Shown here: positions 1 through 64,000 of the stretch, in pieces
How the letters are laid out: every line of letters begins with the position of its first letter
Numbering within the stretch: position 1 is the stretch's first letter
DNA from: Minisyncoccota bacterium
Lineage (GTDB): Bacteria > Patescibacteriota > Minisyncoccia > Phycocordibacterales > UBA6065
DNA length: 64,000 bases
Direction of reading: 5' to 3'
Assembly (NCBI GenBank): GCA_041661645.1
Contig: JBAZUA010000003.1
Location: forward strand, 22,841 to 86,840
The notes under the pieces: generated by a model
Databases searched by the model: none
Told to the model about the DNA's origin: nothing
Seen by the model: the letters and a program-made list of their open reading frames with translations, nothing else
Program-made: the position numbers and the translations under genes

Positions 1-1033
1 GAATCTTTCCTTGCCAATTCTCTCATGCGTGAACATCAAGGCTGACAAGAATTCCCTGCTTGTGAGGGCGACTAACCTTGATTGTGGCATAGAGATCAGG
101 ATACCAGCTAAAGTCGAGGCTGAGGGCGAAATTGCCCTTCAGGGAGGCGTTATAACATCACTCCTCTCCGGACTTTCGAAAGAGAAAAATGTTTCGCTCG
201 AACTCAAGGATGGGAATGTTCTCATATCAACGGCATCGAACAGAACTTTAATAAAGGCTTTTCCTGTAGAGGATTTTCCATCAATTCCAAAGATCGACAG
301 CTATAAGAGTGTGGATATGAGCCCGAAGATTCTCCTGAAGGGCTTAAAATCCGTTGTCTACAGCGCCTCGATATCGACCGTAAAACCTGAACTCGCGAGC
401 GTTTACGTGTACAAGGATGACTCTGACCTCGTTTTCGTATCAACCGACTCATTCAGACTTGCCGAAAAAAGGCTTAAGATAAAAGAGACCATAGATTTCC
501 CCTCCGTTATCATTCCCGCAAAGAACGTTACCGACATAATCCGCTCCCTCGAGAACAGTGTTGACGACATCAAGGTCGTTTTCGACAAGAATCAGATAGC
601 CTTCGAAGGGAAGGATATGTATCTCATGTCTCGCGTCATTGACGCGACATTCCCTGACTATAAGAACATTATCCCTAAGGCTTTCGTCACAGAGGTTATC
701 GTTCTTAAACAGGACTTCATCGATTCCCTCAAGACGTCTCACATATTCTCGGACAAGTTCAACCTCGTTAACCTCAAAGCCCTGCCCTCAAAGAAGACCT
801 TTACTATCGCCACCAAGAATAGCGATGTGGGGGAGTATGTGAACTCGATTGACTCAAGCGTCTCTGGTGATGACGTTGACATAAACTTTAACTACAAGTA
901 CATCTCCGATTGTTTCCAGTCAATTGACGCCGACAGCCTCTCCCTCTCCATTGCCGGCATGAACAAACCCCTTGTCATACGCGGGGTGTCAGACAAATCC
1001 TTCCTCTGCCTGGTGATGCCGATGAATAGATAG
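1..1033 (+). CDS. dnaN: DNA polymerase III beta sliding clamp, 5' end truncated by window edge
   Basis: 340-aa ORF; PILSNV-like N-region and overall clamp-like sequence; no upstream stop before window start. Confidence 0.85.
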   Translation, partial: NLSLPILSCVNIKADKNSLLVRATNLDCGIEIRIPAKVEAEGEIALQGGVITSLLSGLSKEKNVSLELKDGNVLISTASNRTLIKAFPVEDFPSIPKIDSYKSVDMSPKILLKGLKSVVYSASISTVKPELASVYVYKDDSDLVFVSTDSFRLAEKRLKIKETIDFPSVIIPAKNVTDIIRSLENSVDDIKVVFDKNQIAFEGKDMYLMSRVIDATFPDYKNIIPKAFVTEVIVLKQDFIDSLKTSHIFSDKFNLVNLKALPSKKTFTIATKNSDVGEYVNSIDSSVSGDDVDINFNYKYISDCFQSIDADSLSLSIAGMNKPLVIRGVSDKSFLCLVMPMNR

Positions 1034-1036
1034 GCC

Positions 1037-1288
1037 ATGTTCAATGTTGCCGACTATTTCAAGAAGTTCTCGAAGATAGAGGAAACAACCTTGACCCTCA
1101 ACGGCTTCATACGAAAAGCCCTTAAAGAGGTGTGTGGTATAGATACTGCCAGTTTTGAGGTGAAGAAGGGCGTGATCATCCTCAAGACCAATTCAATCGT
1201 GAAGTCTATTGTCTTCATGAAAAAAAAAGAGGTTCTCGAGCATCTCTCGAAAACCTCTCCCTCCTCAAAGATATCCGACATCCGCTAA
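1037..1288 (+). CDS. small DUF721/DciA-like protein downstream of dnaN
   Basis: 83-aa ORF 3 nt after dnaN stop; position and size typical of DUF721 proteins near dnaN. Confidence 0.4.
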   Translation: MFNVADYFKKFSKIEETTLTLNGFIRKALKEVCGIDTASFEVKKGVIILKTNSIVKSIVFMKKKEVLEHLSKTSPSSKISDIR

Positions 1289-3837
1289 CCCTCCAGTTTA
1301 ACCGAGAAGGTGGTGCTCGCCTCCGTCTCATTGAACACAGAGTCCCAACCAATGACCCGAATGTCGTTGGTCTCCTGTATGTTCGATATGTCTTTTGGGC
1401 TGAATCTGAAGATAAATGGTGCGCTTTCAAGTGTCTCTACGAATGTGCCGTTGATGTATAGGGATGCTTTTTTGAGCGGATACCTTCCTGTGGCCGATAT
1501 GATAGGGGCCATGTTGTTGTTTTTGTCATACGGTTTGGAAGGGTCTATGTTTTGTATGCCTATGTTTGGCTGATTCGCTGCCGTGTGAACGTCGTCGGAC
1601 TGGGTTGGGATAATGGACGAATCTTGGTCTACATAGCCTTGGGCGAGGGCCCAGGCGCGCACAGGGGTCTCCCAGTGGTCAAACTGCGGATCACCTTGTG
1701 GACTCGCTGGTGATGGTCCGAGCGGGTCATTTTTGTTCACCCAATAGAGTATCGAGTGGATTGATGGAACAACACGCTCCTCCTGTGTCTCAATTGGGGT
1801 GAGGCTGGTCGCCAGCTTTCCGGAGATCTTGTCTATAAAGTAGTTCTGACCCCCTTGCCATAGTCCATACATGACCGGCTTCAGTTTTGTCTTGTCGATT
1901 GGATCCTGATCGGTGAATTTTTCGTCGGGGAATAGGGCGAGGGCCTCTTTCATGATAGAGCTCCAGAGTGGTGCCACGATCTGGCCGGCAACCTTCTTTA
2001 CCATCGGCGAGTTGTCGTTGTTTCCCGCCCAGACGCCTATGACGACATTAGGGGTGTACCCGACGGTCCACGCATCAACCGAGTTGTTGGTTGTTCCCGT
2101 CTTCACCGCAACGTCTCGTCCGGGAAAATAGAGAACCGACTTTGGACCGTATGCGGGCGTACGGGCCTCGTTGTCGCTCAGGATGCTTGATATGGTGCGG
2201 GCGATATTCGGTGGAAGGGCCTGGCTCGGCTGCTGAGAGGGGAGTTTCACCTCTTTGCCCGATGAGTCAAGCACCTGCAGCACGGACTTGTAGGGAACAC
2301 GCATTCCATCATCCGCGAACACGCCATAGGCGCTCGTCATCTCGAGGAGCGATATCTCTCCTCCTCCAAGGACCAGGGTGAGACCGTACTGGTCCGCGTT
2401 GGTGAGACTTGTGATGCCCATGTCCTTTGCCAGATCGAGTGAGTCTTTTATTCCGGCGAGATAGAGGGTCTTTATGGCTGGAATGTTTATCGACTGGGCG
2501 AGGGCATCTCGTAGGCTGATTGGACCGCGAAACTTCTCGTCATAGTTTGATGGATTGTAGCAGACTGATGTCGAGGCCATGGGGTTCAGGGGCTTTCCGT
2601 CCATGTCGCACTGGGCGCTAAACTCCGTTTCGAGGTCGAACACCACCGTGTCGGGCGTGTATCCTTTTATGAATGCCTCCGAATAGATGATGGGCTTCAT
2701 CGTTGACCCCGGCTGTCGGTTTGGCGATATCGCGGCGTTGAACTGACCGTCAATATCCTTGTCGAAATAGTCCCGGGATCCGACCATCGAGAGTATCTCA
2801 CCGGTCTTTGGCGCGATTGCCACCAAGGCCGCGTTTTCAGCATCGAAGTTCTCTTTGTTGCTAAGGGCGGTTGCCTTCACGAGCGATTCAGCCTTGTTTT
2901 GGAGGTCGAGATTGAGCGTGGTTATGACCTTGTAACCGTTGCTGTCGAGCGCACCTGTGCCCAGTATTCCCTCAAGATATTTCTTCACAAAGAACACGAA
3001 ATGGGGTGCTCGTATGCCGTATTGGGTCTGAGGGGAGAAGGTGACCTTTTCTGCCTTTGCCTTATCGTATTCCGCCTGACTTATCTGTTTGGTATCGAGC
3101 AGGATGTTTAACACCAGGTTTTTTCGAGCCTCGAGTTTATCCCTATTCTTGCCGTAGGGAGAGAAGTAGGTGGTTGCCTGGGGAATGGAGGCGAGGTATG
3201 TCGCCTGCGCCAAGGTCACGTCTTTCGAGCTTGTGCCGAAGAACTGCTGAGCTGCCTCCTCGACGCCGTACATGTTTCCGCCGTAGGCCGTTTCGTTCAG
3301 GTATATCTCGAGTATCTTGTCCTTGGGGAGCTGCTTGTCGAGCTTTACGGCAAGAACCCACTCCTTGAGCTTTCTCGATATGGTCTTATCGGTGGTGAGG
3401 ACGGTGTTCTTCACCACCTGCTGGGTGATGGTTGATCCTCCTTGGCTGTATCCGCCGCTCGTCAGGTTGGCGAAGATGGCCCGGATGATAGAAGACACCT
3501 TTATGCCACCGTGGGTGTAGAAGTCCCTGTCCTCGATGGCGACCGTGGCTTTTTTTATGTAGGGGGAGATGCTGTCACCGGCCACGACCGTTCTTTTCAC
3601 GGTGTCATGAAGGTCGAATAGCAGCACCTTTCCGGTTCGATCATATATCTTGGTCGACTCCGAAACCCTTCTCTGGTCAAAGGAGGTCAGGTCGGGAAGC
3701 CTGAACGAGGAAACCCAGAATATTCCGATTCCGACGGCGACGCAGGCGATGGAGAGGATGATGGCCGAGACGTCTTTCAGGGTGTGGGACTTGAGATGGT
3801 GAAGGAGCTTTCGATAGAGGCCTTTTTTCTTGTGCAT
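1285..3837 (-). CDS. bifunctional penicillin-binding protein 1A (transglycosylase/transpeptidase)
   Basis: 850 aa; N-terminal TM; GT51 motifs (EDRDFYTHGG, TITQQ), transpeptidase SxxK/KTG region. Confidence 0.85.
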   Translation of the reverse strand: MHKKKGLYRKLLHHLKSHTLKDVSAIILSIACVAVGIGIFWVSSFRLPDLTSFDQRRVSESTKIYDRTGKVLLFDLHDTVKRTVVAGDSISPYIKKATVAIEDRDFYTHGGIKVSSIIRAIFANLTSGGYSQGGSTITQQVVKNTVLTTDKTISRKLKEWVLAVKLDKQLPKDKILEIYLNETAYGGNMYGVEEAAQQFFGTSSKDVTLAQATYLASIPQATTYFSPYGKNRDKLEARKNLVLNILLDTKQISQAEYDKAKAEKVTFSPQTQYGIRAPHFVFFVKKYLEGILGTGALDSNGYKVITTLNLDLQNKAESLVKATALSNKENFDAENAALVAIAPKTGEILSMVGSRDYFDKDIDGQFNAAISPNRQPGSTMKPIIYSEAFIKGYTPDTVVFDLETEFSAQCDMDGKPLNPMASTSVCYNPSNYDEKFRGPISLRDALAQSINIPAIKTLYLAGIKDSLDLAKDMGITSLTNADQYGLTLVLGGGEISLLEMTSAYGVFADDGMRVPYKSVLQVLDSSGKEVKLPSQQPSQALPPNIARTISSILSDNEARTPAYGPKSVLYFPGRDVAVKTGTTNNSVDAWTVGYTPNVVIGVWAGNNDNSPMVKKVAGQIVAPLWSSIMKEALALFPDEKFTDQDPIDKTKLKPVMYGLWQGGQNYFIDKISGKLATSLTPIETQEERVVPSIHSILYWVNKNDPLGPSPASPQGDPQFDHWETPVRAWALAQGYVDQDSSIIPTQSDDVHTAANQPNIGIQNIDPSKPYDKNNNMAPIISATGRYPLKKASLYINGTFVETLESAPFIFRFSPKDISNIQETNDIRVIGWDSVFNETEASTTFSVKLEG

Positions 3838-3905
3838 TGGTTTACGATAGCATCAAACATATGGCCCCACAAGACAAGGAAAAACCCCTATGATACAGTG
3901 TTTAC

Positions 3906-5141
3906 ATGAAATTCTTCAGCAAGAAAAGTGTGGTTGATACTGACTCAAAAAAGATAGAGGAAATCCTTTCGAGGAGCGTCTCCAGCGTTCTCCCATCACG
4001 TGAGGCCCTTGCCACGGCACTCTCATCCGGCAAGAGGCTCAGGTTTTACATAGGGGCTGATGCAACTGGACCAAGTCTGCACATAGGTCATGCGACAAAC
4101 TTCATGGTTTTGGAGAAGATGAGGAGGTTGGGTCATGAGGTGATTGTGCTTTTTGGCGATTTCACCGCCATGATTGGCGACCCATCTGGTAAGGACTCTG
4201 CGCGCAAGCAGCTCTCGCCAAAAGAGGTGGCGGACAACATCAGGAGTTGGAAAGATCAGGTATCGAAGATAGTCTCATTCTCTGGAAGCAACCCTGCCCG
4301 CATAGAGAGAAACAGCAAATGGCTCGGAAAGCTGTCCTTCGGTGATGTGATTGACCTTAGTTCCCAGTTTACCGTGCAGCAGATGCTTGAGCGGGATATG
4401 TTTGATAAGCGCATGAAGGAAAATAAGCCGATCTTCCTGCATGAATTCATGTACCCCCTCATGCAGGGATATGACAGCGTGGCCATGGATGTTGATGTCG
4501 AGATTGGTGGCAACGATCAAACTTTTAACATGCTTGCCGGAAGGACTCTTCAGAAGAGCATTAACGGGAAAAACAAGTTTGTCATCGCAACTACTCTTTT
4601 GGTAAACCAGAAGACAGGTAAGAAATTGATGAATAAGAGCGAGGGCGGTTACATTGCCCTTAATGATTCTCCGGATGAGATGTTTGGTAAGACCATGGCT
4701 TTGCCCGATGAGGTAATTTTGTCCGTATACACTGACTGTACATATCTCTCCAACGAAGAAATAGAGAAAGAAAGGAAATTTATTTTAGGTGGAGGAAATC
4801 CTCGCGATGCCAAGATACGCTTGGCGCAGGCCCTCGTCTCGATCTATCATGGTGATGCTGCCGCTGCAAGGGCGCAGGAGTCCTTTGTCGGTGCGTTTTC
4901 CACGGGCGCCATGCCATCCGATGCCCCGGAGGCTTCAGTCGCCGCAGACGCTCTTTTGGTTGACGTGCTTCTTGGGGCGAAGCTTGTGTCCTCAAAGACC
5001 GATTTCAGGAGGCTTGTGTCAGAGGGCGCCATCAAGGATCTGAAAGGCCAGGGCGCTATCAAGGCTTTTGATGCCAAAGTGACATCTGACATGGATCTGA
5101 AGATCGGTAAGCACAGATTCCTGAAAATAAGCCTAAAATAG
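3906..5141 (+). CDS. tyrS: tyrosyl-tRNA synthetase
   Basis: HIGH motif (LHIGHAT), KMSKS-like (KLMNKSEGG), C-terminal S4-like domain. Confidence 0.9.
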   Translation: MKFFSKKSVVDTDSKKIEEILSRSVSSVLPSREALATALSSGKRLRFYIGADATGPSLHIGHATNFMVLEKMRRLGHEVIVLFGDFTAMIGDPSGKDSARKQLSPKEVADNIRSWKDQVSKIVSFSGSNPARIERNSKWLGKLSFGDVIDLSSQFTVQQMLERDMFDKRMKENKPIFLHEFMYPLMQGYDSVAMDVDVEIGGNDQTFNMLAGRTLQKSINGKNKFVIATTLLVNQKTGKKLMNKSEGGYIALNDSPDEMFGKTMALPDEVILSVYTDCTYLSNEEIEKERKFILGGGNPRDAKIRLAQALVSIYHGDAAAARAQESFVGAFSTGAMPSDAPEASVAADALLVDVLLGAKLVSSKTDFRRLVSEGAIKDLKGQGAIKAFDAKVTSDMDLKIGKHRFLKISLK

Positions 5142-5159
5142 CCCTTATTTTAAGGCATG

Positions 5160-5190
5160 AAAAACACCTCACTTGAGTGAGGTGTTTTTC
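5160..5190. terminator. bidirectional rho-independent terminator
   Basis: aaaaacacctcacttgagtgaggtgttttt: perfect hairpin flanked by A- and T-runs, between tyrS (+) and acidic ORF (-). Confidence 0.7.
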
Positions 5191-5222
5191 GTTCGTGGTG
5201 AGCTCTATGGGGATGGCGGCTC

Positions 5223-5471
5223 TTACCAGCTTTCTTCCTCGTCCACTAAGAAATCCTTGATGGGGTCATCGTCCTCGCCGTCCTCGTCCTTGTTGTCGAG
5301 GGGGTCCTCTATCTCGGCCTCCTCGTCGGCGGTCTCATCGTCATCGCTCGCCACTTTTTTTGGGCTCGGATCGTCCTCGCCCTCCTCCTCAACCTCTTCT
5401 TCCTTTTCGGGCGCGAGGGGTTTCTTTACCTCCTCAACCTCCTCCTTTTTTACGATTTTTTTCTGTGCCAT
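5223..5471 (-). CDS. small highly acidic protein (hypothetical)
   Basis: 82-aa ORF, KKEE-rich N-term then D/E-rich; bracketed by terminator; opposite-strand ORF is Ser-rich low-complexity. Confidence 0.4.
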   Translation of the reverse strand: MAQKKIVKKEEVEEVKKPLAPEKEEEVEEEGEDDPSPKKVASDDDETADEEAEIEDPLDNKDEDGEDDDPIKDFLVDEEESW

Positions 5472-5667
5472 GTTCCTTGTGAATTTCTAAGTGCTATATT
5501 TTTAGCAGATATAGTTTTCTATTGCAATGAGCGGGACATGTGGATAACTTGCTCCTGGGGCCTACGGCCAAAGGCACGGATATTTTCCTGCCGGAAAATT
5601 CCTCGAGCTCGGTCCGTCGGCCTTGCTAGTCCTTTAGCCGTAGGCCCCACTCGCTTGTGTGAAGATA

Positions 5668-6144
5668 TTAAAACTTTTCGATCGCGAAACACGTCAGTCC
5701 AACGGCGATGGCATCGTATTCGTCGTCGTGCTTTATCTCCTTTTCGATGGATATGAGGCGGGGGACCATCGAGATGACCTGCCGTTTGTCGCTCTTGCCG
5801 TATCCGGTGACCGCGACCTTGATTTGGCCTGGGCCGTATTCGTAGACGGGCAGATTGTGGGCGGCTGCCTGATAGAGGATGACGCCGCGGGCCTCGGCTA
5901 CGGCGATGGCACTTTTCTTGTTCTCGCTGAAGAACAGGCTCTCGAGGCAGAGGGCCCGTGGGGCGTATTCGGAGATTACCCGTGCGAGTTCCTTTCCCAC
6001 GAGGCCGAGTCGTTCGGCGTGGGGGATTTTTGCTGATGTCTTGAAGCAGTCCGAATATATCAAAGTCTCCTTCTGGCGGGGGAGCCTTTCGAGCACGGCT
6101 ATGCCGAGGCGCTCGTATCCGGGATCAATGGCGATGATGCGCAT
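5668..6144 (-). CDS. ruvC: Holliday junction resolvase RuvC
   Basis: MRIIAIDPGYERLGIAV N-terminus, 158 aa. Confidence 0.85.
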   Translation of the reverse strand: MRIIAIDPGYERLGIAVLERLPRQKETLIYSDCFKTSAKIPHAERLGLVGKELARVISEYAPRALCLESLFFSENKKSAIAVAEARGVILYQAAAHNLPVYEYGPGQIKVAVTGYGKSDKRQVISMVPRLISIEKEIKHDDEYDAIAVGLTCFAIEKF

Positions 6145-6189
6145 GGGTATATGATAACAAAAAAGCGACCCGTGCCGCTTTCCCGTTTT

Positions 6190-6717
6190 CTATTCTACGT
6201 TAGTGAAGATTTCCTGAACCTCCTCGCTTTCCTCGAGGGCGTCCACCAGCCTTCCGAGTCCTTCCAGATCCTCATCCGATATGTCGACGGTGGTCGTGGC
6301 CTTCCAGCCCGCGCCCTCGCGGACGAATGCCCAGGCGGCGCTGCCCGGGGCGGCCAGAGAGAGGCCGTTGTCTGACAATATGTGCTTCACCTCCTGCGCG
6401 GCTTTGTTCTTGTTGGTCGTGAGGGCCTCGATGAGGAGGGCACAGCCGCCTGGTCCATAGGCCTCGTACATGATTGCCTCGAGGGCCGCGCCTGGCTCGG
6501 AGGCCTTCTTTACGGCACGATCGATGACGTCACTCGTCACGTCCTCAGCCTTGGCCCGCTCGATGAGGGCGCGCAGGGAAGGGGAGTTTCGGTCGCCTTT
6601 GACCACGCGTGCCTCGGCGGATATGAGCTTCGAGTACTTCGAATAGAGCTTTGACTTGGCCCCGTCGGTCTTGGCCTTCTTGTTCTTTATCTGTGACCAT
6701 TTGTTGTGTCCTGACAT
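6190..6717 (-). CDS. yebC: YebC/PmpR family transcriptional regulator (short form)
   Basis: MSGHNKWSQIKNKK signature N-terminus. Confidence 0.8.
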   Translation of the reverse strand: MSGHNKWSQIKNKKAKTDGAKSKLYSKYSKLISAEARVVKGDRNSPSLRALIERAKAEDVTSDVIDRAVKKASEPGAALEAIMYEAYGPGGCALLIEALTTNKNKAAQEVKHILSDNGLSLAAPGSAAWAFVREGAGWKATTTVDISDEDLEGLGRLVDALEESEEVQEIFTNVE

Positions 6718-6768
6718 GGAAAGTATTTTATACGAGCAGCCTGTTTTGTCTATAGTCTTGGATAAAAC

Positions 6769-7812
6769 TTACAGCCCAAGATCGCCCTTCTTGATTTTGA
6801 GATGCCCAAATGCCTTTTCCGTCGCTTTTCGTCCGCGCGGGGTGCGCTCGATGAGGCCGAGCTGGAGCAGATATGGCTCGTGCACCTCCTCGACGGTCGC
6901 CTCCTCCTCGGCAAGCGATGCGGCCAGGGTGTTCAGACCCACGGGTCCGCCGCCGAACTTGTCTATGAGCGTGTTCAGGAGGTCCCTGTCGTTCTGGGTG
7001 AGGCCGAGCTCGTCTATGCCGAGCATGGCAAGGGCCTTGTCGACGATGGCGGGGGAGACGGCCTCTTTCTCGACCTGGGCCAAATCACGGACTCGTTTGA
7101 GCAGGAAATTGGCCGTACGGGGAGTGAATCGGCTCCGCTTGGCAATTTTGTCTGATGACACTGGGTCTATGCCGATGCCCAAGACGCGTGCCGATCTGTG
7201 CACGATCTCTTGGATTTCTTTATCGGAGTAAAACTCGAGCCTGAATGTTCCACCGCTGAATCGCGAACGTAGTGGCGCTGACAAGAGGGCGATGCGCGTC
7301 GTTGCCGCGATGAGGGTGAACGGCGGAAGCTCGAGTTGAATGGTTCGCGCGCTCGGTCCCTTGCCGATGATGATGTCGAGCGAGCCTGATTCCATTGCGG
7401 GGTAGAGGACTTCCTCGATGGTCTTGTTCAACCGGTGTATTTCGTCAATGAAAAGCATGTCGCCCGGTGCCAGATTGGTGAGAATTGAGGCGAGGTCGCC
7501 GACCTTTTCGATTGCCGGTCCGGAGGTCGTCTTTATCTGGGACGAGGTTTCTTTTGCTATGAGATGTGCTAATGTGGTCTTCCCTAGACCTGGTGGTCCA
7601 TAGAAGAGTATGTGTTCGGGCGGATGCTTTCGCTCGGCGGCGGCACGGAGGAGGACCCGGAGGTTCTCTTTTATGGATTTTTGGCCTATATATTCGTCCC
7701 ACGAGGAGGGTCGGAGGGTCTGGTCGAGGAAGAGATCGTCATTTCCAAAGGAGCCTTTGTCTTTTGGGCTTTTGTCGCCATGGGCCTCTGGGTGTGTAGG
7801 GGTACTTGACAT
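6769..7812 (-). CDS. ruvB: Holliday junction DNA helicase RuvB
   Basis: Walker A GPPGLGKTTLA, AAA+ RuvB-like throughout. Confidence 0.9.
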   Translation of the reverse strand: MSSTPTHPEAHGDKSPKDKGSFGNDDLFLDQTLRPSSWDEYIGQKSIKENLRVLLRAAAERKHPPEHILFYGPPGLGKTTLAHLIAKETSSQIKTTSGPAIEKVGDLASILTNLAPGDMLFIDEIHRLNKTIEEVLYPAMESGSLDIIIGKGPSARTIQLELPPFTLIAATTRIALLSAPLRSRFSGGTFRLEFYSDKEIQEIVHRSARVLGIGIDPVSSDKIAKRSRFTPRTANFLLKRVRDLAQVEKEAVSPAIVDKALAMLGIDELGLTQNDRDLLNTLIDKFGGGPVGLNTLAASLAEEEATVEEVHEPYLLQLGLIERTPRGRKATEKAFGHLKIKKGDLGL

Positions 7813-8162
7813 ATGTAACGCTTCGTGCTAAGATAGATACATGTTGGTGATTTGAAAGTCGGTCTTCCAGAGTATAAATCTCTAAGCAATTGAACCTTAC
7901 GGTTTACTAGTTGGTATTCTCGGGACGTTCTGGTTTGCACTCCGGTGCACTTCTGGGGCTATCCTAAGAACCCTGCTTAACTTTAGATGCATGTCTTTAA
8001 GTATTGCTTAGAGATTTATGATCTGGAATGTGAAGAGCTCGCTTCTGCCGTAAAGGTGGGTGCGGGCTTTTTTCTTTCCATATACTACTCTTCTTATTCT
8101 CGCCCGCAACAGTCTTTCAGCAGGGGAACATGCATCCATGTGTAAGTAAAACTTGACGTGAA

Positions 8163-9848
8163 TTACTCTAGTTCGGCGAGGTCGATGACTCGCTCGAGCT
8201 CGTCGAGCGACGTCACTCCCGAGAGCACTTTCATGATGCCGTCCTCCCGCATGTCGGGTATGCCCTGGATGCGGGTGGCCTTCTTTATGTCTCGCTCGCT
8301 TGGGTTGACCTCGACAGCTTTCTCGAGTGCAGAGTCCGTTGTTACGGCCTCATATATGCCTATTCTGCCCTTATAGCCGCTCTTGTTGCAGAGTGTACAG
8401 CCTTGGGCGGCCCAGATTTTGTCCGTCTGTATCACGTCACCAATCGCTCGGTCCTGGATTCCGGCGACCACGGACGCGACGCGGATCCTCACCTCTCCCT
8501 CGAGTGGCATCTCTTTTTTACAGGCGGTGCAGAGCTTTCGCACGAGCCTCTGGGCGAGCACGACATTGATCGCAGAGGTCATCGTCTTCGGATTCACGTC
8601 GAGGTCAATGAGGCGAGGATATGCGCCTGCGGCGGAGTTGGTGTGGAGGGTCGAGAAGACGAGGTGTCCCGTCTCTGCCGAGTCGACGGCGATCTTTGCG
8701 GTCTCCTCGTCTCTGATTTCTCCGACCATGATCACGTCGGGGTCTTGTCGCAGGGCGGATCGGAGTCCAAGGGCGAAGGTGTAGCCCTTGTCGGGGTTCA
8801 CCTGGGTCTGCACGATGCCGGGGAGGTGATATTCGATAGGGTCCTCGATGGTTATTATCTTCACATCCGGCTTGTGGAGCTTTCGAAGAAAGGCGTAGAG
8901 GGTCGTGGTCTTTCCAGACCCGGTCGGACCGGTGTTCAGGATCATGCCGTTCGGTCGAGAGACCTCCTTGAGGAGTATGCCGAGGAGCTTTTCGGGAATA
9001 CCCAGGTCTTCCAGGGGAACCTGAATGGACTTTGGGTTGAGGATTCGGAGCACGATGGACTCATTGTAGGCACCTGGCAGTATCGAAGTTCTGATCTCAA
9101 TGTCGTCTTCGCCGACCTTCACGCTGAAGCGACCGTCCTGCGCCTCGGTCTTGACGTTGAGCTTCAGTCCCGAGAGGAGCTTGATGCGGGAGAGCAGCAG
9201 GCCAAAGGTCTCGAGGTCGAAGTTCAGTATGTCGGTGAGCACGCCGTCGAGCCTGTAGCGCAGTCGCACATAGCCCTCCTCAGGCTCGACGTGTATGTCC
9301 GAGGCTTTTGTCGCAAGTCCGCCAGAGAGGACGATCTCGAGGATTTTCGATATGCGGAAGCCCTTTTTCAGTTTGATGACATCCTCCATTGCCGCCTTCA
9401 CGTCCTCGATGGTGTGTATCTTTCCGATGAAGGTGCGTATGTCCTCGCTCGAGATGTCGAGCGCGCCCGCCTTGGTCTCGGTTGAGAAGGAGAGGTCCGA
9501 ATAGCGCGCCCAGGCCTTCTCGAGGCTCAGGATTGAGGCGATGTACACGACTGTCTCGTATCCCTTGGTCGTTACGGCATCGAGTGCGGCGAGGGTCTTC
9601 TCGTTTGCGGGGGAGAGCACGGCTATCTTGACGCGCTTGCCGACAAGACCGAACGGGGCGATCTTCGCCTCGCGCGCATCCGCCTCGGCAATCACGCGGA
9701 GGGCATCCATGTCTATGTGGAGGGGGCCGAGGTCGATGTACTCGAGGTCCTGTCGAGAGGCGGTGATCTGGGCGAGGTCCTCCTCCTCCCTTTTCCTGAA
9801 TTCGTCGAGCTTTTTATCCTGCTTTTCTTCGTCAAATGAGATAGACAT
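8163..9848 (-). CDS. pilB: type IV pilus assembly / type II secretion ATPase (PilB/GspE family)
   Basis: 561 aa; Walker A GPTGSGKTTT, Asp box, His box, tetracysteine CxxC...CxxC. Confidence 0.85.
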   Translation of the reverse strand: MSISFDEEKQDKKLDEFRKREEEDLAQITASRQDLEYIDLGPLHIDMDALRVIAEADAREAKIAPFGLVGKRVKIAVLSPANEKTLAALDAVTTKGYETVVYIASILSLEKAWARYSDLSFSTETKAGALDISSEDIRTFIGKIHTIEDVKAAMEDVIKLKKGFRISKILEIVLSGGLATKASDIHVEPEEGYVRLRYRLDGVLTDILNFDLETFGLLLSRIKLLSGLKLNVKTEAQDGRFSVKVGEDDIEIRTSILPGAYNESIVLRILNPKSIQVPLEDLGIPEKLLGILLKEVSRPNGMILNTGPTGSGKTTTLYAFLRKLHKPDVKIITIEDPIEYHLPGIVQTQVNPDKGYTFALGLRSALRQDPDVIMVGEIRDEETAKIAVDSAETGHLVFSTLHTNSAAGAYPRLIDLDVNPKTMTSAINVVLAQRLVRKLCTACKKEMPLEGEVRIRVASVVAGIQDRAIGDVIQTDKIWAAQGCTLCNKSGYKGRIGIYEAVTTDSALEKAVEVNPSERDIKKATRIQGIPDMREDGIMKVLSGVTSLDELERVIDLAELE

Positions 9849-9974
9849 GGCACTATTGTAGCCTTTTGGGGCTGTTTTAATACCATTGACAAAGCTGTAT
9901 TATTTAGTATAATAGTATGAGTGGGGTGGCATGTCGCCATATGTACAGAAACTCAGTCTTTTCCTTACTCAGTC

Positions 9975-10469
9975 ATGAAAAATCAAAAACAGTTCCTTGT
10001 CAGCGTGCTTTTGTCAGTCTTCGGCCTCGTGTTTCTTTCGGGATGCACGCCGTTCTACGGCCCCCGGGTCATAGTGCAGCCGCCCGCCCTCAGCAAGTAC
10101 GGGGACAAAACGCCCTCAAGGAACCTCGGTGCAGTTAACATCCCCTTCATGGGAAGCAACTTTACCGCGTCAGGGGATCTTTTGGACGTGCTGAACGACA
10201 CCCCTTATATTCTGGTGGTATCGTCCGGAGCGCCCCATGAGATCTATTATCTCCAGCCCGGGGCGAACTATCGGTTCAATCTAGGTGCCTTTGGAGGGGA
10301 CCGGACCGCCATTGTTTACTATTATTACGAGGTGTTGCCGCAGGATGCACCCCGGTCAGTCGGGCTTAAGGAGTATGTGCGTTCGCGCGGGCCGCGTCTC
10401 AAAAGTTACACGGCAGTGGCCTACGTCGATGACAAGGGCAACGTGTGTATCAGGCGAGGACGTCGTTGA
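9975..10469 (+). CDS. lipoprotein (hypothetical)
   Basis: Signal peptide + lipobox LVFLSGC; start chosen at MKNQKQF. Confidence 0.5.
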   Translation: MKNQKQFLVSVLLSVFGLVFLSGCTPFYGPRVIVQPPALSKYGDKTPSRNLGAVNIPFMGSNFTASGDLLDVLNDTPYILVVSSGAPHEIYYLQPGANYRFNLGAFGGDRTAIVYYYYEVLPQDAPRSVGLKEYVRSRGPRLKSYTAVAYVDDKGNVCIRRGRR

Positions 10470-10529
10470 TGTCTCGACCTGTGTCAGTTCAAGGGATTCG
10501 CTTCACGGCGGATCCTTTTTTGTTGGATT

Positions 10530-11000
10530 TTGATATATAGTATCGGCATGATATCCCGCAGCATCAAAGACACCTCGTCGATAGCCGCCGAGTTCGCTCG
10601 CGGCCTCGAGCCGCGTCTGAATGATCGGGAAGAGGGCGTCCTCGCAACCGTCATCGCCCTGCACGGCGACCTTGGTTCGGGCAAGACTACCTTTACGAAG
10701 GCATTTGCGGCAGCCCTCGGTATCCCTGAAGAGGAAGTCACCAGCCCGACCTTCGTCATCGAGAAGCGTTTCGATATCCACGGCTCGGCCTTTTTCAAGC
10801 GGCTCATACACATTGATGCATATCGTCTGGAGCGGCCCGAGGAGATAGAGAGGCTGGGCTGGAAACAGACCCTTGCCGACAAAGCCAACCTGGTGCTCGT
10901 GGAATGGCCAGAAAATATCGGGTCTGCCATGCCTCAAAACGTGCCCACGATATCTTTCACATTCATAGATGAGAATACTCGGGAAATAGTGTTTAATTAG
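10530..11000 (+). CDS. tsaE: tRNA threonylcarbamoyladenosine biosynthesis ATPase TsaE
   Basis: GDLGSGKTTF P-loop, VTSPTF, HIDAYRL motifs. Confidence 0.75.
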   Translation: MIYSIGMISRSIKDTSSIAAEFARGLEPRLNDREEGVLATVIALHGDLGSGKTTFTKAFAAALGIPEEEVTSPTFVIEKRFDIHGSAFFKRLIHIDAYRLERPEEIERLGWKQTLADKANLVLVEWPENIGSAMPQNVPTISFTFIDENTREIVFN

Positions 11001-11003
11001 GGG

Positions 11004-13391
11004 GTGAAACGACTCATACTCCTCGATTCCCACGCCATACTCCACAGGGCATATCATGCGCTGCCCGATTTCTCGACCGCAGGGGGCGAACCCACAGGCG
11101 CGCTCTATGGCGTCGCCACCATGTTGCTCGGCATCATCGAGACACTCAAGCCTGATTATATCGTCGCGACCTATGACTTGCCCAAGCCAACCCATAGGCA
11201 CGAGGCATACAAGGACTACAAGGCCGGCAGGGCCAAGACCGACGACGCCCTCGTCGCACAGATCATTCGCTCGCGCGACATTTTCAAGGTGCTCGGCATT
11301 CCGATGTATGACAAGGAAGGCTTCGAGGCGGACGACATTCTGGGCACCATAGTCGAGCTGACAAAGAAGGAGCGGGCGGCAGGCGGGCTCGAGGTCGTCA
11401 TCGCGTCGGGCGATATGGACACCCTGCAGTTGGTTTCGGGCGAGACGGTTCAGGTGTATACCCTGAAGAAGGGAATCAAGGACACCGTTATCTACGATGA
11501 GCCGGCCGTCCGCGAGCGATTCGGCTTTGGTCCCGAGCTTCTACCCGATTACAAGGGACTGCGCGGCGACCCATCGGACAATATCATCGGCATCAAGGGC
11601 ATTGGCGAGAAGACCGCGACCATCCTCATCAACACCTTCGGAACGATAGAGAATATGTACAAGGCCCTCAAGAAGGGTTCCGAGAAATTCAGCGCTGTCG
11701 GCATCACGCCTCGCGTCATCGAGCTTCTGACGAGCGGGGAGGAGGATGCCGAATTTTCAAAGGTTCTCGCTACTATTCGCCGCGATGCGCCGATCGATTG
11801 GAAGCTGCCAACCGTGGGCTGGAGGGAGGCGATCGACCTCGATGCGGCATCAAAGCTGTTCGCCGACCTCGAGTTTAGGACCATGTTCGCCCGGCTGAAG
11901 GGTGTGATCGACGGCAAGGCGATGCCCAAGAAGGTCGTTGAGGTGGAAGTTGGCGTAGGGCCTGTCGCCGCGCCTGTCGAGGAAAAGGACGTTTCCGCCG
12001 ATCGCCTGCGCGAGGCGGCCCTCATGCTGTGGCTCATCAACTCGAACATAGGCGATCCAAAGCTGGCCGACGTCATGGCCTTCTCCAAGGCCCAGACATT
12101 TGATGCCGCATGCAAGGTCCTCGAGACCGAGCTCAACAAGAGGGGCCTCACGAAGGTGTACGAGGACATCGAGAGGCCCCTCATCACGGTCATCGATCGC
12201 ATGAAGGAGATCGGCGTGAAGATAGACAGGAAGTTCCTCGAGGACTTGGGCGCCGAATATGGCAAGACTCTGGCCGCCCTCGAGAAGTCCATTTGGCGCA
12301 TGGCAGACATGGAGTTCAACATCGCCTCGCCGAAGCAGCTGGGTGAGGTGCTCTTCGTGAAGCTCGGGCTCAAGTCAAAGAAGAAGACGGCGGGAGGGGC
12401 CCTTTCCACCAAGGAGAGCGAGCTCGAGAAGCTGGCTGACGAGCATCCGATCATCGGCGAGATACTCCAGTATCGCGAGCTGTCCAAACTGCTCGGCACT
12501 TATATAGAAACGATACCGACCCAGCTCGATGATAATTCAAGGATACACCCGACCTTCATACAGACCGGCGCCGTGACAGGTCGCATGGCCACCAAGGACC
12601 CATCGATACAGAACATCCCGAACAGGACCGAGCTCGGCCGCAAGATTCGCAACGCCTTCATCGCCGAGAAGGGCTGGAAGCTCGTCGCCTTTGACTATTC
12701 GCAGATCGAGCTGCGCATCGCCGCCTTCCTCTCGCGGGACGACAAGTTCATAGACATATTCCGCAGGGGAGAGGACGTGCACGCCGCGGTTGCCGCCCAG
12801 GTGTTCGGCGTTCCTGTCGAGAGCGTCACCAAGGACATGCGAAGCCAGGCAAAGACCATCAACTTCGGCGTTATGTACGGTATGGGCGTCACCGCTCTCC
12901 AGAAGAACCTTGGCACCGATCGAAAGGCCGCCCAGAAATTCTATAATGACTATTTCGAGAAGTTCCATGGCCTCGCCGCATATCTCGAGAGCGTAAAGGC
13001 CGAGACTGCCGAGAGGGGGTACACCGAGACGTTCTTTGGCCGACGGCGCTACTTCGACGGCATCAAGTCAAAGATCCCGTTCATACGCGCCGCCGCCGAG
13101 CGCATGGCCATCAACGCGCCGATACAAGGCACCGAGGCGGACATCGTGAAGCTTGCCATGATACGCGTCGACGAATACATCCGCGAGAAGGGCCTCGAAA
13201 AGGACGTTCACATACTGATGCAGGTGCATGATGAGATCGTGCTCGAGGTGCGCGAGGGCCTTGTCGATAAAATATCTCCCGACATCAAGAAAATAATGGA
13301 GGCAATCATTCCGCCCAAGGACATTCACGGCATCGTCATCGTGGCTGACGCGAAGGTGGGGGATAATTGGGGCAGTATGGATAAGTTCTAG
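11004..13391 (+). CDS. polA: DNA polymerase I (5'-3' exonuclease + polymerase domains)
   Basis: 795 aa; N-terminal FEN-like domain, C-terminal family A polymerase motifs (RRxAKxxNFGxxYG, QVHDEIV). Confidence 0.9.
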   Translation: MKRLILLDSHAILHRAYHALPDFSTAGGEPTGALYGVATMLLGIIETLKPDYIVATYDLPKPTHRHEAYKDYKAGRAKTDDALVAQIIRSRDIFKVLGIPMYDKEGFEADDILGTIVELTKKERAAGGLEVVIASGDMDTLQLVSGETVQVYTLKKGIKDTVIYDEPAVRERFGFGPELLPDYKGLRGDPSDNIIGIKGIGEKTATILINTFGTIENMYKALKKGSEKFSAVGITPRVIELLTSGEEDAEFSKVLATIRRDAPIDWKLPTVGWREAIDLDAASKLFADLEFRTMFARLKGVIDGKAMPKKVVEVEVGVGPVAAPVEEKDVSADRLREAALMLWLINSNIGDPKLADVMAFSKAQTFDAACKVLETELNKRGLTKVYEDIERPLITVIDRMKEIGVKIDRKFLEDLGAEYGKTLAALEKSIWRMADMEFNIASPKQLGEVLFVKLGLKSKKKTAGGALSTKESELEKLADEHPIIGEILQYRELSKLLGTYIETIPTQLDDNSRIHPTFIQTGAVTGRMATKDPSIQNIPNRTELGRKIRNAFIAEKGWKLVAFDYSQIELRIAAFLSRDDKFIDIFRRGEDVHAAVAAQVFGVPVESVTKDMRSQAKTINFGVMYGMGVTALQKNLGTDRKAAQKFYNDYFEKFHGLAAYLESVKAETAERGYTETFFGRRRYFDGIKSKIPFIRAAAERMAINAPIQGTEADIVKLAMIRVDEYIREKGLEKDVHILMQVHDEIVLEVREGLVDKISPDIKKIMEAIIPPKDIHGIVIVADAKVGDNWGSMDKF

Positions 13392-13393
13392 CC

Positions 13394-13645
13394 CTATCGA
13401 TAGGCGTCCTTTCGATGTGATATTTCCACAACGAACACGATAAGTTCGTGTTTTATGATTTCATATATGATTCGGTAAGGCCAGACGCGCAGGGATCGGA
13501 GACCTTTGAGGTCCCCGTGAAGCTCTTTGCCCTGAAAAGGCGCTCGACAAAGCCTGTCGAGGGAGACCAGGATGCGGGCCTGGGCGACCCTGTCCAGCCT
13601 AGCGAACTCTTTTCTTGCCGAGGTTTTTATTACCAGTTCGTACAT
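13394..13645 (-). CDS. type II toxin, RelE/ParE family
   Basis: 83 aa; RelE-like pattern (RVWPYRIIYEI...ELIVFVVEISHRKDAY). Confidence 0.8.
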   Translation of the reverse strand: MYELVIKTSARKEFARLDRVAQARILVSLDRLCRAPFQGKELHGDLKGLRSLRVWPYRIIYEIIKHELIVFVVEISHRKDAYR

Positions 13646-13952
13646 AGGCTTTCTTTGGCTTATCGTTCAGCATAAAGTCCTTCTTGAGCTCATCGAGCGT
13701 CGGCCACTTCTTCCATGCGCCAGACTTCCACGCGTCCCGGGTTTCCTTCACGCTCTTGAGGATGTTCGGCGAATCCCGAAGAACCTCCATGGTCTCGATC
13801 CATGACTCGTATTCAGTTGCCGACATGATGACGGCCTTGGGCGTGCCACGTTCGGTGAGGGTGTACACGACGGCGGGGGACACGACCTCCGATACTATCT
13901 CGAAGAGCCTTTTTCGGGCCTCCGTGAGCGATATGATGTTTTTCATATTCAT
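13599..13952 (-). CDS. type II antitoxin, Phd/YefM family
   Basis: ISLTEARKRLFEIV...AVIMSATEYESWIETMEVL; overlaps toxin start by ~47 nt. Confidence 0.75.
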   Translation of the reverse strand: MNMKNIISLTEARKRLFEIVSEVVSPAVVYTLTERGTPKAVIMSATEYESWIETMEVLRDSPNILKSVKETRDAWKSGAWKKWPTLDELKKDFMLNDKPKKAYVRTGNKNLGKKRVR

Positions 13953-14039
13953 GTGTACATAATAGCGTACATGACAAGGGCGCGCAATCGGGCCGTGCGA
14001 GCCAGAGCACCCTTGTGGGCAAAATGCTAAAATCTACCT

Positions 14040-14759
14040 GTGTTATACGTCATTCACGGCACCGATATAGAAACCGCGCGAGCCAAGGCCCACGGCCTCT
14101 TCGAGGCACTCAAGGGCAAGAAGCCCGACGCTTCGGCGGGGACGCTCGCTGCCGAGCAGGTGACCCTCGAGCGCCTCGACGAGCTTACCCAGTCTCAGGG
14201 CCTCTTCGAGAACAGGCAGATCATCTTCATGGATCGCACCCTCGAGAACAAGGATGTTCGTGAGGTCATCCTGGAACGCATCGACGAGCTGGGCGAGTCC
14301 CCGAACATATTCATATTCTTCGAGGGCAAGCTGACAAAGGAGATACTCAAGAAGCTCGAGAAGAGGGCCGAGAAGATACAGGAATATGCGGCCGATGACG
14401 CGCCAAAGGCAAAGCAGGACGGCGGCTTCTTCGCGCTCGCCGACGCCCTTGGCTCGCGCGACAAGAAGGGTCTCTGGGTTCTGTTTCGGGAGGCGATGGA
14501 CAGGGATGCCGCCCCCGAGGAGATTCACGGCATATTGTTCTGGCAGGCAAAATCGCTCGCGCTTGCCGCGCGAACCCGCGATGCCGCCGAGGCGGGCCTT
14601 AACCCATTCGTCTATGGCAAGGCGAAAAGATACGTGTCTAACTTCAGGGTGGGGGAGATAGACGCCCTCGTGTCCCGGCTCGTTCACATATATCACCACT
14701 CCCATCGGGGCGAGGGGGATTTCGAGCTGGCCCTCGAAAAGATGATTCTCGATCTATAA
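14040..14759 (+). CDS. holA: DNA polymerase III delta subunit-like (HolA)
   Basis: 239 aa; C-terminal region resembles delta subunit helical domain; weak N-terminal similarity. Confidence 0.5.
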   Translation: MLYVIHGTDIETARAKAHGLFEALKGKKPDASAGTLAAEQVTLERLDELTQSQGLFENRQIIFMDRTLENKDVREVILERIDELGESPNIFIFFEGKLTKEILKKLEKRAEKIQEYAADDAPKAKQDGGFFALADALGSRDKKGLWVLFREAMDRDAAPEEIHGILFWQAKSLALAARTRDAAEAGLNPFVYGKAKRYVSNFRVGEIDALVSRLVHIYHHSHRGEGDFELALEKMILDL

Positions 14760-14761
14760 AA

Positions 14762-14791
14762 AACAAAAGGCGCCGCATGTGCGGCGCCGAC
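14762..14791. terminator. bidirectional terminator hairpin
   Basis: ggcgccgcatgtgcggcgcc stem-loop between convergent genes. Confidence 0.6.
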
Positions 14792-14806
14792 TCTGATTGT
14801 GGGGCC

Positions 14807-15172
14807 TCAGGTGATGGGGACACCCATCTCGATCGGTGGTTTGCAGTTTTCCCCCTTGTGAGGCGGAACCTTGCAGGGAAATTCTTCGCTCGTGTTGCGG
14901 AACAAGTCGAGGCCGTCGATGGCGCTGACCGAAAACACGTAGTCATTTTCCGGGTGGGACTGGATCGAACCATCCTCGCCGATGCGAGCCTTGGAAATAT
15001 CAAACCCTCCCGATGTGTAGCCCTTGCGCTCCTTCGACTTCTTGTCGTCGGGGACGGCCAGGACGGCCTCCTCTGACAGGGGGAAGCATATCCCGTTGTC
15101 TTTTTGTCTGGACGCGATGAAGAATTCTCCCGCGAGAACCTTTCCGGTTTCCCTACAGATGATTTGGCTCAT
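14807..15172 (-). CDS. hypothetical protein
   Basis: 121-aa ORF convergent with holA, shares terminator. Confidence 0.35.
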   Translation of the reverse strand: MSQIICRETGKVLAGEFFIASRQKDNGICFPLSEEAVLAVPDDKKSKERKGYTSGGFDISKARIGEDGSIQSHPENDYVFSVSAIDGLDLFRNTSEEFPCKVPPHKGENCKPPIEMGVPIT

Positions 15173-15316
15173 GTGTGCTGTTTCTGAAGAACAATCGCAC
15201 TATCCCCGTGCGAGGGTGTCGCGCAAACGTGCGTGACTGAAAAACAGTACGCCCGTGCGGGTGTTTTGTCAAACCACCTTTATCTTTGGGGTTTTTGTGG
15301 TATTATCGGTTTCATT

Positions 15317-15389
15317 CCGCCCATAGCTCAGTCGGTAGAGCAGCTCCCTTTTAAGGAGAGGGTCCCAGGTTCGATTCCTGGTGGGCGGA
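15317..15389 (+). tRNA. tRNA-Lys (anticodon TTT)
   Basis: Cloverleaf: acceptor CCGCCCA/TGGGCGG, D arm GCTC..GAGC, anticodon loop CTTTTAA, T arm CCAGG TTCGATT CCTGG; no encoded CCA. Confidence 0.85.
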
Positions 15390-15465
15390 CACTCATGTGA
15401 TAGGTTCGGAGTCCGAGAAGGCTTCTTTTGGCTTGTGGAATAAGCTCGTGTATTATTGATGCACG

Positions 15466-16107
15466 ATGATCACGGTTTTTGTAGACGAATCAGGGAATCT
15501 CGGTAATGATGGGCGATATTTCGTCATTGCTATTATCGTGCCTCAGAAGGGTAAGAGAATATCGAATTTCATGAAAGCCTTTTGCGCCAAGAATAATCTC
15601 CCAGAGATAAAGGCCTCACAGCTCTCGTTTTCTCAAAAGCAGGAGATTTTCAATAAACTCACCTCTGCCAACGATTATACTGTTTCATATATCGTCGCTG
15701 ACAAGAAACACATAGATAATCACCAGTTGTTTAAAGACAAAAATCTTCTCTACAACTATCTGTTCTCGTTCCTGATTAAGAAAACTATAAAAGGCGCAAA
15801 CGAGGATGTGTGTATTTTGCTTGATAACCACTCAACAAAAACAAAGTCTATTAACTCGCTCTGCGACTATATAAAAATTAAGGCGTTTACCCAATGGAAT
15901 TATCGGAACAATCTTCAAATAGGGTATGTAGACTCAAAGAATTCAAAAACTATCCAAGCGGCGGATGTGATAGCGAATGCGATTTATGCAAAATACATAT
16001 ATGGAAAGGATCATTTTTATAACATGCTGACGATTAGCGAATCTATCAAGTTCCCACAGAGTAAATTCGGCCAAGAACCACCTGTTGGTAACCAACTTGA
16101 AACATAG
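15466..16107 (+). CDS. DUF3800 domain protein
   Basis: VFVDESG N-terminal motif and QAADVIA C-terminal motif typical of DUF3800; low-GC region. Confidence 0.6.
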   Translation: MITVFVDESGNLGNDGRYFVIAIIVPQKGKRISNFMKAFCAKNNLPEIKASQLSFSQKQEIFNKLTSANDYTVSYIVADKKHIDNHQLFKDKNLLYNYLFSFLIKKTIKGANEDVCILLDNHSTKTKSINSLCDYIKIKAFTQWNYRNNLQIGYVDSKNSKTIQAADVIANAIYAKYIYGKDHFYNMLTISESIKFPQSKFGQEPPVGNQLET

Positions 16108-16389
16108 GCTGTTTTAGATTAGTATCATAAGTGACATCAATCTTGTGTGGAGCTTAATGCAAGTAAGTGACGTGTGCCGTCACCGAAGCACAAGTAGTCT
16201 TGAAAAGCCCTGTGGGGCTTTTCTGCTTTATGGGGAGTACCACCTTGATAGGAGTCCTTAATGGCGCTTGTGTTGTTGTTCACGCAACACAAGGGATGAC
16301 GCATATTCTCTAGGGAGTCCAGGAGGGAGGTGTTGGTAAGAAAAAGCCCATATATTCCTATATGGGCTTGGGACAAAACCGTTTATGAA

Positions 16390-16821
16390 TCAAGAGTCAC
16401 TAAGCGTTAGGTAATTTTCATGATTACCCTCGTCTCTTTTGACCAATCCTTTTTCTAATAGACGATGCAGGTCATCGCTACTCATGACAAGTCCATAACC
16501 TGGAGGGGTTTTGCTTACAGCAAGTCGTTTGATCACCTCAATAAATAACGGCTCAGAATGCTTTGAAGGAAATACACAGTTCCAGCAAATCAAAGGGTAT
16601 CCATGCAAGAATATCCTACTATGCCCATGACAAGTTGCCTGCCTTCTCTTGAATTCATAATCCCATTCATAATAGGAGAGAATGGCCGTTCCCTCATAGA
16701 GGTGCATTGCTTTATTTTTGGCTTTAAACACAGTAAGCCATAACTGCTTTTGGAATTTGTTGCCCTGTCCACTCGATGGACCCATTGCTGGCGGGATTTC
16801 CATGGTATTTGTTTTATTCAT
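16390..16821 (-). CDS. hypothetical protein (possible metallophosphoesterase-like fragment)
   Basis: 143 aa; CHGHSRI resembles the terminal GHxH motif of calcineurin-like phosphoesterases but earlier motifs absent. Confidence 0.3.
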   Translation of the reverse strand: MNKTNTMEIPPAMGPSSGQGNKFQKQLWLTVFKAKNKAMHLYEGTAILSYYEWDYEFKRRQATCHGHSRIFLHGYPLICWNCVFPSKHSEPLFIEVIKRLAVSKTPPGYGLVMSSDDLHRLLEKGLVKRDEGNHENYLTLSDS

Positions 16822-16991
16822 ATGAGTTTGATGGGAAACAGACGATCCGCACGATGTGGTATCGGCAAGTCACTCGCATGCTTCCTTTCAAACTCAACTA
16901 CTTCAAAGAACTGGATTCTATGAACCCATAGCGCATGTTATGGACTCAATAAAATAGGGGATTGTGTAAATCCCCTACGAGAGAATAAGGA

Positions 16992-17201
16992 TTAGCGCAA
17001 GGAACGGATATAATCTTCGAACACCATACGTTCCAAAGCTTCCCTGGATCTGATAGAAGGATGTTCTCCTTTCATCCCCACACTCTTCATTAGCACCGCG
17101 TCAGGAGTGCCGGGTGTAGCGATACCACGCAGATAATCAAGGGGTATGCCGTCCTTAAGGGCTTCGCGGTATTCGGTGTGAGCATCTTTGGTGTCTTTCA
17201 T
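16992..17201 (-). CDS. hypothetical small protein
   Basis: 69 aa, 9 nt downstream of preceding same-strand ORF. Confidence 0.3.
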   Translation of the reverse strand: MKDTKDAHTEYREALKDGIPLDYLRGIATPGTPDAVLMKSVGMKGEHPSIRSREALERMVFEDYIRSLR

Positions 17202-17210
17202 GGTCCTGTT

Positions 17211-17771
17211 CTAGCCCTCTACTCCCCACGGAGCCGATGGAACAGGAAAATCGTTCTTCTTGACGAGCAGGACATGGGTCCCTTTCTCAAACAAGTTTTC
17301 TCTCAAGCGAACAAGCTCAAGACGCCTAAAAGAGGAACCGACATTGAGACGTGCCACCGCTCGCATTCCGCCACTCCACTGAAAGATCGAACCGAGAGCG
17401 ATTACTTTAAAATCCACTCCTGCCCGAACTCTTTGCTTGGATGATCCCAGACTCAACAGATCTCCGAATGTTCCGAATCGATCACGCGGAAGATTCACTG
17501 TGATATGTTTTACAATATCATATTCCTCCATTGGTTTTGGAAGCACCCAAGCATCGGGATTCTCCCCAAGAATTAGATGCGACTGAACCGCAAGATCCCA
17601 AGCACCTGTCTGAGAGGTACCAAAGCAGAGCGAGAAGAGAATGCTAGTGTCACACTCCATGGTGCTACATAGTGAAGAATAATTACCAGCATTGATCATC
17701 TCTCTGATAACCTGACTAATGGTTTTGTTAGCCACCACTGAGGCATTGGACTGTAGGTTTTGATTGCTCAT
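17211..17771 (-). CDS. hypothetical protein
   Basis: 186-aa ORF in low-GC islet. Confidence 0.4.
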   Translation of the reverse strand: MSNQNLQSNASVVANKTISQVIREMINAGNYSSLCSTMECDTSILFSLCFGTSQTGAWDLAVQSHLILGENPDAWVLPKPMEEYDIVKHITVNLPRDRFGTFGDLLSLGSSKQRVRAGVDFKVIALGSIFQWSGGMRAVARLNVGSSFRRLELVRLRENLFEKGTHVLLVKKNDFPVPSAPWGVEG

Positions 17772-17898
17772 AGGAAAGTACTATTTCTCCAATATTATGG
17801 ATCAAATGTCAATTATAGTCACAAATGGGGACTACTACCCATCGCATTTTCATACATAGCTTGTGATATAAGGGTATATATGCTATACTATTGGTGTC

Positions 17899-18645
17899 AT
17901 GAAAACGGACAATAAGGAAATAATTGATTCTTTGGAGCTGTATGGATTCTCTCCTAACGAAGCGACTGTATATGTGTTTCTCCTCAAAAAGATCGAATCC
18001 TCGGCTTTTGAGATAGCGAAGGAGTCCGGAATCCCGAGAACAACTGTCTACACCACTCTCGAATCGCTTAAACGACAGGGTTTTGTCTCGCGGTTGAGGA
18101 AGAATAATGTTGCGTATTTCACCCCCGAGAGCCCGAACAGGCTTATCGGGCTTCTTAAAAAGAAAGAGGAGGTTGTTAATTCGATCCTGCCTCAAATTAG
18201 AGCAATTTCATCTCGAAATGTTGATGCACCAACAGCAAAGCTTTTTGTTGGCATAGATGGGATCAAGTCAGGTCTTGAAGATATACTTGAAACCCTCAAA
18301 TCACAGAAAATAAAGCAGATACTTGCCACCTCTCAGCCGGACATGACCAAGCATCTACCTAAATATTTTCCAGCGTGGCTCAAGTCGCGTGAGGATATAG
18401 GTGTGTTCACAAAACTTATACTCTCCCATGACGCGCGCGGGTACCTCTTTTCTAACGAGCTGCGAGAGGTCAGGTATCTACCCGAGAAATTTCCCTTTGA
18501 TTGCTCGGTTACGATATACGGGAATAAAATGGCGTTCTTTTCGCTTCGAGATGATGATGCATATTGCGTGATCATCGAGTCGCGCTCAATTGCCGACATG
18601 CTGAGCAAGTTCTTTTTGTTCTCGTGGGAGATGTTAGGGAAGTAA
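17899..18645 (+). CDS. TrmB family transcriptional regulator
   Basis: N-terminal wHTH (TVYVFLLK...IPRTTVYTTLESLKRQGFV) plus TrmB-like C-terminal domain. Confidence 0.7.
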   Translation: MKTDNKEIIDSLELYGFSPNEATVYVFLLKKIESSAFEIAKESGIPRTTVYTTLESLKRQGFVSRLRKNNVAYFTPESPNRLIGLLKKKEEVVNSILPQIRAISSRNVDAPTAKLFVGIDGIKSGLEDILETLKSQKIKQILATSQPDMTKHLPKYFPAWLKSREDIGVFTKLILSHDARGYLFSNELREVRYLPEKFPFDCSVTIYGNKMAFFSLRDDDAYCVIIESRSIADMLSKFFLFSWEMLGK

Positions 18646-18855
18646 GCTGTCTTTTATGGTGTCCACTATGTCCACTTTCTCTCTAAACGAGACACTGTCT
18701 AAACATGCCTTAGGAGTGTCTCATTCACAGGAATATTAGCCCTTCTGTACCCTAGATGTGACAGTGTGCAACACACGCTCAAAAGTGTCGGATTTGTCGG
18801 ATTTTGACCCGACCTACTTGCCTCATTACGCCTGCACGTCCATAATCAAAACAAC

Positions 18856-18902
18856 CCTTATGGCGCGCCACTTTACAATTTCCGAGACCGATTCGGGGGA
18901 CA
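18856..18902 (+). repeat. 47-nt element, copy 1 (ccttatggcgcgccactttacaatttccgagaccgattcgggggaca)
   Basis: Near-identical (44/47) to copy at 20165-20211. Confidence 0.8.
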
Positions 18903-18942
18903 AGCTAAAACCGCAGATTTATCTGCGGTTTTAGCTTGTCCG
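18900..18942 (+). other. perfect ~19-bp stem hairpin (acaagctaaaaccgcagat / atctgcggttttagcttgt)
   Basis: Seen directly; lies between repeat copy 1 and pilin gene. Confidence 0.7.
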
Positions 18943-19178
18943 AGCCGGAGCGATGTTTTTCGCTTCGAAAAACTGCGAGGTGGGGTCGCGGACATTCCGA
19001 GCGACGGCGATAAATGATCCGTGACGACACTTATGTGAGACAGACCGAGAGGGCTAAGCGTGGCTTTGTTTTCAAAGAGTAAGATAAAGTCGCGAATCTA
19101 TTTAGTGATCAAGAGGGGAATAAGGTGATATTTAGGCATTTACCTAATGGGTACGGGGGAGGTAAAATAGCGATACGT

Positions 19179-19940
19179 ATGAAACCCCGTACTCCTCGAG
19201 CTTTCACCTTGATAGAACTCCTCGTTGTCATTTCCATCATTAGCTTACTCTCGTCCGTGGTTCTTGCCTCCTTGAATTCTGCGCGGAACAAAGGAAAGCT
19301 TGCGGCCATTAAAGGCAATCTTCAAAATATGATTACCCAAATGGAGCTTTCATATTCAGACAATGGAAACTACGGAGGTATAAATGGAGCGGGAACACCG
19401 CCATATCGTCCGAGTACCATTTGCCTTGGGCCAATCGCAGGCATGGCCCGGGCCACATCAAACGGGGGAGCCAAGGCTCGGTGTCTCTCCACCAATTTTT
19501 CAGGTTGGAGCGATGTCAACAAAAGGTGGGGAGCCACAGCCCTTCAATACACCACAACAGCTCCCGTCAAAGCGTGGTCGGCTTCCCCGTCTGGAGTAAT
19601 CGCCTGGGATGCACAGGGGGTGAACTCCTCCGGCGCATTCGTGGGTACTGATGTAACCATGAACTGGGACACGGCAGTTGCCGCTTGTGCCACAGCGGGA
19701 GGCCGTCTTCCCACGGTCGAGGAACTCAAAACGCTCGGCGACGCCCAGTGCGAAGCCCTTGGAAGCACCGACTGCACAGTAGACTCCGCAAGAAATCCTC
19801 CAGGCTTCCAGGCCACCTTCTACTGGTCGGGTACTGGGGTTCCGAGCGATGGGTCTCAGGCGTACACCGTGTACTTATACCGCGGCAGCATGTACAACTA
19901 CCCCAAGGCCAATGGCTACTACGTTCGGTGCGTCCGCTAG
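19179..19940 (+). CDS. type IV pilin / pseudopilin (prepilin N-terminal methylation domain)
   Basis: MKPRTPRA|FTLIELLVVISIISLL: class III signal peptide, Glu at +5; larger C-terminal domain ending in a Cys pair. Confidence 0.75.
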   Translation: MKPRTPRAFTLIELLVVISIISLLSSVVLASLNSARNKGKLAAIKGNLQNMITQMELSYSDNGNYGGINGAGTPPYRPSTICLGPIAGMARATSNGGAKARCLSTNFSGWSDVNKRWGATALQYTTTAPVKAWSASPSGVIAWDAQGVNSSGAFVGTDVTMNWDTAVAACATAGGRLPTVEELKTLGDAQCEALGSTDCTVDSARNPPGFQATFYWSGTGVPSDGSQAYTVYLYRGSMYNYPKANGYYVRCVR

Positions 19941-20164
19941 CATTCCTCGTTCCAATCCGCCGTCTGGCCTGAGATGCCCTTTGAATATGACCACATTCTC
20001 ACTTTCAATTTGAGCAGGGAATGGAGGGACAGAATGAATTTATTGTTATATATCTTTCCTGCAAATAAGATATTGACTGAACCTACCCTAAGGGCGTTTG
20101 TCTTGTCGGACTTTGCCCTGATCAACTTGCTTCATTTCTCCTTGCCGAGCATAATTCAAAGCGT

Positions 20165-20211
20165 CCTTATGGCGCGCCACTTTACAATTTACGAGCCCGA
20201 TTCGGGGGACA
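20165..20211 (+). repeat. 47-nt element, copy 2, immediately upstream of trmH-like start codon
   Basis: ccttatggcgcgccactttacaatttacgagcccgattcgggggaca. Confidence 0.8.
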
Positions 20212-20215
20212 CTTT

Positions 20216-20686
20216 ATGAAGCGAGACATTCGCGTCCTCCTCCACGATATTCGCAGCGTCCATAACGTGGGCGCGATATTCCGCACATCTGACGCCATCG
20301 GCGTCTCCAAGATATATCTGGGCGGATACAGCCCGATGCCCGTGGACCGATTCAACAATCCGCGCGCGGACTTCTCGAAGGCCGCGCTCGGTTCCGAAAA
20401 GACCATGGCGTGGGAAGGCGTTGAAAGTCCCTTGGCGCTGATCTCAAAATTAAAGGAAGAGGGGTTTCAGGTTGTTTCTGTAGAGCAGGACCCGACATCG
20501 GCTGACTATAAGGAGGTGCGGATGGGGGAAAGGGTTCTCGTCATCTTCGGCAACGAGGTAGCGGGCGTGTCTAAGGGGCTTCTCGAGAAATCGGACGTCA
20601 TAGCCGAGATCCCGATGAACGGGACAAAGGAGTCGCTGAATATCTCTGTCTCTGCCGGCATCGTCCTCTATCGCTGGTTCGACTAA
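20216..20686 (+). CDS. SpoU/TrmH family RNA 2'-O-methyltransferase
   Basis: HNVGAIFRTSDA, GNEVAGV, ESLNISVSAGI motifs. Confidence 0.8.
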   Translation: MKRDIRVLLHDIRSVHNVGAIFRTSDAIGVSKIYLGGYSPMPVDRFNNPRADFSKAALGSEKTMAWEGVESPLALISKLKEEGFQVVSVEQDPTSADYKEVRMGERVLVIFGNEVAGVSKGLLEKSDVIAEIPMNGTKESLNISVSAGIVLYRWFD

Positions 20687-21666
20687 TAGGTTATCGCGTC
20701 AATCGAGTTTCCCTTCGGGTCGACGAGCCGTATAACCTCCTGGCTGTTCCTCCAAAGCTCGGATGTCTGGTCAAGGAAGAGTCTCCATTCGTCCTTGTAG
20801 AATCCCTCCGATCCTTCGTTTCTCTGGGCGCAGCTGTTGTAGTTGAGGTTTTGTGTGACGAAAGCCCTGCATGCGGCAGATAAGCCACCTGGGAAAGTAC
20901 CGTTGAACGCTCGGCAGCGTGGAAGCTCCTTTACGAAATCCTGGCAGGACGCCTCCTGATATGGTCCCGACGCCTTGAGTTCGTCGAGGGGCTCGGGGCA
21001 GTCCTGTCTGAGGTCTGGGGTGAACGTCTGGAACTGATTAAGGTATCCCGTGCAGATGTTCACGCGAAATGATGTGCCGATTGGCGATCTCCCGGACGTC
21101 ACGATGGCTCGACTTGCGGGAGGGAGCAGAACGTCGGTGTTGAGATACGGTGCGCCGAGGATGGGGAGGTTTGCGGCCTGGGGCAGGGTGACGTTCGTGT
21201 CATAGGCACTGTCTTTAATCCTCATGCCCGCAAGTGATGTTGTCGCTACTGCCTGTGGTGCGGCCAGTATGCGCAGGTATTCCTCCTGTGCGACGCTTGA
21301 TTTTGCCCCGGCGGTGCCATCAAGGGATAGGGTCTTTGAGAGAAGGGTCGACGAGTGGATTTTCTGCGCATCTGAGGGCTGGGTGAAGAAATCCCTGATG
21401 CTTTGCTCTGCATTCAGCACGATTTCGGCCGGCGCCTTGGGGAGGTTCAGGGTCGTTTTTCCGTCCGATGTCCCCTTGATATAGGCCTTTCCGTACGTCT
21501 CGCCCGTGTCGAGCGGGGCGGGGGCCTTAATGTACGGTGCCTGCACGGGTGATCTCTGGGCACCCCCAGTGAATATCCATATGAGGCCTATTGCTATGAT
21601 TCCCCATATGAACCAGCCGAATTCCTCGTTAAGTCCTTTGAGTATGTCCATGTCCCTAAGTATCAA
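20683..21666 (-). CDS. hypothetical membrane-anchored/secreted protein with Cys-rich C-terminus
   Basis: 327 aa; N-terminal TM helix; several Cys pairs in C-terminal third. Confidence 0.45.
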   Translation of the reverse strand: MILRDMDILKGLNEEFGWFIWGIIAIGLIWIFTGGAQRSPVQAPYIKAPAPLDTGETYGKAYIKGTSDGKTTLNLPKAPAEIVLNAEQSIRDFFTQPSDAQKIHSSTLLSKTLSLDGTAGAKSSVAQEEYLRILAAPQAVATTSLAGMRIKDSAYDTNVTLPQAANLPILGAPYLNTDVLLPPASRAIVTSGRSPIGTSFRVNICTGYLNQFQTFTPDLRQDCPEPLDELKASGPYQEASCQDFVKELPRCRAFNGTFPGGLSAACRAFVTQNLNYNSCAQRNEGSEGFYKDEWRLFLDQTSELWRNSQEVIRLVDPKGNSIDAITY

Positions 21667-22611
21667 TCACGGGCGGGCTTTAAGCAACTTCTGGTGGATC
21701 GAGCAGAAGTGCGCGCTCCTGCCGCCAACCTTGAGACGGATTACCGTCCCCTTGCAGCCCTTCTTGACGCAGGCCGAACCGGTCTTCCTGTAGGCATTGT
21801 GCCTCTCCTGAAAGGCCCCTCGCAGGCCGTCGATGTTTCGATAGTCGGACATGGAGTCTCCGCCAAAGTCGATGCCGCTTCGCAGGGTTTCCCGTACCGC
21901 TTTCAACACGAGTTTCCATTGTGCCCCTGACACGTTTTTTATTCGCTCGAGAGGGTTGATGCCCACGCGCCAGAGCACCTCGTCTGAGTATATGTTGCCG
22001 ATTCCGGATATGACGGTGTTGTCCATGAGGACGGTCTTTATCGCGCCGTTCGGTTTTCGCGAGACGGCTCGAATCAGGGCGTCGCTGTCGAACGATGCAT
22101 CGAGAGGCTCGGGGCCATGGTGTCGCAGGTGTTCGGACTCGTGAATGGTGGCGGTGTCGACAAGCGTCACCTTGGCGAACTTTCTCATGTCCGAGAGCAC
22201 GAGGGAGGTGCCATCGGAGAAGGAGAGGACGAAGTGTATGAATCGATTGAAGGGGTCGTTCAGGGCAACATCGGCCGGTTCGCTCGGCCTCCACGATTCT
22301 CCCTGGGCATCTTTTTTCGCCAATTTTTTATACGCGCCGTGCATCATGTGCCCGGTCATCTTCATGTGTATTAGGATGGTCTTGCCATTCGAGAGGTTGA
22401 TGAGTATGTTTTTTCCACGTCGCTCTGCCTTGTCTATGCGTGCGCCGACAACGCTCTTCCTGAAGGCGATGAAGAACCTCGGATCCTTTATGTTGTCCTT
22501 GCCCGCATGGATCGTACCGCCGTAATCCGTCCAGGCATCGGATATAACGAGTCCTTTGGCGCGGGAGTTTATTCCGTCGACGGTTGTTTGTACCTCGGGT
22601 AGTTCGGGCAT
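21667..22611 (-). CDS. fpg: formamidopyrimidine-DNA glycosylase (Fpg/Nei family)
   Basis: MPELPEV N-terminus (start chosen there), H2TH region, C-terminal zinc finger CxxC...CxxH. Confidence 0.8.
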   Translation of the reverse strand: MPELPEVQTTVDGINSRAKGLVISDAWTDYGGTIHAGKDNIKDPRFFIAFRKSVVGARIDKAERRGKNILINLSNGKTILIHMKMTGHMMHGAYKKLAKKDAQGESWRPSEPADVALNDPFNRFIHFVLSFSDGTSLVLSDMRKFAKVTLVDTATIHESEHLRHHGPEPLDASFDSDALIRAVSRKPNGAIKTVLMDNTVISGIGNIYSDEVLWRVGINPLERIKNVSGAQWKLVLKAVRETLRSGIDFGGDSMSDYRNIDGLRGAFQERHNAYRKTGSACVKKGCKGTVIRLKVGGRSAHFCSIHQKLLKARP

Positions 22612-22618
22612 AAGAAAG

Positions 22619-23893
22619 TTAGCTTTTCGAGGCGATGGAACTTTCGATTTCCTCACGGGCGACCACGGCATCGCTCCACGGAATCTTCGAGTTGTTCGCA
22701 CCCATGATATATGGATCGGTGCCCTTGCCGGTGATGAGCACGGCGTCACCGGTTTTGGCGAGCGAGATGGCGTGGGCGATGGCGGCGCGCCTGTCCATGA
22801 TGACGTGGGGATGGGCCGAAGGCATGGCCTGGGCCATGTCGTCGACTATTTTCCGGGGATCGTCGTCGTAGGGGTCCTCGTTCGTCAGTATGATCTCGTC
22901 GCATGACCTTGCGGCTATCTGGGCCATCTCATCGCGCTTCCACACGTCGCGCCCTCCGCCGGTGTTGCCGAGCACGCAGATGCGGCGGGACTTCTGGAAC
23001 ACGTCATAGAGCTTCTGCAGGGAGTCGGGAGTGTGCGCGTAGTCGACGATGACGTCAAAATCCTGTCCCGCGTCTATCTTCTCGACGCGGCCGCGTATGC
23101 CCGTGAACTTCTCGAGGGCGAGGCGGCAGATCTCGATGTCGACGCCCTGCGTCTCGGCAAAGGTGATGGCCGCGAGCTCGTTGTATATGTTGAACTCTCC
23201 CGAGAGATGCGACTTGATGAGCTTGTGTCGCACCGTCATGTCGAAGCCGTGCTTGAAGATGTTGTACGGCATGGCATCTGCAAGGGAGTAGGGGTGCTTC
23301 TCGGTGAAGTTCCTGCCGAGGAATTTTGCTGCGTGGGCGTCATCGGCATTCGCTACGATGATGGTCTCGCGCTTTCGCGACCTCACCACGGCGTCGGCTA
23401 TCGAGAGCTTGGCGTTTACGTAATTCTCGAATGACCCATGAGCCTCGATGTGCTCGGGGGCGATATTGGTGTAGATGAGCGCGTCGAAGTCGATGAAGCG
23501 ATGGCGTCCCAGTATGGCCCCCTGCGACGTCACCTCGAGTGTGACGTACGAGCAGCCGGCCTTTGCCGCGCGGGCGATGAATCGCTGGACGAAGAAGCGT
23601 CCCGGCATGGACATCTTGTAGAGATTGTCCGTCGACTCGTCGCCGACCTTGAAGCGTATGGTGTTCGAGAGGGCGGTCTTGAAGCCGGCCTCCTCGAGTA
23701 TTGCGTTCACTATCTCGGTGACGGACGTCTTGCCCTTGGTTCCCGTGACGGCGACTATCTTGATGCGGCGGGAGGGGAAGCGGTACCAGAGGGCGCCGAG
23801 GAATGACATGGACAGGTGATATGCGGGACGGAAAAAGTTCATGACGGGGGCGGGGACTGCCTTGCGGATGGGGTGGAGGATTGAGTCGAGCAT
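22619..23893 (-). CDS. Mur ligase family protein (MurE-like UDP-MurNAc-tripeptide synthetase)
   Basis: VTGTKGKTS P-loop, Mur ligase middle and C-terminal domains. Confidence 0.8.
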   Translation of the reverse strand: MLDSILHPIRKAVPAPVMNFFRPAYHLSMSFLGALWYRFPSRRIKIVAVTGTKGKTSVTEIVNAILEEAGFKTALSNTIRFKVGDESTDNLYKMSMPGRFFVQRFIARAAKAGCSYVTLEVTSQGAILGRHRFIDFDALIYTNIAPEHIEAHGSFENYVNAKLSIADAVVRSRKRETIIVANADDAHAAKFLGRNFTEKHPYSLADAMPYNIFKHGFDMTVRHKLIKSHLSGEFNIYNELAAITFAETQGVDIEICRLALEKFTGIRGRVEKIDAGQDFDVIVDYAHTPDSLQKLYDVFQKSRRICVLGNTGGGRDVWKRDEMAQIAARSCDEIILTNEDPYDDDPRKIVDDMAQAMPSAHPHVIMDRRAAIAHAISLAKTGDAVLITGKGTDPYIMGANNSKIPWSDAVVAREEIESSIASKS

Positions 23894-23931
23894 GGCTGTA
23901 GTATGGCGTATTTCGGGGGTTTAAGGGAGTA

Positions 23932-23960
23932 TTGACTTTAGGTATGTTTAGGTGTATAAT
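23932..23960 (+). promoter_or_regulatory. sigma70-like promoter TTGACT-17-TATAAT upstream of DGR target gene
   Basis: Consensus hexamers with 17-nt spacer, about 190 nt upstream of start at 24154. Confidence 0.55.
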
Positions 23961-24006
23961 ATACAAGTAAGGTAAAACAAGCTCTTTTACATCATTTGCG
24001 AATAAG

Positions 24007-24058
24007 TGGCTGCGGAATACAGGCTGTTTGAGGCCAAATCGTCTGTATTCCGCAGCCA
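24007..24058 (+). other. perfect 16-bp inverted repeat (tggctgcggaatacag ... ctgtattccgcagcca), 20-nt loop, in 5' leader of DGR target
   Basis: Seen directly. Confidence 0.7.
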
Positions 24059-24153
24059 TACCGTTAGCCTGAAGCTGATAAGCTCCCTGGTCCCCATTTC
24101 ATGGGTACAAGGGATGTCACAGTCGATGGTCCGCGCGAGGTTCGGAATCTATC

Positions 24154-24732
24154 ATGAGCAATTCTGAAAATGCTACGTCCGCCCAGCTCCTGCAAGTCAT
24201 CGCCAAGTTCGCCCAAACCATTCCCGTCGATGCAGATCGACGGGAGGTGCAGAAGGCGATCGAGGATAATGACGATCCCTTCTGGGTCTTTCTGAAAGAG
24301 CGTTTCGCCAAGAAGGCTGTCGAGGTCGCGAAGGCGGCCAGAGGCGCCCTTGCCGAGATGGTCGCTCTCGGTCGCTACGACTGGGTGAGCGAGCACATCA
24401 ATGAGAAGAACTTTCCTCCGGAAAGTCTCGTTCTCGGCTCGGACCCCAAGGTCTTCCACTTCAATCGGTATATCTCATCGGAAGATGCGATTGCCGAGAT
24501 GGAGAAGAAGGGATATCGTCCAGCGACTCTCGGTGACTTGCTCGATTACGGGGCCAAGAACCCCGAGGAACAGCGCGAGTATCCGATTGTCGCCCTTGGG
24601 TCTGTCGCCGTCCTCGACGATGGTCGCCGCGTGGCTTGCCTCGGCGGGCACGGTTCGGCTCGCCGCCTCAGCCTGCACGGGTTCGATGGCGACTGGGGTG
24701 GCCACTGCCGCTTCCTGGCGGTTCGCAAATAA
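24154..24732 (+). CDS. DGR target protein (variable protein) with C-terminal variable repeat
   Basis: 192-aa ORF; last ~42 codons form VR matching the TR with adenine-specific differences. Confidence 0.8.
   Translation: MSNSENATSAQLLQVIAKFAQTIPVDADRREVQKAIEDNDDPFWVFLKERFAKKAVEVAKAARGALAEMVALGRYDWVSEHINEKNFPPESLVLGSDPKVFHFNRYISSEDAIAEMEKKGYRPATLGDLLDYGAKNPEEQREYPIVALGSVAVLDDGRRVACLGGHGSARRLSLHGFDGDWGGHCRFLAVRK
24599..24726 (+). repeat. DGR variable repeat (VR)
   Basis: 128 bp; 105/128 identical to TR; all 23 mismatches fall at TR adenines. Confidence 0.85.
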
Positions 24733-25074
24733 GTTCTTTGTCTCCTCATGCCTTTGGATCTAGTCCTTTGGCCCTTGGAAACTTTGGACCTCGACCGCGC
24801 TTTCTTCAAGATTGCGCGGTTTTCTTTTGCCCGATACCCTCATATAATATTCTTCGACAGATGAAAAATCCTCGGTCACGGCTTTGGGTAATCTGTCCGC
24901 AACGCTCGGGAGGGGATTTTTCGCGGCTACGGTTTCGAAAAGAGTCTTCCGTGCCTTCGTTCAAAAATAAAGAACAGTTGGTGTGAGACACTATGCGACG
25001 CACAAGGTCGCTTATACCAAAATACAGCCCCGAGAGCACTCGAGGGGCGGTGGGGCAGACGGTATCTCACACAA

Positions 25075-25202
25075 GGTCTGTCGCCGTCATCGACGATGAT
25101 CGCAACGTGGCTTACCTCAACAGGAACGATTCGGATCGCAACCTCAACCTGAACAGGTTCGATAACGACTGGAATGACAACTACCGCTTCCTGGCGGTTC
25201 GC
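25075..25202 (+). repeat. DGR template repeat (TR)
   Basis: 128 bp non-coding template with 31 adenines (23 substituted in VR); identical 3' end (ccgcttcctggcggttcgc) = IMH-like region; followed by GC hairpin ctcccgagacccagtctcgggag. Confidence 0.85.
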
Positions 25203-25642
25203 TACTGCTCCTTTTTCTCCCGAGACCCAGTCTCGGGAGTTTTGTTTGCCAGCTGTCGCCGCCATCCGCCGAGCATTCTCCCGACCTCGAAGAGCTGTTC
25301 GGAAATGGCGGCGTATTTCTTGCCATCCAAGGCCCGGTTGTCCCATGAAAGCTCAACCAAGAGTTTGAGAAGGTCCACTCGCGAGATGCATCTGTCGAGC
25401 AATACTATCTTTTCAGCTATTTGTGAATAGCTTGCGAGGAAGCAATATTCAATCGCTACAAGAAAGACATCATCTATCTTTGTCCCGAGGGTGAATCGAC
25501 TGGCTTTCGGGAAGTGCGCGAGACAATTCTGCCATGTCCCATAGGACTCCTTTAGCTTAAGGATAACGGGGATGAGCTTTGGTTGCGAAAAACTGCGGGG
25601 GGGGGTAACTTGAGGGGTGTGTCCAGGATTCAATTCTGCCAT
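25202..25642 (-). CDS. avd: Avd-like accessory variability determinant (four-helix-bundle / 23S rRNA IVS protein family)
   Basis: HFPK...IDDVFLVAIEY...KKYAAISEQLFEVGRMLGGW pattern typical of TIGR02436/Avd; encoded on opposite strand between TR and RT; true start likely internal. Confidence 0.55.
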   Translation of the reverse strand: MAELNPGHTPQVTPPRSFSQPKLIPVILKLKESYGTWQNCLAHFPKASRFTLGTKIDDVFLVAIEYCFLASYSQIAEKIVLLDRCISRVDLLKLLVELSWDNRALDGKKYAAISEQLFEVGRMLGGWRRQLANKTPETGSREKKEQ

Positions 25643-26608
25643 GCCTACAAAGATATCATTTCCGTGGATAATTTGCTGTGCGCGTGGAGGGAGTTCAGAA
25701 AGGGGAAGCGTGCCAAGAGGGATGTTCAGGAATTTGAGATAAACCTAACCAATAATATCTTATCCCTATATGAGGAATTAAGGGAAAAACGTTATGAGCA
25801 TGGCGGATATCACGCCTTCAATATCTCTGACCCGAAACCTCGCAGCATTCACAAGGCCCTGGTACGAGACAGGCTTCTCCATCATGCCCTGTATCGCAAG
25901 CTCTACCCATTTTTCGACAGGACGTTCGTCTCAGATTCGTTCTCGTGCAGGAATAATAAGGGCACGCACAGGGCAATCGAGCGGTTTACGGCTTTTGGGC
26001 GCAAGGTATCGAAAAACAACACTCGCACGATCTTCGTCTTGAAATGCGACGTGAGGAAGTTCTTTGCTTCCATAGATCATGATGTTTTGTTCGGGATACT
26101 TTCGATCTATATAAAGGATGAGGATATCCTCTGGTTGTTGAAAAAGGTCGTGTCGAGTTTCAATTCGGGAAGGGAAGGGGTCGGCCTGCCGCTGGGAAAC
26201 CTCACTTCCCAGCTTCTCGTGAACATATACATGAACGAGTTTGACCAGTTCGTGAAGCATAAGATTGGGGCGAAATACTATGTCCGTTATGCGGATGATT
26301 TCGTGACGCTTTCCGACGATAAAGAATATCTTGAGAGGGTGTTGTCGCGAATGGGGGAGTTTCTCAAATCAAATCTCAGGCTCGCGCTGCATCCCGACAA
26401 GGTATATATAAAAACACTAGCGTCGGGGGTCGATTTTCTGGGTTGGGTGCACTTTCCGCATCATCGGGTGCTTCGAGGCGCCACGAGGAGAAAGATGCTG
26501 AGGAATCTGGCGAACGATCCGAAAGAGGCAGCCAGGATTTCATATTTGGGACTGCTCAAGCATGGTAATGCCAAGAGGCTTGAGTGCCATATTGGCCCGC
26601 TTGCCTAA
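25583..26608 (+). CDS. DGR reverse transcriptase
   Basis: LPLGNLTSQ (DGR-specific motif 4), YVRYADDFV (YxDD), N-terminal AWREFRKGKR region. Confidence 0.9.
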   Translation: MRKTAGGGNLRGVSRIQFCHAYKDIISVDNLLCAWREFRKGKRAKRDVQEFEINLTNNILSLYEELREKRYEHGGYHAFNISDPKPRSIHKALVRDRLLHHALYRKLYPFFDRTFVSDSFSCRNNKGTHRAIERFTAFGRKVSKNNTRTIFVLKCDVRKFFASIDHDVLFGILSIYIKDEDILWLLKKVVSSFNSGREGVGLPLGNLTSQLLVNIYMNEFDQFVKHKIGAKYYVRYADDFVTLSDDKEYLERVLSRMGEFLKSNLRLALHPDKVYIKTLASGVDFLGWVHFPHHRVLRGATRRKMLRNLANDPKEAARISYLGLLKHGNAKRLECHIGPLA

Positions 26609-26658
26609 AAAGAGGGAGTAATATATGATATAATCATATTAACTTATAGTATAAATCT

Positions 26659-26868
26659 ATGTCCACATTATCAATACCCCTCACTGCCGACCTCGAGGGC
26701 GTGGTCAACAGGCTCGTGAAAAGTGGCTATGGGGCAAACAAGGCCGATGTCGTCCGAAAAGCACTCCGAAAGCTTTCGGAAGACCAGGCTGTTGAGGCTA
26801 TTCTACGTGCCCAGGCGGAGCCGAGCCTTAAGGGTGATTTGAGGGATCTCATGAAGAAGTTCAAATGA
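26659..26868 (+). CDS. type II antitoxin, ribbon-helix-helix (ParD/CopG-like)
   Basis: 69 aa; 4-nt overlap (ATGA) with downstream toxin. Confidence 0.55.
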   Translation: MSTLSIPLTADLEGVVNRLVKSGYGANKADVVRKALRKLSEDQAVEAILRAQAEPSLKGDLRDLMKKFK

Positions 26869-27125
26869 TAGAACTTCTTTTCAAGCCCTCTTTTGTGCGA
26901 ACCGTAAACGGGCTTGAGGAAGCCTTGGTGGAAGAGGTGTTTGAAAAGATTGAATTATTCAAAGACCCCAAGAACCACGATGCTCTGAGGGTTCATAAGT
27001 TAAAGGGACGTTTTTCTGACTGCCACAGCTTTTCTGTAAATTACAGGTTTAGGATTATATTTGAGTATTCTGGAAAGAAAGAGGCGACACTTCTGTTTAT
27101 CGGTGACCATGATATATACAAGTAG
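26865..27125 (+). CDS. type II toxin, RelE/ParE family
   Basis: 86 aa; C-terminal YRFRIIFEYSGKKEATLLFIGDHDIYK typical of RelE/ParE. Confidence 0.7.
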   Translation: MIELLFKPSFVRTVNGLEEALVEEVFEKIELFKDPKNHDALRVHKLKGRFSDCHSFSVNYRFRIIFEYSGKKEATLLFIGDHDIYK

Positions 27126-27146
27126 GCTCTAGGGGAGAGCGGGCTT

Positions 27147-27716
27147 TTACTTACCCAACATCTTCAATGCCTTTTTCACGCGCTCTCCGGTATCCGTGAT
27201 GGTCTGATCAACCTCTTTGAGAGCCTCGCGTGCCTCCTTGTGGCCATAGCCGAGGGCCTTGAGGGCCTCGAGAGCATCCACCTCGTCGCGAAGGGAGACA
27301 GGGGAGCTGTCCTCGGCGGCGAACTTGCCCTTGAGCTCGAGGACGATTTTCTCGGCAACCTTCTTGCCAATGCCGGAGACCTTGGTCAGATGCGATATGT
27401 CATTGGTCGACACTGCCGTGCGAATGGCCTTCACGCTCGAGACATTCAGTATGCCGAGGGCGGTCTTGGGACCGATGCCTGAGACGGACGAGATGAGAAG
27501 CTCGAAGAAATAGAGCTCCTCCTTGTCCAGGAAGCCATAGAGGGTGTGGGCGTCCTCTCGGACGGCGAGATGGGTCCAGAGGGATACCGTGGAGCCTTCC
27601 TTGAGCCTGTCTATGGTCTGACCGGTGGAAAAGACTTTGTAGCCGACGCCGTGCACGTCCACGACGGCCGAGCGCTCCTCCTTGTCTATAATGGTGCCCG
27701 TGAGGTGAGTAATCAT
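27147..27716 (-). CDS. ruvA: Holliday junction DNA helicase RuvA
   Basis: Start chosen at MITHLTG; domains I-II with HhH GIGPKTA motifs, C-terminal domain III. Confidence 0.85.
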   Translation of the reverse strand: MITHLTGTIIDKEERSAVVDVHGVGYKVFSTGQTIDRLKEGSTVSLWTHLAVREDAHTLYGFLDKEELYFFELLISSVSGIGPKTALGILNVSSVKAIRTAVSTNDISHLTKVSGIGKKVAEKIVLELKGKFAAEDSSPVSLRDEVDALEALKALGYGHKEAREALKEVDQTITDTGERVKKALKMLGK

Positions 27717-27798
27717 ATATAGGGACAAGTATAACAGGGAAGAGGGAGACCCGCAGACTTGCATTTTAACGGGTTCGCTGTTAAAGTAACCGCCACAT

Positions 27799-28062
27799 AT
27801 GCCAATCACATCTTCAGCAAAAAAGGCCCTTCGATCGTCAAAGCGCAAGCGAGTGTTTAACGTTCGTAGGCGCGACGAGATCGGTGCGGTCACCAAGGAC
27901 ATTAAGAAGCTCGTAACCGCAGGCAAGAAGGCGGATGCCCTCAAGCTCCTCTCCCAGGCCTACAAGCAGCTCGACAAAGCCGCAAAGACCGGTTACATCA
28001 AGAAGAACGCCGCTTCCCGAAAGAAGTCCCGACTCGCGACCCTCGTCAAGAAGGCAAAATAA
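27799..28062 (+). CDS. rpsT: 30S ribosomal protein S20
   Basis: 87 aa, Lys/Arg/Ala-rich S20-like sequence (KKALRSSKRKRVFNVRRR). Confidence 0.85.
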   Translation: MPITSSAKKALRSSKRKRVFNVRRRDEIGAVTKDIKKLVTAGKKADALKLLSQAYKQLDKAAKTGYIKKNAASRKKSRLATLVKKAK

Positions 28063-28077
28063 TACGGCTCAACAGGG

Positions 28078-28112
28078 CAAAGAAAAACACCTCAATTGAT
28101 TGAGGTGTTTTT
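28078..28112. terminator. rho-independent terminator
   Basis: aaaaacacctcaattgattgaggtgtttttc; same family as 5160 and 63133 terminators. Confidence 0.7.
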
Positions 28113-28128
28113 CTTTGTGGCTATAAGT

Positions 28129-28413
28129 TTATATTACAAGGGAAAGGAAGACTGAGGCATAGAGAAAGGCGCCGCAATACAAGGTGGATGCTATCACGAG
28201 GGGTTTCCAGAGAAGGTATTTGAGATGAGGGGAATGATCGGCAGACGTTCTGTGATTCATATAAATTGAAATAAAAAGGATTGCGCAACTCAGCGCTAAA
28301 GCGAAAATAAAAGAATTGATGGTTATTTTTGCGGTGATGATACTGGAGTAAATTATGGAGAGGATAAAGAAGTGTATGACGCTTGCGAGTATCGTGCGTA
28401 TGTTGTTTTTCAT
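28129..28413 (-). CDS. small hydrophobic membrane protein (hypothetical)
   Basis: 94-aa ORF, two TM segments, AT-rich region. Confidence 0.3.
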   Translation of the reverse strand: MKNNIRTILASVIHFFILSIIYSSIITAKITINSFIFALALSCAILFISIYMNHRTSADHSPHLKYLLWKPLVIASTLYCGAFLYASVFLSLVI

Positions 28414-28592
28414 GGGATTTATTATACTCCAGGATATCGACCCTTACAGGGTCAGTACCCACGATTGGATTTCGCCCTTCGCCCCTGCGGGCTCGGGGAA
28501 ATCTCAATCGGGCTTCGATTCCTACACGGATGCCCAATGGGCATCCTCTCGAGCACCATATGAAAAAATCCCCAGATGGGGATTTTTTCATA

Positions 28593-28667
28593 TGGTGCTC
28601 TCGGTAGGAATCGAACCTACATTGCAACTTCCGCAAAGTTGAGTCCTATCCATTGAACGACGAGAGC
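28593..28667 (-). tRNA. tRNA-Arg (anticodon GCG), CCA encoded
   Basis: Reverse-strand cloverleaf: acceptor GCTCTCG/CGAGAGC, anticodon loop TTGCGGA, T arm GTAGG TTCGATT CCTAC; 38-bp palindrome at 3' end. Confidence 0.7.
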
Positions 28668-28730
28668 GTGCTACTAACTTACAGGAAATCTGGGAAAAGT
28701 AAACGAGGCGGGCGTTCTGCCCTCATTTAC

Positions 28731-29189
28731 CTAGATGCCGAGGCGGTCGAGGAGGACCTGGAAGGGGCTTTCCTCGAACGGCTCCGACTCGAGATGGGTC
28801 TCGAGGAAAGCCCGGAGCATGTCTATCTCGTCGTGGGCGACGGGCACCATGATGTACGGCATGATCACCTTCTGGGAGACGAGTATGAGGCGAGCGCCGT
28901 CGCGGTGGTCCTCGTCGATCCAGAAGGACTTGAGGGACTTGAAGGGGTAGAGGGTCTTCTCTATGAGGACCCCTTTGTCGTTTACCTCCACGGATACGAC
29001 GTTCGGCTTGCGGGCCGCAAAGAGGGCGATGACAAAGGCGCCGATAACGATGACGATGGCGAAGAGGATGTTTCCGAAGATGACCGAGGTGATCGCCGCC
29101 GCCGCCGCCACGATGCCAAGCGCCCAGAACCAGTCCTGGGTCTTCTCCCTGTGCACGTACTCGTGCGTGTGCCAAGAAAACTCTTTCAT
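28731..29189 (-). CDS. hypothetical membrane protein
   Basis: 152 aa with two adjacent TM helices; preferred over overlapping GC-skewed + ORF. Confidence 0.45.
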   Translation of the reverse strand: MKEFSWHTHEYVHREKTQDWFWALGIVAAAAAITSVIFGNILFAIVIVIGAFVIALFAARKPNVVSVEVNDKGVLIEKTLYPFKSLKSFWIDEDHRDGARLILVSQKVIMPYIMVPVAHDEIDMLRAFLETHLESEPFEESPFQVLLDRLGI

Positions 29190-29264
29190 GCCACTAGTAT
29201 ATCACTGACTTTGAGAAAAGTGTCGAGGGGTCTATAATTGTGATGCTTAATCAAATTCAAACTT

Positions 29265-29471
29265 ATGGAACTATTCTTACAGACGTATGGTAGAGATCTG
29301 ATCATCCTGGCGATGATATGGGTCATGCCGTGGAAGGGCATATCTCTTTGGAGGGCGGCGCAGAGAAGGGAGAAGACCTGGTTCATAGCCCTCCTCCTCA
29401 TAAACTCGCTTGCTATTCTCGATATTCTCTATATATTCGTCTTTTCGAGAAAGCCGAATAAAGAAATCTAG
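29265..29471 (+). CDS. small membrane protein (hypothetical)
   Basis: 68 aa, two hydrophobic helices. Confidence 0.35.
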   Translation: MELFLQTYGRDLIILAMIWVMPWKGISLWRAAQRREKTWFIALLLINSLAILDILYIFVFSRKPNKEI

Positions 29472-29506
29472 GGCTCACGGGGGAGGCGGCATGGTAGACT
29501 GGACGG

Positions 29507-29980
29507 GTGCCTGAGTATACAAGAAAACCGAATACGAAGTGCTCGATGTGCGGTAAGCCTGTATATAGAAGGCCCCTTCAGATAAAAGGGGCCAAGGGTA
29601 GGGTGTTTTGCGGACAAGTGTGTTATGGTATTTCCTGCAGGAAAGAGAAGGCTTGCGCCGTTTGCGGGACTTTGATACTGGCAAGCGCTAACAAGAAAAC
29701 CTGTGGCAGGGAATGTGCGAATAGGCACAGGGTCAGTATCAAATATAAGATTGGCCGTCCGAGGGATAAGGCAGAACACTATCGAAGCCTCAAACTCAGG
29801 CTATTGGGAGAGAGGGGTGAAAAATGCGGACGGTGTGATTATGGCAGGATGGAGATCCTCGAGATACATCACAGGGATAGAAACAGAGAAAACAACTCCC
29901 TGGAAAATCTCGAGCTGATATGTCCGAACTGCCACGCAGAGGAGCACTATCTGAAGGGGAGTTGGCTTAGAAACATATAA
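29507..29980 (+). CDS. HNH endonuclease with zinc ribbons
   Basis: HHRDRNRENNSLENLELICPNCH HNH motif; multiple CxxC pairs. Confidence 0.65.
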   Translation: MPEYTRKPNTKCSMCGKPVYRRPLQIKGAKGRVFCGQVCYGISCRKEKACAVCGTLILASANKKTCGRECANRHRVSIKYKIGRPRDKAEHYRSLKLRLLGERGEKCGRCDYGRMEILEIHHRDRNRENNSLENLELICPNCHAEEHYLKGSWLRNI

Positions 29981-29983
29981 AAA

Positions 29984-30071
29984 GGAGGAGTGGCTCGAGT
30001 GGTTGAAGGCACCGCTCTTGAAAAGCGGAACCCGGGCAACTGGGTCGTGAGTTCGAATCTCACCTCCTCCG
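29984..30071 (+). tRNA. tRNA-Ser (anticodon TGA)
   Basis: Acceptor GGAGGAG/CTCCTCC, anticodon loop CTTGAAA, long variable arm, T arm GTGAG TTCGAAT CTCAC. Confidence 0.8.
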
Positions 30072-30072
30072 C

Positions 30073-30453
30073 ATGCGTCTTTTGGCAATCGATTACGGGG
30101 AGAAGCGTCTGGGCATAGCCCTGTCCGACGACAAGGGGATGATGGCGTTCCCTCACTCGGTTCTCCCGCGCTCAAGGGACTTTGTGGAAAAGATTGCCGA
30201 CATCGCCCGACAGAACGCCGTGGACATAATCGTCATGGGTGACTCAAAGAACTATGCCGGCGAGCGAAACCCGATCATGAAGGGCGCGCTTGAATGTGCT
30301 GATGCCCTCAAGGTTCGTGGCTTCAGGGTCGAGCTCGAGCTCGAGCTACTCTCGTCCCATCAGGCCTCGCATTTTCAGGGCAAGACGGCGATGACTGATG
30401 CCGCGGCGGCAAGCATCATATTGCAGAGTTACATAGATCGGATGAAGAAGTGA
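30073..30453 (+). CDS. ruvX: putative pre-16S rRNA nuclease YqgF/RuvX
   Basis: MRLLAIDYGEKRLGIALSD N-terminus. Confidence 0.8.
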   Translation: MRLLAIDYGEKRLGIALSDDKGMMAFPHSVLPRSRDFVEKIADIARQNAVDIIVMGDSKNYAGERNPIMKGALECADALKVRGFRVELELELLSSHQASHFQGKTAMTDAAAASIILQSYIDRMKK

Positions 30454-30468
30454 TAGCATATACACATT

Positions 30469-30885
30469 ATGATTACATACGATGATTTCGCGAAGATTGA
30501 AGTGAGGGCCGGAAAGATCCTGTCCGCCGAGAAGATTCCCGATACCGAAAAGCTCATCAGGCTGTCGGTGGACTTTGGCGTGATTGATGAGCCTGCTTCT
30601 ATCGTGGCGGACGCGGCGCCTGTGGTAGAGGGGGAGGCTGCGGTTCCCGCGGCGATGCCCGTCCCGCGCCGTGACATTCGTCAGATCGTCTCCGGCATCG
30701 CCGCCTATTTCCCTGATTCCTCTACCCTCGTCGGCAGGAAGTGCATGTTTGTTACGAACCTCGAGCCCCGCAAGATAAAGGGATTCGAGTCAAACGGCAT
30801 GCTGTTCGCCGTTTCGACCAAGGACGGAAAATTCTCCCTTCTCGAGCCGAACGCGGATATTCCCGAAGGCACTCGGGCATATTAG
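30469..30885 (+). CDS. tRNA-binding (EMAP/Myf-like) domain protein
   Basis: FAKIEVRAGKIL...GMLFA pattern of CsaA/MetRS C-terminal tRNA-binding domain. Confidence 0.65.
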   Translation: MITYDDFAKIEVRAGKILSAEKIPDTEKLIRLSVDFGVIDEPASIVADAAPVVEGEAAVPAAMPVPRRDIRQIVSGIAAYFPDSSTLVGRKCMFVTNLEPRKIKGFESNGMLFAVSTKDGKFSLLEPNADIPEGTRAY

Positions 30886-30913
30886 GACGCGGCGCGCGTA
30901 TCATATAAACACA

Positions 30914-31528
30914 ATGCCCCCATTTCTCGATCCACAGGTTCTCATACAGGCGGCGGGCCTCGCGGGAATACTCGCCATAGTGTTCTCGGAATCTGGCCTC
31001 TTCTTCGGTTTCTTCCTGCCTGGTGACTCGCTTCTCTTCACCGCAGGGCTCTTCGCCTCACAGGGACACCTAAACATCTTTGCGCTCACGCTCGGTTGCG
31101 TCATCGCCGCCATAGCGGGGGACAGCGTCGGATACATGTTTGGTCGCCGCGTGGGCCCTGTGCTCTTCTCGAGGGAGGACTCCTTCTTTTTTCACAAGCG
31201 GCATATCGATCAGGCCGGCGCCTTCTATGCGAAGTACGGCGCGAAGACGATAGTCCTCGCTCGATTCGTTCCCATCGTGCGCACCTTTGCCCCAATCGTC
31301 GCGGGCGTGGGCAAGATGGAATACAAAACCTTCATTGCCTATAACGTCATCGGGGGAACGCTTTGGGCTGGCCTCATGACGGTCGCGGGCTTTTCCGTTG
31401 GGTCGCTCGTGCCGAACGCCCAGAAGTACCTCCACCTCATAGTCATCGGCATCATCGCCCTCTCGCTTGTCCCCATCATCTTCGAATGGTTCAGGGCAAA
31501 GGGCCATCGTGCCGAGCCGGAGCTGTAG
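30914..31528 (+). CDS. DedA/VTT family membrane protein
   Basis: GFFLPGDSLLFTAGLFA and ARFVPIVRTFAPIVAG motifs. Confidence 0.8.
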   Translation: MPPFLDPQVLIQAAGLAGILAIVFSESGLFFGFFLPGDSLLFTAGLFASQGHLNIFALTLGCVIAAIAGDSVGYMFGRRVGPVLFSREDSFFFHKRHIDQAGAFYAKYGAKTIVLARFVPIVRTFAPIVAGVGKMEYKTFIAYNVIGGTLWAGLMTVAGFSVGSLVPNAQKYLHLIVIGIIALSLVPIIFEWFRAKGHRAEPEL

Positions 31529-31542
31529 TATAATGGTCCTCA

Positions 31543-32607
31543 ATGGACTCATTCATAAAACGCTCGTTCCCGATCCCTCACTTTCTCCTCCCTCCGCGTC
31601 TTTCCGTCGACGTGTGTGACGGGTGCCTTCGATTTTTCGAACTCTCGCGTCGTCCCGACTCCTATTTTCCAAAGAATTTCGGCGTGCTCCCGTTTCCTCA
31701 CGTGCACATGGGTAAGCTTGGCGAGAAGGAGGGTGCCGAGGCCAAGGCGGCCCTTGGATCCTTCGTTCGCGAGCGCGGATACAAGAGGGCCCACGTCATT
31801 GTCCACGAGGGCGAGTCATATGTCTTTTGCGTCACGGTAAAAACGACGGAGCGTCGCGAGCTCAGGTCGGCGATAGAGGCCGTGCTCGAGGAGAACGTGC
31901 CGATCCCGCCCGCCGAGGCGGTCTTTGAGTACGAGGTTATCGATGTCGACCGTGTTCGTGGGGAGACGCGCGTCGCCGTTTCGGTTGTTTCCGAGAAGAC
32001 CCTTTCAAACTATGTGGACGTCTTCAAGTCCGCAGGGCTTTCGCCCGTGTCGTTCGAGACCGAGGCGCGCGCCCTGGCGCGCGCCCTCTTCCTCCCTCAG
32101 GATCGGGCGACGCGCGTCGTCGTGTCCGTCGGCAGGAACCATTCGATGGTTTTCATCACCAAGGGGAGCGCCGTCGTCTTCAGCTCCGCCATCGAGATAG
32201 GGTCCTTCGACATCGAGGCCCAGATAGCCGGGGTCTTTGGCATAAGCGCGGACGATGCGCAGGCCCTGAAGGAACAGAAGGGCTTCACCGGCGAGAGCGA
32301 GGATCGCGAGCTCTTCGCCGCCATGTCCCCGGCCTTCTCGACCGTGCGCGACGAGCTTGACAAGGTCGTCTCGTATTGGCGAGGGCAGGGCAGGAGGGGC
32401 GCTGACGTCGAGGAGATATCTGAGATAGTCCTGTGTGGGAGGGATGGCGCGCTCCTCGGGTTTTCCCGCTACCTCTCCACCCCCTCGAGGCTGCATGTCA
32501 GGCTTGGCTCGGTGTGGACGGGCCTTGTCCTGCCCAAGACCATCGTCCCAGACATTCCGTTCAACGACTCCCTCGATTATGGGGCGGTCATAGGGGGTCT
32601 CGTATAA
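31543..32607 (+). CDS. pilM: type IV pilus assembly protein PilM-like
   Basis: 354 aa actin-like; position upstream of pilN/pilO-like genes. Confidence 0.65.
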   Translation: MDSFIKRSFPIPHFLLPPRLSVDVCDGCLRFFELSRRPDSYFPKNFGVLPFPHVHMGKLGEKEGAEAKAALGSFVRERGYKRAHVIVHEGESYVFCVTVKTTERRELRSAIEAVLEENVPIPPAEAVFEYEVIDVDRVRGETRVAVSVVSEKTLSNYVDVFKSAGLSPVSFETEARALARALFLPQDRATRVVVSVGRNHSMVFITKGSAVVFSSAIEIGSFDIEAQIAGVFGISADDAQALKEQKGFTGESEDRELFAAMSPAFSTVRDELDKVVSYWRGQGRRGADVEEISEIVLCGRDGALLGFSRYLSTPSRLHVRLGSVWTGLVLPKTIVPDIPFNDSLDYGAVIGGLV

Positions 32608-32611
32608 AGCC

Positions 32612-33148
32612 ATGTTCACCTTCCTTCCAAAAGACTATCGGTCAGAGGTCCTGAGAGAGCATCGAACGAGGCTCGTCATCGTGTGCCTGGGAATGCTGGC
32701 GGCCGCGCTGCTCCTCGGGGCGATTCTGGCGTTCCCGACCTACCTCGCGGTTTCCTTCCAGAAGTCCTCTATGATCGCGGAGCAGGCAAGGTCGCAGAAG
32801 GAGCTTGACTCGAGAAAAGGGGATGATGTCACCCTCGAGACCAAGCGCATTAAGGCCAAGCTTGCGGTCCTCTCGCTCGAGGCAAAGCACAGGCCGGTGG
32901 TCGCGACCCTTGAACGCATTCTCGCCCAGCCGAGGATCGGGGTCTCCCTCGCCGGCATCACCCTACACAGGGATGCGGACAAAGGGGTCATCACCCTTCA
33001 GGGCGAGGCGAAGACCCGCGAGAGCCTGGTCGCCTTCTCGAAGAGCCTTCAGGGCGAGCCGTCCTTTTCCAGGGTCGACCTTCCCGTGTCGAGCCTGGCC
33101 AAGAGCGAGAACATTGCCTTTACCATTCGCATAGAGTCTAACTTCTAA
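32612..33148 (+). CDS. pilN: PilN-like pilus assembly protein
   Basis: N-terminal TM then coiled-coil, 178 aa. Confidence 0.6.
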   Translation: MFTFLPKDYRSEVLREHRTRLVIVCLGMLAAALLLGAILAFPTYLAVSFQKSSMIAEQARSQKELDSRKGDDVTLETKRIKAKLAVLSLEAKHRPVVATLERILAQPRIGVSLAGITLHRDADKGVITLQGEAKTRESLVAFSKSLQGEPSFSRVDLPVSSLAKSENIAFTIRIESNF

Positions 33149-33151
33149 CAT

Positions 33152-33673
33152 ATGGATCGCCGCTCAACCCAAATAACCCTCGTGTCCATCTTTTCTGCCG
33201 CCGCGCTTTTGTGCGCGGGTGCCTGGATATTCCTGGTGTACGAAAGCAACTCGTCCAGGTCTGACATGGAGACCATTGCCCAGGGAATAGCCGACTCGTC
33301 CGCGCAGAACTCCCGGGACATCTCGACAAAGGTCGCCCTGAACAATGCCCGGAAGTCGCTCGGCGACATTGACAACGATTTCATAACAGAGGCACAGATA
33401 CCTGATTTCATAGGCACGATAGAGAAACTCGCGAGGTCGCACGCCGTCACTCTCGACATAGGCTCGATCAGCCTTGGCGGAGGCCCTGGAGACGTTGCGC
33501 CGCGCCCCCTGGCCCTTCGCCTGAGCGGATCGGCCGCCTGGAAGGGATGCGTCGATTTTATAGCGTCTCTCGATGCCGCCCACTACGCCATCGACATTGG
33601 TGACGTCTCCCTGAGCGGCGACAAGAAGGGCTGGAATTTCAGCATCGAGATGGTTCAATACGTAACAAAATAG
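33152..33673 (+). CDS. pilO: PilO-like pilus assembly protein
   Basis: N-terminal TM, 173 aa, operon context. Confidence 0.55.
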   Translation: MDRRSTQITLVSIFSAAALLCAGAWIFLVYESNSSRSDMETIAQGIADSSAQNSRDISTKVALNNARKSLGDIDNDFITEAQIPDFIGTIEKLARSHAVTLDIGSISLGGGPGDVAPRPLALRLSGSAAWKGCVDFIASLDAAHYAIDIGDVSLSGDKKGWNFSIEMVQYVTK

Positions 33674-33675
33674 GA

Positions 33676-33984
33676 ATGAAACCCTTTCTCAAAAAAATCC
33701 ACGGCTGGCTCGACGATGTCAGGGGGCTCGGGCGAAACCCCGCCTTCGACTGGCACTTCTCGCTCGGCTGTTTCTCGTTTGGCCTTCTGCTGGTCATCGT
33801 CTTAAGCACCGTCATCTATTTCAGGCTCGGATACGCCGACGTCCCGATTCCCCCCGGAAGCACGAGCGGGGGAGAGAGGGCCTTCAATGCCGATTCGATA
33901 CAGAAGACGCTCAAGGGCATACAGCAGAAGAGGGAGGACGCGGGAAGCGTCCCAAAGGCCGTCGTCGCGGACCCTGCGAACTAG
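33676..33984 (+). CDS. small membrane protein in pilMNO operon (hypothetical)
   Basis: 102 aa, one TM. Confidence 0.4.
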   Translation: MKPFLKKIHGWLDDVRGLGRNPAFDWHFSLGCFSFGLLLVIVLSTVIYFRLGYADVPIPPGSTSGGERAFNADSIQKTLKGIQQKREDAGSVPKAVVADPAN

Positions 33985-34097
33985 GGGTTGTGTTTGATTA
34001 TTTCTCGCGGAGGAGAGTTTTCATCAAGAGTCAATGCAAAAAGTGTAACGGCAACGATATAGACCAGAAGCGCAAGCCAGCCTTGCCATGTTGCTGG

Positions 34098-34107
34098 CCC
34101 CCCCCCC
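34098..34107. repeat. C10 homopolymer tract in intergenic region
   Basis: ggcccccccccccaacc read directly. Confidence 0.8.
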
Positions 34108-34170
34108 AACCGTAAAGCTTGGCTTTGAACCAATGGCCCTGAGGGTTATCTTTTAGATATCGTATGTATT

Positions 34171-36804
34171 CTATGAAGATGCTCGTATGTTTATTTTACC
34201 AGCATTAACATTAAGTTGCCTGTTTCTAAAGAACCACTTTGCGACTTCGATCAGCACAATGTTCAACAGTCCGATCAAGACGACACCGATCACCCAATTG
34301 AGAGGCAACGCCACTGTGTTGAACACTGGCTGCAGTCCGGGTAAATAAATAGCCACAGCCATGAGAACAATACCGACGAGAATACCGCCATTAAGATATT
34401 TGTTTGAAAACAGCGGATACGAAAGAATGCTTCTGTCCAAGCTTCGCACAGAAAGAGCGACGAGTAATGTGTATGTACCAAAAGCGGCAAAGATAAATGT
34501 GCGGACAATTGCCTCGTCATAGCCAAGTTGCATCAGTACGTAATAAATAACAAAGAGCAAGGCGCTGGTCGAAACACCAATGGCAAGGATTAGGAATTTC
34601 ATAATCGGATCGAATAGTTTTATCTTACCTCTCTTTAATGGCTTGTGTTTCAGGCCATCCGGCTCTTTTTCAAAGGCATACGAGACAGCTGGAAAACTGT
34701 CAGTGAAGAAATTAACCCAGAGGATCTGGAGCGGATTCAAAGGTAGTGGTAAACCAGTCAGGAGCGACCCACCAATAAGGATAAGACCGTCGGTAACGTT
34801 TGAAAGCAAGTATACAAGCACTTTGCGGATGTTGCCGAGAATCTGTCGACCTTCCTCAATGGCTGCAACAATGGTCTCAAAGTTATCATCGAGAAGCACG
34901 AGGTCGGCAACGCTCTGTGCTACTTCAGTACCTGAACCCATAGCGATACCCACGTCGGCTTGCTTGATGCTTGGCGCATCATTTACTCCGTCGCCGGTCA
35001 TGGCTACCACTTCGCCCATTTCCTGATAGAGCTTGGCAATACGAAGCTTGTCAAACGGTGTGACGCGGGAAATGACAGACAGTCCCGGTAGTCGCTCTCG
35101 CAGCTCCTCTTCTGATAGTTTTGCCAATTCAGATGCATCCAAAACAGAATTGTCATCAACTTTCATACCAACCTCTTTGGCAACAGCCATAGCCGTTCCT
35201 CGATGGTCACCAGTGAGAATGACTGTTTTAACGCCAGCATCGTGCACTCGGCCTATGGCATGTTTGATGCCAGGACGAATAGGGTCACGGAACGTGATGA
35301 GACCATTGAATGATAAATGAGTGAGCGATAAATCTTTTGAAATTGAAAAATGTTCCGTATGAGTAATCTCTTTTGACGCAACACCAAGAACTCGTTCTCC
35401 AGAAAGTGCCAGGGAATCAATTTGCTCGAGCATCACCCCCTTTTCTTTTGCATCAAGCGAGGAATGACCGAGTAGAATATCAGGTGCGCCAAAAAAGACC
35501 AGAAGATGTTTTCCGGACTCTTTAACCAAAGACACAGAGAACTTTTGAACTGAATTAAATGGCATACTCTGAAGGACGTGTTCTTTGGTGGTGATATCGG
35601 AAAACGTCATCCCTCGGAGACCCGCTGAACGAACGAGCGCCGTCTCCATAATCCTGCCGTTCATGCGCCACGATTCCGGATCATCCTGCGGATTTTCGAT
35701 AAGGACATTTGCATTGGTCAAAGCTCGAGCAATAAGTTTCTGCTCATCAATCTCAAAAGGGATGATCTTGGACATCACCATTCTTGCCATAGTCAGCGTC
35801 CCAGTCTTATCGGTAAGAATGACAGTGGTGCTGCCGAGAGCTTCAGCCGCCACAAGTTTTCTTACTACACCTTTTCGCTTTGCCATTCGTTCTACTCCGA
35901 CGGCAAGGATGACGGTCATAGATATCGGTAGTCCTTCTGGAATGGCGGATACAGCGATGGCGACGGAAGTAAGGAACATGTCGAATGGAGAATGTCCAAC
36001 AAGAATACCGATAGCAAAAACAACCAGTGTCAACGCTCCGAGAGCGATACTTGAATAGATGCTGAAGTTGATGATGGCTTTCTGAAGTGGAGTTTTTTCA
36101 TTCTCAGATGTGGCGATGAGCGAAGCGATCTTGCCAAGTTCAGTGTTTCCGCTCGTGCGGCAGACGATGGCGGCACATACTCCTTGAGTCACAAGTGTTC
36201 CAGCAAAGATCATAGAATTCTGATCCGAGAGTCCTGCTGATTCTGGCGATATGTCCGCAGCTTTTGAGACTGGCAAAGATTCGCCAGTAAGCACCGCTTC
36301 GTCAACTTGGAGGTCGTTCACAAACATAACTCGCGCGTCTGCTGGAACCCGATCGCCCTGTGCCAGTCGGATAATATCGCCCGGCACAAGCCCCTCTGCA
36401 TCAATCTCACGTTCTTTGCCATCCCGAATAACTCGTGCTCTCTGTTTGAGATATGTTTTCAGTTCCGAAAGTGCGCGCTCGGCTTTGTTCTCCTGATAAA
36501 AACCCAGGGCGGAATTGACGATAACAGCAACGAAAATAAAGATTGCGTCTCGATAATGTGAAATAGCCAAAGTAATGATGCCTGCAACAATAAGGACGAG
36601 GATCGGTGGGCTTTTAAGCTGATTGAGAAAGATTTTTAACCCGGCTGCCTTCTTGGAGGTACTGATCGTATTTTTTCCAAACGCTGAAAAACGATCCTCG
36701 GACTGTTGTGCGGATAGTCCCTTTTCTGTATCCGTCTCAAATAACCGTGCCGTCTCTTCGAATGATAGATGCCAAAAGTTTTTGTTTTGTATGTTAGAAT
36801 TCAC
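34171..36804 (-). CDS. cation-transporting P-type ATPase (P2-type, Ca2+/Mg2+-like)
   Basis: DKTGTLT phosphorylation motif, MTGDGVNDAPSIKQADVGIAMG hinge, 10 predicted TMs, 877 aa. Confidence 0.9.
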   Translation of the reverse strand: MNSNIQNKNFWHLSFEETARLFETDTEKGLSAQQSEDRFSAFGKNTISTSKKAAGLKIFLNQLKSPPILVLIVAGIITLAISHYRDAIFIFVAVIVNSALGFYQENKAERALSELKTYLKQRARVIRDGKEREIDAEGLVPGDIIRLAQGDRVPADARVMFVNDLQVDEAVLTGESLPVSKAADISPESAGLSDQNSMIFAGTLVTQGVCAAIVCRTSGNTELGKIASLIATSENEKTPLQKAIINFSIYSSIALGALTLVVFAIGILVGHSPFDMFLTSVAIAVSAIPEGLPISMTVILAVGVERMAKRKGVVRKLVAAEALGSTTVILTDKTGTLTMARMVMSKIIPFEIDEQKLIARALTNANVLIENPQDDPESWRMNGRIMETALVRSAGLRGMTFSDITTKEHVLQSMPFNSVQKFSVSLVKESGKHLLVFFGAPDILLGHSSLDAKEKGVMLEQIDSLALSGERVLGVASKEITHTEHFSISKDLSLTHLSFNGLITFRDPIRPGIKHAIGRVHDAGVKTVILTGDHRGTAMAVAKEVGMKVDDNSVLDASELAKLSEEELRERLPGLSVISRVTPFDKLRIAKLYQEMGEVVAMTGDGVNDAPSIKQADVGIAMGSGTEVAQSVADLVLLDDNFETIVAAIEEGRQILGNIRKVLVYLLSNVTDGLILIGGSLLTGLPLPLNPLQILWVNFFTDSFPAVSYAFEKEPDGLKHKPLKRGKIKLFDPIMKFLILAIGVSTSALLFVIYYVLMQLGYDEAIVRTFIFAAFGTYTLLVALSVRSLDRSILSYPLFSNKYLNGGILVGIVLMAVAIYLPGLQPVFNTVALPLNWVIGVVLIGLLNIVLIEVAKWFFRNRQLNVNAGKINIRASS

Positions 36805-36942
36805 GGTTTATTTAGTAGCGGTGATGATTTCATTTTACCAAAAAACCTTCGGATTATATAGGGAAAAATGATGCTTTCTCAGCAACTAAACGCACAAATT
36901 TTGTAATGTAAAAACAACTCAACTTTGACGGCCTCCGCGCCT

Positions 36943-37050
36943 ACCTTGATTGTGCCCTTGCTCGGTCTCGGAAAAAGTAAGGTGATACCCCATAAGGGTT
37001 GTTTGGGAGATTTTAGAGTATTAACTTGACGCACCTCGGTCTGGGACAAG
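36943..37050 (+). repeat. att-like repeat unit 1 (pseudo tRNA-Arg 3'-end-like gtgcccttgctcggtctcgg ... cacctcggtctggg)
   Basis: About 100-nt unit homologous to unit at 37421-37525. Confidence 0.6.
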
Positions 37051-37397
37051 ATTTGATAATAAATGAAAAAGCTGATAATCTTTCTTCTAGATATTGGGTC
37101 CTTCATTGGATAAGGCAACTTGGCCCTTCTCGCAAGAGTCGGATAAAAGACGCAGTCGTGCTCGCTTCCACCTAAGGTGAGGTTCGAAAATCTTTCGGGA
37201 TTGTCATGTATTGCGCCCTGAACAAGAGCTACGGAGCTACTGCCAAAAAGGTTAGATCTCCTCTAATCGGTTTGTAAGGAGGGGAATTGCCGTAAGGCCG
37301 TCCATCCAATATAGTCCACGCTTGACGTGTGCTCGTCCCCTTAAGCTTCGGCTTGAGGGGACGTTACGTTTTATAGAGTCTCAGCAAGTATTGTGAC

Positions 37398-37525
37398 TCA
37401 CCTCAGTCTGTCTCACTAAAGGGTGCCCCTGCTCGGTCTCGGAAAATATAAAGTGAGACACCGTAATGGTTATTCGGGTGCTTTCGGAATAACAGATTGA
37501 GGCACCTCAGTCTGGCCTAACCTTT
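37398..37525 (+). repeat. att-like repeat unit 2 (cacctcagtctgtctcactaaagggtgcccctgctcggtctcgg ... cacctcagtctgg)
   Basis: 5' 38 nt matches the 3' flank/3' end of tRNA-Arg(TCT) at 38142-38176. Confidence 0.6.
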
Positions 37526-38122
37526 TGCAAAAGTACAAATCTTGCGAATCAGCTTCCAAGTATCGTAGAAATCAAATTCGTCGCGGCGTCGCAGATTCCA
37601 ATCTTTTGACGGATGCAACGTGCAGAGAATCGGTATTCCTTTCCAGTCAATGATTTTGTTTACTCTGTCTTTTAACTTGCCTTTGCCAAGTAAGAAATCA
37701 GCGGCAGTGTTGCCAAAAAGAATGATGGCTTCTGGCTCAAACAATTCTATTTCCTGCAAAAGAAATTTGTTTGCCCAAAACTTTTCAGGATTGCCCGCAG
37801 CATATACCTTTGAAAAATGAGTCCAGTAAAAGGCCTTTAGAAATTCCTCTTTGTGCTTCCTATAGTCAGTTCGAATTTTTAATACTTGTTTTTCGTCGTC
37901 TCTGCCGAAGAAAAACAAAGCTAGTATTCGTTCCTCAAAATCAGAATGTTTGTCAAATAGGTCTTTCAGCTTGTTGGTATCCGACGAGGGATCGGAGCTA
38001 ATGATGAGAAATCTTTGCGTTGGAAATAAGGCGTTTACAACTGGATTGTATCGCCCTGAGCCATCGGGCCCTTTTGTTAATTTGATTTTTCTATTAAGAG
38101 ATTCTAATTCTTTGAATTTCAT
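37517..38122 (-). CDS. uracil-DNA glycosylase superfamily-like protein (tentative)
   Basis: C-terminal ...LFGNTAADFLLGKGK...ILCTLHPS resembles UDG HPS motif region; ORF extends to 38161 but start chosen at internal Met. Confidence 0.35.
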   Translation of the reverse strand: MKFKELESLNRKIKLTKGPDGSGRYNPVVNALFPTQRFLIISSDPSSDTNKLKDLFDKHSDFEERILALFFFGRDDEKQVLKIRTDYRKHKEEFLKAFYWTHFSKVYAAGNPEKFWANKFLLQEIELFEPEAIILFGNTAADFLLGKGKLKDRVNKIIDWKGIPILCTLHPSKDWNLRRRDEFDFYDTWKLIRKICTFAKG

Positions 38123-38168
38123 AAAATTCACAACTTTTAACCATCTCGGTCTCTCTCTCACTAACGTG

Positions 38169-38240
38169 TGCCCTCGGTAGGAATCGAACCTACATCAAGA
38201 CCTTAGAAGAGTCCTGTTCTATCCATTGAACTACAAGGGC
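38169..38240 (-). tRNA. tRNA-Arg (anticodon TCT)
   Basis: Acceptor GCCCTTG/CGAGGGC, D arm GTTC..GAAC, anticodon loop CTTCTAA, T arm GTAGG TTCGATT CCTAC. Confidence 0.85.
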
Positions 38241-38280
38241 ATTGATAGAGAATAGCAGGAAAGCCCTGCGTGGTGAAGCT

Positions 38281-38356
38281 TGGTGCGCCTTGAGGGACTT
38301 GAACCCCCGACCTTCTCAGTGTAAATGAGCTGCTCTACCAACTGAGCTAAAGGCGC
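38281..38356 (-). tRNA. tRNA-Val (anticodon TAC), CCA encoded
   Basis: Acceptor GCGCCTT/AAGGCGC, D arm GCTC AGTTGGTA GAGC, anticodon loop TTTACAC, T arm GGGGG TTCAAGT CCCTC. Confidence 0.85.
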
Positions 38357-38518
38357 TTGGTATATGTGTGTGAAGAGTTCCGCGAGGGTAACAATAGCCC
38401 ATATCCGCCCTTTTTTCAAGGAAGGGCCGTGTTTCCTGGGCCGGGGGCGGCGTTTCTTGCTAATTTGATGCCCGCATGTTAGATTGACTGCCACGTTACC
38501 AATTTAAAAATTCCCCGG

Positions 38519-38953
38519 ATGGAAAGCAAGATTATCATTTCTCCAATAGACATGGCCGCTCGAAAGAACCTCGAATTGAGGTCCGGCGACACCGTTCGCG
38601 TGTGGCAGAAGATCAAGGAAGGCGAGAAGGCCCGCCTCCAGGCATTCGAGGGCCTCATACTGGCCCGCAAGCACGGCAGCGAGGCCGGCGCGACCTTCAC
38701 GGTCCGCAAGACCATCGACGGCGTCGGCGTAGAGAGGATCTTCCCCCTCTACTCTCCCGTCATCGACGAGATCGAGATCCTCAGACGATCCAAGGTAAGG
38801 CGAGCGAAGCTCTACTTCGTCCGAACCAAGGCCGCAAAGGAAATCCGACGACAGATGCGAAACCTCCGAACCGACAAGACCGCAAACACCGATGTCGTGA
38901 AGAGCACCAAGAAGGCCGTGAAGAAGGAGGAGAAGGCAGAGGTCAAGGCATAA
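38519..38953 (+). CDS. rplS: 50S ribosomal protein L19 with Lys-rich C-terminal extension
   Basis: [13 protein letters not shown]...RIFPLYSP L19 signature. Confidence 0.85.
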
Positions 38954-39041
38954 TCTCAACACAGACGGAAAAATCCCGCAAATGCGGGATTTTTCTTTGG
39001 CCGTTCGGCGCGAGATCTTTATGAGAATTTCATGACTGATT

Positions 39042-39749
39042 TTGTATGATGGGCGAATGGGAAAAAGAGGGCCGAGGCCGAAGGGGAAGGTGAATATAAG
39101 GTGGTCGCCCGACTTCGCCTATGCGATTGGGCTTTTGGCGACGGATGGAAGCCTGTCTAAAAACGGCAGGCACATATCCTTCGTATCAAAGGATATGGAG
39201 CAGATTTCAAATTTCATGAAGTGTCTGAATGTCGAGGTTCATATAGGAAAGACGTTTTCTGGATATGACGGTAACTCCGCGTACAGGGTTCAGTTTTCCG
39301 ACGTGTTGTTTTACCGGTTCCTGAATTCGAACGGCCTTTTAAACAATAAGTCGAAAACCATAGGGGAGATAGCAATTCCACACGAACTTTTCTTCCATTT
39401 CCTGAGAGGGTGTTTCGATGGCGACGGGACGATCTATTCTTATTGGGACAAGCGGTGGAAAAGCAGTTTCATGTTCTATGTTTCGTTTGTCACAGCGAGC
39501 CCTCTCTTTATGGAATGGCTCAGACGGGAAATGCGGGAGAGAATAGGTGTCTCTGGACACGTTAAGAGGGATAAGAGGGCATCCACCCAACAGCTCACGT
39601 ATGCGAAATCAGAGTCCAGAAAAATCCTCGCGGAAATATATAAAGATGCTGATGCGACGTCCCTCTCCCGAAAAAGGTTGAAATCCGAGCGAATCTTATG
39701 TATCATGTCCGAACGAGACAAGCTGAAAGGCGAAATCTTGACAGAGTAA
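39042..39749 (+). CDS. LAGLIDADG homing endonuclease (free-standing, two-motif)
   Basis: AYAIGLLATDGSL (motif 1) and FLRGCFDGDGTI (motif 2), 235 aa. Confidence 0.75.
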   Translation: MYDGRMGKRGPRPKGKVNIRWSPDFAYAIGLLATDGSLSKNGRHISFVSKDMEQISNFMKCLNVEVHIGKTFSGYDGNSAYRVQFSDVLFYRFLNSNGLLNNKSKTIGEIAIPHELFFHFLRGCFDGDGTIYSYWDKRWKSSFMFYVSFVTASPLFMEWLRREMRERIGVSGHVKRDKRASTQQLTYAKSESRKILAEIYKDADATSLSRKRLKSERILCIMSERDKLKGEILTE

Positions 39750-39750
39750 T

Positions 39751-39831
39751 GCGCAGGTGGTGGAATGGTATACACGTACGCTTGAGGTGCGTATGCCGTA
39801 AGGCGTGGAGGTTCAAGTCCTCTCCTGCGCA
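39751..39831 (+). tRNA. tRNA-Leu (anticodon GAG), type II
   Basis: Acceptor GCGCAGG/CCTGCGC, anticodon loop TTGAGGT, 13-nt variable arm, T arm GGAGG TTCAAGT CCTCT. Confidence 0.8.
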
Positions 39832-39879
39832 CAAGGGGGAATGGCGGCGGCTGAACTGCCGTCGCCATTTTTCCAAGAT

Positions 39880-39951
39880 GGTGCCTATAGTTTAGTGGTA
39901 AAACTCCGGTTTGTGGAACCGGTATCGAGAGTTCAATTCTCTCTAGGCACC
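39880..39951 (+). tRNA. tRNA-His (anticodon GTG) with G-1
   Basis: G-1 + acceptor GTGCCTA/TAGGCAC + discriminator C; anticodon loop TTGTGGA. Confidence 0.8.
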
Positions 39952-39954
39952 CAA

Positions 39955-39990
39955 GGCCAAAAAAAGTCCCCACAGGGGACTTTTTGCGTC
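39955..39990 (+). terminator. rho-independent terminator after tRNA cluster
   Basis: aaaaagtccccacaggggacttttt. Confidence 0.7.
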
Positions 39991-40059
39991 GGTGGTGGCA
40001 ATTTCCCTCGCTTCTGCTAGTATCCGTCCAGGACAGCAACCTCAAACGCACAAACGCAA

Positions 40060-40689
40060 ATGAACACACCGTCAGTCAGATTCGTCAGCCCGGATGATCC
40101 GATCCTCGTCACGGTCGCCAAGGAAGTCTTTCCGTCCGAGCTCGCCTCGCCGGAACTCGCCGAGGACATCGCCACGATGCTCAAGGCGGCATACGGCGAG
40201 CAGAGGGACGCCGCGAAGCCCCTCCTCGTCGGCCTCGCCGCGCCCCAGATCGGCATCTCGAGGAGGATAATCCTCGTCGACGTCGCGGCGGACGGGAAGG
40301 GGAGGGTCGGGGACCTCCGCCTCTACATCAACCCCGAAATCGTCTGGAGCTCCGAGGAGAGGGCCGAGTGGTACGAGGGCTGCTTCTCGACCAGTCGCGT
40401 CTGCGGCATCGTGTCGCGCCCCGTGAGCATCAGGGTCCGCGCCATCACCGCGAGGGGCGTCCTGCCCGTCGAGGAGGAATACTCGGGCTACACGGCCCGC
40501 ATCTTCCAGCACGAGATCGACCACCTGAATGGCAGGGAGTTCACGTCGCACATCACGAACGACGACCACCTGCACTGGGTGGAGAGGGACGAGTTCCCCG
40601 CCTACCGCAACGGCGAGGGGTGGAGAAACTGGCCCAGGAAGTGCTCCAGGGCGAGGTGGGAGGAGATCAAGGGGAAGAAGTGCTGCTAG
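40060..40689 (+). CDS. def: peptide deformylase
   Basis: GLAAPQIG, EGCFS, HEIDHLNG motifs. Confidence 0.85.
   Translation: MNTPSVRFVSPDDPILVTVAKEVFPSELASPELAEDIATMLKAAYGEQRDAAKPLLVGLAAPQIGISRRIILVDVAADGKGRVGDLRLYINPEIVWSSEERAEWYEGCFSTSRVCGIVSRPVSIRVRAITARGVLPVEEEYSGYTARIFQHEIDHLNGREFTSHITNDDHLHWVERDEFPAYRNGEGWRNWPRKCSRARWEEIKGKKCC
40647..40689 (+). repeat. def 3' end (last 13 codons + stop), copy 1 of a 43-nt duplicated segment
   Basis: 39/43 identical to 55872-55914; similarity continues weakly through downstream terminators. Confidence 0.8.
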
Positions 40690-40753
40690 TTGGCGATTTC
40701 CATATTCAAGGCGCGACCGAAAAACAGTCGCGCCTTTTTATTTACTAAAAACC

Positions 40754-40781
40754 GTTCTAACAACCTCCACCACGGCACCCA
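40754..40781 (+). repeat. 28-nt intergenic repeat copy A (GTTCTAACAACCTCCACCACGGCACCCA)
   Basis: Immediately after def terminator hairpin, 33 nt before next start. Confidence 0.8.
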
Positions 40782-40813
40782 ACGAGTTGACGGATCACCG
40801 TAATTAGCCCATC

Positions 40814-41374
40814 ATGCTTTCTATGAACTTTGCAATACCTGTAAGAGATGGCCTAGAGCTTCGCTTGAGGTCAGAAACGGATGCCGAGGCTTTCTTTGGG
40901 CTCACGGACAAGAATCGTGGCTATCTTAGGCGTTGGCTTCCATGGGTTGACGCCACCGTCACAGTCGAGGACACTCGAAAATACATCCGATCGGTTATCG
41001 AAAGGTTTGAGAAACGAGAAGGCATCGACCTGGGGATCTGGTATGACGGTCAGTGGGTCGGCTCGATAGGTTTTCACTATTGGGATAAGTCCAACAGGAA
41101 AGATACCGTCGGATACTGGCTCGCCGAAGATTTTCAGGGCAAAGGCATCATTACGGATGCGGTCCGTGCTCTTGTTGCGTATGGTTTTCAGACCATGGAC
41201 CTGAATCGCATCGAGATTCTTTGCGCGGTCGAGAACGCCAGAAGCCGTGCGGTTCCAGAACGGCTCGGGTTCAAGAACGAGGGCGTGACCCGGGAGTGCG
41301 AGTGGCTTTATGACCACTTCGTAGACCCAGTTACCTACAGCCTCCTTCGAAGCGAGTGGAAACCGAACAGATAG
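40814..41374 (+). CDS. GNAT family N-acetyltransferase (RimJ/RimL-like)
   Basis: GNAT motifs A/B (QGKGIITDAVRALVAYGF, RAVPERLGFKNEG). Confidence 0.8.
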   Translation: MLSMNFAIPVRDGLELRLRSETDAEAFFGLTDKNRGYLRRWLPWVDATVTVEDTRKYIRSVIERFEKREGIDLGIWYDGQWVGSIGFHYWDKSNRKDTVGYWLAEDFQGKGIITDAVRALVAYGFQTMDLNRIEILCAVENARSRAVPERLGFKNEGVTRECEWLYDHFVDPVTYSLLRSEWKPNR

Positions 41375-41428
41375 TTCAGACCTGCATAGCGAGAAATTGT
41401 TGTGCGGGCTTTTTATTTGCTTAAAGCG

Positions 41429-41456
41429 GTTCTAACAACCTCCACCACGGCACCCA
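41429..41456 (+). repeat. 28-nt intergenic repeat copy B (exact consensus)
   Basis: Preceded by ctttttatttgcttaaag; shares about 60 nt with copy E. Confidence 0.8.
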
Positions 41457-41517
41457 TTTAAGGATTTTCTTAAAAACGGCCTTATTTAGAGGGCTGTTTT
41501 TAGTTCTAACCAAGCTA

Positions 41518-41546
41518 TTGACAAATATAGATATAGGATATATAAT
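41518..41546 (+). promoter_or_regulatory. consensus sigma70 promoter TTGACA-17-TATAAT
   Basis: Perfect hexamers, 17-nt spacer, about 140 nt upstream of 41685 ORF. Confidence 0.6.
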
Positions 41547-41684
41547 ATAAAAAGATAGAACGTTGAATTGCTTCCATATAGTCATAGCCAAAAGGCCTTG
41601 AAATTCGAGGTTTCCTGGCTATGACTAACACTAGTCCTAGTATGTTCATCTATTAGGTGGGCATAAACATCAACTATCAGTTGT

Positions 41685-42125
41685 TTGGAGGACACTACAA
41701 TGGGCAAATATGGAAAAATTAACCTCGATAGCATCGAAGCTGTGATTAACAAGCTTGGCGGAGAAAAAGGGATTGAACTTTTTCTGACGAATAGCACTAT
41801 GGTTGTTCACCGCTCAATCCTTCGGTCGTGGAAAGATGGGCAACTCCCCGAGGAGCTCGTCAAAGTGAAGCTTGCCGACATCGGTGTTCAGTCGGAGCTG
41901 TTCACAGGTGAGGTCGCTAAACTCGCTGAAGGTTGTGGCTTGGAGCTGGCCATAAGCGAAGATCTCAATGTGTTCCAGTATCAGCCTTTCGGTGTAAAGA
42001 TGCTCGTCTACAATGGAGAAAAAAGCTACCGCTATTTCGAAAAGCACGAGCATGGCAGCAGCACGCAGAGCGCCGATCTGCTACGGTTCGGACCCGATGA
42101 CGAATTCTACTTCTTCAAGAAGTAA
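41685..42125 (+). CDS. hypothetical protein
   Basis: 146-aa ORF downstream of consensus promoter. Confidence 0.5.
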   Translation: MEDTTMGKYGKINLDSIEAVINKLGGEKGIELFLTNSTMVVHRSILRSWKDGQLPEELVKVKLADIGVQSELFTGEVAKLAEGCGLELAISEDLNVFQYQPFGVKMLVYNGEKSYRYFEKHEHGSSTQSADLLRFGPDDEFYFFKK

Positions 42126-42237
42126 GCCGCTCTGAGGATACAGCGTTCAACCTCAACCCCGTACCAAAAGTGCGGGGTTAAATTTTTACATGAACTTAGG
42201 AATATGAACGGCGTTGTCATCCAATCTCTCAAAAGTA

Positions 42238-42265
42238 GTTCTAACATCCTCTGCGACGGCATCCC
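42238..42265 (+). repeat. 28-nt repeat copy H (GTTCTAACATCCTCTGCGACGGCATCCC, degenerate)
   Basis: 21/28 match to consensus; upstream of 42340 ORF. Confidence 0.6.
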
Positions 42266-42339
42266 TCGATGTTATAAAAGCCTTGATTCAACTGGCTATC
42301 TAAGGCGAGAGGGAATTGAACTTGTGATATGATTTTGAC

Positions 42340-42855
42340 ATGGATAGATTACCTACAAATGAGCACGAACCAAGAATGGTCGACCTGTTCAGTCTTGAGA
42401 TGGAAGAAAAATTGAAAACCGAAGGAAAGATATATCACAGGAAAATCGAATCGATACGAGGCGCTGAGCAAGCTACGAGACCTCAGACGATAGAGACTCA
42501 TTTGCCCGATGGGACCCTTGAATCAACCGTTGATGCAAAGGAGGGAGAATGGATAATCACTGGATCTAAGGGGGAGAGGTTCGTGTTCAGTCAGAAGAAA
42601 TTTGACGGGCTCTATGACTCTGATGGAAAGGGAGGATTTGTACCCAAGGAGAGAAGGGTGTTTGCCATGGCCAACTCGTCTGGTGGGGCGGTGAGAATAT
42701 ATGCACCATGGGGCACGTCCGAAAAGCCGGCATATCAAGATGGCAGTGGAAAATGCTTCTTTGTCGCCTCGCTCGATGAAAGTGGAAACTTTACGAGTGA
42801 CAGGTATATCATTGGGGACGAAGAGTTGCTTTTGAGTAATTACGAGCCTGTTTAG
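42340..42855 (+). CDS. hypothetical protein
   Basis: 171-aa ORF. Confidence 0.5.
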   Translation: MDRLPTNEHEPRMVDLFSLEMEEKLKTEGKIYHRKIESIRGAEQATRPQTIETHLPDGTLESTVDAKEGEWIITGSKGERFVFSQKKFDGLYDSDGKGGFVPKERRVFAMANSSGGAVRIYAPWGTSEKPAYQDGSGKCFFVASLDESGNFTSDRYIIGDEELLLSNYEPV

Positions 42856-43000
42856 GGGCTGAATATGAGCTCTGTTTAGTAGGAAACAGCCTTGTTTTTT
42901 AGGTGTCATATAAGAGTTGCAAATAAAGGGATCGGGTATAGTATCCAATAAAGGAAAATGAAGCACCCCGCTTCATAAACAGACAGGACCTTAAAAACAT

Positions 43001-43492
43001 ATGAAACTCATGAAGAAAGCGAACCCGAGGAGGCCTTTTTATGATGCGGTCTGGCCAGATTGGTGGCATCACCACGGGAGCAAGATACAGGTCGAGGGGC
43101 GAGACGGAAACATCCTCACCCTCTCTGGTAGCGCGGCAAGACTGAGAATCATAAAGACTCCCAATGGAGGGGGTAACAGATTCATCATCGACTACGAGAT
43201 ACAGCACAGTGCCGACGGAAAGACGGCAAGGACTGTTCCCATGACACGAAATGAGCTCATGGCGGCCTTCCGCCTATCCGATAGGACGGGAGTCTTCGGG
43301 GACGGGCTCATTGAAAGATACGGGGCGGAATCGGCCCAACAGGGAGGATATATCCGGTGGGAAAAATTTCTCAACATACCGTGCCCCGGTACTGGCCATG
43401 ATGGCGACCCGAACATATCCCTCGAAGTGGACGAGCGGATACAGAAGGCGGTCAAAGACCTTCTCAAACGCAAGACCATCAGGGGCAAATGA
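43001..43492 (+). CDS. hypothetical protein
   Basis: 163-aa ORF. Confidence 0.5.
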   Translation: MKLMKKANPRRPFYDAVWPDWWHHHGSKIQVEGRDGNILTLSGSAARLRIIKTPNGGGNRFIIDYEIQHSADGKTARTVPMTRNELMAAFRLSDRTGVFGDGLIERYGAESAQQGGYIRWEKFLNIPCPGTGHDGDPNISLEVDERIQKAVKDLLKRKTIRGK

Positions 43493-43570
43493 AAGTCGGC
43501 CTCGGACAGACAAGCCGGACATCGAAAGGTGCCGGCTTTTTTATTTGAGAATAATACTATTATCGAGCGT

Positions 43571-43600
43571 GGCTCCAACAACCTCCACGACGGCACCCCA
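43571..43600 (+). repeat. repeat copy C (GGCTCCAACAACCTCCACGACGGCACCCCA)
   Basis: After terminator-like ggccggcttttttatttg; same ...CCTCCACGACGGCACCCCAAGAAA tail as copy I. Confidence 0.7.
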
Positions 43601-43644
43601 AGAAAAAGAGCTTGTGACGTATCGCTACGTCACAAGCCCTGTGT

Positions 43645-44754
43645 TTACTTTCGCAACTGTTCGATCGACCGTCTCAAGTTATTCCGGGCAGTACTTTCGT
43701 ACTTGTCTCGGAATAACTCTGTCGAGTAGATCGAAGGACGATCCAGAAAGGACTGGAGGATCTTAGATCGACCTGCGCAGAAGTCAGATTGTGGAACCCA
43801 CTCGTACTCCTTACGGATTCCGACTTCATACGCATCGAACTCCTTCTCTGGTTTTCCAAGGACCATGAGGTCAATGTCTACCAGAATCTGAGCGGCATGT
43901 TCAACCGGAACAGCTGTGTGCCTGGTGGCCACGACCAAATCATTGACCTGTTCACCCAACGAATCGGGCAAACCAATCTTTTTGATAGAGTCTTTAGCCA
44001 ACTTCGCACTCTGTTCCTCGTTATCCTTTGCTTTTTGGTCGTAGACGGCATCATGGAACCAGATTGCCAATGCAATGGCCAAATCGTTTTCGCCTGCCAG
44101 TTCGAGTTCATCGAGCGCGGCAACGATGTGGGCAATGTTGTGGTAGCCTCGATGAGGTTCACTATATCGTGTCAGGAGATCTTTCAGGACCGTTTCCGAT
44201 CCTTTGGGATTTCCCAATGCCGACATGAGTGTTGCCCAGTACTTCTGGGCCTTCCCAAGAATGAATTTCTCCTTGAGCTTGGTTACAACTGCCGCAGGCA
44301 CTGAGCGAGCCACTTGGCACTCCCACTCGGGATCGATTCCGACGTGGCCCTTTACCATGCTTGAACTCACATGCATGAGGTTCGGCAGGCAAGGGACCCA
44401 GACGGTTTCGATCTGTGGGCAGATCCTACGATTTTCTTCGGCCAGCGTCTGCTCGTCCTCGAGGTCTTTGAAGTTTCGCAGACCCCGGACGATGACTTGA
44501 GCGCCGATAGATTCGGCTTGCTTCACGACGTAATGGCCGATGCACACATCAACTGAAACATTCGGAAGCTGTGCTACAGCCGCCTTCGTCATACCCACTC
44601 GCTCCTCGGGAGTGAATGCGTACGTTTTTCGGGAATCCACCGCCACGAGAACGATGAGTTCGTCGTAGAGTGGTGCCATTCGTTCGATGACATTGATGTG
44701 ACCGTTGGTGATTGGATCAAGGCTTGCTGCATATACTGCTTTTCGTGCTTTCAT
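43645..44754 (-). CDS. coaD: phosphopantetheine adenylyltransferase (CoaD) fused to C-terminal HD-domain phosphohydrolase
   Basis: N-term SLDPITNGHINVIERM (PPAT HxGH-like); C-term YHNIAHIV...WFHDAVYD HD motifs. Confidence 0.7.
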   Translation of the reverse strand: MKARKAVYAASLDPITNGHINVIERMAPLYDELIVLVAVDSRKTYAFTPEERVGMTKAAVAQLPNVSVDVCIGHYVVKQAESIGAQVIVRGLRNFKDLEDEQTLAEENRRICPQIETVWVPCLPNLMHVSSSMVKGHVGIDPEWECQVARSVPAAVVTKLKEKFILGKAQKYWATLMSALGNPKGSETVLKDLLTRYSEPHRGYHNIAHIVAALDELELAGENDLAIALAIWFHDAVYDQKAKDNEEQSAKLAKDSIKKIGLPDSLGEQVNDLVVATRHTAVPVEHAAQILVDIDLMVLGKPEKEFDAYEVGIRKEYEWVPQSDFCAGRSKILQSFLDRPSIYSTELFRDKYESTARNNLRRSIEQLRK

Positions 44755-45353
44755 GACTGAACTCCTTTCTGTTGTTTGAGGTTGTGATAGAGATCGCTCA
44801 CTCTATCTTCGAGTTGGTTCAAGCTACAGTCTGTGTGAATCACGAACTGAGCCCGCTGTTCTTTTACCGACGATGGAAGTTGCTGATCAAGTCTGGCTTG
44901 TATCTGAACATCGTCCGTATGTCGGTTGTCTCGCAGTCTTCGAAACTGTTCGTGAGGATTGCAGGTCGCCACAATGATCGCGGCAAACTTGCCTTCACTG
45001 CCTGTTTCAAAAATGATAGCTGATTCCACTACGCAGATTTTGCTATCACCGGCCGAAGCAACTCTTTCATCTACAGTTGCCCAGACCAGAGGATGGATCA
45101 GAGTCTCAAGCAGCCTTTTCTTTTCAGGTTTCTCGAAGATGATCCTTGCAATTGTCTGGAAGTCTGCCTTTTCGTCCAGGAAGACGTTTGTGCCTAAGAT
45201 CGTATTGATTTGTTGTCTGTGGTCGTTGCCCGAGATAATCTCTTTCGCAATACGATCACAGTCTAGAATCAGTACATCCGGGAACTTTCCGAGTAGGGTA
45301 GCTATAGTGCTCTTGCCGCAGCCTATATTGCCCGTAAGTCCGAATGGCTTCAT
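44751..45353 (-). CDS. coaE: dephospho-CoA kinase
   Basis: GLTGNIGCGKST P-loop, CoaE-like. Confidence 0.8.
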   Translation of the reverse strand: MKPFGLTGNIGCGKSTIATLLGKFPDVLILDCDRIAKEIISGNDHRQQINTILGTNVFLDEKADFQTIARIIFEKPEKKRLLETLIHPLVWATVDERVASAGDSKICVVESAIIFETGSEGKFAAIIVATCNPHEQFRRLRDNRHTDDVQIQARLDQQLPSSVKEQRAQFVIHTDCSLNQLEDRVSDLYHNLKQQKGVQS

Positions 45354-45417
45354 AAGGTATCCTTTCTTTTCAAGGTTCTGTTCCGTGTCATCTTCGTCCT
45401 TTTGACAAATATAGTCA

Positions 45418-46212
45418 ATGGTGTATAATAACCGTTATACAAATATGCAAGAGCCACGAAAACACCTCATGGACCTCGGTTTAAGTGATTCAGAAGTCAC
45501 TGTTTATTTGGCTATGGTCTCAGGAGCTCGCACGGCTAGAGATCTCGTTAAAGTTACTCGCCTCAAAAGGCCAACTGTTTATTATGCGCTTGGCTGTTTA
45601 GAGAAACGAGGTCTAACCAGTAAGACGGGTCTGGCGGGTGATAAAAGCTTTTCACTTGAACCGATCGAGAAGTTGTCAGTCATTGCTAAAGAGAAGGCGT
45701 TGGAATTTTCTAAACTCCAGAATCACATCGATGAGATGATTCCTGCTTTGGCGGCAACATCATCTCCGGCCAACCAAAAACCAACGGTTGCTTTCTATGA
45801 GGGAGTAGATGCAGTGAAGAATGCGGTTATGGAAATGCTTTACTGCAAAAGTAAGCGAATTAATTCTGTCGTGCCTAAAGAAAACTTTTTCTGGCAGATC
45901 GGACAAGACTTTGTCGAACTCTTTATTGAGGAAAGAGTCAAAAGAAATATTAAAACCAAGAATCTTTGGGAGGTTCCTATAAACAAAGGACTTATAAAAC
46001 AATACTATGAAGGTCTTTCACAGGTTCGAATAGTACCAGAGATCATGCATGGGAAGTTCCAGACCACTATTTTCCTCTACGACAACAAGACGCTGTATGT
46101 ATCTTCAAAAAATAACAGTTACTGCGTTCTTATAACCTCTAAGGAACATACCGATACTATGCAGGCTTGGTTTGATGGGCTTTGGAGTATTTCAAAGGCT
46201 CACGACAGGTAA
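45418..46212 (+). CDS. TrmB family transcriptional regulator (second copy)
   Basis: wHTH TVYLAMVS...RPTVYYALGCLEKRGL, TrmB C-terminal domain. Confidence 0.65.
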   Translation: MVYNNRYTNMQEPRKHLMDLGLSDSEVTVYLAMVSGARTARDLVKVTRLKRPTVYYALGCLEKRGLTSKTGLAGDKSFSLEPIEKLSVIAKEKALEFSKLQNHIDEMIPALAATSSPANQKPTVAFYEGVDAVKNAVMEMLYCKSKRINSVVPKENFFWQIGQDFVELFIEERVKRNIKTKNLWEVPINKGLIKQYYEGLSQVRIVPEIMHGKFQTTIFLYDNKTLYVSSKNNSYCVLITSKEHTDTMQAWFDGLWSISKAHDR

Positions 46213-46291
46213 AAAGTTGAATTACGCTGAAACTGCCACACTTTGCATGTCAGGAATGTAGATCGTCGCATCATTCCTTTTCTCAAAAATA

Positions 46292-46319
46292 GTTCTAACT
46301 TTCTCTACGACGGCACCCA
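46292..46319 (+). repeat. repeat copy D (GTTCTAACTTTCTCTACGACGGCACCCA)
   Basis: 22/28 match to consensus. Confidence 0.65.
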
Positions 46320-46534
46320 ACGTAATAAGGAGGTTTAGGTGGGGAGAGTGATACGCTGTTCCGAATAGCTTGACAAAAACGAATTTAGTTGCAATATGAG
46401 CATTGCAAGCTCTTTAAATCTATTTGAAAGTAGCCCTCTGTACCCCGCGGATATAGGTGGCTGCTTTCAAAGAATTGGTTATCCAATTCACTCTAGGCAT
46501 TCCGCCAAAAGTTCTATGGCAGCAAGGAGAAACC

Positions 46535-47068
46535 ATGAAGAAGATAGTCAAAACTACTGTCCTCTGGAGATTCAGTCTGGCTCCAGTGGACATGCGGCAG
46601 GATAGACGGGTTTTCGTTCCATCACCTGATGGAAACCGTGCTCAGGATTTAATCCTGGGTGAGATTATTATCGAGTCCTTGTTCAAACCCCACCCGGCTG
46701 GAGGACGGTGCGTGTATGTGAGGGTCAACGGTATTCGTCCTGGCGGTAAAGAGGTATATACCGATCGATTCATTGGTGCGGGTAGAATGTCATGCGGTGT
46801 TTCGGAAAAACGCTATGTGAGCGAGGCCAGTGGCTTTTATTGGTCTTTACATCGCGGGGAGGAGTTCCTTGATGGCGCCCTGAGGATTGGTCAGTTGATA
46901 CTGGAAAAGCTTGGGGCAAAGTGCAAATCAGATTGGCTAACCCACGAGCGGGTGCTCGGCAACTTCACCATCACTCAAAGCACCTACGTTCTCATGAGTG
47001 GCCGTGTCTGGCGACCGATCGAATACTACCTATGTGTGAAAAATGGGTGGGAATGGACTGGTCCTTGA
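46535..47068 (+). CDS. hypothetical protein
   Basis: Start at MKKIVKTT with AGGAGA SD 5 nt upstream; longer ORF from 46457 less likely. Confidence 0.45.
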   Translation: MKKIVKTTVLWRFSLAPVDMRQDRRVFVPSPDGNRAQDLILGEIIIESLFKPHPAGGRCVYVRVNGIRPGGKEVYTDRFIGAGRMSCGVSEKRYVSEASGFYWSLHRGEEFLDGALRIGQLILEKLGAKCKSDWLTHERVLGNFTITQSTYVLMSGRVWRPIEYYLCVKNGWEWTGP

Positions 47069-47136
47069 ACTTCGCCGCCTCATCAATCAATCAGCCCGTC
47101 GCTTCACCGCGGCGGGCTTTTTATTTGCTTAAAACA

Positions 47137-47164
47137 GTTCTAACAACCTCCACCACGGCACCCA
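47137..47164 (+). repeat. repeat copy E (exact consensus)
   Basis: Preceded by terminator gcttcaccgcggcgggcttttt. Confidence 0.8.
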
Positions 47165-47233
47165 TTTAAGAATTTTTATAAATTAAGCTTTTGTGGCTTT
47201 GTATAATTAGTTCTAACCGAGTAGAATTTATAT

Positions 47234-47893
47234 ATGATATCTACACCAAAGAGATCCGAGCAATATGACGACATTGGTAACTCCTACATCTCTGAAAAAG
47301 ATAATTTTTTCAGTCAGATTAGCGATCCTGGCAAAGAGGCCATTCTTGATTTTCTAAGGGGTCAAAAAGATAAGGAGGGGGTTGATGTTGGTTGTGGGGG
47401 CGGGCAAGACACAAAAGCATATTTAAATACAGAAATAAAAAGCATCATCGGAGTTGACCCATCTGATGTAATGGTAAAAGAGGCTCAGAGACTATTGGGG
47501 AGTGACGGGGCTTTATTGGGCAGTTGGACTGATTTGCCGTTTTCAGATGATTCAAAAGACTTTCTGATTGGCAGATTCTCTTTGCATTATGTAGAGGATG
47601 TTTCTGCTGCGTATAAAGAAGGGGCTCGTGTATTAAGGCGAAAGGGAAAACTCATCATGATTCTGCCTGATCCAAAAGCAGACCCTGTTGTAATTGAAGG
47701 GGGAAAAGAGATGGTTAAGACCCCTATCTTTGGCGGCAAGGTGATAGTTACATATCCGAGACACAGAAAAGACGAATATTTTTCAGATACATTCAATAAC
47801 TTATTCAAGCTTATCAATGAAGAAGCATACGCAAGCCCTGAACGTAATTTAGGTTTCACAGATACTCTTATCGTTATTGCTGAAAAAAGGTAG
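47234..47893 (+). CDS. class I SAM-dependent methyltransferase
   Basis: Motif I VDVGCGGGQD; TATAAT at 47202 and GTTCTAACC box in leader. Confidence 0.75.
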   Translation: MISTPKRSEQYDDIGNSYISEKDNFFSQISDPGKEAILDFLRGQKDKEGVDVGCGGGQDTKAYLNTEIKSIIGVDPSDVMVKEAQRLLGSDGALLGSWTDLPFSDDSKDFLIGRFSLHYVEDVSAAYKEGARVLRRKGKLIMILPDPKADPVVIEGGKEMVKTPIFGGKVIVTYPRHRKDEYFSDTFNNLFKLINEEAYASPERNLGFTDTLIVIAEKR

Positions 47894-47943
47894 ATTAAAA
47901 TGTGGAAATACAAATTGTTCAATCATCCATTTTTTTAAACACA

Positions 47944-47971
47944 GTTCTAACAACCTTCACCACGGCACCCA
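47944..47971 (+). repeat. repeat copy F (GTTCTAACAACCTTCACCACGGCACCCA)
   Basis: 27/28 match to consensus. Confidence 0.8.
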
Positions 47972-48056
47972 ATTTATAATTAGCGGTCTCTAGCCCTTCA
48001 TTTAGGGAGTTAATATAAACCCTATTTCAGTGGGGAATGGCCTTGCTTCTTTAGTG

Positions 48057-48085
48057 TTGACAGATAGCTAATCTGGGTGTATAAT
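48057..48085 (+). promoter_or_regulatory. consensus sigma70 promoter TTGACA-17-TATAAT
   Basis: Perfect hexamers; about 90 nt upstream of 48177 ORF. Confidence 0.6.
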
Positions 48086-48176
48086 ATTAAGCAAGTGGCT
48101 CTTTAAAAGAACCTTTGGGTTATTGGAGAAAAAATATGAGGCATGACGCTTCGTATGTTTTCTCACACTAACTCAA

Positions 48177-48650
48177 ATGCAAATTAATATCCCAGTTAAA
48201 GTTACGTCCGTAGAGACCTTCGGTCAAATCACCATAATCGGAGGTCAAAGCGATCTCACCGTCAGTGATTATGATTTTGAGCCTGGAAAGCATAATCGTG
48301 TCGAATATGGACGCTTTCAACATCCGTCTGGCCCAGTGACTTATGATGTGTGCGTCTTCGACTTCCACCCCGGCGTCTTCTGTGTCGGTGGGGCGATACT
48401 CTCTATTGAGTCTGCTGGATGGCAAGTTGCAGATTACACGCATCTGGTTCATTGGCTCAAGGGCAACAACAAGGATGCTTTCGGAGAGAAAGCGGTAGTT
48501 GCGCTCGGCTCGGCCAGTTCGGGTTTTGGCGGATCGACTTTTTATCCCTCGACTAAGATGAGTGGGAATAAAAAGCGGAGAATTTATCCGATTGAATTCC
48601 TATCAGGTATTCAAAACGAACGCATCCTCGCCGTTAGGCCGGTAATCTAG
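48177..48650 (+). CDS. hypothetical protein
   Basis: 157-aa ORF followed by terminator. Confidence 0.5.
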   Translation: MQINIPVKVTSVETFGQITIIGGQSDLTVSDYDFEPGKHNRVEYGRFQHPSGPVTYDVCVFDFHPGVFCVGGAILSIESAGWQVADYTHLVHWLKGNNKDAFGEKAVVALGSASSGFGGSTFYPSTKMSGNKKRRIYPIEFLSGIQNERILAVRPVI

Positions 48651-48671
48651 ACATCCACCAAGTCATTTAAG

Positions 48672-48699
48672 ACAGCCCTCTCACAAGGGGGCTGTTTTT
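48672..48699 (+). terminator. rho-independent terminator
   Basis: cagccctctcacaagggggctgtttttt. Confidence 0.7.
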
Positions 48700-48822
48700 T
48701 CATGCAGGGAATGTTTATGGATGTGTTTATAAACATCCCTGACATTCGACCCAACATTAACTTTTTTCATTTGGTTTAATAACCACAAGGATTTTTCAGT
48801 TCTAACCTGGTAGACTTGATAT

Positions 48823-49728
48823 ATGAAAAATACACAAAATGGTTTTATTGTTCCATTTTCAATAGCCATTATTGGGGTATTGCTAGTAGGAGGGGGTGTT
48901 TATGTTTATCAAAAGAAAGCACCCCACCAACAAAACACGAAAGAAAATTCCGATACTGTGGTAGCAACATCTACTAAAACCAATGACGTTGGTGTGATAT
49001 CAACAAGTACAAAAAGCATGCCAAAAACGTCTTTGTCTCCAAAACCAAAATTCGATCCGTATGCACCAATGATCAGGCCTATCCCTGGTATCCACGGAAT
49101 GGAAACCGAAGATCTTACAAATCTTAAGTATCCCGATTGTTCAGCAGCGAGTACGCGCTCTGAGTATCACCCTGGACCAATTAATCTTACATCTAAAACT
49201 GGATTAATTGTTCAAGAGGAAAAGAATTACTATAACGTTAATGGTACAAATGAGTCACAGATATATTATGAGATATGGAATTGCACCATTCCAGTACGTG
49301 ATATGAATAATGGTGCCGACGCTATTACAGAAAGTTATTTAAATTACGATTTTAAATACGATACGATTAATAACAAGGTTTGCGGTATAAATAATGTAAC
49401 TGTTGGCGTCCATGTATCATATTTACTCCCTCGATGGATTTATGCGAAAGAGGCATCTGGGCCATTACTGAATATATGGAATACATATTTCGTTGCAATA
49501 CAAAAACATGAAGAACACCACGGTTCTATAGCGAAAGAATACGGCAACAAACTATATCTGTATCTGAGTGAATTATCTGCAAGTAAAGCTTGTGTGCCGT
49601 CTTTAGATTCAGTTGAGAGTAAGTTTAATGACACGATTAATGAACTTGATGCTGCCCAAGCGAAATACGATCTAGAGGTAGATCACGGAGTTAAGGAAGG
49701 CGTTTTTTCTCCTTTTGATAACATTTGA
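48823..49728 (+). CDS. membrane-anchored putative Zn-dependent protease (DUF922-like, HExxH)
   Basis: N-terminal TM; KHEEHHGSIAKEYG HExxH motif. Confidence 0.45.
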   Translation: MKNTQNGFIVPFSIAIIGVLLVGGGVYVYQKKAPHQQNTKENSDTVVATSTKTNDVGVISTSTKSMPKTSLSPKPKFDPYAPMIRPIPGIHGMETEDLTNLKYPDCSAASTRSEYHPGPINLTSKTGLIVQEEKNYYNVNGTNESQIYYEIWNCTIPVRDMNNGADAITESYLNYDFKYDTINNKVCGINNVTVGVHVSYLLPRWIYAKEASGPLLNIWNTYFVAIQKHEEHHGSIAKEYGNKLYLYLSELSASKACVPSLDSVESKFNDTINELDAAQAKYDLEVDHGVKEGVFSPFDNI

Positions 49729-49806
49729 TCTCGAGTCTGTGTGGTGAATTCGGGTATGATGAAATTAGGAATGAGAATCGTCACATCATCCTTCCTCTCA
49801 AACACG

Positions 49807-49832
49807 GTTCTAACATCCTCCACCACGGCACA
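49807..49832 (+). repeat. repeat copy G (GTTCTAACATCCTCCACCACGGCACA...)
   Basis: 24/26 match to consensus. Confidence 0.7.
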
Positions 49833-49860
49833 TCGATTTTGACTCTGTTATACTTCAGGC

Positions 49861-50217
49861 ATGCTGTTTGATGCAATACTTTATTTTGTAGTAGGAGGGG
49901 CATTCACCGCCCTTATTGTTCTCTTGGAAGAAAGCGGGTTCAGGCTCCTCTCTGGGCTTGCTGCTTTGGTTCCGGTCTTTACCCTCATTTCATATATTTT
50001 CATTGGTGAATCCAGGGGCGGATATGCCGTCGGTCAGCATTCTAAGCTTGTCTTGCTCGGGACGCTTGTCTCGTGGGTGCCATATATGATTGTCGTCGCA
50101 TATCTCTCTCCGAGGATCGGACCGCACAAGGCGATCGCTATCGGCATGGGCGTATTTTTCGTGTTGGCCACGGCCTTCCTGCTCATCGTCGCTCGATATG
50201 GCCTTTTTCAGGAATAG
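49861..50217 (+). CDS. small multi-pass membrane protein (hypothetical)
   Basis: 118 aa, 4 predicted TMs. Confidence 0.5.
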   Translation: MLFDAILYFVVGGAFTALIVLLEESGFRLLSGLAALVPVFTLISYIFIGESRGGYAVGQHSKLVLLGTLVSWVPYMIVVAYLSPRIGPHKAIAIGMGVFFVLATAFLLIVARYGLFQE

Positions 50218-50479
50218 ACCATCGCCATCAAATCCGGTTTTCCTTTAATTCCCGGTCTTGCCCGTGGTCGCGCCCGCTCGCTTGACTCCCGTTTCGGTAT
50301 CATGTAACATTCAAACATACATTTGAATGTATCCGCGTACTCGAGCCGATCGTTCTCGGGTACCCGGCTTCGGGTCACCTTTTGGCTGTTCTGTGTATTG
50401 GGATAATCACGCTCCTTACGGCGATAACCGGTTTTTGCCCATCATATAGACCCTTCGGTTCCTCGATAAAGAAACATCC

Positions 50480-50926
50480 ATGCCTTCTCATCACCAAGTG
50501 AATATGTCTGAAACTAAAAATAGCCTTCGAGGCAAGACCTTCGCGGGTTTTGGTGCCGTTGCGCTTGTCGCCGCTCTGTTGTTTTTGGTAAGTAGTTTTA
50601 GCGGTCCATCATCTGGCTATAACACAACACTCGGTTCCCAAGAATTTATATCGAGATACAGGGCCACTCCGAACGCCGAGCTTGTGGATGTTCGAACTCC
50701 AGCTGAGTTTGATTCGGGGCACATTGCCGGAGCGGTTGACATTGATTTTGAGGGACCGGGTTTTGAGGCGGCGGTCAAAGCGCTTGATCGGTCAAAGACG
50801 TATTTCGTCTATTGTCATTCTGGAAATAGATCAGGAAAAGCGACGGCTGTCATGCGACAAGAGGGTATCGCCCACATATATCAGTTGCAGGGCGGCGTCG
50901 CTTCCGCTTCGGCGCTAGTACGATAA
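50480..50926 (+). CDS. rhodanese-like sulfurtransferase with N-terminal TM
   Basis: Active-site loop CHSGNRSG. Confidence 0.75.
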   Translation: MPSHHQVNMSETKNSLRGKTFAGFGAVALVAALLFLVSSFSGPSSGYNTTLGSQEFISRYRATPNAELVDVRTPAEFDSGHIAGAVDIDFEGPGFEAAVKALDRSKTYFVYCHSGNRSGKATAVMRQEGIAHIYQLQGGVASASALVR

Positions 50927-50930
50927 ACGC

Positions 50931-51254
50931 ATGCATATAAATGTTTGTATGAAAGAACAAATTAAACAAAACAAAGTAGAGTCGCTGGCAAAAAAGCTTT
51001 TGATTGCCGGAGACTCGACGAGGCTCAAGATCCTATGCGTTATTTTTGATGATAGGAAAGCGTGCGTGTCAGAGATAGCCAAGAGGCTTGATATGGGCGT
51101 CGCCATCGTGTCGCACCACCTGCAGTCTCTGGCAAAGGCGGGGTTTCTTGAATCAAATCGAGAGGGAAGGCAGATTTGCTACTCACTTCTCAGGTCACGG
51201 TTCAATAGCGACCTGAAGGAGTTTATCTGTCGAAATAAGCAGAAAAACACATGA
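50931..51254 (+). CDS. ArsR/SmtB family transcriptional regulator
   Basis: wHTH ...CVSEIAKRLDMGVAIVSHHLQSLAKAGFL. Confidence 0.7.
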   Translation: MHINVCMKEQIKQNKVESLAKKLLIAGDSTRLKILCVIFDDRKACVSEIAKRLDMGVAIVSHHLQSLAKAGFLESNREGRQICYSLLRSRFNSDLKEFICRNKQKNT

Positions 51255-51377
51255 ACGCGACAGGGGTGTCACAAGTTATGGGTCGCCGTCGGTGACAAGG
51301 GGCGGGCGGTAAAGATGGTCAGGGGGTGTCAGCCGGAAGGATTCAGAAAGTCACTATCAAAATAATTAACACAAAAT

Positions 51378-51707
51378 ATGTCCAAAGTCTTAAACATCAA
51401 TGCGGATCAATTCGAAAAAGAGGTGATTCAATCCAAAGTCCCTGTTCTTGTTGATTTTTGGGCGCCTTGGTGCACGCCGTGCAAGATGATGGGCCCGGTT
51501 CTTGACGAGGTGGCAAAAGATGTGGGGGAGAAGGCGGGGGTCATAAAAATCGACGTCAATGATTCGCAAAACATCGCCCTCGCCCAGATGTTTCAAATTA
51601 TGAGCATACCAAGCATGAAGATATTCAAAGGCGGTGAAGTCGTGGGGGAGTATGTCGGCATGAGGTCAAAAGAAGATCTCGTCGATGGGCTCAGGGAGAA
51701 TATGTAG
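51378..51707 (+). CDS. trxA: thioredoxin
   Basis: WAPWCTPCK active site, 109 aa. Confidence 0.85.
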   Translation: MSKVLNINADQFEKEVIQSKVPVLVDFWAPWCTPCKMMGPVLDEVAKDVGEKAGVIKIDVNDSQNIALAQMFQIMSIPSMKIFKGGEVVGEYVGMRSKEDLVDGLRENM

Positions 51708-51903
51708 GCTTAAGTGATGTTCCTTGGTGGGATAGAGGAATACGGCATGAACAAGTGAAATCGCGATAATCGAAGGCCGTTTCTGAGGAGAGATACCCCA
51801 AAGAGGCCAAGGAAAGAAAATACGCGCCCTCGTTGTATTAGGGGTGTGAGGGTTGAAAGATGTAAAAATCAATTTTTCCTTCGTAACTCTAAATAAAAAC
51901 AAA

Positions 51904-52290
51904 ATGAAAAAAATAACATTAGGACTAGGGATATCGGCGGCTATCTTGGGAGTGACGGCTGTCTCTGCTGGGTCCGCCCTCGCGTATAGAGGCGATCCTA
52001 CGGCACAGGGCCCAAATTATTCGACAGAGCGCCATTCTGCGATGGTGAGGGCGCTTGAGGCTGGTGACTACGGCGCCTGGAAGAGTCTCGTGCAAAATCG
52101 AGGTAGGGTTGCCCAAGTCATTACCAAGGGAGACTTTTCGAAGTTTGTGGAGGCACACAACCTTGCCCTGCAGGGTAAAACGCTTGAGGCTCAGAAGATT
52201 CGTCAGGGACTTGGATTGGGCCTGCAGAATGGTTCCGCAAGGACCAGCGGCGGCATGATGGGGCGGATGGGCGGGAATTTCAATCGTTAA
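51904..52290 (+). CDS. secreted hypothetical protein
   Basis: Signal peptide MKKITLGLGISAAILGVTAVSAGSALA; start chosen at internal Met of 51853 ORF. Confidence 0.45.
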   Translation: MKKITLGLGISAAILGVTAVSAGSALAYRGDPTAQGPNYSTERHSAMVRALEAGDYGAWKSLVQNRGRVAQVITKGDFSKFVEAHNLALQGKTLEAQKIRQGLGLGLQNGSARTSGGMMGRMGGNFNR

Positions 52291-52369
52291 TTGGAACGGG
52301 TCAATGGTCAAGCTCCGGCATTCGTCGGAGTTTGATGTACCCATGAGGGATGTGGGATAAAATACACGT

Positions 52370-52912
52370 ATGAGTGAGACCTTAAAGTTTACCGATGAAG
52401 AGATCGTCGAAAAAGTTCGCTCAGGTGATCGGGATCTCTATGCGATCATAATTGAGAGATATAAAGACAAGTTATTGAGATATGCGGCAAATATGCTGCG
52501 GGATAATGATAGGGCGGTTAATCTTGTCCAGGATTCCCTGGTAAAGGCATATATAAATCTCAATGGCTTTAATACCCAAAAGAAGTTTTCCAGCTGGATA
52601 TACCGCATCGTTCACAACGAGGCGATCAACTTGATAAAGAAGCGTCAAAAGGAAATACCGATACCGGACAGCTTTGACTTTGAAAGTGAACAGGATATTA
52701 CAAAAGAGTTTGAGGAGAAGGAGACGGCGATATATGTGGAGAAGTGTTTGGGTGCTATGCCGCTTATATATTCTGAGCCGTTGAGCTTATATTATTTAGA
52801 TGAGAAGTCCTACGCTGAAATAGGTGAGATTCTCAGGATTCCGATTGGTACGGTCGCGACAAGGATGAGCAGAGCGAAAAAATTAATGAAACACATATGT
52901 CAAAAGAATTAA
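52370..52912 (+). CDS. ECF-type RNA polymerase sigma factor
   Basis: Region 2 (LVQDSLVKAYINL) and region 4 HTH (EIGEILRIPIGTVATRMSRAKKL). Confidence 0.8.
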   Translation: MSETLKFTDEEIVEKVRSGDRDLYAIIIERYKDKLLRYAANMLRDNDRAVNLVQDSLVKAYINLNGFNTQKKFSSWIYRIVHNEAINLIKKRQKEIPIPDSFDFESEQDITKEFEEKETAIYVEKCLGAMPLIYSEPLSLYYLDEKSYAEIGEILRIPIGTVATRMSRAKKLMKHICQKN

Positions 52913-53403
52913 AAGACATCACGGACGATATCATGGGTCAGATCCACGACAGGAAGATAAAGATGCGTCCCAGAATGTGTTTCATTGCCGGTTCAATACT
53001 TACCTTTGTGGGACTTGTCTCCTCGGTTGTGGTTTCTGTTTTCCTGGTCGGGCTTATACGCTTCTCGCTCCGATCGCACGGGCCGATGGCTGGCTATAGA
53101 TTGAATCAGGTGCTTTTCAGTTTTCCGTGGTGGGCCCCTGCGCTCGCCCTTGTTGGGCTGGTTGTTGGGATATGGCTTCTTCGCAAGTACGATTTTTCTT
53201 TTAAGGTAAACTTCAGGGTTATAATCGCCGGATTTGTCTTGGCGGTAATTGCTGCTGGTTGGATCATTGATGGTATTGGCTTGAATGATCTCTTGGTACG
53301 GCGCGGCCCAATGCAGGGCATGATGCGGCAATATGTGCAGGATAATAATCCTCAAGGCATGCGAGGCGGTGGTCAAGGTTGGGGTACGAATAGGGGAAAT
53401 TGA
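52897..53403 (+). CDS. putative membrane anti-sigma factor
   Basis: 16-nt overlap with sigma gene; multi-TM protein. Confidence 0.45.
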   Translation: MSKELKDITDDIMGQIHDRKIKMRPRMCFIAGSILTFVGLVSSVVVSVFLVGLIRFSLRSHGPMAGYRLNQVLFSFPWWAPALALVGLVVGIWLLRKYDFSFKVNFRVIIAGFVLAVIAAGWIIDGIGLNDLLVRRGPMQGMMRQYVQDNNPQGMRGGGQGWGTNRGN

Positions 53404-53499
53404 TCTCAGTCGGGAATTGTCTGGGTACGGTGGATCGTGGTATGTCTACGTTAAAACCCAGTACCCGACCCAAAGGATTTTTTTGCTATACTCTGAATC

Positions 53500-55083
53500 A
53501 TGTCTTTGACCGAAGAATCGAAAATGTACCTCGTCGGCGGCGGCATCGCATCGTTGTCCGCGGCCGTGTATCTCATAAGGGATGCGAAGGTGAAAGGATC
53601 CAACATTCACATTCTGGAGGAGTCTCAGGGGATCGGTGGCAGCCTCGACGCCAAAGACCTTTCCTCGTCTGAGGGCTATTCGATGCGGGGAATCAGGATG
53701 TTTGAGGAAAAGACCTATAACTGCCTGTTCGACCTCATGGCGTCCATCCCGTCTCTCAATGCCCCGGGAAAGACTCTGCGACAGGAGTTTGTGGACTACA
53801 ACAGACAGAACAAGACCTACTCAAAGGCAAGGCTTCTCAGGGCCGGAAATGCAATCGACGGAAGACCCTTGGGGCTAAGTGCCGGGGATCGACTCAACCT
53901 CCTTGGCCTGGTCCTCAGGCGGGAGTCCTCTCTGGAGGGTATGGAGATAGGGCGATATTTCACCGCCTCCTTTTTCCGTTCCAATTTCTGGTATGAGTTC
54001 TGCACCGTGTTCGCGTTTCAGCCGTGGCACAGCCTGACGGAGTTCAGGAGATATCTTTTCCGATTCATTCAGGATTTCTCGAGCATCGACACTCTGAAGA
54101 GCATAGAGAGCTCGCCCTACAATCAGCACGAGTTTCTCGTGCTGCCGATCGTCGATTGGCTGAAGCGGGAGGGTGTGACGTTCGCGACCGGCACCAGGGT
54201 TACTGACCTTGAACTCATCTCGACTGCACATGAAAAGAGGGTGGGGTGCATTCATTACGAAAGAGAGGGAAAGGCGGGCAAGATCGCCCTTGGCGATGAT
54301 TTCGTGTTCGTGACCCTCGGCTCGCTCGTCGCGAATTCGAGCACGGGTTCGATGAGTGCGGCACCCTTGTCGAATCTCGACAGGAAGGATGCGTCGTGGG
54401 CCCTGTGGGAGAACCTCTCGAAGGGCCGACCCGAGTTCGGCAGGCCTTCCGTCTTCAGCGGCGACGTCGAGAAATCGACGTGGACATCCTTTACCGTCAC
54501 GTTTCGCGACCCGCTCTTTTTGGATCTCATGGACAGGTTCATCCACAGGGATGTGAATGCCTATGGGGGAGTGAACATCATTGACTCGAACTGGCTCATC
54601 TCCATCGTGCTGTCCTACAAGCCTTATTTTATCAATCAGCCGGAAGGCGTTAGTTTGTGCTGGGGCTACGGATTGCTTTCTGAGCAGAAGGGAAACTTTG
54701 TCCAAAAGAAAATGTTGGAATGCACCGGAAAAGAGATTCTCACCGAACTGCTGTGCCATCTTGGTTTTGAGGAGCACCTTGAGGCGATCATGAAGAGTGC
54801 CGTGTGCATTCCGTGCACGACCCCGTTCGTGACGAGCCTGTTTCTGCCCAGGAAGAGATCTGACAGGCCTTTGGTCGTGCCAGAGGGCGCCGCGAACTTC
54901 GCTTTTCTGGGCCAATACTGTGAGATCCCGCACGAGGTGGTGTTCACTGTCGAGCACTCCGTGCGCTCTGCCCAGATTGCCGTCTATTCGCTTCTTGGTC
55001 TGAATAAGAAGGTTGCCCCGATCTATAGGGGAGTCCGACACGTCAGCATCCTCTATCAGGCCATGAGAACCCTGCTTAGATAG
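53500..55083 (+). CDS. oleate hydratase (MCRA family, FAD-dependent)
   Basis: N-terminal MYLVGGGIASLSAAVYL FAD fold; overall MCRA-like 527 aa. Confidence 0.75.
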   Translation: MSLTEESKMYLVGGGIASLSAAVYLIRDAKVKGSNIHILEESQGIGGSLDAKDLSSSEGYSMRGIRMFEEKTYNCLFDLMASIPSLNAPGKTLRQEFVDYNRQNKTYSKARLLRAGNAIDGRPLGLSAGDRLNLLGLVLRRESSLEGMEIGRYFTASFFRSNFWYEFCTVFAFQPWHSLTEFRRYLFRFIQDFSSIDTLKSIESSPYNQHEFLVLPIVDWLKREGVTFATGTRVTDLELISTAHEKRVGCIHYEREGKAGKIALGDDFVFVTLGSLVANSSTGSMSAAPLSNLDRKDASWALWENLSKGRPEFGRPSVFSGDVEKSTWTSFTVTFRDPLFLDLMDRFIHRDVNAYGGVNIIDSNWLISIVLSYKPYFINQPEGVSLCWGYGLLSEQKGNFVQKKMLECTGKEILTELLCHLGFEEHLEAIMKSAVCIPCTTPFVTSLFLPRKRSDRPLVVPEGAANFAFLGQYCEIPHEVVFTVEHSVRSAQIAVYSLLGLNKKVAPIYRGVRHVSILYQAMRTLLR

Positions 55084-55150
55084 GGGGTCAGCGGGGAATG
55101 AAAAACAGCCCGCGCACTGGTTGTGTGCGGGCTGTTGCTGGTTTCACTTG

Positions 55151-55807
55151 CTAGTCGAGACGATGCAGTTCCGGGGCGACGATAGATTTGGCACTCTTGC
55201 CGTCCCACGATATGCGTCCGCACACCACGTGGTTGGTGATGATTGCCTGCCACTTGTGCTCGGCCCGGTTCACCTTCGCCGCGATGCTGTCGGGCGTGTC
55301 GTCGGGGAGTATCCGCACCTTCTTGCGAAAGAACACCCCGACCTCCGAGTCGTATTCGGACGTGACGAAATGCATCGTCACCCCCGTGTGGGTGATCTCG
55401 CCGCGTCTGTATGCCGCGATGACCGCCTCGTGGACATGATGCCCGTGGAATCCCTTGCCGCAGAACGGCGAGGGGATGAGGGCCGGATGGATGTTGAACG
55501 TCGTCCGGGGATCAAGTCCCTCGACCTGTCCGAGCCACCCCGAGAGCGCCACGAAGTCGGCCCGGGTCTCCTGGACGATTCGCCGGTAGTCCTCCGAGGT
55601 GCGACCCTTGGGGGAGTGGATGAACGGGATGCCGAACCTGTCCGCCCGCTTTCTGACCCCACCGTCCTGGTGGTTCGAGACTACTGCCACGATGGGCGAG
55701 CAAAGCATTCCGTTTTCTGTGGCGAGAACGAGCTTTTCGAAGCCCGATCCGCCGCCGTCCTGGCTTCCTGACGCGAACACGATCAGTCTGGGTGGTGTGC
55801 CTTGCAT
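55151..55807 (-). CDS. formyltransferase, PurN-like (phosphoribosylglycinamide formyltransferase family)
   Basis: NIHPALIP...GVTMHFVTSEYDSEVGV motifs; 218 aa. Confidence 0.7.
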   Translation of the reverse strand: MQGTPPRLIVFASGSQDGGGSGFEKLVLATENGMLCSPIVAVVSNHQDGGVRKRADRFGIPFIHSPKGRTSEDYRRIVQETRADFVALSGWLGQVEGLDPRTTFNIHPALIPSPFCGKGFHGHHVHEAVIAAYRRGEITHTGVTMHFVTSEYDSEVGVFFRKKVRILPDDTPDSIAAKVNRAEHKWQAIITNHVVCGRISWDGKSAKSIVAPELHRLD

Positions 55808-55871
55808 GGTATTGGGTGTGTTGAGGTTGCGATTCTCTGGTCAGACTAGCCGAAGAGGGCCTGAAAATCAA

Positions 55872-55914
55872 CAGGGCGAGGTGGGAGGAGATCAAGGGGT
55901 CGAAGTCTTGCTAG
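55872..55914 (+). repeat. orphan duplicate of def 3' end (cagggcgaggtgggaggagatcaaggggtcgaagtcttgctag)
   Basis: 39/43 identical to 40647-40689; not part of any intact ORF; followed by terminator like the original. Confidence 0.8.
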
Positions 55915-55939
55915 CGGGGAGGAGGGTATTTCAATTCAG

Positions 55940-55970
55940 GGTGCGTTTGTAAAACAACCGCACCTTTTTT
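55940..55970 (+). terminator. rho-independent terminator
   Basis: ggtgcgtttgtaaaacaaccgcacctttttt. Confidence 0.65.
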
Positions 55971-56186
55971 GTTTATTGATAACCAACCTGATGACCTGCG
56001 TAAGGGGACGGTACACTTGACATGCTTGTACTAATAACGCAGTATAATTTTGGAATTGCTTTGATTTGGCGGCTGGGACGGGGATGGTTCATCGAACGTT
56101 GAAATTGGTTGGAGAAGCAAGGGAACATCTCGGCAAACTGGCATGAAGTCAGTCCCGGAATTCGTCCTTTAACTCCAACTAATTCC

Positions 56187-56597
56187 ATGAATCTTAAGAA
56201 AAATTGGCCAATCATCCTGGTCTTCGTTCTATCAATCATCAATCTGATTCTGCCGTCGGGTCTCCCGCATGTGCAACTCTTTTTTGGAATGATTTTTGGC
56301 TTTCTGGTCGGCAGGGTTCTGAATGCTTGGCACCAGCGCAAGGAAAGCAGTTTCGATTTCCGTCGAGAAAAGACGCAAGAGCTTTTGTTCTTGTGCTCGG
56401 CGCAGTTCAGTCAGGTGATCGCGGAACTGCTGACGCTCGAGACGGCGTCGGGAGAGGGGGTTTTGGACGCTCGACACAAGAAGAGGGTTGGTATAGTCAT
56501 CGAGGACTACGATGCCTTCACTCATGCCCTGCGCGACAGTTCCGGTCTGCCCGAGGAGTTGAGGCATCTAGCCAAGGTGTTTCCGCGCAAGGTTTAG
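56187..56597 (+). CDS. hypothetical membrane protein
   Basis: Start at MNLKKNWPIILVF; terminator at 56619. Confidence 0.45.
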   Translation: MNLKKNWPIILVFVLSIINLILPSGLPHVQLFFGMIFGFLVGRVLNAWHQRKESSFDFRREKTQELLFLCSAQFSQVIAELLTLETASGEGVLDARHKKRVGIVIEDYDAFTHALRDSSGLPEELRHLAKVFPRKV

Positions 56598-56618
56598 CCT
56601 CAGCAGTTTCTGTCTTTC

Positions 56619-56647
56619 AAAGCCCCCGCCTTCCGCGGGGGCTTTTT
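56619..56647 (+). terminator. rho-independent terminator
   Basis: aaagcccccgccttccgcgggggcttttt. Confidence 0.7.
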
Positions 56648-56712
56648 ACTTGTCCTCAAGGGGACTCTCGTTGAGTTGACTGTTACATGTCGATGATGTA
56701 GTTTCAAAGAAA

Positions 56713-56883
56713 ATGACCTTAAAGAAAACATCTGACAGACAGCTTGTGGCGCTCCTTTGCTCGATGGTGACAAACGAGTCCAAGGATCCCGCGTTCTACG
56801 TCATACATAAAAAACTCGGACTTCGAAAAAAAGTCGAGAGTGAAATATTGAGGAAAATGCGCCAGGGCCAATCATGCAAGTGA
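56713..56883 (+). CDS. small hypothetical protein (56 aa; below ORF-track cutoff)
   Basis: ATG..TGA ORF followed by hairpin ggccaatcatgcaagtgattggcttttt and repeat copy I. Confidence 0.3.
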   Translation: MTLKKTSDRQLVALLCSMVTNESKDPAFYVIHKKLGLRKKVESEILRKMRQGQSCK

Positions 56884-56906
56884 TTGGCTTTTTATTTGCC
56901 CAAAGC

Positions 56907-56936
56907 GGTTCCGGCGTCCTCCACGACGGCACCCCA
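56907..56936 (+). repeat. repeat copy I (GGTTCCGGCGTCCTCCACGACGGCACCCCA)
   Basis: Shares ...CCTCCACGACGGCACCCCAAGAAA tail with copy C. Confidence 0.65.
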
Positions 56937-57250
56937 AGAAACACGAATCTGTGGCAGTTGTCTCGTACCGTATGTTTAATAAAAATACCCAGCGATTGAT
57001 TCGCGGGGTATTTGCCTTTCGGTCCTCAGACTATGGAAGGTCCTCGTGCACCAGCCTGCCATCGACGCCCATGCCTTCCCGGAGGAGGCGCTGTATGATG
57101 AGCTGTTTGCGCATGCTTATCCGCGTCGGTCCGGGCTTCTTCGTGGTTTTCTGTGTTTTCTTTCTGGTATTCTTCATAGGGTGTGTGCTTGTCTCCGGTC
57201 CCATACTATGCGTTTCGGGCGCTTTTGCAACTCTGATATAATCCCATCAT

Positions 57251-57886
57251 ATGAAAATCACCAAGCTCGGACACTGCTGCCTCCTCATCGAAGCCAAGGG
57301 TAAGAGGGTCATGACCGATCCCGGCAATTACTCGACGGCGCAGAATTCCCTGATGGGCGTCGATTTCGTCCTCATCAGCCACGAGCACGGCGACCATTTC
57401 CACGTTGAGTCGCTTAAGGAGGTTATGAAGAACAACCCTCAGGTGAGAATAATCACCAATCAGAGCGTGGGGAAGCTGCTCGATAGGGAAAACATCCCTC
57501 ACACGATTGTCGGCCACGGCATGATGACCGACATGGCGGGCGTGTCCCTCGTCGGGCTGGGCGTAAAGCATGCAGCCATATACAAATCGGTCGAGGACGT
57601 CGAGAACACGGGATACGTCATCGACGACAGGCTCTTCTATCCCGGCGACGCCTTCACCCTGCCGGGAAGGGAGATCGACATACTCGCCCTGCCCGTGGCG
57701 GGACCGTGGATGAAGATATCCGAGGCCCTCGAGTATGCCTTGGAGGTAAAGCCGAAGAAATGCTTTCCCGTGCACGACGGAAACCTGCGCACTTATGGCG
57801 TGAGCCACAGGCTGCCGACGAACGTCCTGACCTCGGCGGGAATCGAGTTCGTCGCCCTCGAGGAGGGGAGGAGCGTGACCTTTTAA
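57251..57886 (+). CDS. MBL-fold metallo-hydrolase
   Basis: LISHEHGDH metal-binding motif. Confidence 0.7.
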   Translation: MKITKLGHCCLLIEAKGKRVMTDPGNYSTAQNSLMGVDFVLISHEHGDHFHVESLKEVMKNNPQVRIITNQSVGKLLDRENIPHTIVGHGMMTDMAGVSLVGLGVKHAAIYKSVEDVENTGYVIDDRLFYPGDAFTLPGREIDILALPVAGPWMKISEALEYALEVKPKKCFPVHDGNLRTYGVSHRLPTNVLTSAGIEFVALEEGRSVTF

Positions 57887-57892
57887 AACAAT

Positions 57893-58166
57893 ATGAGAAC
57901 CATCGAAAAAAGGTCTAGCCGGAGTACTTCCAGGAGATCCTCGGTGGCAGGAAGACGTTTGAGTTTCGACTCAACGACTTTGACATAGACGAGGGCGACA
58001 CTCTCGTGTTGAGGGAGTGGGATCCGAAGGCGAAGGGCTATACGGGCAGGGCGCTCGAAAAGAGGGTTGGCTATGTCGGCAGGTGGAAGACGGATGATCT
58101 GACCAGGTTCTGGCCAAGAGAGGATATCGACGAGAGGGGGATACAGGTGATATCGCTCAAGGACTA
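57893..58166 (+). pseudogene. ASCH-domain-like gene disrupted by a +1 frameshift near its 5' end
   Basis: ATG frame stops after 30 codons; the other frame encodes EYFQEILGGRKTFEFRLNDFDIDEGDTLVLREW... (ASCH-like) but lacks a start. Confidence 0.4.
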
Positions 58167-58318
58167 GGGTGAATAAAAGCTGCCCCAAGCGCTCCCGTCT
58201 CATTGACTCAACCAAAGATTAGTGTTAATAAGCTAACAGTAGACACTTGTTATTTCACATACGGGTTGGCTCTGAAAGGAAGCCTTGGTGTCCCAAACAA
58301 CACACCTGAAAATCAAGC

Positions 58319-58987
58319 ATGGACTCAAAACTATTCGTCACGTGCGTGAGGCGTCTTCATTCGGTTCAGATCGTCTATCTGACGTTCAGACTCGGACAGG
58401 AGGGCATCGTCGGCCTTCGGCAGTTCGTCTCTCTGGTTGAATCGACGCCCGGCATCCTTGCCGTCGAGCCGGGGCTTTTCCATCTCAAGCGCACGCTCCG
58501 GTCTGGCCCTTGGGAAAACGTCCGGCGGACCGTCATAGTCTATGGATTGGCCCATGCCGATCCCGGCCTTCTGGAACAGATCGCCCCAGGTCTCGATCAC
58601 ATTGCCTCGGTTCAGCACAGAGCGAGCAGGCTCTTCACAAGTAGTCCGTCGGTCAGGCTCGTCGTTGCCGATGCGATACTTGAATTGATTTTGGAACCCA
58701 ATCTTGTGTATGAGATATGGGGATGGGGAGTCGGGATATCGGGGAATTTCAAGGAGATCGATGGCCTGCCGGCAGTCGTGTTTGATCTGTATGACCAGCA
58801 TGACGGAAAGGATCTCCTCAAGATTGCGATTGACGGCTGGTCCGGAAGGATTGGCGTCAACGGGACGTGGGGAGATCGGATGGCAGGTAGTCCAGACGAG
58901 CTCCAGCGGCTTATCCTCTCGGCTCTGGTCGGGCGTCTCGATGCGATGACGGCACCGGGGCAGCCCGTTTCACAGGTTGCACGATAA
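58319..58987 (+). CDS. hypothetical protein
   Basis: 222-aa ORF followed by strong terminator; preferred over antisense ORF. Confidence 0.4.
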   Translation: MDSKLFVTCVRRLHSVQIVYLTFRLGQEGIVGLRQFVSLVESTPGILAVEPGLFHLKRTLRSGPWENVRRTVIVYGLAHADPGLLEQIAPGLDHIASVQHRASRLFTSSPSVRLVVADAILELILEPNLVYEIWGWGVGISGNFKEIDGLPAVVFDLYDQHDGKDLLKIAIDGWSGRIGVNGTWGDRMAGSPDELQRLILSALVGRLDAMTAPGQPVSQVAR

Positions 58988-59025
58988 CCCACCAAGCGGA
59001 AACCCGCTTCGGTGGGTTTCTTTTT
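58988..59025 (+). terminator. rho-independent terminator
   Basis: cccaccaagcggaaacccgcttcggtgggtttcttttttg. Confidence 0.7.
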
Positions 59026-59135
59026 TGTTGACTATCGCGTCCACGAGGACTAGTATCTGGTCATCCCTTCGCCATCACGGCCTGGGCTTCCCGCACGGGA
59101 ATCCGTGCATTGATTGTTCCTTAAAAAAGACTTGC

Positions 59136-59855
59136 ATGAAAGCAACCTTATCGGACCAGGCGGACTCCTCTGGACCCGCCACCATACGACAGATTGCCAA
59201 GCTCAATAGGCTTGTTTCAGACCAAAATCCCACGAAAGAACGCATGCAGCGGGCCATGAGGCTCATTCCTGACTTGCTGAAGGCGGATCTCGGCAAGGTG
59301 AGTCGCTATGACCTCTGCAGGCTCGTTGGCAGGGAGCTTCCGTTCGAGGTCCTCGGCGAGGAATTCACCCAGGACCTCGAGTATGGCACGCCCATCCTGC
59401 CGATGCTCGCGTGGCACTATGATAATGACCTCATCCTCCACAGGAACCTCTTTGATCATATGTCGCGAATCATCATGGCCAACGACTATGATGGCCGCCA
59501 TCAGTCTTTCGGAACCCACAGGTTCTTCATGGTGGGGTGTTGCGACGAGTCTGTTCTCAAGAGCTTCGACCTTCGGCCGGCAAATCTCGACGAGCTCTTT
59601 GCGTCTCGGGAGAACATCGCGTGGCAGAAAGTCAAGGTTTCGAGCCTCTCGGCGAGGCACGGCAACTGCTGGCTGAGATACGAGTATGTGAGGGAGTCCA
59701 TAAGGACCTATTCGAGGCTCAGGATCGTCGATCCCTGTGATGACAGGAGGCTTTACGAGGAGGAATATGACGGAAGCCCCCTCCATGGCTCGAAGTGCAA
59801 CACGCCGACCCTCGTCCGGCGGGTGGTTGACCTGACTCAGGACGATGTCGATTGA
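59136..59855 (+). CDS. hypothetical protein
   Basis: Start at MKATLSDQ downstream of terminator; terminator at 59868. Confidence 0.45.
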   Translation: MKATLSDQADSSGPATIRQIAKLNRLVSDQNPTKERMQRAMRLIPDLLKADLGKVSRYDLCRLVGRELPFEVLGEEFTQDLEYGTPILPMLAWHYDNDLILHRNLFDHMSRIIMANDYDGRHQSFGTHRFFMVGCCDESVLKSFDLRPANLDELFASRENIAWQKVKVSSLSARHGNCWLRYEYVRESIRTYSRLRIVDPCDDRRLYEEEYDGSPLHGSKCNTPTLVRRVVDLTQDDVD

Positions 59856-59867
59856 CGAAGGTCGTCT

Positions 59868-59903
59868 CGAGCGAGCCCGCATCTTCAAGGTGCGGGCTTT
59901 TTT
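59868..59903 (+). terminator. rho-independent terminator
   Basis: gagcccgcatcttcaaggtgcgggctttttta. Confidence 0.7.
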
Positions 59904-59948
59904 ATAAGGAATTCTATGCAAACGAAACCCTCTGATATACTTTCACTC

Positions 59949-60695
59949 ATGAAACTCATAACGCTCAATGCCTGGGGAGGGAGGGTCAGGGAGCCCCTCG
60001 AGAAATTCGTCGATCATCACCGCGACGCTGACACCCTGTGTCTCCAAGAGGTCTATAGGGACCGATATGAGTCGCCCGACAACATTGATCGGTCTAAGGC
60101 GAATTTCAATTTGTATCAGGACCTACAGAAACGCCTCGACGGTCACAATCACGAGTTCTGTCAGATGCTCGGTGGCATATACGGGTTGGCTACGTTCACG
60201 AATGCGGGCGTCGAAGTCATCGAAAGGGGCGAGACCCTGGTCGCCCGGGGCAATTGGCACGAGACTCTCGATCTCAAGAACCGTGACCTTAACAGGAAGC
60301 TGATGTGGTTTGAGGCCAGGATCAGAGGCAAGATGGTTCTCGTCGTGAATACCCATCTCACCCATCGCCCGGAAGGGAAGATGGATAGCGAGAAGCGAAT
60401 TAACCAGTCAAAAATAATCGTCGAGTTTCTCAGGATGTTCGACTGCTCGAAGATCCTGTGCGGGGACTTTAACCTTCTGCCCGACACGGAAAGCATCAGG
60501 GCAATCGAGGCGAGCGGGATGAGGAATCTGGTCAAGGAGTACGGCGTCGAGTCTACTCGCACGGAACTCTATAAAAAGCCCCTCAGGTTCGCCGATTATA
60601 TTTTCGTGTCCCCGGACGTGAAGGTCAATGATTTTAGGGTGTTGCCGGATGTTGTCTCGGATCATTCGCCGCTTTATCTGGATTTTGAGGTATAG
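59949..60695 (+). CDS. endonuclease/exonuclease/phosphatase (EEP) family protein
   Basis: LITLNAWGG, LCLQEV, GDFN, SDHSPL motifs. Confidence 0.7.
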   Translation: MKLITLNAWGGRVREPLEKFVDHHRDADTLCLQEVYRDRYESPDNIDRSKANFNLYQDLQKRLDGHNHEFCQMLGGIYGLATFTNAGVEVIERGETLVARGNWHETLDLKNRDLNRKLMWFEARIRGKMVLVVNTHLTHRPEGKMDSEKRINQSKIIVEFLRMFDCSKILCGDFNLLPDTESIRAIEASGMRNLVKEYGVESTRTELYKKPLRFADYIFVSPDVKVNDFRVLPDVVSDHSPLYLDFEV

Positions 60696-61287
60696 AACAC
60701 GACGCTGATGATTTTCATCAAGACGATAAGCGCCAGCTGAATGGCGATGTTCACGAATATCAGATTGAGCGCCACCGCGCCTAACCCCACGAGAAGGGGA
60801 GACGAGACGAAGAAAAGGAGGATGAGCACGGGCCAGACGTTTTTCATGTCCTGAATCGATGGGCCTAACATGGCGCCGACATTGAGGAAGAGAAGAATCA
60901 TCACCCAGCTCTGCCATTCCCAGGGGCGAATCTGTGCCAGGAGGCCCAACGGGTCGGTGAGCGCGAACGCGTCCTTGAACAGGAAATGATTCACCAGAAA
61001 GAGGAACAGCAATCCGCCGAATATGGGCGCCGACGATATGAGGGGCTTTCCTATGAGGGGAAGCTTTGGTGTACCGTGCACCACGTGCGGTTCTGACGAG
61101 AATACCTTGAACTCGACGACCCTAGCGCCTGTGGCCAGGCAGAGCAGGGCATGGGAGCTCTCGTGGACGAAGGTGCCGACATAATAGGAAAGTCGGACGA
61201 TGCGATGGTTGAGGTATCGCCAGTTGAGCCAGTTGCTCGCGTAGCCGAAGATGACGATGAGGAGAATGACGAGTCCGAGGCTCATGA
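60674..61287 (-). CDS. membrane protein with HExxH motif (putative metalloprotease)
   Basis: Start at MSLGLVILLIV; FVHESSHAL; multiple TMs. Confidence 0.45.
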
Positions 61288-61336
61288 TGGGTACAGGATA
61301 CCATGCCTGGCGCGCTGCTGTTATAATGAATTCACC

Positions 61337-62425
61337 ATGAGCGTCTTTTCGGATATAAGGGCCTTCGTCATGAAGTACGAGAGATACGTGTCTCCCGTAA
61401 CTTTGGTTATGGGCTTCACCTTTGACAGCCTGATGCTCAGGAGGATTGACGTCTTCTTCAGCAACGCCCTCCTCATCTCCTACCTTCTCATTGCGGCCCT
61501 TTCCATCCTGATCCTGAACATATCCGTCAGTCGCAGGGAGGAGCAGGACAACAAGGAGACCACCTTCCATCTGATACTCGTCTTCATGATGCAGTTCTGC
61601 TTCGGAGGGCTTTTCAGTGCGTCTTTCCTCTTCTATTCTCGCAGCGGGTCGGTCATAGCGAGTTGGCCCTTTCTCGTCCTCATCCTTGCCTACATGATGG
61701 GCAACGAGTTCTTCAGGAAGAATTACACCCGCCTGGGCTTTCAGGTTGCGACGCTGTTCTCGGCCATTTTCTCATTCCTCATATTTTTCTTTCCGGTGAT
61801 TCTGAGCAGGATGGATGACGCCATCTTCCTTTTGAGCGGCATAGCGAGCCTCATTATTACGGGTTTCTTTGTCTACGTGCTCTCGTGGTTCACTCCGCAA
61901 AGGGTCAAGAAGGGCACACTCATGCTCGTCGGGAGCGTTCTCGGCATATTCGCCCTGATCAACATGCTCTACTTCACCAACCTCATCCCGCCGATCCCGC
62001 TCGCCCTCAAGGAGCTTGGTGTCTACCAGTCCCTTTCCAAATTTCCCGATGGCTCCTATCTTCTGACGGGGGACAGGCGGTCCCTTCTCGACTCGCTTCT
62101 CGGCAGGGCGACGGTTCACGTTGTTGCGGGTGAGCCCCTTTACGCCTTCAACGCCATTTTCGCGCCGGCCAGCCTCTCGACCGACATCGTTCATGACTGG
62201 CAGTACTATGACAAGACGAATGGTTGGGTTACGTCGAGCAGGATCGGGCTCTCCATAGTCGGCGGGCGAGAGAGTGGCTTCAGGACCTACTCGATCAAGG
62301 AAAATCTGTTTCCCGGCAAATGGCGCGTCAACGTCGAGACTGTTCGCGGCCAGCTCATAGGCCGCCTTACCTTCGATCTCGTCCTCTCTGACGCAACCGA
62401 GCAGCTGATTACCGATGTTCGATGA
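61337..62425 (+). CDS. polytopic membrane protein with C-terminal soluble domain (hypothetical)
   Basis: Start at MSVFSDIRAF; 7-8 TMs then ~120-aa hydrophilic domain. Confidence 0.5.
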   Translation: MSVFSDIRAFVMKYERYVSPVTLVMGFTFDSLMLRRIDVFFSNALLISYLLIAALSILILNISVSRREEQDNKETTFHLILVFMMQFCFGGLFSASFLFYSRSGSVIASWPFLVLILAYMMGNEFFRKNYTRLGFQVATLFSAIFSFLIFFFPVILSRMDDAIFLLSGIASLIITGFFVYVLSWFTPQRVKKGTLMLVGSVLGIFALINMLYFTNLIPPIPLALKELGVYQSLSKFPDGSYLLTGDRRSLLDSLLGRATVHVVAGEPLYAFNAIFAPASLSTDIVHDWQYYDKTNGWVTSSRIGLSIVGGRESGFRTYSIKENLFPGKWRVNVETVRGQLIGRLTFDLVLSDATEQLITDVR

Positions 62426-62491
62426 GGGCTTTTTCAAGCTTTGTGGCCGTGGTATGATGGAGGGATAGTCTTAACGTTAATTTCATTTATG

Positions 62492-63115
62492 AACAAAAAA
62501 GGCATTATTGCTGCGATTGTCGTCATTATCCTCGTAGTCGTCGGCTTCTCCATACTCAAGAAGGGCGACACCGTGTCTCCTACAGGCACGAGCACCCCTG
62601 TCGTCAATTCAGAGGTGCCCGCTGGCGTCACCAAGGCTGACTACACTCCTGTCACCAAGGATTCCACCGATGTGACCCTTTTGGGCAGACTCAAGAAGGC
62701 ATCGGTTGGGGTAAGCGAGGACGGCAGCCGCGTGGCACTCTCTAACGGAACCGGATCATTCTCCATCGAGGGTAGCGCGACCAAGGGAACCGTAACCCTT
62801 GGGGATATCGCCATCGAGAAGGTGAAGGGCTCTCGAAATGACGTCCTCACCACCGTCGCCGTAAACAACGGAGGTTCGACCACCAACACCTACGTCGTCC
62901 TTTTCCAGGATCAGGGCAGCGCGCTCGATGACAAGGCCTACGCTCTCGTAGGTGAGGGGGTTAAGGTCACCGGCATTCGCACTGATGTCGTATCTGATAG
63001 CACCATTGACTACATCGTATCCGTTTCCTACACCGACAAGGCAGGAAAGGCCCATACCAAGATCCTCGTCGTCGAGGCCGGACTCTTCAACGCCTCAAAG
63101 GAGATCAGCCTTTAA
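62492..63115 (+). CDS. membrane-anchored Thr/Ser/Gly-rich hypothetical protein
   Basis: Start at MNKKGIIAAIVVIIL TM anchor. Confidence 0.45.
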   Translation, partial: NKKGIIAAIVVIILVVVGFSILKKGDTVSPTGTSTPVVNSEVPAGVTKADYTPVTKDSTDVTLLGRLKKASVGVSEDGSRVALSNGTGSFSIEGSATKGTVTLGDIAIEKVKGSRNDVLTTVAVNNGGSTTNTYVVLFQDQGSALDDKAYALVGEGVKVTGIRTDVVSDSTIDYIVSVSYTDKAGKAHTKILVVEAGLFNASKEISL

Positions 63116-63129
63116 TCAGGCCTAGGAAT

Positions 63130-63170
63130 AAGCTTGAAAAACGCCTCACTCTGTTGAGGCGTTTTTCTTT
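63130..63170. terminator. rho-independent terminator (bidirectional form)
   Basis: aaaaacgcctcactctgttgaggcgtttttc. Confidence 0.7.
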
Positions 63171-63189
63171 GGGTGCTATAGTCAGTCCC

Positions 63190-64000
63190 ATGCTCATGCT
63201 CGACGGAATAAAGGTTCGGGACTTCCATGTCGGCCGGCTCACCCTGCGGGCCAAGGCCCTTTCGTGCCGGCCGACCCTCGCCTTGTTTCAGATAGGGGAT
63301 AATGCCGAGTCCTCGGTGTATATTCGCCAGAAGAAAAAGTTCGCCGAATTGGTCGGCGCCCTGGTCATCCATCGACACTTCCCGACCGATGTCTCGTTTG
63401 ATGTGGTCGCCCGGGCGATACGCGCTGATAATTTGGATGAGGGCATCCACGGCATAATCCTGCAGCTGCCTGTCCCTCCGCACATTGACGGGGGAGCCCT
63501 CATCGAGGTCATCGACCCTCGGAAGGACGTTGATGGCCTGACCATGGAGAGCCAGGCCCTTCTCGCCGAGGGGAAGCCCCGATTCGTTCCCGCCACCGCA
63601 AAGGCCGTGAAGTTTATCCTCGATTTCTACGGCATTTCCGTGGCCGGCAAGAAGGCGGCAGTCCTCGGCAGGTCAAAGCTCGTAGGTTTGCCTGCATCAC
63701 GCCTGATTCGGTCCATGGGTGCCGATGTCACGGTCTGTCACTCCCAGACGCCTAATACCAGGGAGGTCACCCTCGCTTCCGATATCGTCATCGTTGCCAT
63801 CGGAAAGCCGGGGCTCATAGGTCGCGAATACTTCAAAAAGGGCGCGGTGATCATCGATGTGGGCATAAACAGCGTCATGGGGGAGGCGTCTGCCGGCAGG
63901 AGGCTTGTCGGGGATGTGGATCATGAGGCTGCTGCTGCGGTGGCTTCGGCTATGACTCCCGTGCCGGGCGGGGTGGGTCCTGTGACGGTGCTCTCGTTAT
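63190..64000 (+). CDS. folD: bifunctional methylenetetrahydrofolate dehydrogenase/cyclohydrolase, 3' end beyond window
   Basis: Translation MLMLDGIKV...GRSKLVGLPASRLI...DVTVCHSQT...DIVIVAIGKPGLI...PVPGGVGPVTV matches FolD; absent from ORF track because no stop in window. Confidence 0.85.
   Translation, partial: MLMLDGIKVRDFHVGRLTLRAKALSCRPTLALFQIGDNAESSVYIRQKKKFAELVGALVIHRHFPTDVSFDVVARAIRADNLDEGIHGIILQLPVPPHIDGGALIEVIDPRKDVDGLTMESQALLAEGKPRFVPATAKAVKFILDFYGISVAGKKAAVLGRSKLVGLPASRLIRSMGADVTVCHSQTPNTREVTLASDIVIVAIGKPGLIGREYFKKGAVIIDVGINSVMGEASAGRRLVGDVDHEAAAAVASAMTPVPGGVGPVTVLSL

What the first reader, a model, noticed from the sequence alone, without database searches (positions are those of the whole stretch)
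40647..55914. 43-nt duplicate of the def 3' end at 55872 brackets a ~15-kb segment: candidate integration scar
The last 13 codons plus stop of peptide deformylase (40647-40689) reappear as an orphan fragment at 55872-55914 (39/43 identical). Each copy is followed by a diverged but recognizably similar terminator region (atttccatattcaagg.../atttcaattcaggg...). Duplication of a target gene's 3' end is the hallmark of site-specific integration that reconstitutes the gene at one end. The enclosed segment carries the repeat-punctuated cassette array, an ECF sigma/anti-sigma pair, thioredoxin/ArsR/rhodanese, an oleate hydratase and a purN-like formyltransferase. The formyltransferase is oriented divergently from the orphan def fragment, unlike the canonical def-fmt operon.
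Basis: partly seen in the sequence, partly recalled or inferred. Interest (0 to 1): 0.6.

Follow-up and report, generated by a model that had tools for sequence, protein, structure and literature searches.

The report
Stub of a second deformylase cassette
The 43-base copy of the deformylase gene's end is real. It is most likely the leftover stub of a second, diverged deformylase gene cassette inside a tRNA-His-anchored array of small gene cassettes tied to serine recombinases in an uncultured CPR bacterium, not the footprint of an element that integrates into the deformylase gene.

Summary
40647-40689 and 55872-55914 match 39/43, and the first 28 nt are identical. Homology continues for about 150 nt through a terminator hairpin, which carries a compensatory stem change, into a degenerate repeat.

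- No recombinase is encoded in the ORFs scanned across the 64 kb.
- In the only collinear relative (L193/L194), tRNA-His lies 42 nt from purN. The extra ~15 kb therefore runs from tRNA-His (39953) to the purN terminator (~55095). It contains the intact def and excludes the orphan.
- The orphan sits on purN's 5' side, where collinearity ends.

The window's 9-copy repeat encodes, on the minus strand, the C-terminal tail (GAVVEDVRTVFERRNDATIYIP) of a CPR large-serine-recombinase family whose gene runs across its own att site. Many members carry antisense-tRNA-His tails instead.

In 38 of 38 metagenome loci that hold both, tRNA-His lies upstream of the repeats on the same strand, with a median of 745 nt to the first repeat. 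In the window that distance is 767 nt, and the unit in between is def.

Both def ends are therefore "cassette 3' ends" (ORF end, terminator, att). One is intact. The other is a stub at a recombination joint. The enzyme and the donor are unknown.

The parts
39881..39952 (+). tRNA-His (GTG). Anchor of the cassette array. Its last 8 nt, GGCACCCA, are also the last 8 nt of 5 of the 9 att repeats.
   Evidence: ARAGORN and Rfam. Alignment A4. tRNA-His lies upstream of all att copies in 38 of 38 metagenome loci that have both.
40060..40689 (+). Intact peptide deformylase gene (CPR type, with a C-terminal extension). It is the only ORF in the first, tRNA-proximal unit of the array.
   Evidence: Pfam Pep_deformylase 1.1e-31. 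GC3 0.93. It lies inside the block that is absent from L193.
40647..40689 (+). Copy 1 of the 43-nt repeat (last 13 codons plus stop of def). 40647-40674 is the 28-nt perfect block.
40708..40736 (+). def intrinsic terminator hairpin, followed by a T-run. It overlaps the left part of the first att.
   Evidence: Folds at -18.3 kcal/mol, z -3.3.
40719..40785 (+). att repeat 1. Its minus strand reads LGAVVEVVRTVFSK*.
   Evidence: nhmmer E 8.7e-10.
41412..41460 (+). att repeat 2 (short class), after the GNAT cassette 40814-41374.
   Evidence: nhmmer 7.1e-09. Pfam.
42193..42268 (+). att repeat 3 (long class).
   Evidence: nhmmer 5.8e-15.
43557..43604 (+). att repeat 4. 43582-43605 is copy 1 of the second perfect repeat (24 nt).
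   Evidence: nhmmer 2.1e-05..
46246..46323 (+). att repeat 5 (long class).
   Evidence: nhmmer 4e-21.
47120..47169 (+). att repeat 6 (short class).
   Evidence: nhmmer 1.2e-09.
47897..47974 (+). att repeat 7 (long class).
   Evidence: nhmmer 1.5e-13.
49761..49831 (+). att repeat 8 (long class).
   Evidence: nhmmer 3e-16.
39953..55095 (.). Block absent from the collinear relative L193/L194. It holds def, the cassette array, coaD/coaE, TrmB, rhodanese/ArsR/thioredoxin, the ECF sigma gene with its putative anti-sigma partner, and oleate hydratase.
   Evidence: Synteny by tblastx/blastn and tRNA scans. Pfam.
55151..55807 (-). PurN-like formyltransferase. In L193 it is the syntenic neighbour of tRNA-His, and it is the last collinear gene.
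   Evidence: Pfam Formyl_trans_N 8.2e-17. TIGR00639 PurN 5.4e-20, below the curated cut-off. 72% identity to P0242 on L193.
55872..55914 (+). Copy 2 of the repeat: an orphan def 3' stub (13 codons plus stop). Its left edge abuts a weak -35-like hexamer upstream of purN and coincides with the end of collinearity with L193.
55938..55966 (+). Terminator hairpin of the orphan unit, followed by a T-run. It carries a compensatory stem change relative to the def terminator.
   Evidence: Folds at -15.1 kcal/mol, z -1.7, so the fold signal is weak. Alignment A2.
55967..56021 (+). Degenerate stretch that aligns at about 57% with att repeat 1. The att profile does not recognise it.
   Evidence: pairwise similarity. 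(no profile hit even without filters).
56187..56597 (+). Single-ORF cassette of unknown function between the orphan unit and the last att.
   Evidence: Gene called in L088. No Pfam or NCBIfam hit.
56891..56940 (+). att repeat 9, outside the repeat-bracketed segment. 56918-56941 is copy 2 of the 24-nt perfect repeat.
   Evidence: nhmmer 1e-4..

Best explanation
The two def ends are the 3' ends of two diverged copies (alleles) of the same module: def ORF end, intrinsic terminator, att repeat. This module is a 'def cassette' in a tandem array anchored at the 3' end of tRNA-His.

Shown:
- The array's repeats are the conserved C-terminal coding arm of the att site of a CPR family of large serine recombinases (LSRs). 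The LSR gene runs across its own att site.
- Such arrays start just downstream of tRNA-His in dozens of other contigs.
- In this genome the first unit after tRNA-His is def.
- The intact def lies inside DNA that the closest collinear genome lacks.
- The orphan lies where collinearity stops.

Inferred:
- One recombination between two related genomes produced the arrangement. Both genomes carried a def cassette downstream of tRNA-His but differed in later cassettes and in flank. One had tRNA-His, def, a long array, then purN. The other had tRNA-His, def, one cassette, then the MBL-fold gene.
- That event joined purN's promoter region (55871) to the interior of the other genome's def cassette (55872). 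The left side recombined by homology, possibly within the 28-nt identical block. The right side joined illegitimately, or the incoming DNA integrated Campbell-style.
- The redundant def copy survives only as 13 codons plus its terminator.
- No def-specific integrase is involved. Which side was donor and which recipient is unresolved.
For: 1. Both copies are followed, in register, by a terminator hairpin and then the att position. Divergence is graded: 28/28, then 11/15, then about 60%. One stem pair shows a compensatory change, as expected if both terminators evolved separately under constraint.

2. A second perfect pair (43582-43605 = 56918-56941) gives the interleaved order A..B..A..B. Two versions of a locus are thus bounded by a def end on the left and the same att variant on the right, with different cassettes inside.

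3. Identity of the att repeat. Its minus strand encodes GAVVEDVRTVFERRNDATIYIP. The third codon position is the most variable in 12 of 13 codons. The same peptide is the C-terminus of LSRs in L100/L168, L111, L113 and L182 and in homologues P0121, P0153, P0155, P0176 and P0206.

4. 44 of the 120 LSR homologues listed end in antisense-tRNA-type tails. Several match the antisense translation of the window's own tRNA-His, GA*RELNSRYRFHKPEFYH.

5. tRNA-His is present in 38 of the 96 att-bearing metagenome loci. In all 38 it lies on the same strand and upstream of every att, with a median of 745 nt to the first att. In the window that distance is 767 nt, and the unit is def.

6. Across 21 contigs (the window included) there are 34 inter-att intervals with a median of 1.27 kb. 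Orientation is never mixed, and 84% of ORF residues lie on the strand opposite the att peptide.

7. L193/L194 are collinear with the window from SpoU to tRNA-His and then purN, 42 nt apart, with no def and no att.

8. No recombinase was found in the ORFs scanned.

9. The context of def is unconserved in relatives at about 70% identity. The 90% cluster of this def has a single member, so neither an 'empty-site' allele nor the donor def is in the database.
Against: - There is no LSR in the 64 kb, and no evidence of excision or circle formation.
- The stretch after the orphan's terminator is not recognised by the att profile. Calling it a 'decayed att' rests on 57% pairwise identity.
- The orphan's hairpin folds only weakly better than shuffles (z -1.7).
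- Only one collinear relative exists, at about 65-75% nucleotide identity, so the polarity (insertion here versus loss there) is not proven.
- purN looks like the native flank by synteny, yet it has att-bearing units on both sides and no att next to its terminator. The one-step two-genome model explains this but is untested.
- def's GC3 of 0.93 is unlike every other cassette (0.29-0.64).
- No def was found in the first units of the other loci.
- The 28-nt perfect block could be either the crossover site or mere conservation of the RARWEEIKG motif under strong GC3 bias.
Confidence: 0.5

Rival explanations
1. A 15.2-kb integrative element (40647/40675 to 55871/55899) inserted by site-specific recombination into the 3' end of def. 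It carried its own def-like 3' end, which reconstituted the gene. The orphan is the displaced original end (attR).
For: Direct repeats with a perfect 28-nt block sit exactly at the abrupt left edge of homology, with diverged homologous sequence only to the right. This is the geometry expected of attL/attR. Most of the enclosed DNA has atypical composition.
Against: No integrase lies in or near the segment, or in any other ORF scanned. The element would have to carry purN, yet purN is the syntenic neighbour of tRNA-His in L193/L194, in the same orientation. The repeat array continues past the orphan. The segment is compositionally mosaic.
Confidence: 0.1
2. A two-step history within one lineage. 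A complete second def once lay divergent from purN, either native or delivered earlier by the array. After a new def cassette arrived next to tRNA-His, the redundant copy lost its promoter and first 195 codons by an ordinary deletion that stopped at purN's promoter.
For: The orphan begins directly at a weak -35-like hexamer 64 nt upstream of purN (TTGATT-17 nt-TAGTCT, read from the sequence). That is consistent with a deletion limited by selection for purN expression. If units insert at the tRNA, the tRNA-proximal position of the intact def implies it is the newer arrival. The four mismatches lie in the family-variable tail.
Against: It needs several events. It does not explain why collinearity with L193 ends exactly at the orphan, or how att-bearing units came to lie beyond purN. 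About 40% divergence of the terminators argues for two lineages rather than an in-genome duplicate.
Confidence: 0.25
3. The orphan is cargo of a multi-cassette block (43606-56941) that a serine recombinase inserted at the att variant shared by 43582 and 56918. The def stub was captured earlier in a donor.
For: The 24-nt perfect att pair includes 7 nt beyond the conserved core and brackets 13.3 kb. L168 shows an LSR sitting at an att copy inside a tRNA-His array.
Against: The block would again include the syntenic purN. This model only pushes the origin of the stub back to an unknown donor event. LSR recombination does not require or produce 24-nt identity.
Confidence: 0.1

Closest known systems
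Tandem accretion of integrative elements and recombinase-less derivatives at one attachment site (CIME/ICE accretion at fda in Streptococcus thermophilus; arrays of genomic islands at tRNA genes; SCCmec composite arrays at rlmH made by the serine recombinases CcrAB). Cited from my own knowledge.
   Same: A single chromosomal anchor at the 3' end of a gene (here tRNA-His). Direct att repeats in one orientation separate the units. Most units lack a recombinase. A serine recombinase family is associated with the site. Partial gene ends accumulate.
   Different: The units are mostly single-ORF, with a median of 1.27 kb, which is integron-like. The repeat is not a copy of the target gene's end. It is the protein-coding C-terminal arm of the recombinase's own att site. 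No recombination has been demonstrated.
Integrons and CALINs (clusters of attC sites lacking an integrase)
   Same: Arrays of small, mostly one-gene cassettes, each ending in a recombination-site repeat, all in one orientation. Arrays often occur without the recombinase nearby.
   Different: The recombinase is a large serine recombinase, not the tyrosine recombinase IntI. The repeats show no attC-like hairpin (z -0.3 to +1.4). The array is anchored at tRNA-His. The cassette ORFs examined end in their own terminators, and some are preceded by promoter-like sequences.
attP overlapping the 3' end of the phage's own gene, so that integration changes the protein's C-terminus. Examples are the mycobacteriophage Tweety integrase (PMC2884959, listed but not read) and integration-dependent immunity. 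Cited from my own knowledge.
   Same: The recombinase ORF runs across the att site. The C-terminal tail therefore depends on what the site is joined to: antisense tRNA-His, or GAVVEDVRT...
   Different: Those are tyrosine integrases or repressors of phages. Here it is a serine recombinase family in CPR bacteria, with 0 hits in IMG/VR. The functional consequence of the tail swap is untested.
Gene-3'-end-targeting genomic islands that reconstitute the target gene
   Same: A duplicated 3' end of a protein-coding gene in direct orientation, with an identical block at one edge.
   Different: There is no integrase. The boundaries given by synteny do not coincide with the repeats. The duplicated module includes a terminator and an att of another system.

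Membership tests
Site-specific integrative element targeting the 3' end of def | Direct repeats (attL/attR) with an identical core flanking the element | tested here: met
   28/28 identical and 39/43 overall, in direct orientation, 15,225 nt apart.
Site-specific integrative element targeting the 3' end of def | An integrase or recombinase gene inside the element, usually next to one att site | tested here: not met
   No recombinase Pfam domain in any ORF of 100 aa or more between 37.5 and 60.7 kb, or in the other ORFs scanned. LSR tblastn finds only tail fragments.
Site-specific integrative element targeting the 3' end of def | An unoccupied site in related genomes, joined at the repeat | tested here: not met
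   Other contigs carrying these exact proteins come from the same strain with the same arrangement. The def 90% cluster has one member. The only collinear relative joins tRNA-His directly to purN and has no def there.
Site-specific integrative element targeting the 3' end of def | The bracketed segment behaves as one foreign unit | tested here: not met
   GC3 is 0.29-0.64 for most genes but 0.72-0.81 for oleate hydratase and purN. There are eight internal att repeats and one beyond the orphan.
Large-serine-recombinase integrative elements in tandem at a tRNA gene | A recombinase with Resolvase, Recombinase and zinc-ribbon domains associated with the repeats | tested here: inconclusive
   Absent from the window. 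In L100/L168, L111, L113, L182, L188 and L190 the repeat is the 3' end of such a gene.
Large-serine-recombinase integrative elements in tandem at a tRNA gene | Units anchored at the 3' end of a specific tRNA gene, with att repeats in direct orientation | tested here: met
   In 38 of 38 loci tRNA-His is upstream and on the same strand. There are no mixed-orientation arrays. The window has tRNA-His, then 767 nt, then the first att.
Large-serine-recombinase integrative elements in tandem at a tRNA gene | Demonstrated recombination (excised circles, empty sites, mapped crossover dinucleotide) | not testable with these tools
   This needs read-level data or an in vitro/in vivo att x att assay.
Integron | An IntI tyrosine recombinase with attI | tested here: not met
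   No tyrosine recombinase in the ORFs scanned. The associated enzyme in related loci is a serine recombinase.
Integron | attC sites that fold as imperfect hairpins | tested here: not met
   Three long-class repeats, folded on both strands as DNA, give z-scores from -0.31 to +1.43. The repeat shows codon periodicity instead.

The most novel reading that the evidence does not exclude
CPR bacteria carry a tRNA-His-anchored, integron-like platform of mostly single-gene cassettes run by a family of large serine recombinases. The last ~22 codons of the recombinase gene are one arm of its own att site, so joining to tRNA-His or to an earlier att copy swaps the enzyme's C-terminal tail. This could act as a built-in switch of activity or direction. 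Even the housekeeping gene def travels as a cassette, and the orphan def end records the turnover of one def cassette by another.
Probability: 0.4. Interest if true: 0.8.

Novelty: new variant of a known kind. Interest (0 to 1): 0.55.

Why it matters
As a def duplication alone, this is an ordinary recombination scar. Its context is more informative.

It links a widespread 66-nt repeat in groundwater and other CPR metagenomes to the C-terminal coding end of a serine-recombinase family, and to tRNA-His as the anchor. The repeat was found in 96 stretches in one scan.

If the model holds, it describes how ultra-small CPR genomes acquire and turn over single genes at one hotspot. It offers a natural set of att sites and recombinases with a possible tail-swap control. 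It also shows that an essential translation gene (def) can sit in, and be replaced through, such a hotspot.

Five literature searches on serine recombinases or integrons with CPR/Patescibacteria or cassette arrays found no description of such arrays. That search is limited to open-access text.

Tried and rejected
- **Exact-protein look-ups** for def, purN and the MBL gene returned only the same strain in three samples, at 99.9-100% identity and with the same arrangement. No polymorphic empty site was found.
- **Genome-contig scan with a def profile.** Only two CPR loci were returned, and neither is syntenic.
- **def relatives at about 70% identity** (L084, L186, L187) have unrelated neighbours.
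- **Viral contigs** gave 0 hits for both the att pattern and the def 28-mer.
- **Rfam** found only tRNAs.
- **attC-like folding** of the repeats was rejected.
- **A duplicated tRNA-His 3' end** at the far boundary of the indel was not found.
- **Shared cassettes** between the window and other arrays were not found at E <= 1e-5, apart from unlinked TrmB, ArsR and sigma homologues.
- **Relaxed profile search** for an att after the orphan, next to the purN terminator, or after tRNA-His found nothing.
- **purN relatives** L192, L195 and L197 are not syntenic.
- **A 'perfect promoter' after the orphan** was my own reading error. The spacing between TTGACA and TATAAT is 20 nt, and the scan found no canonical promoter.
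- **Similarity of the def and purN leaders** is suggestive only. The score is 16.5, reached by 1 of 5000 shuffles, but several other places in the window score as high.
- **An early idea that the repeat is an independent small ORF** was rejected. The preceding codon is a start codon (ATG, GTG or TTG) in only 31 of 80 distinct copies and is TAG in 4.

Full report
**1. The observation**

The window comes from a Candidatus Paceibacterota (CPR/Patescibacteria) MAG. The def protein is 100% identical to an NCBI entry of that name on a 169,511-bp contig.

The ORF 40060-40689 is a peptide deformylase (Pfam 1.1e-31). It is the CPR type, with a conserved C-terminal extension ...KCxRxKWExIKG.

Its last 43 nt reappear at 55872-55914 with 39/43 identity. 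The first 28 nt are identical and occur exactly twice in the window, with none expected by chance. The four mismatches all lie in the last 15 nt.

The left edge of homology is abrupt. No further def sequence lies upstream of the orphan. To the right, homology continues for about 110 nt more (A2). The local score downstream of the stop is 25, against 7.6 +/- 1.2 in shuffles (0 of 2000).

Both copies are followed by a hairpin and a T-run, at -18.3 and -15.1 kcal/mol (z -3.3 and a weaker -1.7). One stem pair changed on both sides, C:G to T:A.

Contigs from three independent samples cover both junctions at 99.9-100% identity. The duplication is real and non-random.

**2. No integrase, and the segment is not one unit**

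Pfam scans of about 65 ORFs of 100 aa or more found no integrase, recombinase or transposase. The 30073-33984 block and a few other ORFs were not scanned.

The bracketed 15.2 kb holds these genes:
- GNAT
- four ORFs of unknown function
- coaD-HD and coaE
- a TrmB-like regulator
- a methyltransferase
- a DUF922 protein
- GlpM-like
- rhodanese, ArsR and thioredoxin
- an ECF sigma factor and a putative anti-sigma protein (no Pfam match above cut-off)
- an MCRA/oleate hydratase
- a PurN-like formyltransferase on the minus strand

GC3 ranges from 0.29 to 0.64 for the genes between 40.8 and 53.4 kb. It is 0.72 for oleate hydratase, 0.81 for purN and 0.93 for def. Sampled core genes range from 0.68 to 0.81.

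**3. What the 'repeat-punctuated array' is**

Nine copies of a repeat lie between 40719 and 56940, all on the plus strand. The core is GTTCTAAC..CTC..CSACGGCACCC. The last copy lies beyond the orphan.

Read on the minus strand, the repeat encodes (L/W)G-AVVEDVRTVFERRNDATIYIP. A pattern scan of JGI metagenomes returned 96 stretches, many from CPR-rich groundwater. In 80 distinct copies, the third codon position is the most variable in 12 of 13 codons. The preceding codon is not a conserved start, and the ORFs end 10-41 codons later.

In L100/L168, L111, L113 and L182 the same peptide is the C-terminus of a 440-560-aa protein with Resolvase, Recombinase and zinc-ribbon domains. These are large serine recombinases (LSRs).

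A homology search found 675 relatives, mostly labelled Patescibacteria or Paceibacterota. Their sequences diverge after a conserved ...RG:
- 5 of the 120 listed carry the GAVVEDVRT tail.
- 44 of 120 carry tails of the type ...RESNP..FHKLQC or ...RELNSRYRLHKPKFYH.
- The antisense translation of the window's own tRNA-His is GA*RELNSRYRFHKPEFYH.

The LSR gene therefore runs across its att site, and the tail reports what the site is joined to. Most often that is the 3' end of tRNA-His.

In 5 of the 9 copies the repeat ends with GGCACCCA, the last 8 nt of tRNA-His (A4). My reading is an inference. The 66-nt repeat would be the other arm of attP. It would be under coding constraint because it supplies the enzyme's tail when the gene is not joined to the tRNA. 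It would then be left at the distal end of each inserted unit.

**4. The array is anchored at tRNA-His, and def is its first unit**

38 of the 96 metagenome loci contain a tRNA-His gene. In all 38 it is on the same strand as, and upstream of, every repeat. The median distance to the first repeat is 745 nt.

Arrays of 2-4 repeats occur in about 20 further contigs. Across 21 contigs, the window included, there are 34 non-redundant intervals with a median of 1.27 kb. Orientation is never mixed, and 84% of ORF residues lie on the opposite strand and end at the repeat.

L168 shows tRNA-His, then 1.4 kb, then a repeat that forms the 3' end of an LSR gene. An LSR can therefore sit at a repeat copy inside an array.

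The repeats do not fold like attC sites. They were not found in IMG/VR.

In the window, tRNA-His ends at 39952 and the first repeat starts at 40719. That is 767 nt, and the only gene in this unit is def. By its architecture, def is the tRNA-proximal cassette.

**5. The comparative test**

The best homologue of the PurN-like protein (P0242, 72% identity) lies on L193/L194. L193 is collinear with the window, in reverse orientation. The shared order is:
- SpoU methylase
- Mur ligase
- RuvA
- tRNA-Arg and tRNA-Ser
- RuvX
- a VTT-domain protein
- tRNA-Arg and tRNA-Val
- rplS (87% amino-acid identity)
- the LAGLIDADG ORF
- tRNA-Leu
- tRNA-His

In L193 the purN stop codon is 42 nt from tRNA-His. There is no def and no att in the 20 kb.

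Relative to this genome, the window has about 15.1 kb extra between 39953 and the purN terminator at about 55095. That block contains the intact def. The orphan lies on the other (5') side of purN, and collinearity ends there. L193 continues with PQ-loop and MFS genes. The window continues with the orphan, one cassette, the last att and an MBL-fold gene.

If the bracketed segment were the element, purN would have to be cargo of a def-targeting element. The conserved tRNA-His/purN neighbourhood and orientation make that unlikely.

**6. A second repeat pair**

43582-43605 and 56918-56941 are identical over 24 nt. This is an att variant plus 7 flanking nt.

The order is def-end, att variant, def-end, att variant. 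Two versions of one locus therefore lie in tandem, separated by 12.3 kb. Each runs from a def end and terminator through cassettes to this att variant. One version holds four ORFs and three further att repeats. The other holds a single ORF.

The roughly 40% divergence of the terminator regions, together with the compensatory stem change, argues that the two versions diverged in separate lineages. It argues against a recent in-genome duplication.

**7. Best explanation**

The orphan is the 3' stub of a second allele of the def cassette. It is preserved at a recombination joint between two related versions of the tRNA-His locus.

The most economical history is one exchange between relatives that both had def as the first cassette but differed in later cassettes and in flank (purN versus the MBL gene). 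Homology, possibly the 28-nt block itself, resolved one side. The other side joined purN's promoter region to codon 196 of the other def.

I put this at about 0.5. The rivals are:
- A two-step history, in which a redundant def is later truncated by deletion: about 0.25.
- A multi-cassette block moved by an LSR at the shared att variant: about 0.1.

The enzyme, the donor and the polarity are all inferred. The facts that remain unexplained are in the notebook:
- att-bearing units lie on both sides of the syntenic purN.
- There is no conserved half-site after GGCACCCA that would explain how LSR-less units move.
- def has an extreme GC3.

**8. Comparison with known systems, and novelty**

The arrangement works like tandem accretion of integrative elements and their recombinase-less derivatives at one site. 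Comparable cases are tRNA-gene island arrays, CIME/ICE accretion and SCCmec composites made by serine recombinases. The cassettes are integron-sized. An att site inside the recombinase gene recalls mycobacteriophage cases.

It fails the defining tests for an integron, having no IntI and no attC hairpin. It also fails those for a def-targeting island, having no integrase, no empty site and mismatched boundaries.

Searches of open-access literature found no description of such LSR-linked arrays in CPR bacteria.

I rate the def duplication itself as ordinary. The context is a new variant of a known kind.

Noticed in passing
window 15317-15390: ARAGORN calls this a 'tRNA-Stop' with anticodon TTA. 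Aligned with the tRNA-Lys(TTT) of L193 (20219-20292), the anticodon loop CTTTTAA is identical, and the only difference within the tRNA lies outside the loop. The suppressor call is a register artefact and this is an ordinary tRNA-Lys. It sits at the left edge of a low-GC block at 15-19 kb (GC 0.45), which holds a DUF3800 gene and a second TrmB-like gene.
   Followed up: yes
window 25202-26608: Parts of a diversity-generating retroelement: a bAvd-like ORF (25202-25642, minus strand) next to a reverse transcriptase ORF (25583-26608, plus strand). The 24-27 kb stretch is absent from the collinear relative L193.
   Followed up: no
window 31543-38160: A second block absent from L193, between the VTT-domain gene and tRNA-Arg/Val. 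It includes a P-type cation ATPase (34171-36804) and a UDG-family gene (37517-38161), both of low GC (0.45). This is another insertion next to tRNA genes.
   Followed up: partly
window 39042-39749; L193 11424-12167: A free-standing LAGLIDADG endonuclease ORF lies between rplS and tRNA-Leu. It is conserved in position in the relative L193/L194. An HNH endonuclease ORF (29507-29980) abuts tRNA-Ser.
   Followed up: no
window 41429-41510 and 47137-47217 (also GTTCTAAC at 48799): A mini-unit of about 74 nt, bounded by two GTTCTAAC motifs, is duplicated at 93% identity after two short-class att repeats. On the minus strand it would encode only MGAVVEVVRTALSK*. It may be the remnant of a deleted unit, or it may mark the crossover region.
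   Followed up: partly
window 39990-40059 versus 55808-55871 (minus strand): The def leader and the purN leader share a motif of about 45 nt (CCCTC..TTC.GCTAGT.T ... GCAACCTCAA) in inverted orientation. The score is 16.5, reached by 1 of 5000 shuffles, but a few unrelated places in the window score as high. It could be a shared promoter or regulatory element, or chance.
   Followed up: partly
LSR homologues P0121-P0240; L188 1-10000: The C-terminal tails of this recombinase family read like a catalogue of targets: antisense tRNA-His, other tRNAs, or the GAVVEDVRT arm. One member, on L188, has a reverse transcriptase, an Mrr-like nuclease and a TerB_N protein upstream of it, which suggests defence-type cargo.
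   Followed up: partly
L192 8974-13858: In another relative the PurN-like gene sits in a purN-purF-purD cluster, so it is probably a genuine GAR transformylase rather than a short Fmt. A homologue (53% identity) of the window's MBL-fold gene (57251-57886) lies 3.6 kb from it there.
   Followed up: no

Follow-up and report, generated by a model that had tools for sequence, protein, structure and literature searches.

What a short repeat is doing between genes of unrelated function, and how the units between its copies came to stand in a row, is the question raised by the 64,000-nucleotide stretch of a Minisyncoccota genome analysed here (hereafter the window). Our best reading is that the window carries cassettes lacking a large serine recombinase (LSR), which would have accreted at a tRNA-His attachment site.

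A repeat search of the 64-kb window found nine co-oriented copies of a 28-nt repeat on the + strand, from 40754 to 56935, starting at 40754, 41429, 42238, 43572, 46292, 47137, 47944, 49807 and 56908. The first-pass annotation had the same number and strand, with two positions (43571 and 56907) each off by one base. Three copies match the consensus at 28/28 positions and the others at 27, 24, 24, 23, 22 and 21 of 28, in agreement with the 21-27/28 reported before for the imperfect copies, and all of them are intergenic as claimed, lying between large ORFs. A pattern search allowing at most 3 mismatches returned 4 copies where 0 were expected, and a profile of the nine copies found no further copy in the 64 kb (best other E = 0.7). 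Furthermore, GC content dips inside the array.

Regarding its organisation, the window reads as a tRNA-His gene and then ten units, def being the first, each closed by a copy of the repeat (T); the units are mostly of 0.7-2.7 kb, with one of 7 kb, and all the features located below are on the + strand. The tRNA-His(GTG) gene (39881..39952; ARAGORN, Rfam) ends in ..GAGTTCAATTCTCTCTAGGCACCCA, and this 3' end (H) is the predicted B-type (attB-like) half-site and anchor of the array. Between it and T1 the first unit (39953..40753) consists of the peptide deformylase gene def (40060-40689; Pfam Pep_deformylase, 1e-31) and its terminator. The tRNA-His anchor, def as the first unit and the minus-strand coding signal described below were all absent from the first-pass annotation. 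The tenth, degenerate T (55872..56010) is a decayed paralogue in which the def 3' end (43 nt, 91%), a terminator, T and the first bases of the next unit follow each other. T9 (56908..56935, 21/28) is the most distal and most diverged scored copy; it is also the last junction ahead of the flank with an MBL-fold gene.

The copies had been described as typically placed right after the terminator of the upstream gene. This holds for T2, T6 and T9, directly preceded by terminator-like hairpins at 41381-41408, 47093-47118 and 56864-56891, and by eye for copies 1 and 4, whereas in copies 3, 5, 7 and 8 the conserved unit reaches about 45 nt further left instead. T1 (40754..40781), T2 (41429..41456) and T6 (47137..47164) have 28/28 cores, and T4 (43572..43599) a 24/28 core. 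T3 (42192..42265) has its core at 42238-42265 (22/28) plus a 45-nt tail-coding extension, and the T5 module (46211..46325) has its core at 46292-46319 (23/28). T7 (47895..47971; core 47944-47971, 27/28) and T8 (49760..49834; core 49807-49834, 24/28) also carry tail extensions.

The nature of the repeat becomes apparent on its minus strand, which encodes GAVVExVRT..IYIP followed by a stop codon. This frame reads GAVVEVVRTVFSK in T1, a putative P-type half-site, GAVVEVVRTALSK in T2, DAVAEDVRTTFERLDDNAVHIPKFM in T3 and GAVVEKVRTIFEKRNDATIYIPDMQSVAVSA in T5, each closed by a stop, and AVVEDVRTVFERKDDVTILIPNF.. in T8; the extension of T7 has one internal stop (..KKMDD, stop, TICISTF). In 149 of the 165 non-redundant T copies the tail frame stays open for 24 codons or more, and the entropy in the tail of T is 1.35 bits at third codon positions versus 0.89 at first and 0.76 at second ones. 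Sequence comparison identifies this peptide as the natural C-terminal tail of a Patescibacteria LSR, whose putative attP lies inside its own ORF. With this attP placed inside the LSR gene, at its 3' end, T would supply the first nine tail codons (G-A-V-V-E-x-V-R-T). The recombinase that was to be sought outside the window turned up in related loci, where LSR ORFs end in the repeat (L028, L066-L070, L088, L159 and L175); that of L028 has 556 aa, the Resolvase, Recombinase and Zn-ribbon architecture, and the end ..NLRGAVVEDVRTVFERINDTTIYIPELQPVEFV. The window itself holds no integrase, as stated before: neither tblastn with the LSR nor Pfam scans of the larger ORFs found one. The core CCTCCACC, formerly interpreted as anti-Shine-Dalgarno-like, is more simply explained by the recombinase tail, whose codons GTG GTG GAG G (V-V-E) it matches in reverse complement.

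It could be argued that the repeat has a function of its own, as a minus-strand micro-ORF of 13-33 codons or as an RNA element, regulatory or anti-Shine-Dalgarno, that acts on neighbouring genes. The coding-type conservation of the minus-strand frame, the CCTCC core on the + strand and the position between a terminator and the next promoter would agree with this. However, many copies have a non-start codon (TGG, AGG, GGG, CGA) immediately ahead of the conserved G, the conservation begins abruptly at GGCACCC, the same peptide is the in-frame end of the 556-aa recombinase, and the repeat has no Rfam match and no stable fold. Furthermore, since it stands after terminators, it should be mostly untranscribed from the + strand, and we regard this explanation as very improbable.

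The LSR homologues also indicate where such elements insert. Judging by their sequences, most of them are at the 3' end of tRNA-His(GTG), with the ORF running into the antisense tRNA. Among 120 homologues, 51 run into an antisense tRNA right past the ..G junction (e.g. GAYRDSNPGWEFHKLQC and a stop, antisense tRNA-His), 32 end at the junction (GGT GCC TAG), including P0016, which is integrated at tRNA-His according to L064, and 5 keep the tail. The LSR 3' end overlaps tRNA-His in L062 and L064. Full LSR elements, about 10-15 kb long and closed by T at the end away from the LSR, were found (L062 with L012, L139 and L146); in the L062 contig, T is 15.4 kb from the LSR end, at the opposite end of the element. 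Full elements would thus integrate into the tRNA-His(GTG) 3' end by a crossover inside the shared GGCACCC, and this crossover would split the LSR ORF, with antisense tRNA now closing the gene and T remaining at the distant end of the element. None of the 2.9 million viral contigs compared matched the LSR elements, which are not recognisable phages.

The geometry of the two sites points in the same direction. GGCACCC is common to T and to the tRNA-His 3' end, and the conservation ends there. To its left, GTTCTAAC occupies -26..-19 in T, and GTTCAATT/GTTCGAAT (GTTC(A/G)A(T/A)T) occupies -21..-14 in tRNA-His. The distance of the GTTC-type motif from the centre is therefore 5 bp greater in T than in the tRNA. 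This is the published attP/attB geometry: in LSR sites, the attB copy of the zinc-ribbon-domain (ZD) motif stands 5 bp nearer the centre (PMC3783163). We infer that the GTTC-type motif is the ZD contact. In six T/R sites, complementarity about a candidate dyad centre near GGC/ACC peaks at 44%, against about 25% at other centres, in a small sample whose right arm is also coding-constrained. Taking these observations together, we consider it probable that T represents the left, P-type half of attP in a Patescibacteria LSR family, that LSR elements insert into tRNA-His, and that the units of the window are LSR-less mini-elements or cassettes stacked in trans.

The association with tRNA-His is general. 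In the loci holding both, tRNA-His is upstream of T in the same orientation in 17/17 genome and 39/39 metagenome cases (56/56), and the LSR is usually absent from these loci, where successive T copies stand about 0.5-3 kb apart. About 200 T copies were found, in Saccharibacteria, Paceibacterota and related lineages. A generic REP-like element, named by the first-pass annotation as the outcome that would speak against its own reading, does not fit a repeat confined to 40.7-56.9 kb in the window and lying downstream of tRNA-His in all the related loci. A dispersed repeat of the REP/BIME type was likewise rejected, because T is not palindromic, occurs in one 16-kb stretch of the window and is tied to tRNA-His elsewhere. 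Horizontal spread is indicated by the T5 module: the window shares synteny with Paceibacterota, yet this module matches modules of Saccharibacteria loci at 91-95% identity over about 90-109 nt. The 125 delimited units range from 249 nt up and are mostly of 0.5-2.9 kb.

Part of the units start with a conserved 5' module, in which an LSR end-like arm, about 45 nt long, is followed by CAGTTCTAACC, TGATAnACT and ATG, ahead of unrelated ORFs. It was present after 13 of 50 tRNA-His junctions and 11 of 168 T junctions (about 10-25% of junctions). The module after T2 (41457..41546) has the LSR 3' end-like arm CATTTAAGGATTTTCTTAAAA, the box TAGTTCTAACC at 41501-41511 (46 nt past the junction) and a perfect TTGACA-17-TATAAT promoter at 41518-41546. 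The one after T6 (47165..47236) has an LSR 3' end-like arm, the box TAGTTCTAACC at 47208-47218 (45 nt past the junction), the -10-like GAGTAGAAT and, at its end, the start ATG of a methyltransferase ORF (47234). An orphan promoter box module (CAGTTCTAACCTGGTAGACTTGATAT-ATG, 48797..48825) precedes a DUF922 ORF with no T upstream. The short box AGTTCTAACC reported at 41502, 47209 and 48798 is indeed present at all three places, and it is the spacer of the conserved promoter module, about 45 nt past the junction. Two perfect promoters had been counted; we found three, with 12/12 matches each, at 41518, 45402 (16-nt spacer) and 48057. Many of the cassettes have a promoter of their own, the leader being apparently short or absent.

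Cassette-sized, co-oriented and functionally unrelated units bounded by a conserved repeat, with no integrase nearby, are also what a classical integron cassette array (CALIN) would look like, its repeats being attC sites and its IntI tyrosine recombinase being encoded elsewhere. We give almost no credence to this explanation, because the repeat codes for the end of a serine recombinase, tRNA-His and not intI/attI is the anchor of the arrays, the units have their own promoters, and no attC-like hairpin was found. Single-stranded DNA folds of the nine junction regions gave z about 0 in 8/9 (range -1.0 to +1.5); the one fold outside this range is an unrelated terminator, and no helix takes in the repeat. 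The earlier idea of a cassette array with recombination sites is therefore retained as regards a recombination-site component bounding unrelated, mostly co-directional units, and given up as a strict integron analogy.

Under the preferred reading, in which cassettes accrete at tRNA-His, the array would have been built by successive site-specific insertions at tRNA-His or T sites, with a resident or visiting LSR element providing the recombinase in trans, and older units would be pushed distally and decay there (T9, T10). Recombination between any two direct repeats could release a circle carrying one T, which could re-insert at a tRNA-His site. L159 reads tRNA-His, a 1.4-kb unit and T/R-LSR, and L066 reads T, a 2.2-kb unit and T/R-LSR, which suggests that insertions between the tRNA and a resident LSR rebuilt the LSR tail. 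A homologous 2.7-kb unit is the first after tRNA-His in L167 and L029 and the second in L054 and L124, where an extra 786-nt unit and a T stand ahead of it. The movement of single cassettes is what we infer from such patterns. Against the main reading, there is no LSR in the window and no polymorphism among strains: the gain or loss of cassettes expected between related contigs was not seen in three other samples, which have the same units in the same order, and contigs from other samples (L071-L073) have an identical def unit. Circular contigs or excised junctions were looked for and none was found.

The same observations could be explained by decay alone, each T being what a full-length LSR element (10-15 kb) left as a scar at tRNA-His after ordinary deletion removed the LSR and most of the cargo; the units would be remnants, CIME-like at best, that never moved singly, and the array would be inert. 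Elements of about 10-15 kb with a far-end T do exist (the L062, L012, L139 and L146 cases), the distal copies T9 and T10 are decayed, no polymorphism is seen among strains, and a half-site-like sequence is missing from most right flanks. Integration, decay and renewed integration are moreover a documented route to tandem structures in other integrative elements (PMC5704250). Nevertheless, unit sizes are tightly clustered at about 0.5-1.3 kb with one gene each, without a broad spread, conserved 5' modules and a conserved 3' T surround unrelated ORFs, and the T cores are near-identical with tail frames open in about 90% of the LSR-less copies. Furthermore, every round would still need a new integration at tRNA-His, although this site has by then ceased to be a canonical attB. 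We consider decay alone unlikely, though worth keeping in mind.

The pairing rules of the enzymes also count against the main reading. Canonical LSRs recombine attP x attB only or, when a directionality factor is present, attL x attR (PMC3783163), so the proposed insertions would need non-canonical site pairs or homologous recombination. To the right of most junctions the sequence is unconserved (information content about 0) and LSR-like residues were found there in 1/80, so most units are without a recognisable second half-site. The known LSR systems (Listeria A118/LI, Bxb1, phiC31) resemble the Patescibacteria family in the Resolvase and Recombinase domains and the Zn ribbon, perhaps in weak dyad symmetry, and in attP and attB sharing a short core only, with the outer motif 5 bp nearer the centre in the B-type (PMC3783163). 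They differ in that the Patescibacteria attP would lie inside the recombinase's own ORF, so that integration swaps its C-terminus, in that the target would be the tRNA-His 3' end, and in that P-type half-sites stand in long tandem arrays without recombinase, which attP x attB-only rules do not predict.

Other systems resemble the locus in part. SCC elements form composite islands. In SCCmec/ECC (CcrAB), a serine recombinase likewise inserts variable cargo at a conserved gene 3' end, in that case rlmH, where direct repeats bound the elements and recombinase-less remnants persist beside the target (PMC6222049). Here, however, the target would be a tRNA gene, a single LSR replaces the CcrA/CcrB pair, T is the end of the recombinase gene and not of the host target gene, and the units are mostly single-gene (about 1 kb) versus 10-60 kb. 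Among ICEs and IMEs, integrase-less elements (CIMEs) keep att sites in tandem at the integration site and can be captured by an incoming element (PMC5704250), a logic that fits the array as well as L159 and L066; past tRNA-His the window has ten T and no LSR, and L062 and L064 have LSR elements at this same tRNA. The described cases are nevertheless large conjugative or mobilizable elements with tyrosine recombinases, for which an identical core is enough for re-integration, whereas here there are up to ten 1-kb units, and no conjugation genes were seen.

Integrons (IntI, attI, attC) share the fixed anchor, the co-oriented small units of unrelated genes, the conserved end site and the site homogeneity within arrays (T1 = T2 = T6; also L022); the differences are a serine instead of a tyrosine recombinase, no folded single-stranded attC, a tRNA anchor, and many units with their own promoter and terminator. 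Strict identity with integrons was rejected, as there is no IntI in the window, the enzyme found elsewhere is a serine recombinase and there is no attC hairpin. In mycobacteriophages with integration-dependent truncation, attP lies inside the repressor gene, integration alters the C-terminus and the integrase is a tyrosine recombinase; here the gene that is split would be that of the recombinase itself.

More tentatively, since we hold it possible and somewhat doubtful, the locus may be a serine-recombinase analogue of the integron in Patescibacteria: tRNA-His would be the fixed insertion site, T with or without the LSR end-like arm the cassette site, single-gene cassettes with their own promoter would be inserted, excised and shuffled by a recombinase acting in trans, and the C-terminus of the LSR would be rewritten by the adjoining site (T tail versus antisense tRNA). 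Such rewriting, if true, would be a built-in sensor of the integration state. If the units move singly, this would be a second, independently evolved cassette-array system, with a serine instead of a tyrosine recombinase; we found no description in the literature of an integron-like tRNA-His cassette arrangement with a serine recombinase. With its putative attP inside its own coding sequence, the LSR family would also be of interest for genome engineering, and its targets apparently need one well-defined half-site only, which would set the family apart from the serine integrases in use, with their strict attP x attB rule.

CPR/Patescibacteria genomes are tiny, and the route by which they gain accessory genes is poorly understood. 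The locus next to tRNA-His appears to be a widespread, fixed gene-acquisition site. The cargo seen there includes a second def copy, acetyl- and methyltransferases, redox and metal genes, Fic proteins and reverse transcriptases.

A pattern search with the 28-mer GTTCTAACAACCTCCACCACGGCACCCA returned three exact copies and one copy with a single mismatch in the window, where none were expected, and a gapless repeat finder gave nine copies of this repeat (T), all in one orientation, at 40754, 41429, 42238, 43572, 46292, 47137, 47944, 49807 and 56908 (T1 to T9). A profile made from the nine recovered no further copy in the 64 kb. These searches bear out the nine-copy family of the first-pass annotation, with two of its start positions, 43571 and 56907, each moved by one base. 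Regarding its placement of the copies after terminators, this holds for T1, T2, T4, T6 and T9, which lie immediately 3' of a terminator-like hairpin and T-run (terminator prediction and inspection by eye), but not for T3, T5, T7 and T8, which instead have around 45 nt more in common on the left, at only 61-72% identity. The short box AGTTCTAACC is present as described, and there are three perfect sigma-70 consensus promoters in the window rather than two.

On the minus strand the T copies read GAVVE(V/D/K)VRT(V/I/T)F(E/S)(K/R)..., and the long copies continue as ..RNDATIYIPDMQSVAVSA up to a stop codon, the differences between them being conservative or synonymous. Before the conserved G stops are frequent and there is no frame in common. 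A degenerate-repeat scan with one genome per species found 61 loci, nearly all in Patescibacteria (Saccharibacteria, Paceibacterota, Parcubacteria and others), where the peptide is ..GAVVE(D/E)VRT(I/V)FE(R/K)RNDATIYIP..; three loci in Devosia and one in Polaribacter lie in unrelated genes and were discarded as chance matches. When genome and metagenome copies were pooled without redundancy (165 in all), the tail frame was open for at least 24 codons in 149, and third codon positions were the most variable (1.35 bits vs 0.89 and 0.76). Therefore, T evolves as coding DNA. Despite this, it is almost never attached to a gene, and no intact gene ending in the T tail was found within the window.

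The gene that owns the tail was found in one related locus, L028, where a 556-aa ORF starting MEKALIYCRVSTEEQ has the T peptide as its in-frame C-terminus; this ORF is, by its sequence, a large serine recombinase (LSR). Resolvase, Recombinase and Zn_ribbon_recom are the Pfam domains of its 755 database homologues; the homologues with source-given names come from Patescibacteria. The C-termini of the best 120 of these 755 part ways exactly after a conserved ..(R/W/L)G: the AVVEDVRT tail follows this junction in 5 of the 120, peptides like AYRDSNPGWEFHKLQC ending in a stop follow it in 51, and in 32 the stop is at the junction or one residue later. The AYRDSNPGWEFHKLQC-type ends are translated antisense tRNA-His (checked on L062), and the junction stop GGT GCC TAG, seen in L064, is the antisense of the ..CTAGGCACC acceptor end. 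In four loci (L062-L065) the LSR 3' end overlaps tRNA-His(GTG), and on the L062 contig a tail-coding fragment lies 15.4 kb from the LSR 3' end, at the opposite end of a block containing the LSR, a reverse transcriptase with Avd and restriction-modification genes. Because the C-termini split at the junction, the LSR gene overlaps tRNA-His and the tail fragment lies at the far end of the element, attP is placed inside the LSR ORF. Integration at tRNA-His separates T from R, the LSR-side half of the site, and produces the order tRNA-His, R-LSR, cargo, T, flank.

The anatomy of the site points in the same direction. T conservation stops abruptly after GGCACC(C), the information content being about 0 to the right, and tRNA-His ends in ..TAGGCACCC, so the core common to both is GGCACCC. 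Counted from the core, GTTCTAAC lies at -26 to -19 in T and the T-loop GTTC(A/G)A(T/A)T at -21 to -14 in the tRNA. In serine integrases the zinc-ribbon-domain motif occupies bp 16-24 of attP half-sites and 11-19 of attB half-sites, a 5-bp shift (Rutherford et al., PMC3783163); with the centre set between GGC and ACC, the motif falls at about 16-23 in T and 11-18 in tRNA-His. Because these positions match the published geometry, T has the character of a P-type half-site and the tRNA end that of a B-type one, and by analogy both motifs would be zinc-ribbon-domain contacts. In six complete sites with both halves (T-R), complementarity peaks at this centre, at 44% vs around 25% at other centres, in a small sample whose right arm is also under coding constraint. 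The comparisons identify T as the predicted P-type half-site of attP in a CPR LSR family, with the tRNA-His 3' end as predicted attB, and the LSR ORF as split, to judge from these junctions, by integration. The tail frame would be kept open because T must complete the ORF of an LSR landing beside it. Additional tRNA-His 3'-half copies (..TAGGCACCC) occur shortly downstream of the tRNA in five loci, in direct orientation in L167 (around 100-125) and L029 (around 150 nt past tRNA-His) and inverted to the right of tRNA-His in L003, L036 and L058. Earlier recombination may have left these copies behind, or they may belong to the native right half of attB.

Other identities for the repeat were considered. 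A tRNA fragment is partly right, the match to tRNA-His being limited to the last 7-8 nt (GGCACCCA). As to the spacers as structured RNAs, a check proposed in the first-pass annotation, DNA folds of all nine junctions gave no hairpin involving T, which also discards an integron attC, and the only Rfam matches in the window were tRNAs, so a known RNA family was rejected. DGR template/variable repeats and a dif/Xer site were discarded from the sequence itself, in which T lacks both its own dyad and any variation specific to adenines. A phage origin was rejected with 0 pattern matches in viral contigs.

Co-oriented T copies build up in arrays downstream of tRNA-His and bound small units with diverse genes. 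The tRNA is upstream and co-oriented in 17/17 genome loci and 39/39 metagenome loci with both tRNA-His and T, and many related loci have 2-4 copies of T. The smallest of the 125 delimited units has 249 nt; most fall within 0.5-2.9 kb, the median being roughly 0.8 kb, and the LSR is usually missing from the fetched arrays. Synteny with the Paceibacterota loci L064 and L065 covers the left part of the window (RuvA/B, Mur ligase, Fpg, PilM, rplS, tRNA-Ser/Arg/Val/Leu/His), and the window's array begins directly after tRNA-His (39881-39952). Just upstream of this anchor, between rplS and tRNA-Leu, there is a free-standing LAGLIDADG_3 homing-endonuclease-like ORF (39042-39749), also present in L071. 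Neither an LSR nor another integrase was found in the window by tblastn with the LSR and Pfam scans of the larger ORFs, in agreement with the first-pass annotation. The units carry, in order, def (1), a GNAT acetyltransferase (2), a 146-aa protein (3), two hypothetical proteins (4), CTP-transferase-like, CoaE and TrmB genes (5), a 203-aa protein (6), a methyltransferase (7), a 157-aa protein and DUF922 (8), and a 7-kb block with GlpM, rhodanese, ArsR, thioredoxin, ECF sigma, an oleate-hydratase-like MCRA, a formyltransferase domain and others (9). Inside this block, the def 3' end (43 nt, 91%), its terminator, a degenerate tenth T and the first bases of the next unit recur in decayed form at 55855-56030, which shows that a def-plus-T unit formerly lay at a more distal position. 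T9 and the tenth copy are the most diverged, which fits older units lying distally. GC is 0.41-0.47 at 44000-50000 vs 0.50-0.57 in the flanking chromosome, consistent with a foreign origin of the middle units.

Several patterns suggest that these units are modular. A conserved 5' module follows 13/50 tRNA-His junctions and 11/168 T junctions in many genomes, the window's T2 and T6 included. It starts with around 25 nt like the LSR 3' arm (..TTTTCTTAAAATA.. vs ..GTTTCTTAATATAAC in LSR genes), continues with (A)ATGACTTTT and CAGTTCTAACC, whose distance from the junction is a constant 44-46 nt, and then has TGATA(G/T)ACT, with ATG 8-10 nt further on; the ORFs behind it are mutually unrelated. The module is probably a promoter, with a -35-like ATGACT, a 17-nt spacer containing the box and an extended -10, and the short distance from this -10 to ATG suggests little or no leader. 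This reading would account for the short box near start codons, which would lie in the spacer of the predicted promoter. Within arrays, whole T-plus-module junctions are nearly identical although different ORFs stand behind them: in the window 41404-41474 and 47112-47182 agree at 93%, and in L022 the identity is 100%. At 48797-48825 in the window and 5187-5235 in L056 the promoter box module (CAGTTCTAACCTGrTAGACTT..ATATG) has neither T nor tRNA-His at a junction 45 nt upstream of it, suggesting internal unit boundaries that have lost their T.

Rebuilt LSR tails, a unit found at different positions and a T module close to those of other lineages also favour modular units. L159 has tRNA-His, a 1.4-kb unit and T-R-LSR, and L066 has T, a 2.2-kb MsrA/MsrB unit and T-R-LSR; in both, a unit has come to lie between the tRNA and a resident LSR element, and the T of the unit completes the LSR ORF. 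In L167 and L029 the first unit after tRNA-His is a homologous 2.7-kb one with a reverse-transcriptase gene at its end; in L054 and L124 it comes second, after an additional 786-nt unit plus T, and its flanks are otherwise unrelated. The T5 module of the window has 91-95% identity to Saccharibacteria copies, which points to horizontal spread. An inverted repeat with 24-nt arms (GTCATAGCCAAAAGG...CTGGCTATGAC TAAC) lies at 41579-41627, within the leader of cassette ORF 41685-42125, and is likewise kept in the leader of homologous ORFs (..EAV[IV]NKLGG..) in L167 (around 300-350) and L054 (around 3050-3100); in other genomes these ORFs are inside the 2.7-kb cassette ending in the reverse-transcriptase gene. 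It has no Rfam match, and may be an unknown leader RNA or a part of a DGR-type cassette. Three Saccharibacteria loci (L017 4198-5840, L007 2253-3817 and, on the reverse strand, L070 3311-5107) have both flanks in common and wholly different genes between them, from '...AAAAATGGTA' (start codon plus one codon) to a conserved module of around 190 nt ending in T. They show a second type of replaceable slot, whose left boundary is neither a T nor a tRNA-His site.

The same arrays could also arise by integration, decay to an integrase-less element and renewed integration, a route documented for tandem structures elsewhere (PMC5704250). Several results, too, speak against the movement of individual units. 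Most junctions have no recognisable half-site at the right flank (information content about 0), and only 1/80 showed a protein-level fit to an LSR remnant there. Regarding the gain or loss of cassettes, a comparison raised in the first-pass annotation, none was found at strain level: contigs from three other samples keep the window's units in the same order. There were no terminal overlaps indicating circular or episomal forms among contigs with an intact T-R site, and recombination by serine integrases is normally limited to attP x attB (PMC3783163). The first 70 fetched loci had no homologues of the window's cassette proteins at E = 1e-8. We consider the whole picture, an LSR attP half-site identity with cassette accretion at tRNA-His, to be likely, and true mobility of single cassettes to be a tentative and rather doubtful proposition.

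Under LSR-driven accretion, new units or whole LSR elements would come in through the tRNA-His half-site, and perhaps through T sites, independently of the right-hand sequence, pushing older units distally. Recombination between any two direct repeats, whether by the LSR or by RecA across T modules of 80-200 nt, would release circles with one T, able to re-insert. The window array, now without its own enzyme, would rely on an LSR in trans.

The enzyme class and site geometry are those of serine integrases, and the arrays share the logic of their accretion with CIME/ICE tandems and SCC/ECC islands (PMC5704250, PMC6222049). The array looks like that of integrons, but without the defining IntI and folded attC. 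We found no earlier account of this system in the open-access literature, and a recent paper surveying horizontal transfer in Patescibacteria mentions neither recombinases nor tRNA-linked islands (PMC12455944). As far as we can tell, there is no earlier description of an attP within the ORF of the recombinase itself with a conserved tail of 22 residues, of tRNA-His as an anchor throughout the phylum, of arrays with as many as ten units of around 1 kb, each with a terminal P-type half-site, or of a conserved predicted promoter module at many unit starts. There is a substantial chance that the T arrays are a distinct, integron-like system.

Two further features of the window lie outside the array. 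An RVT_1 reverse-transcriptase ORF (9e-21) at 25583-26608, amid otherwise housekeeping genes, could be part of a retron, DGR or group II intron; reverse transcriptases are also carried by the related LSR elements or cassettes of L062, L066, L008 and L054. A tRNA with anticodon TTA at 15317-15390, adjoining a DUF3800 gene (15466-16107), would read UAA stop codons; it is called 'tRNA-Stop' by ARAGORN, scores 68.8 bits as a tRNA in Rfam, and may be a suppressor tRNA or have a mis-assigned anticodon.
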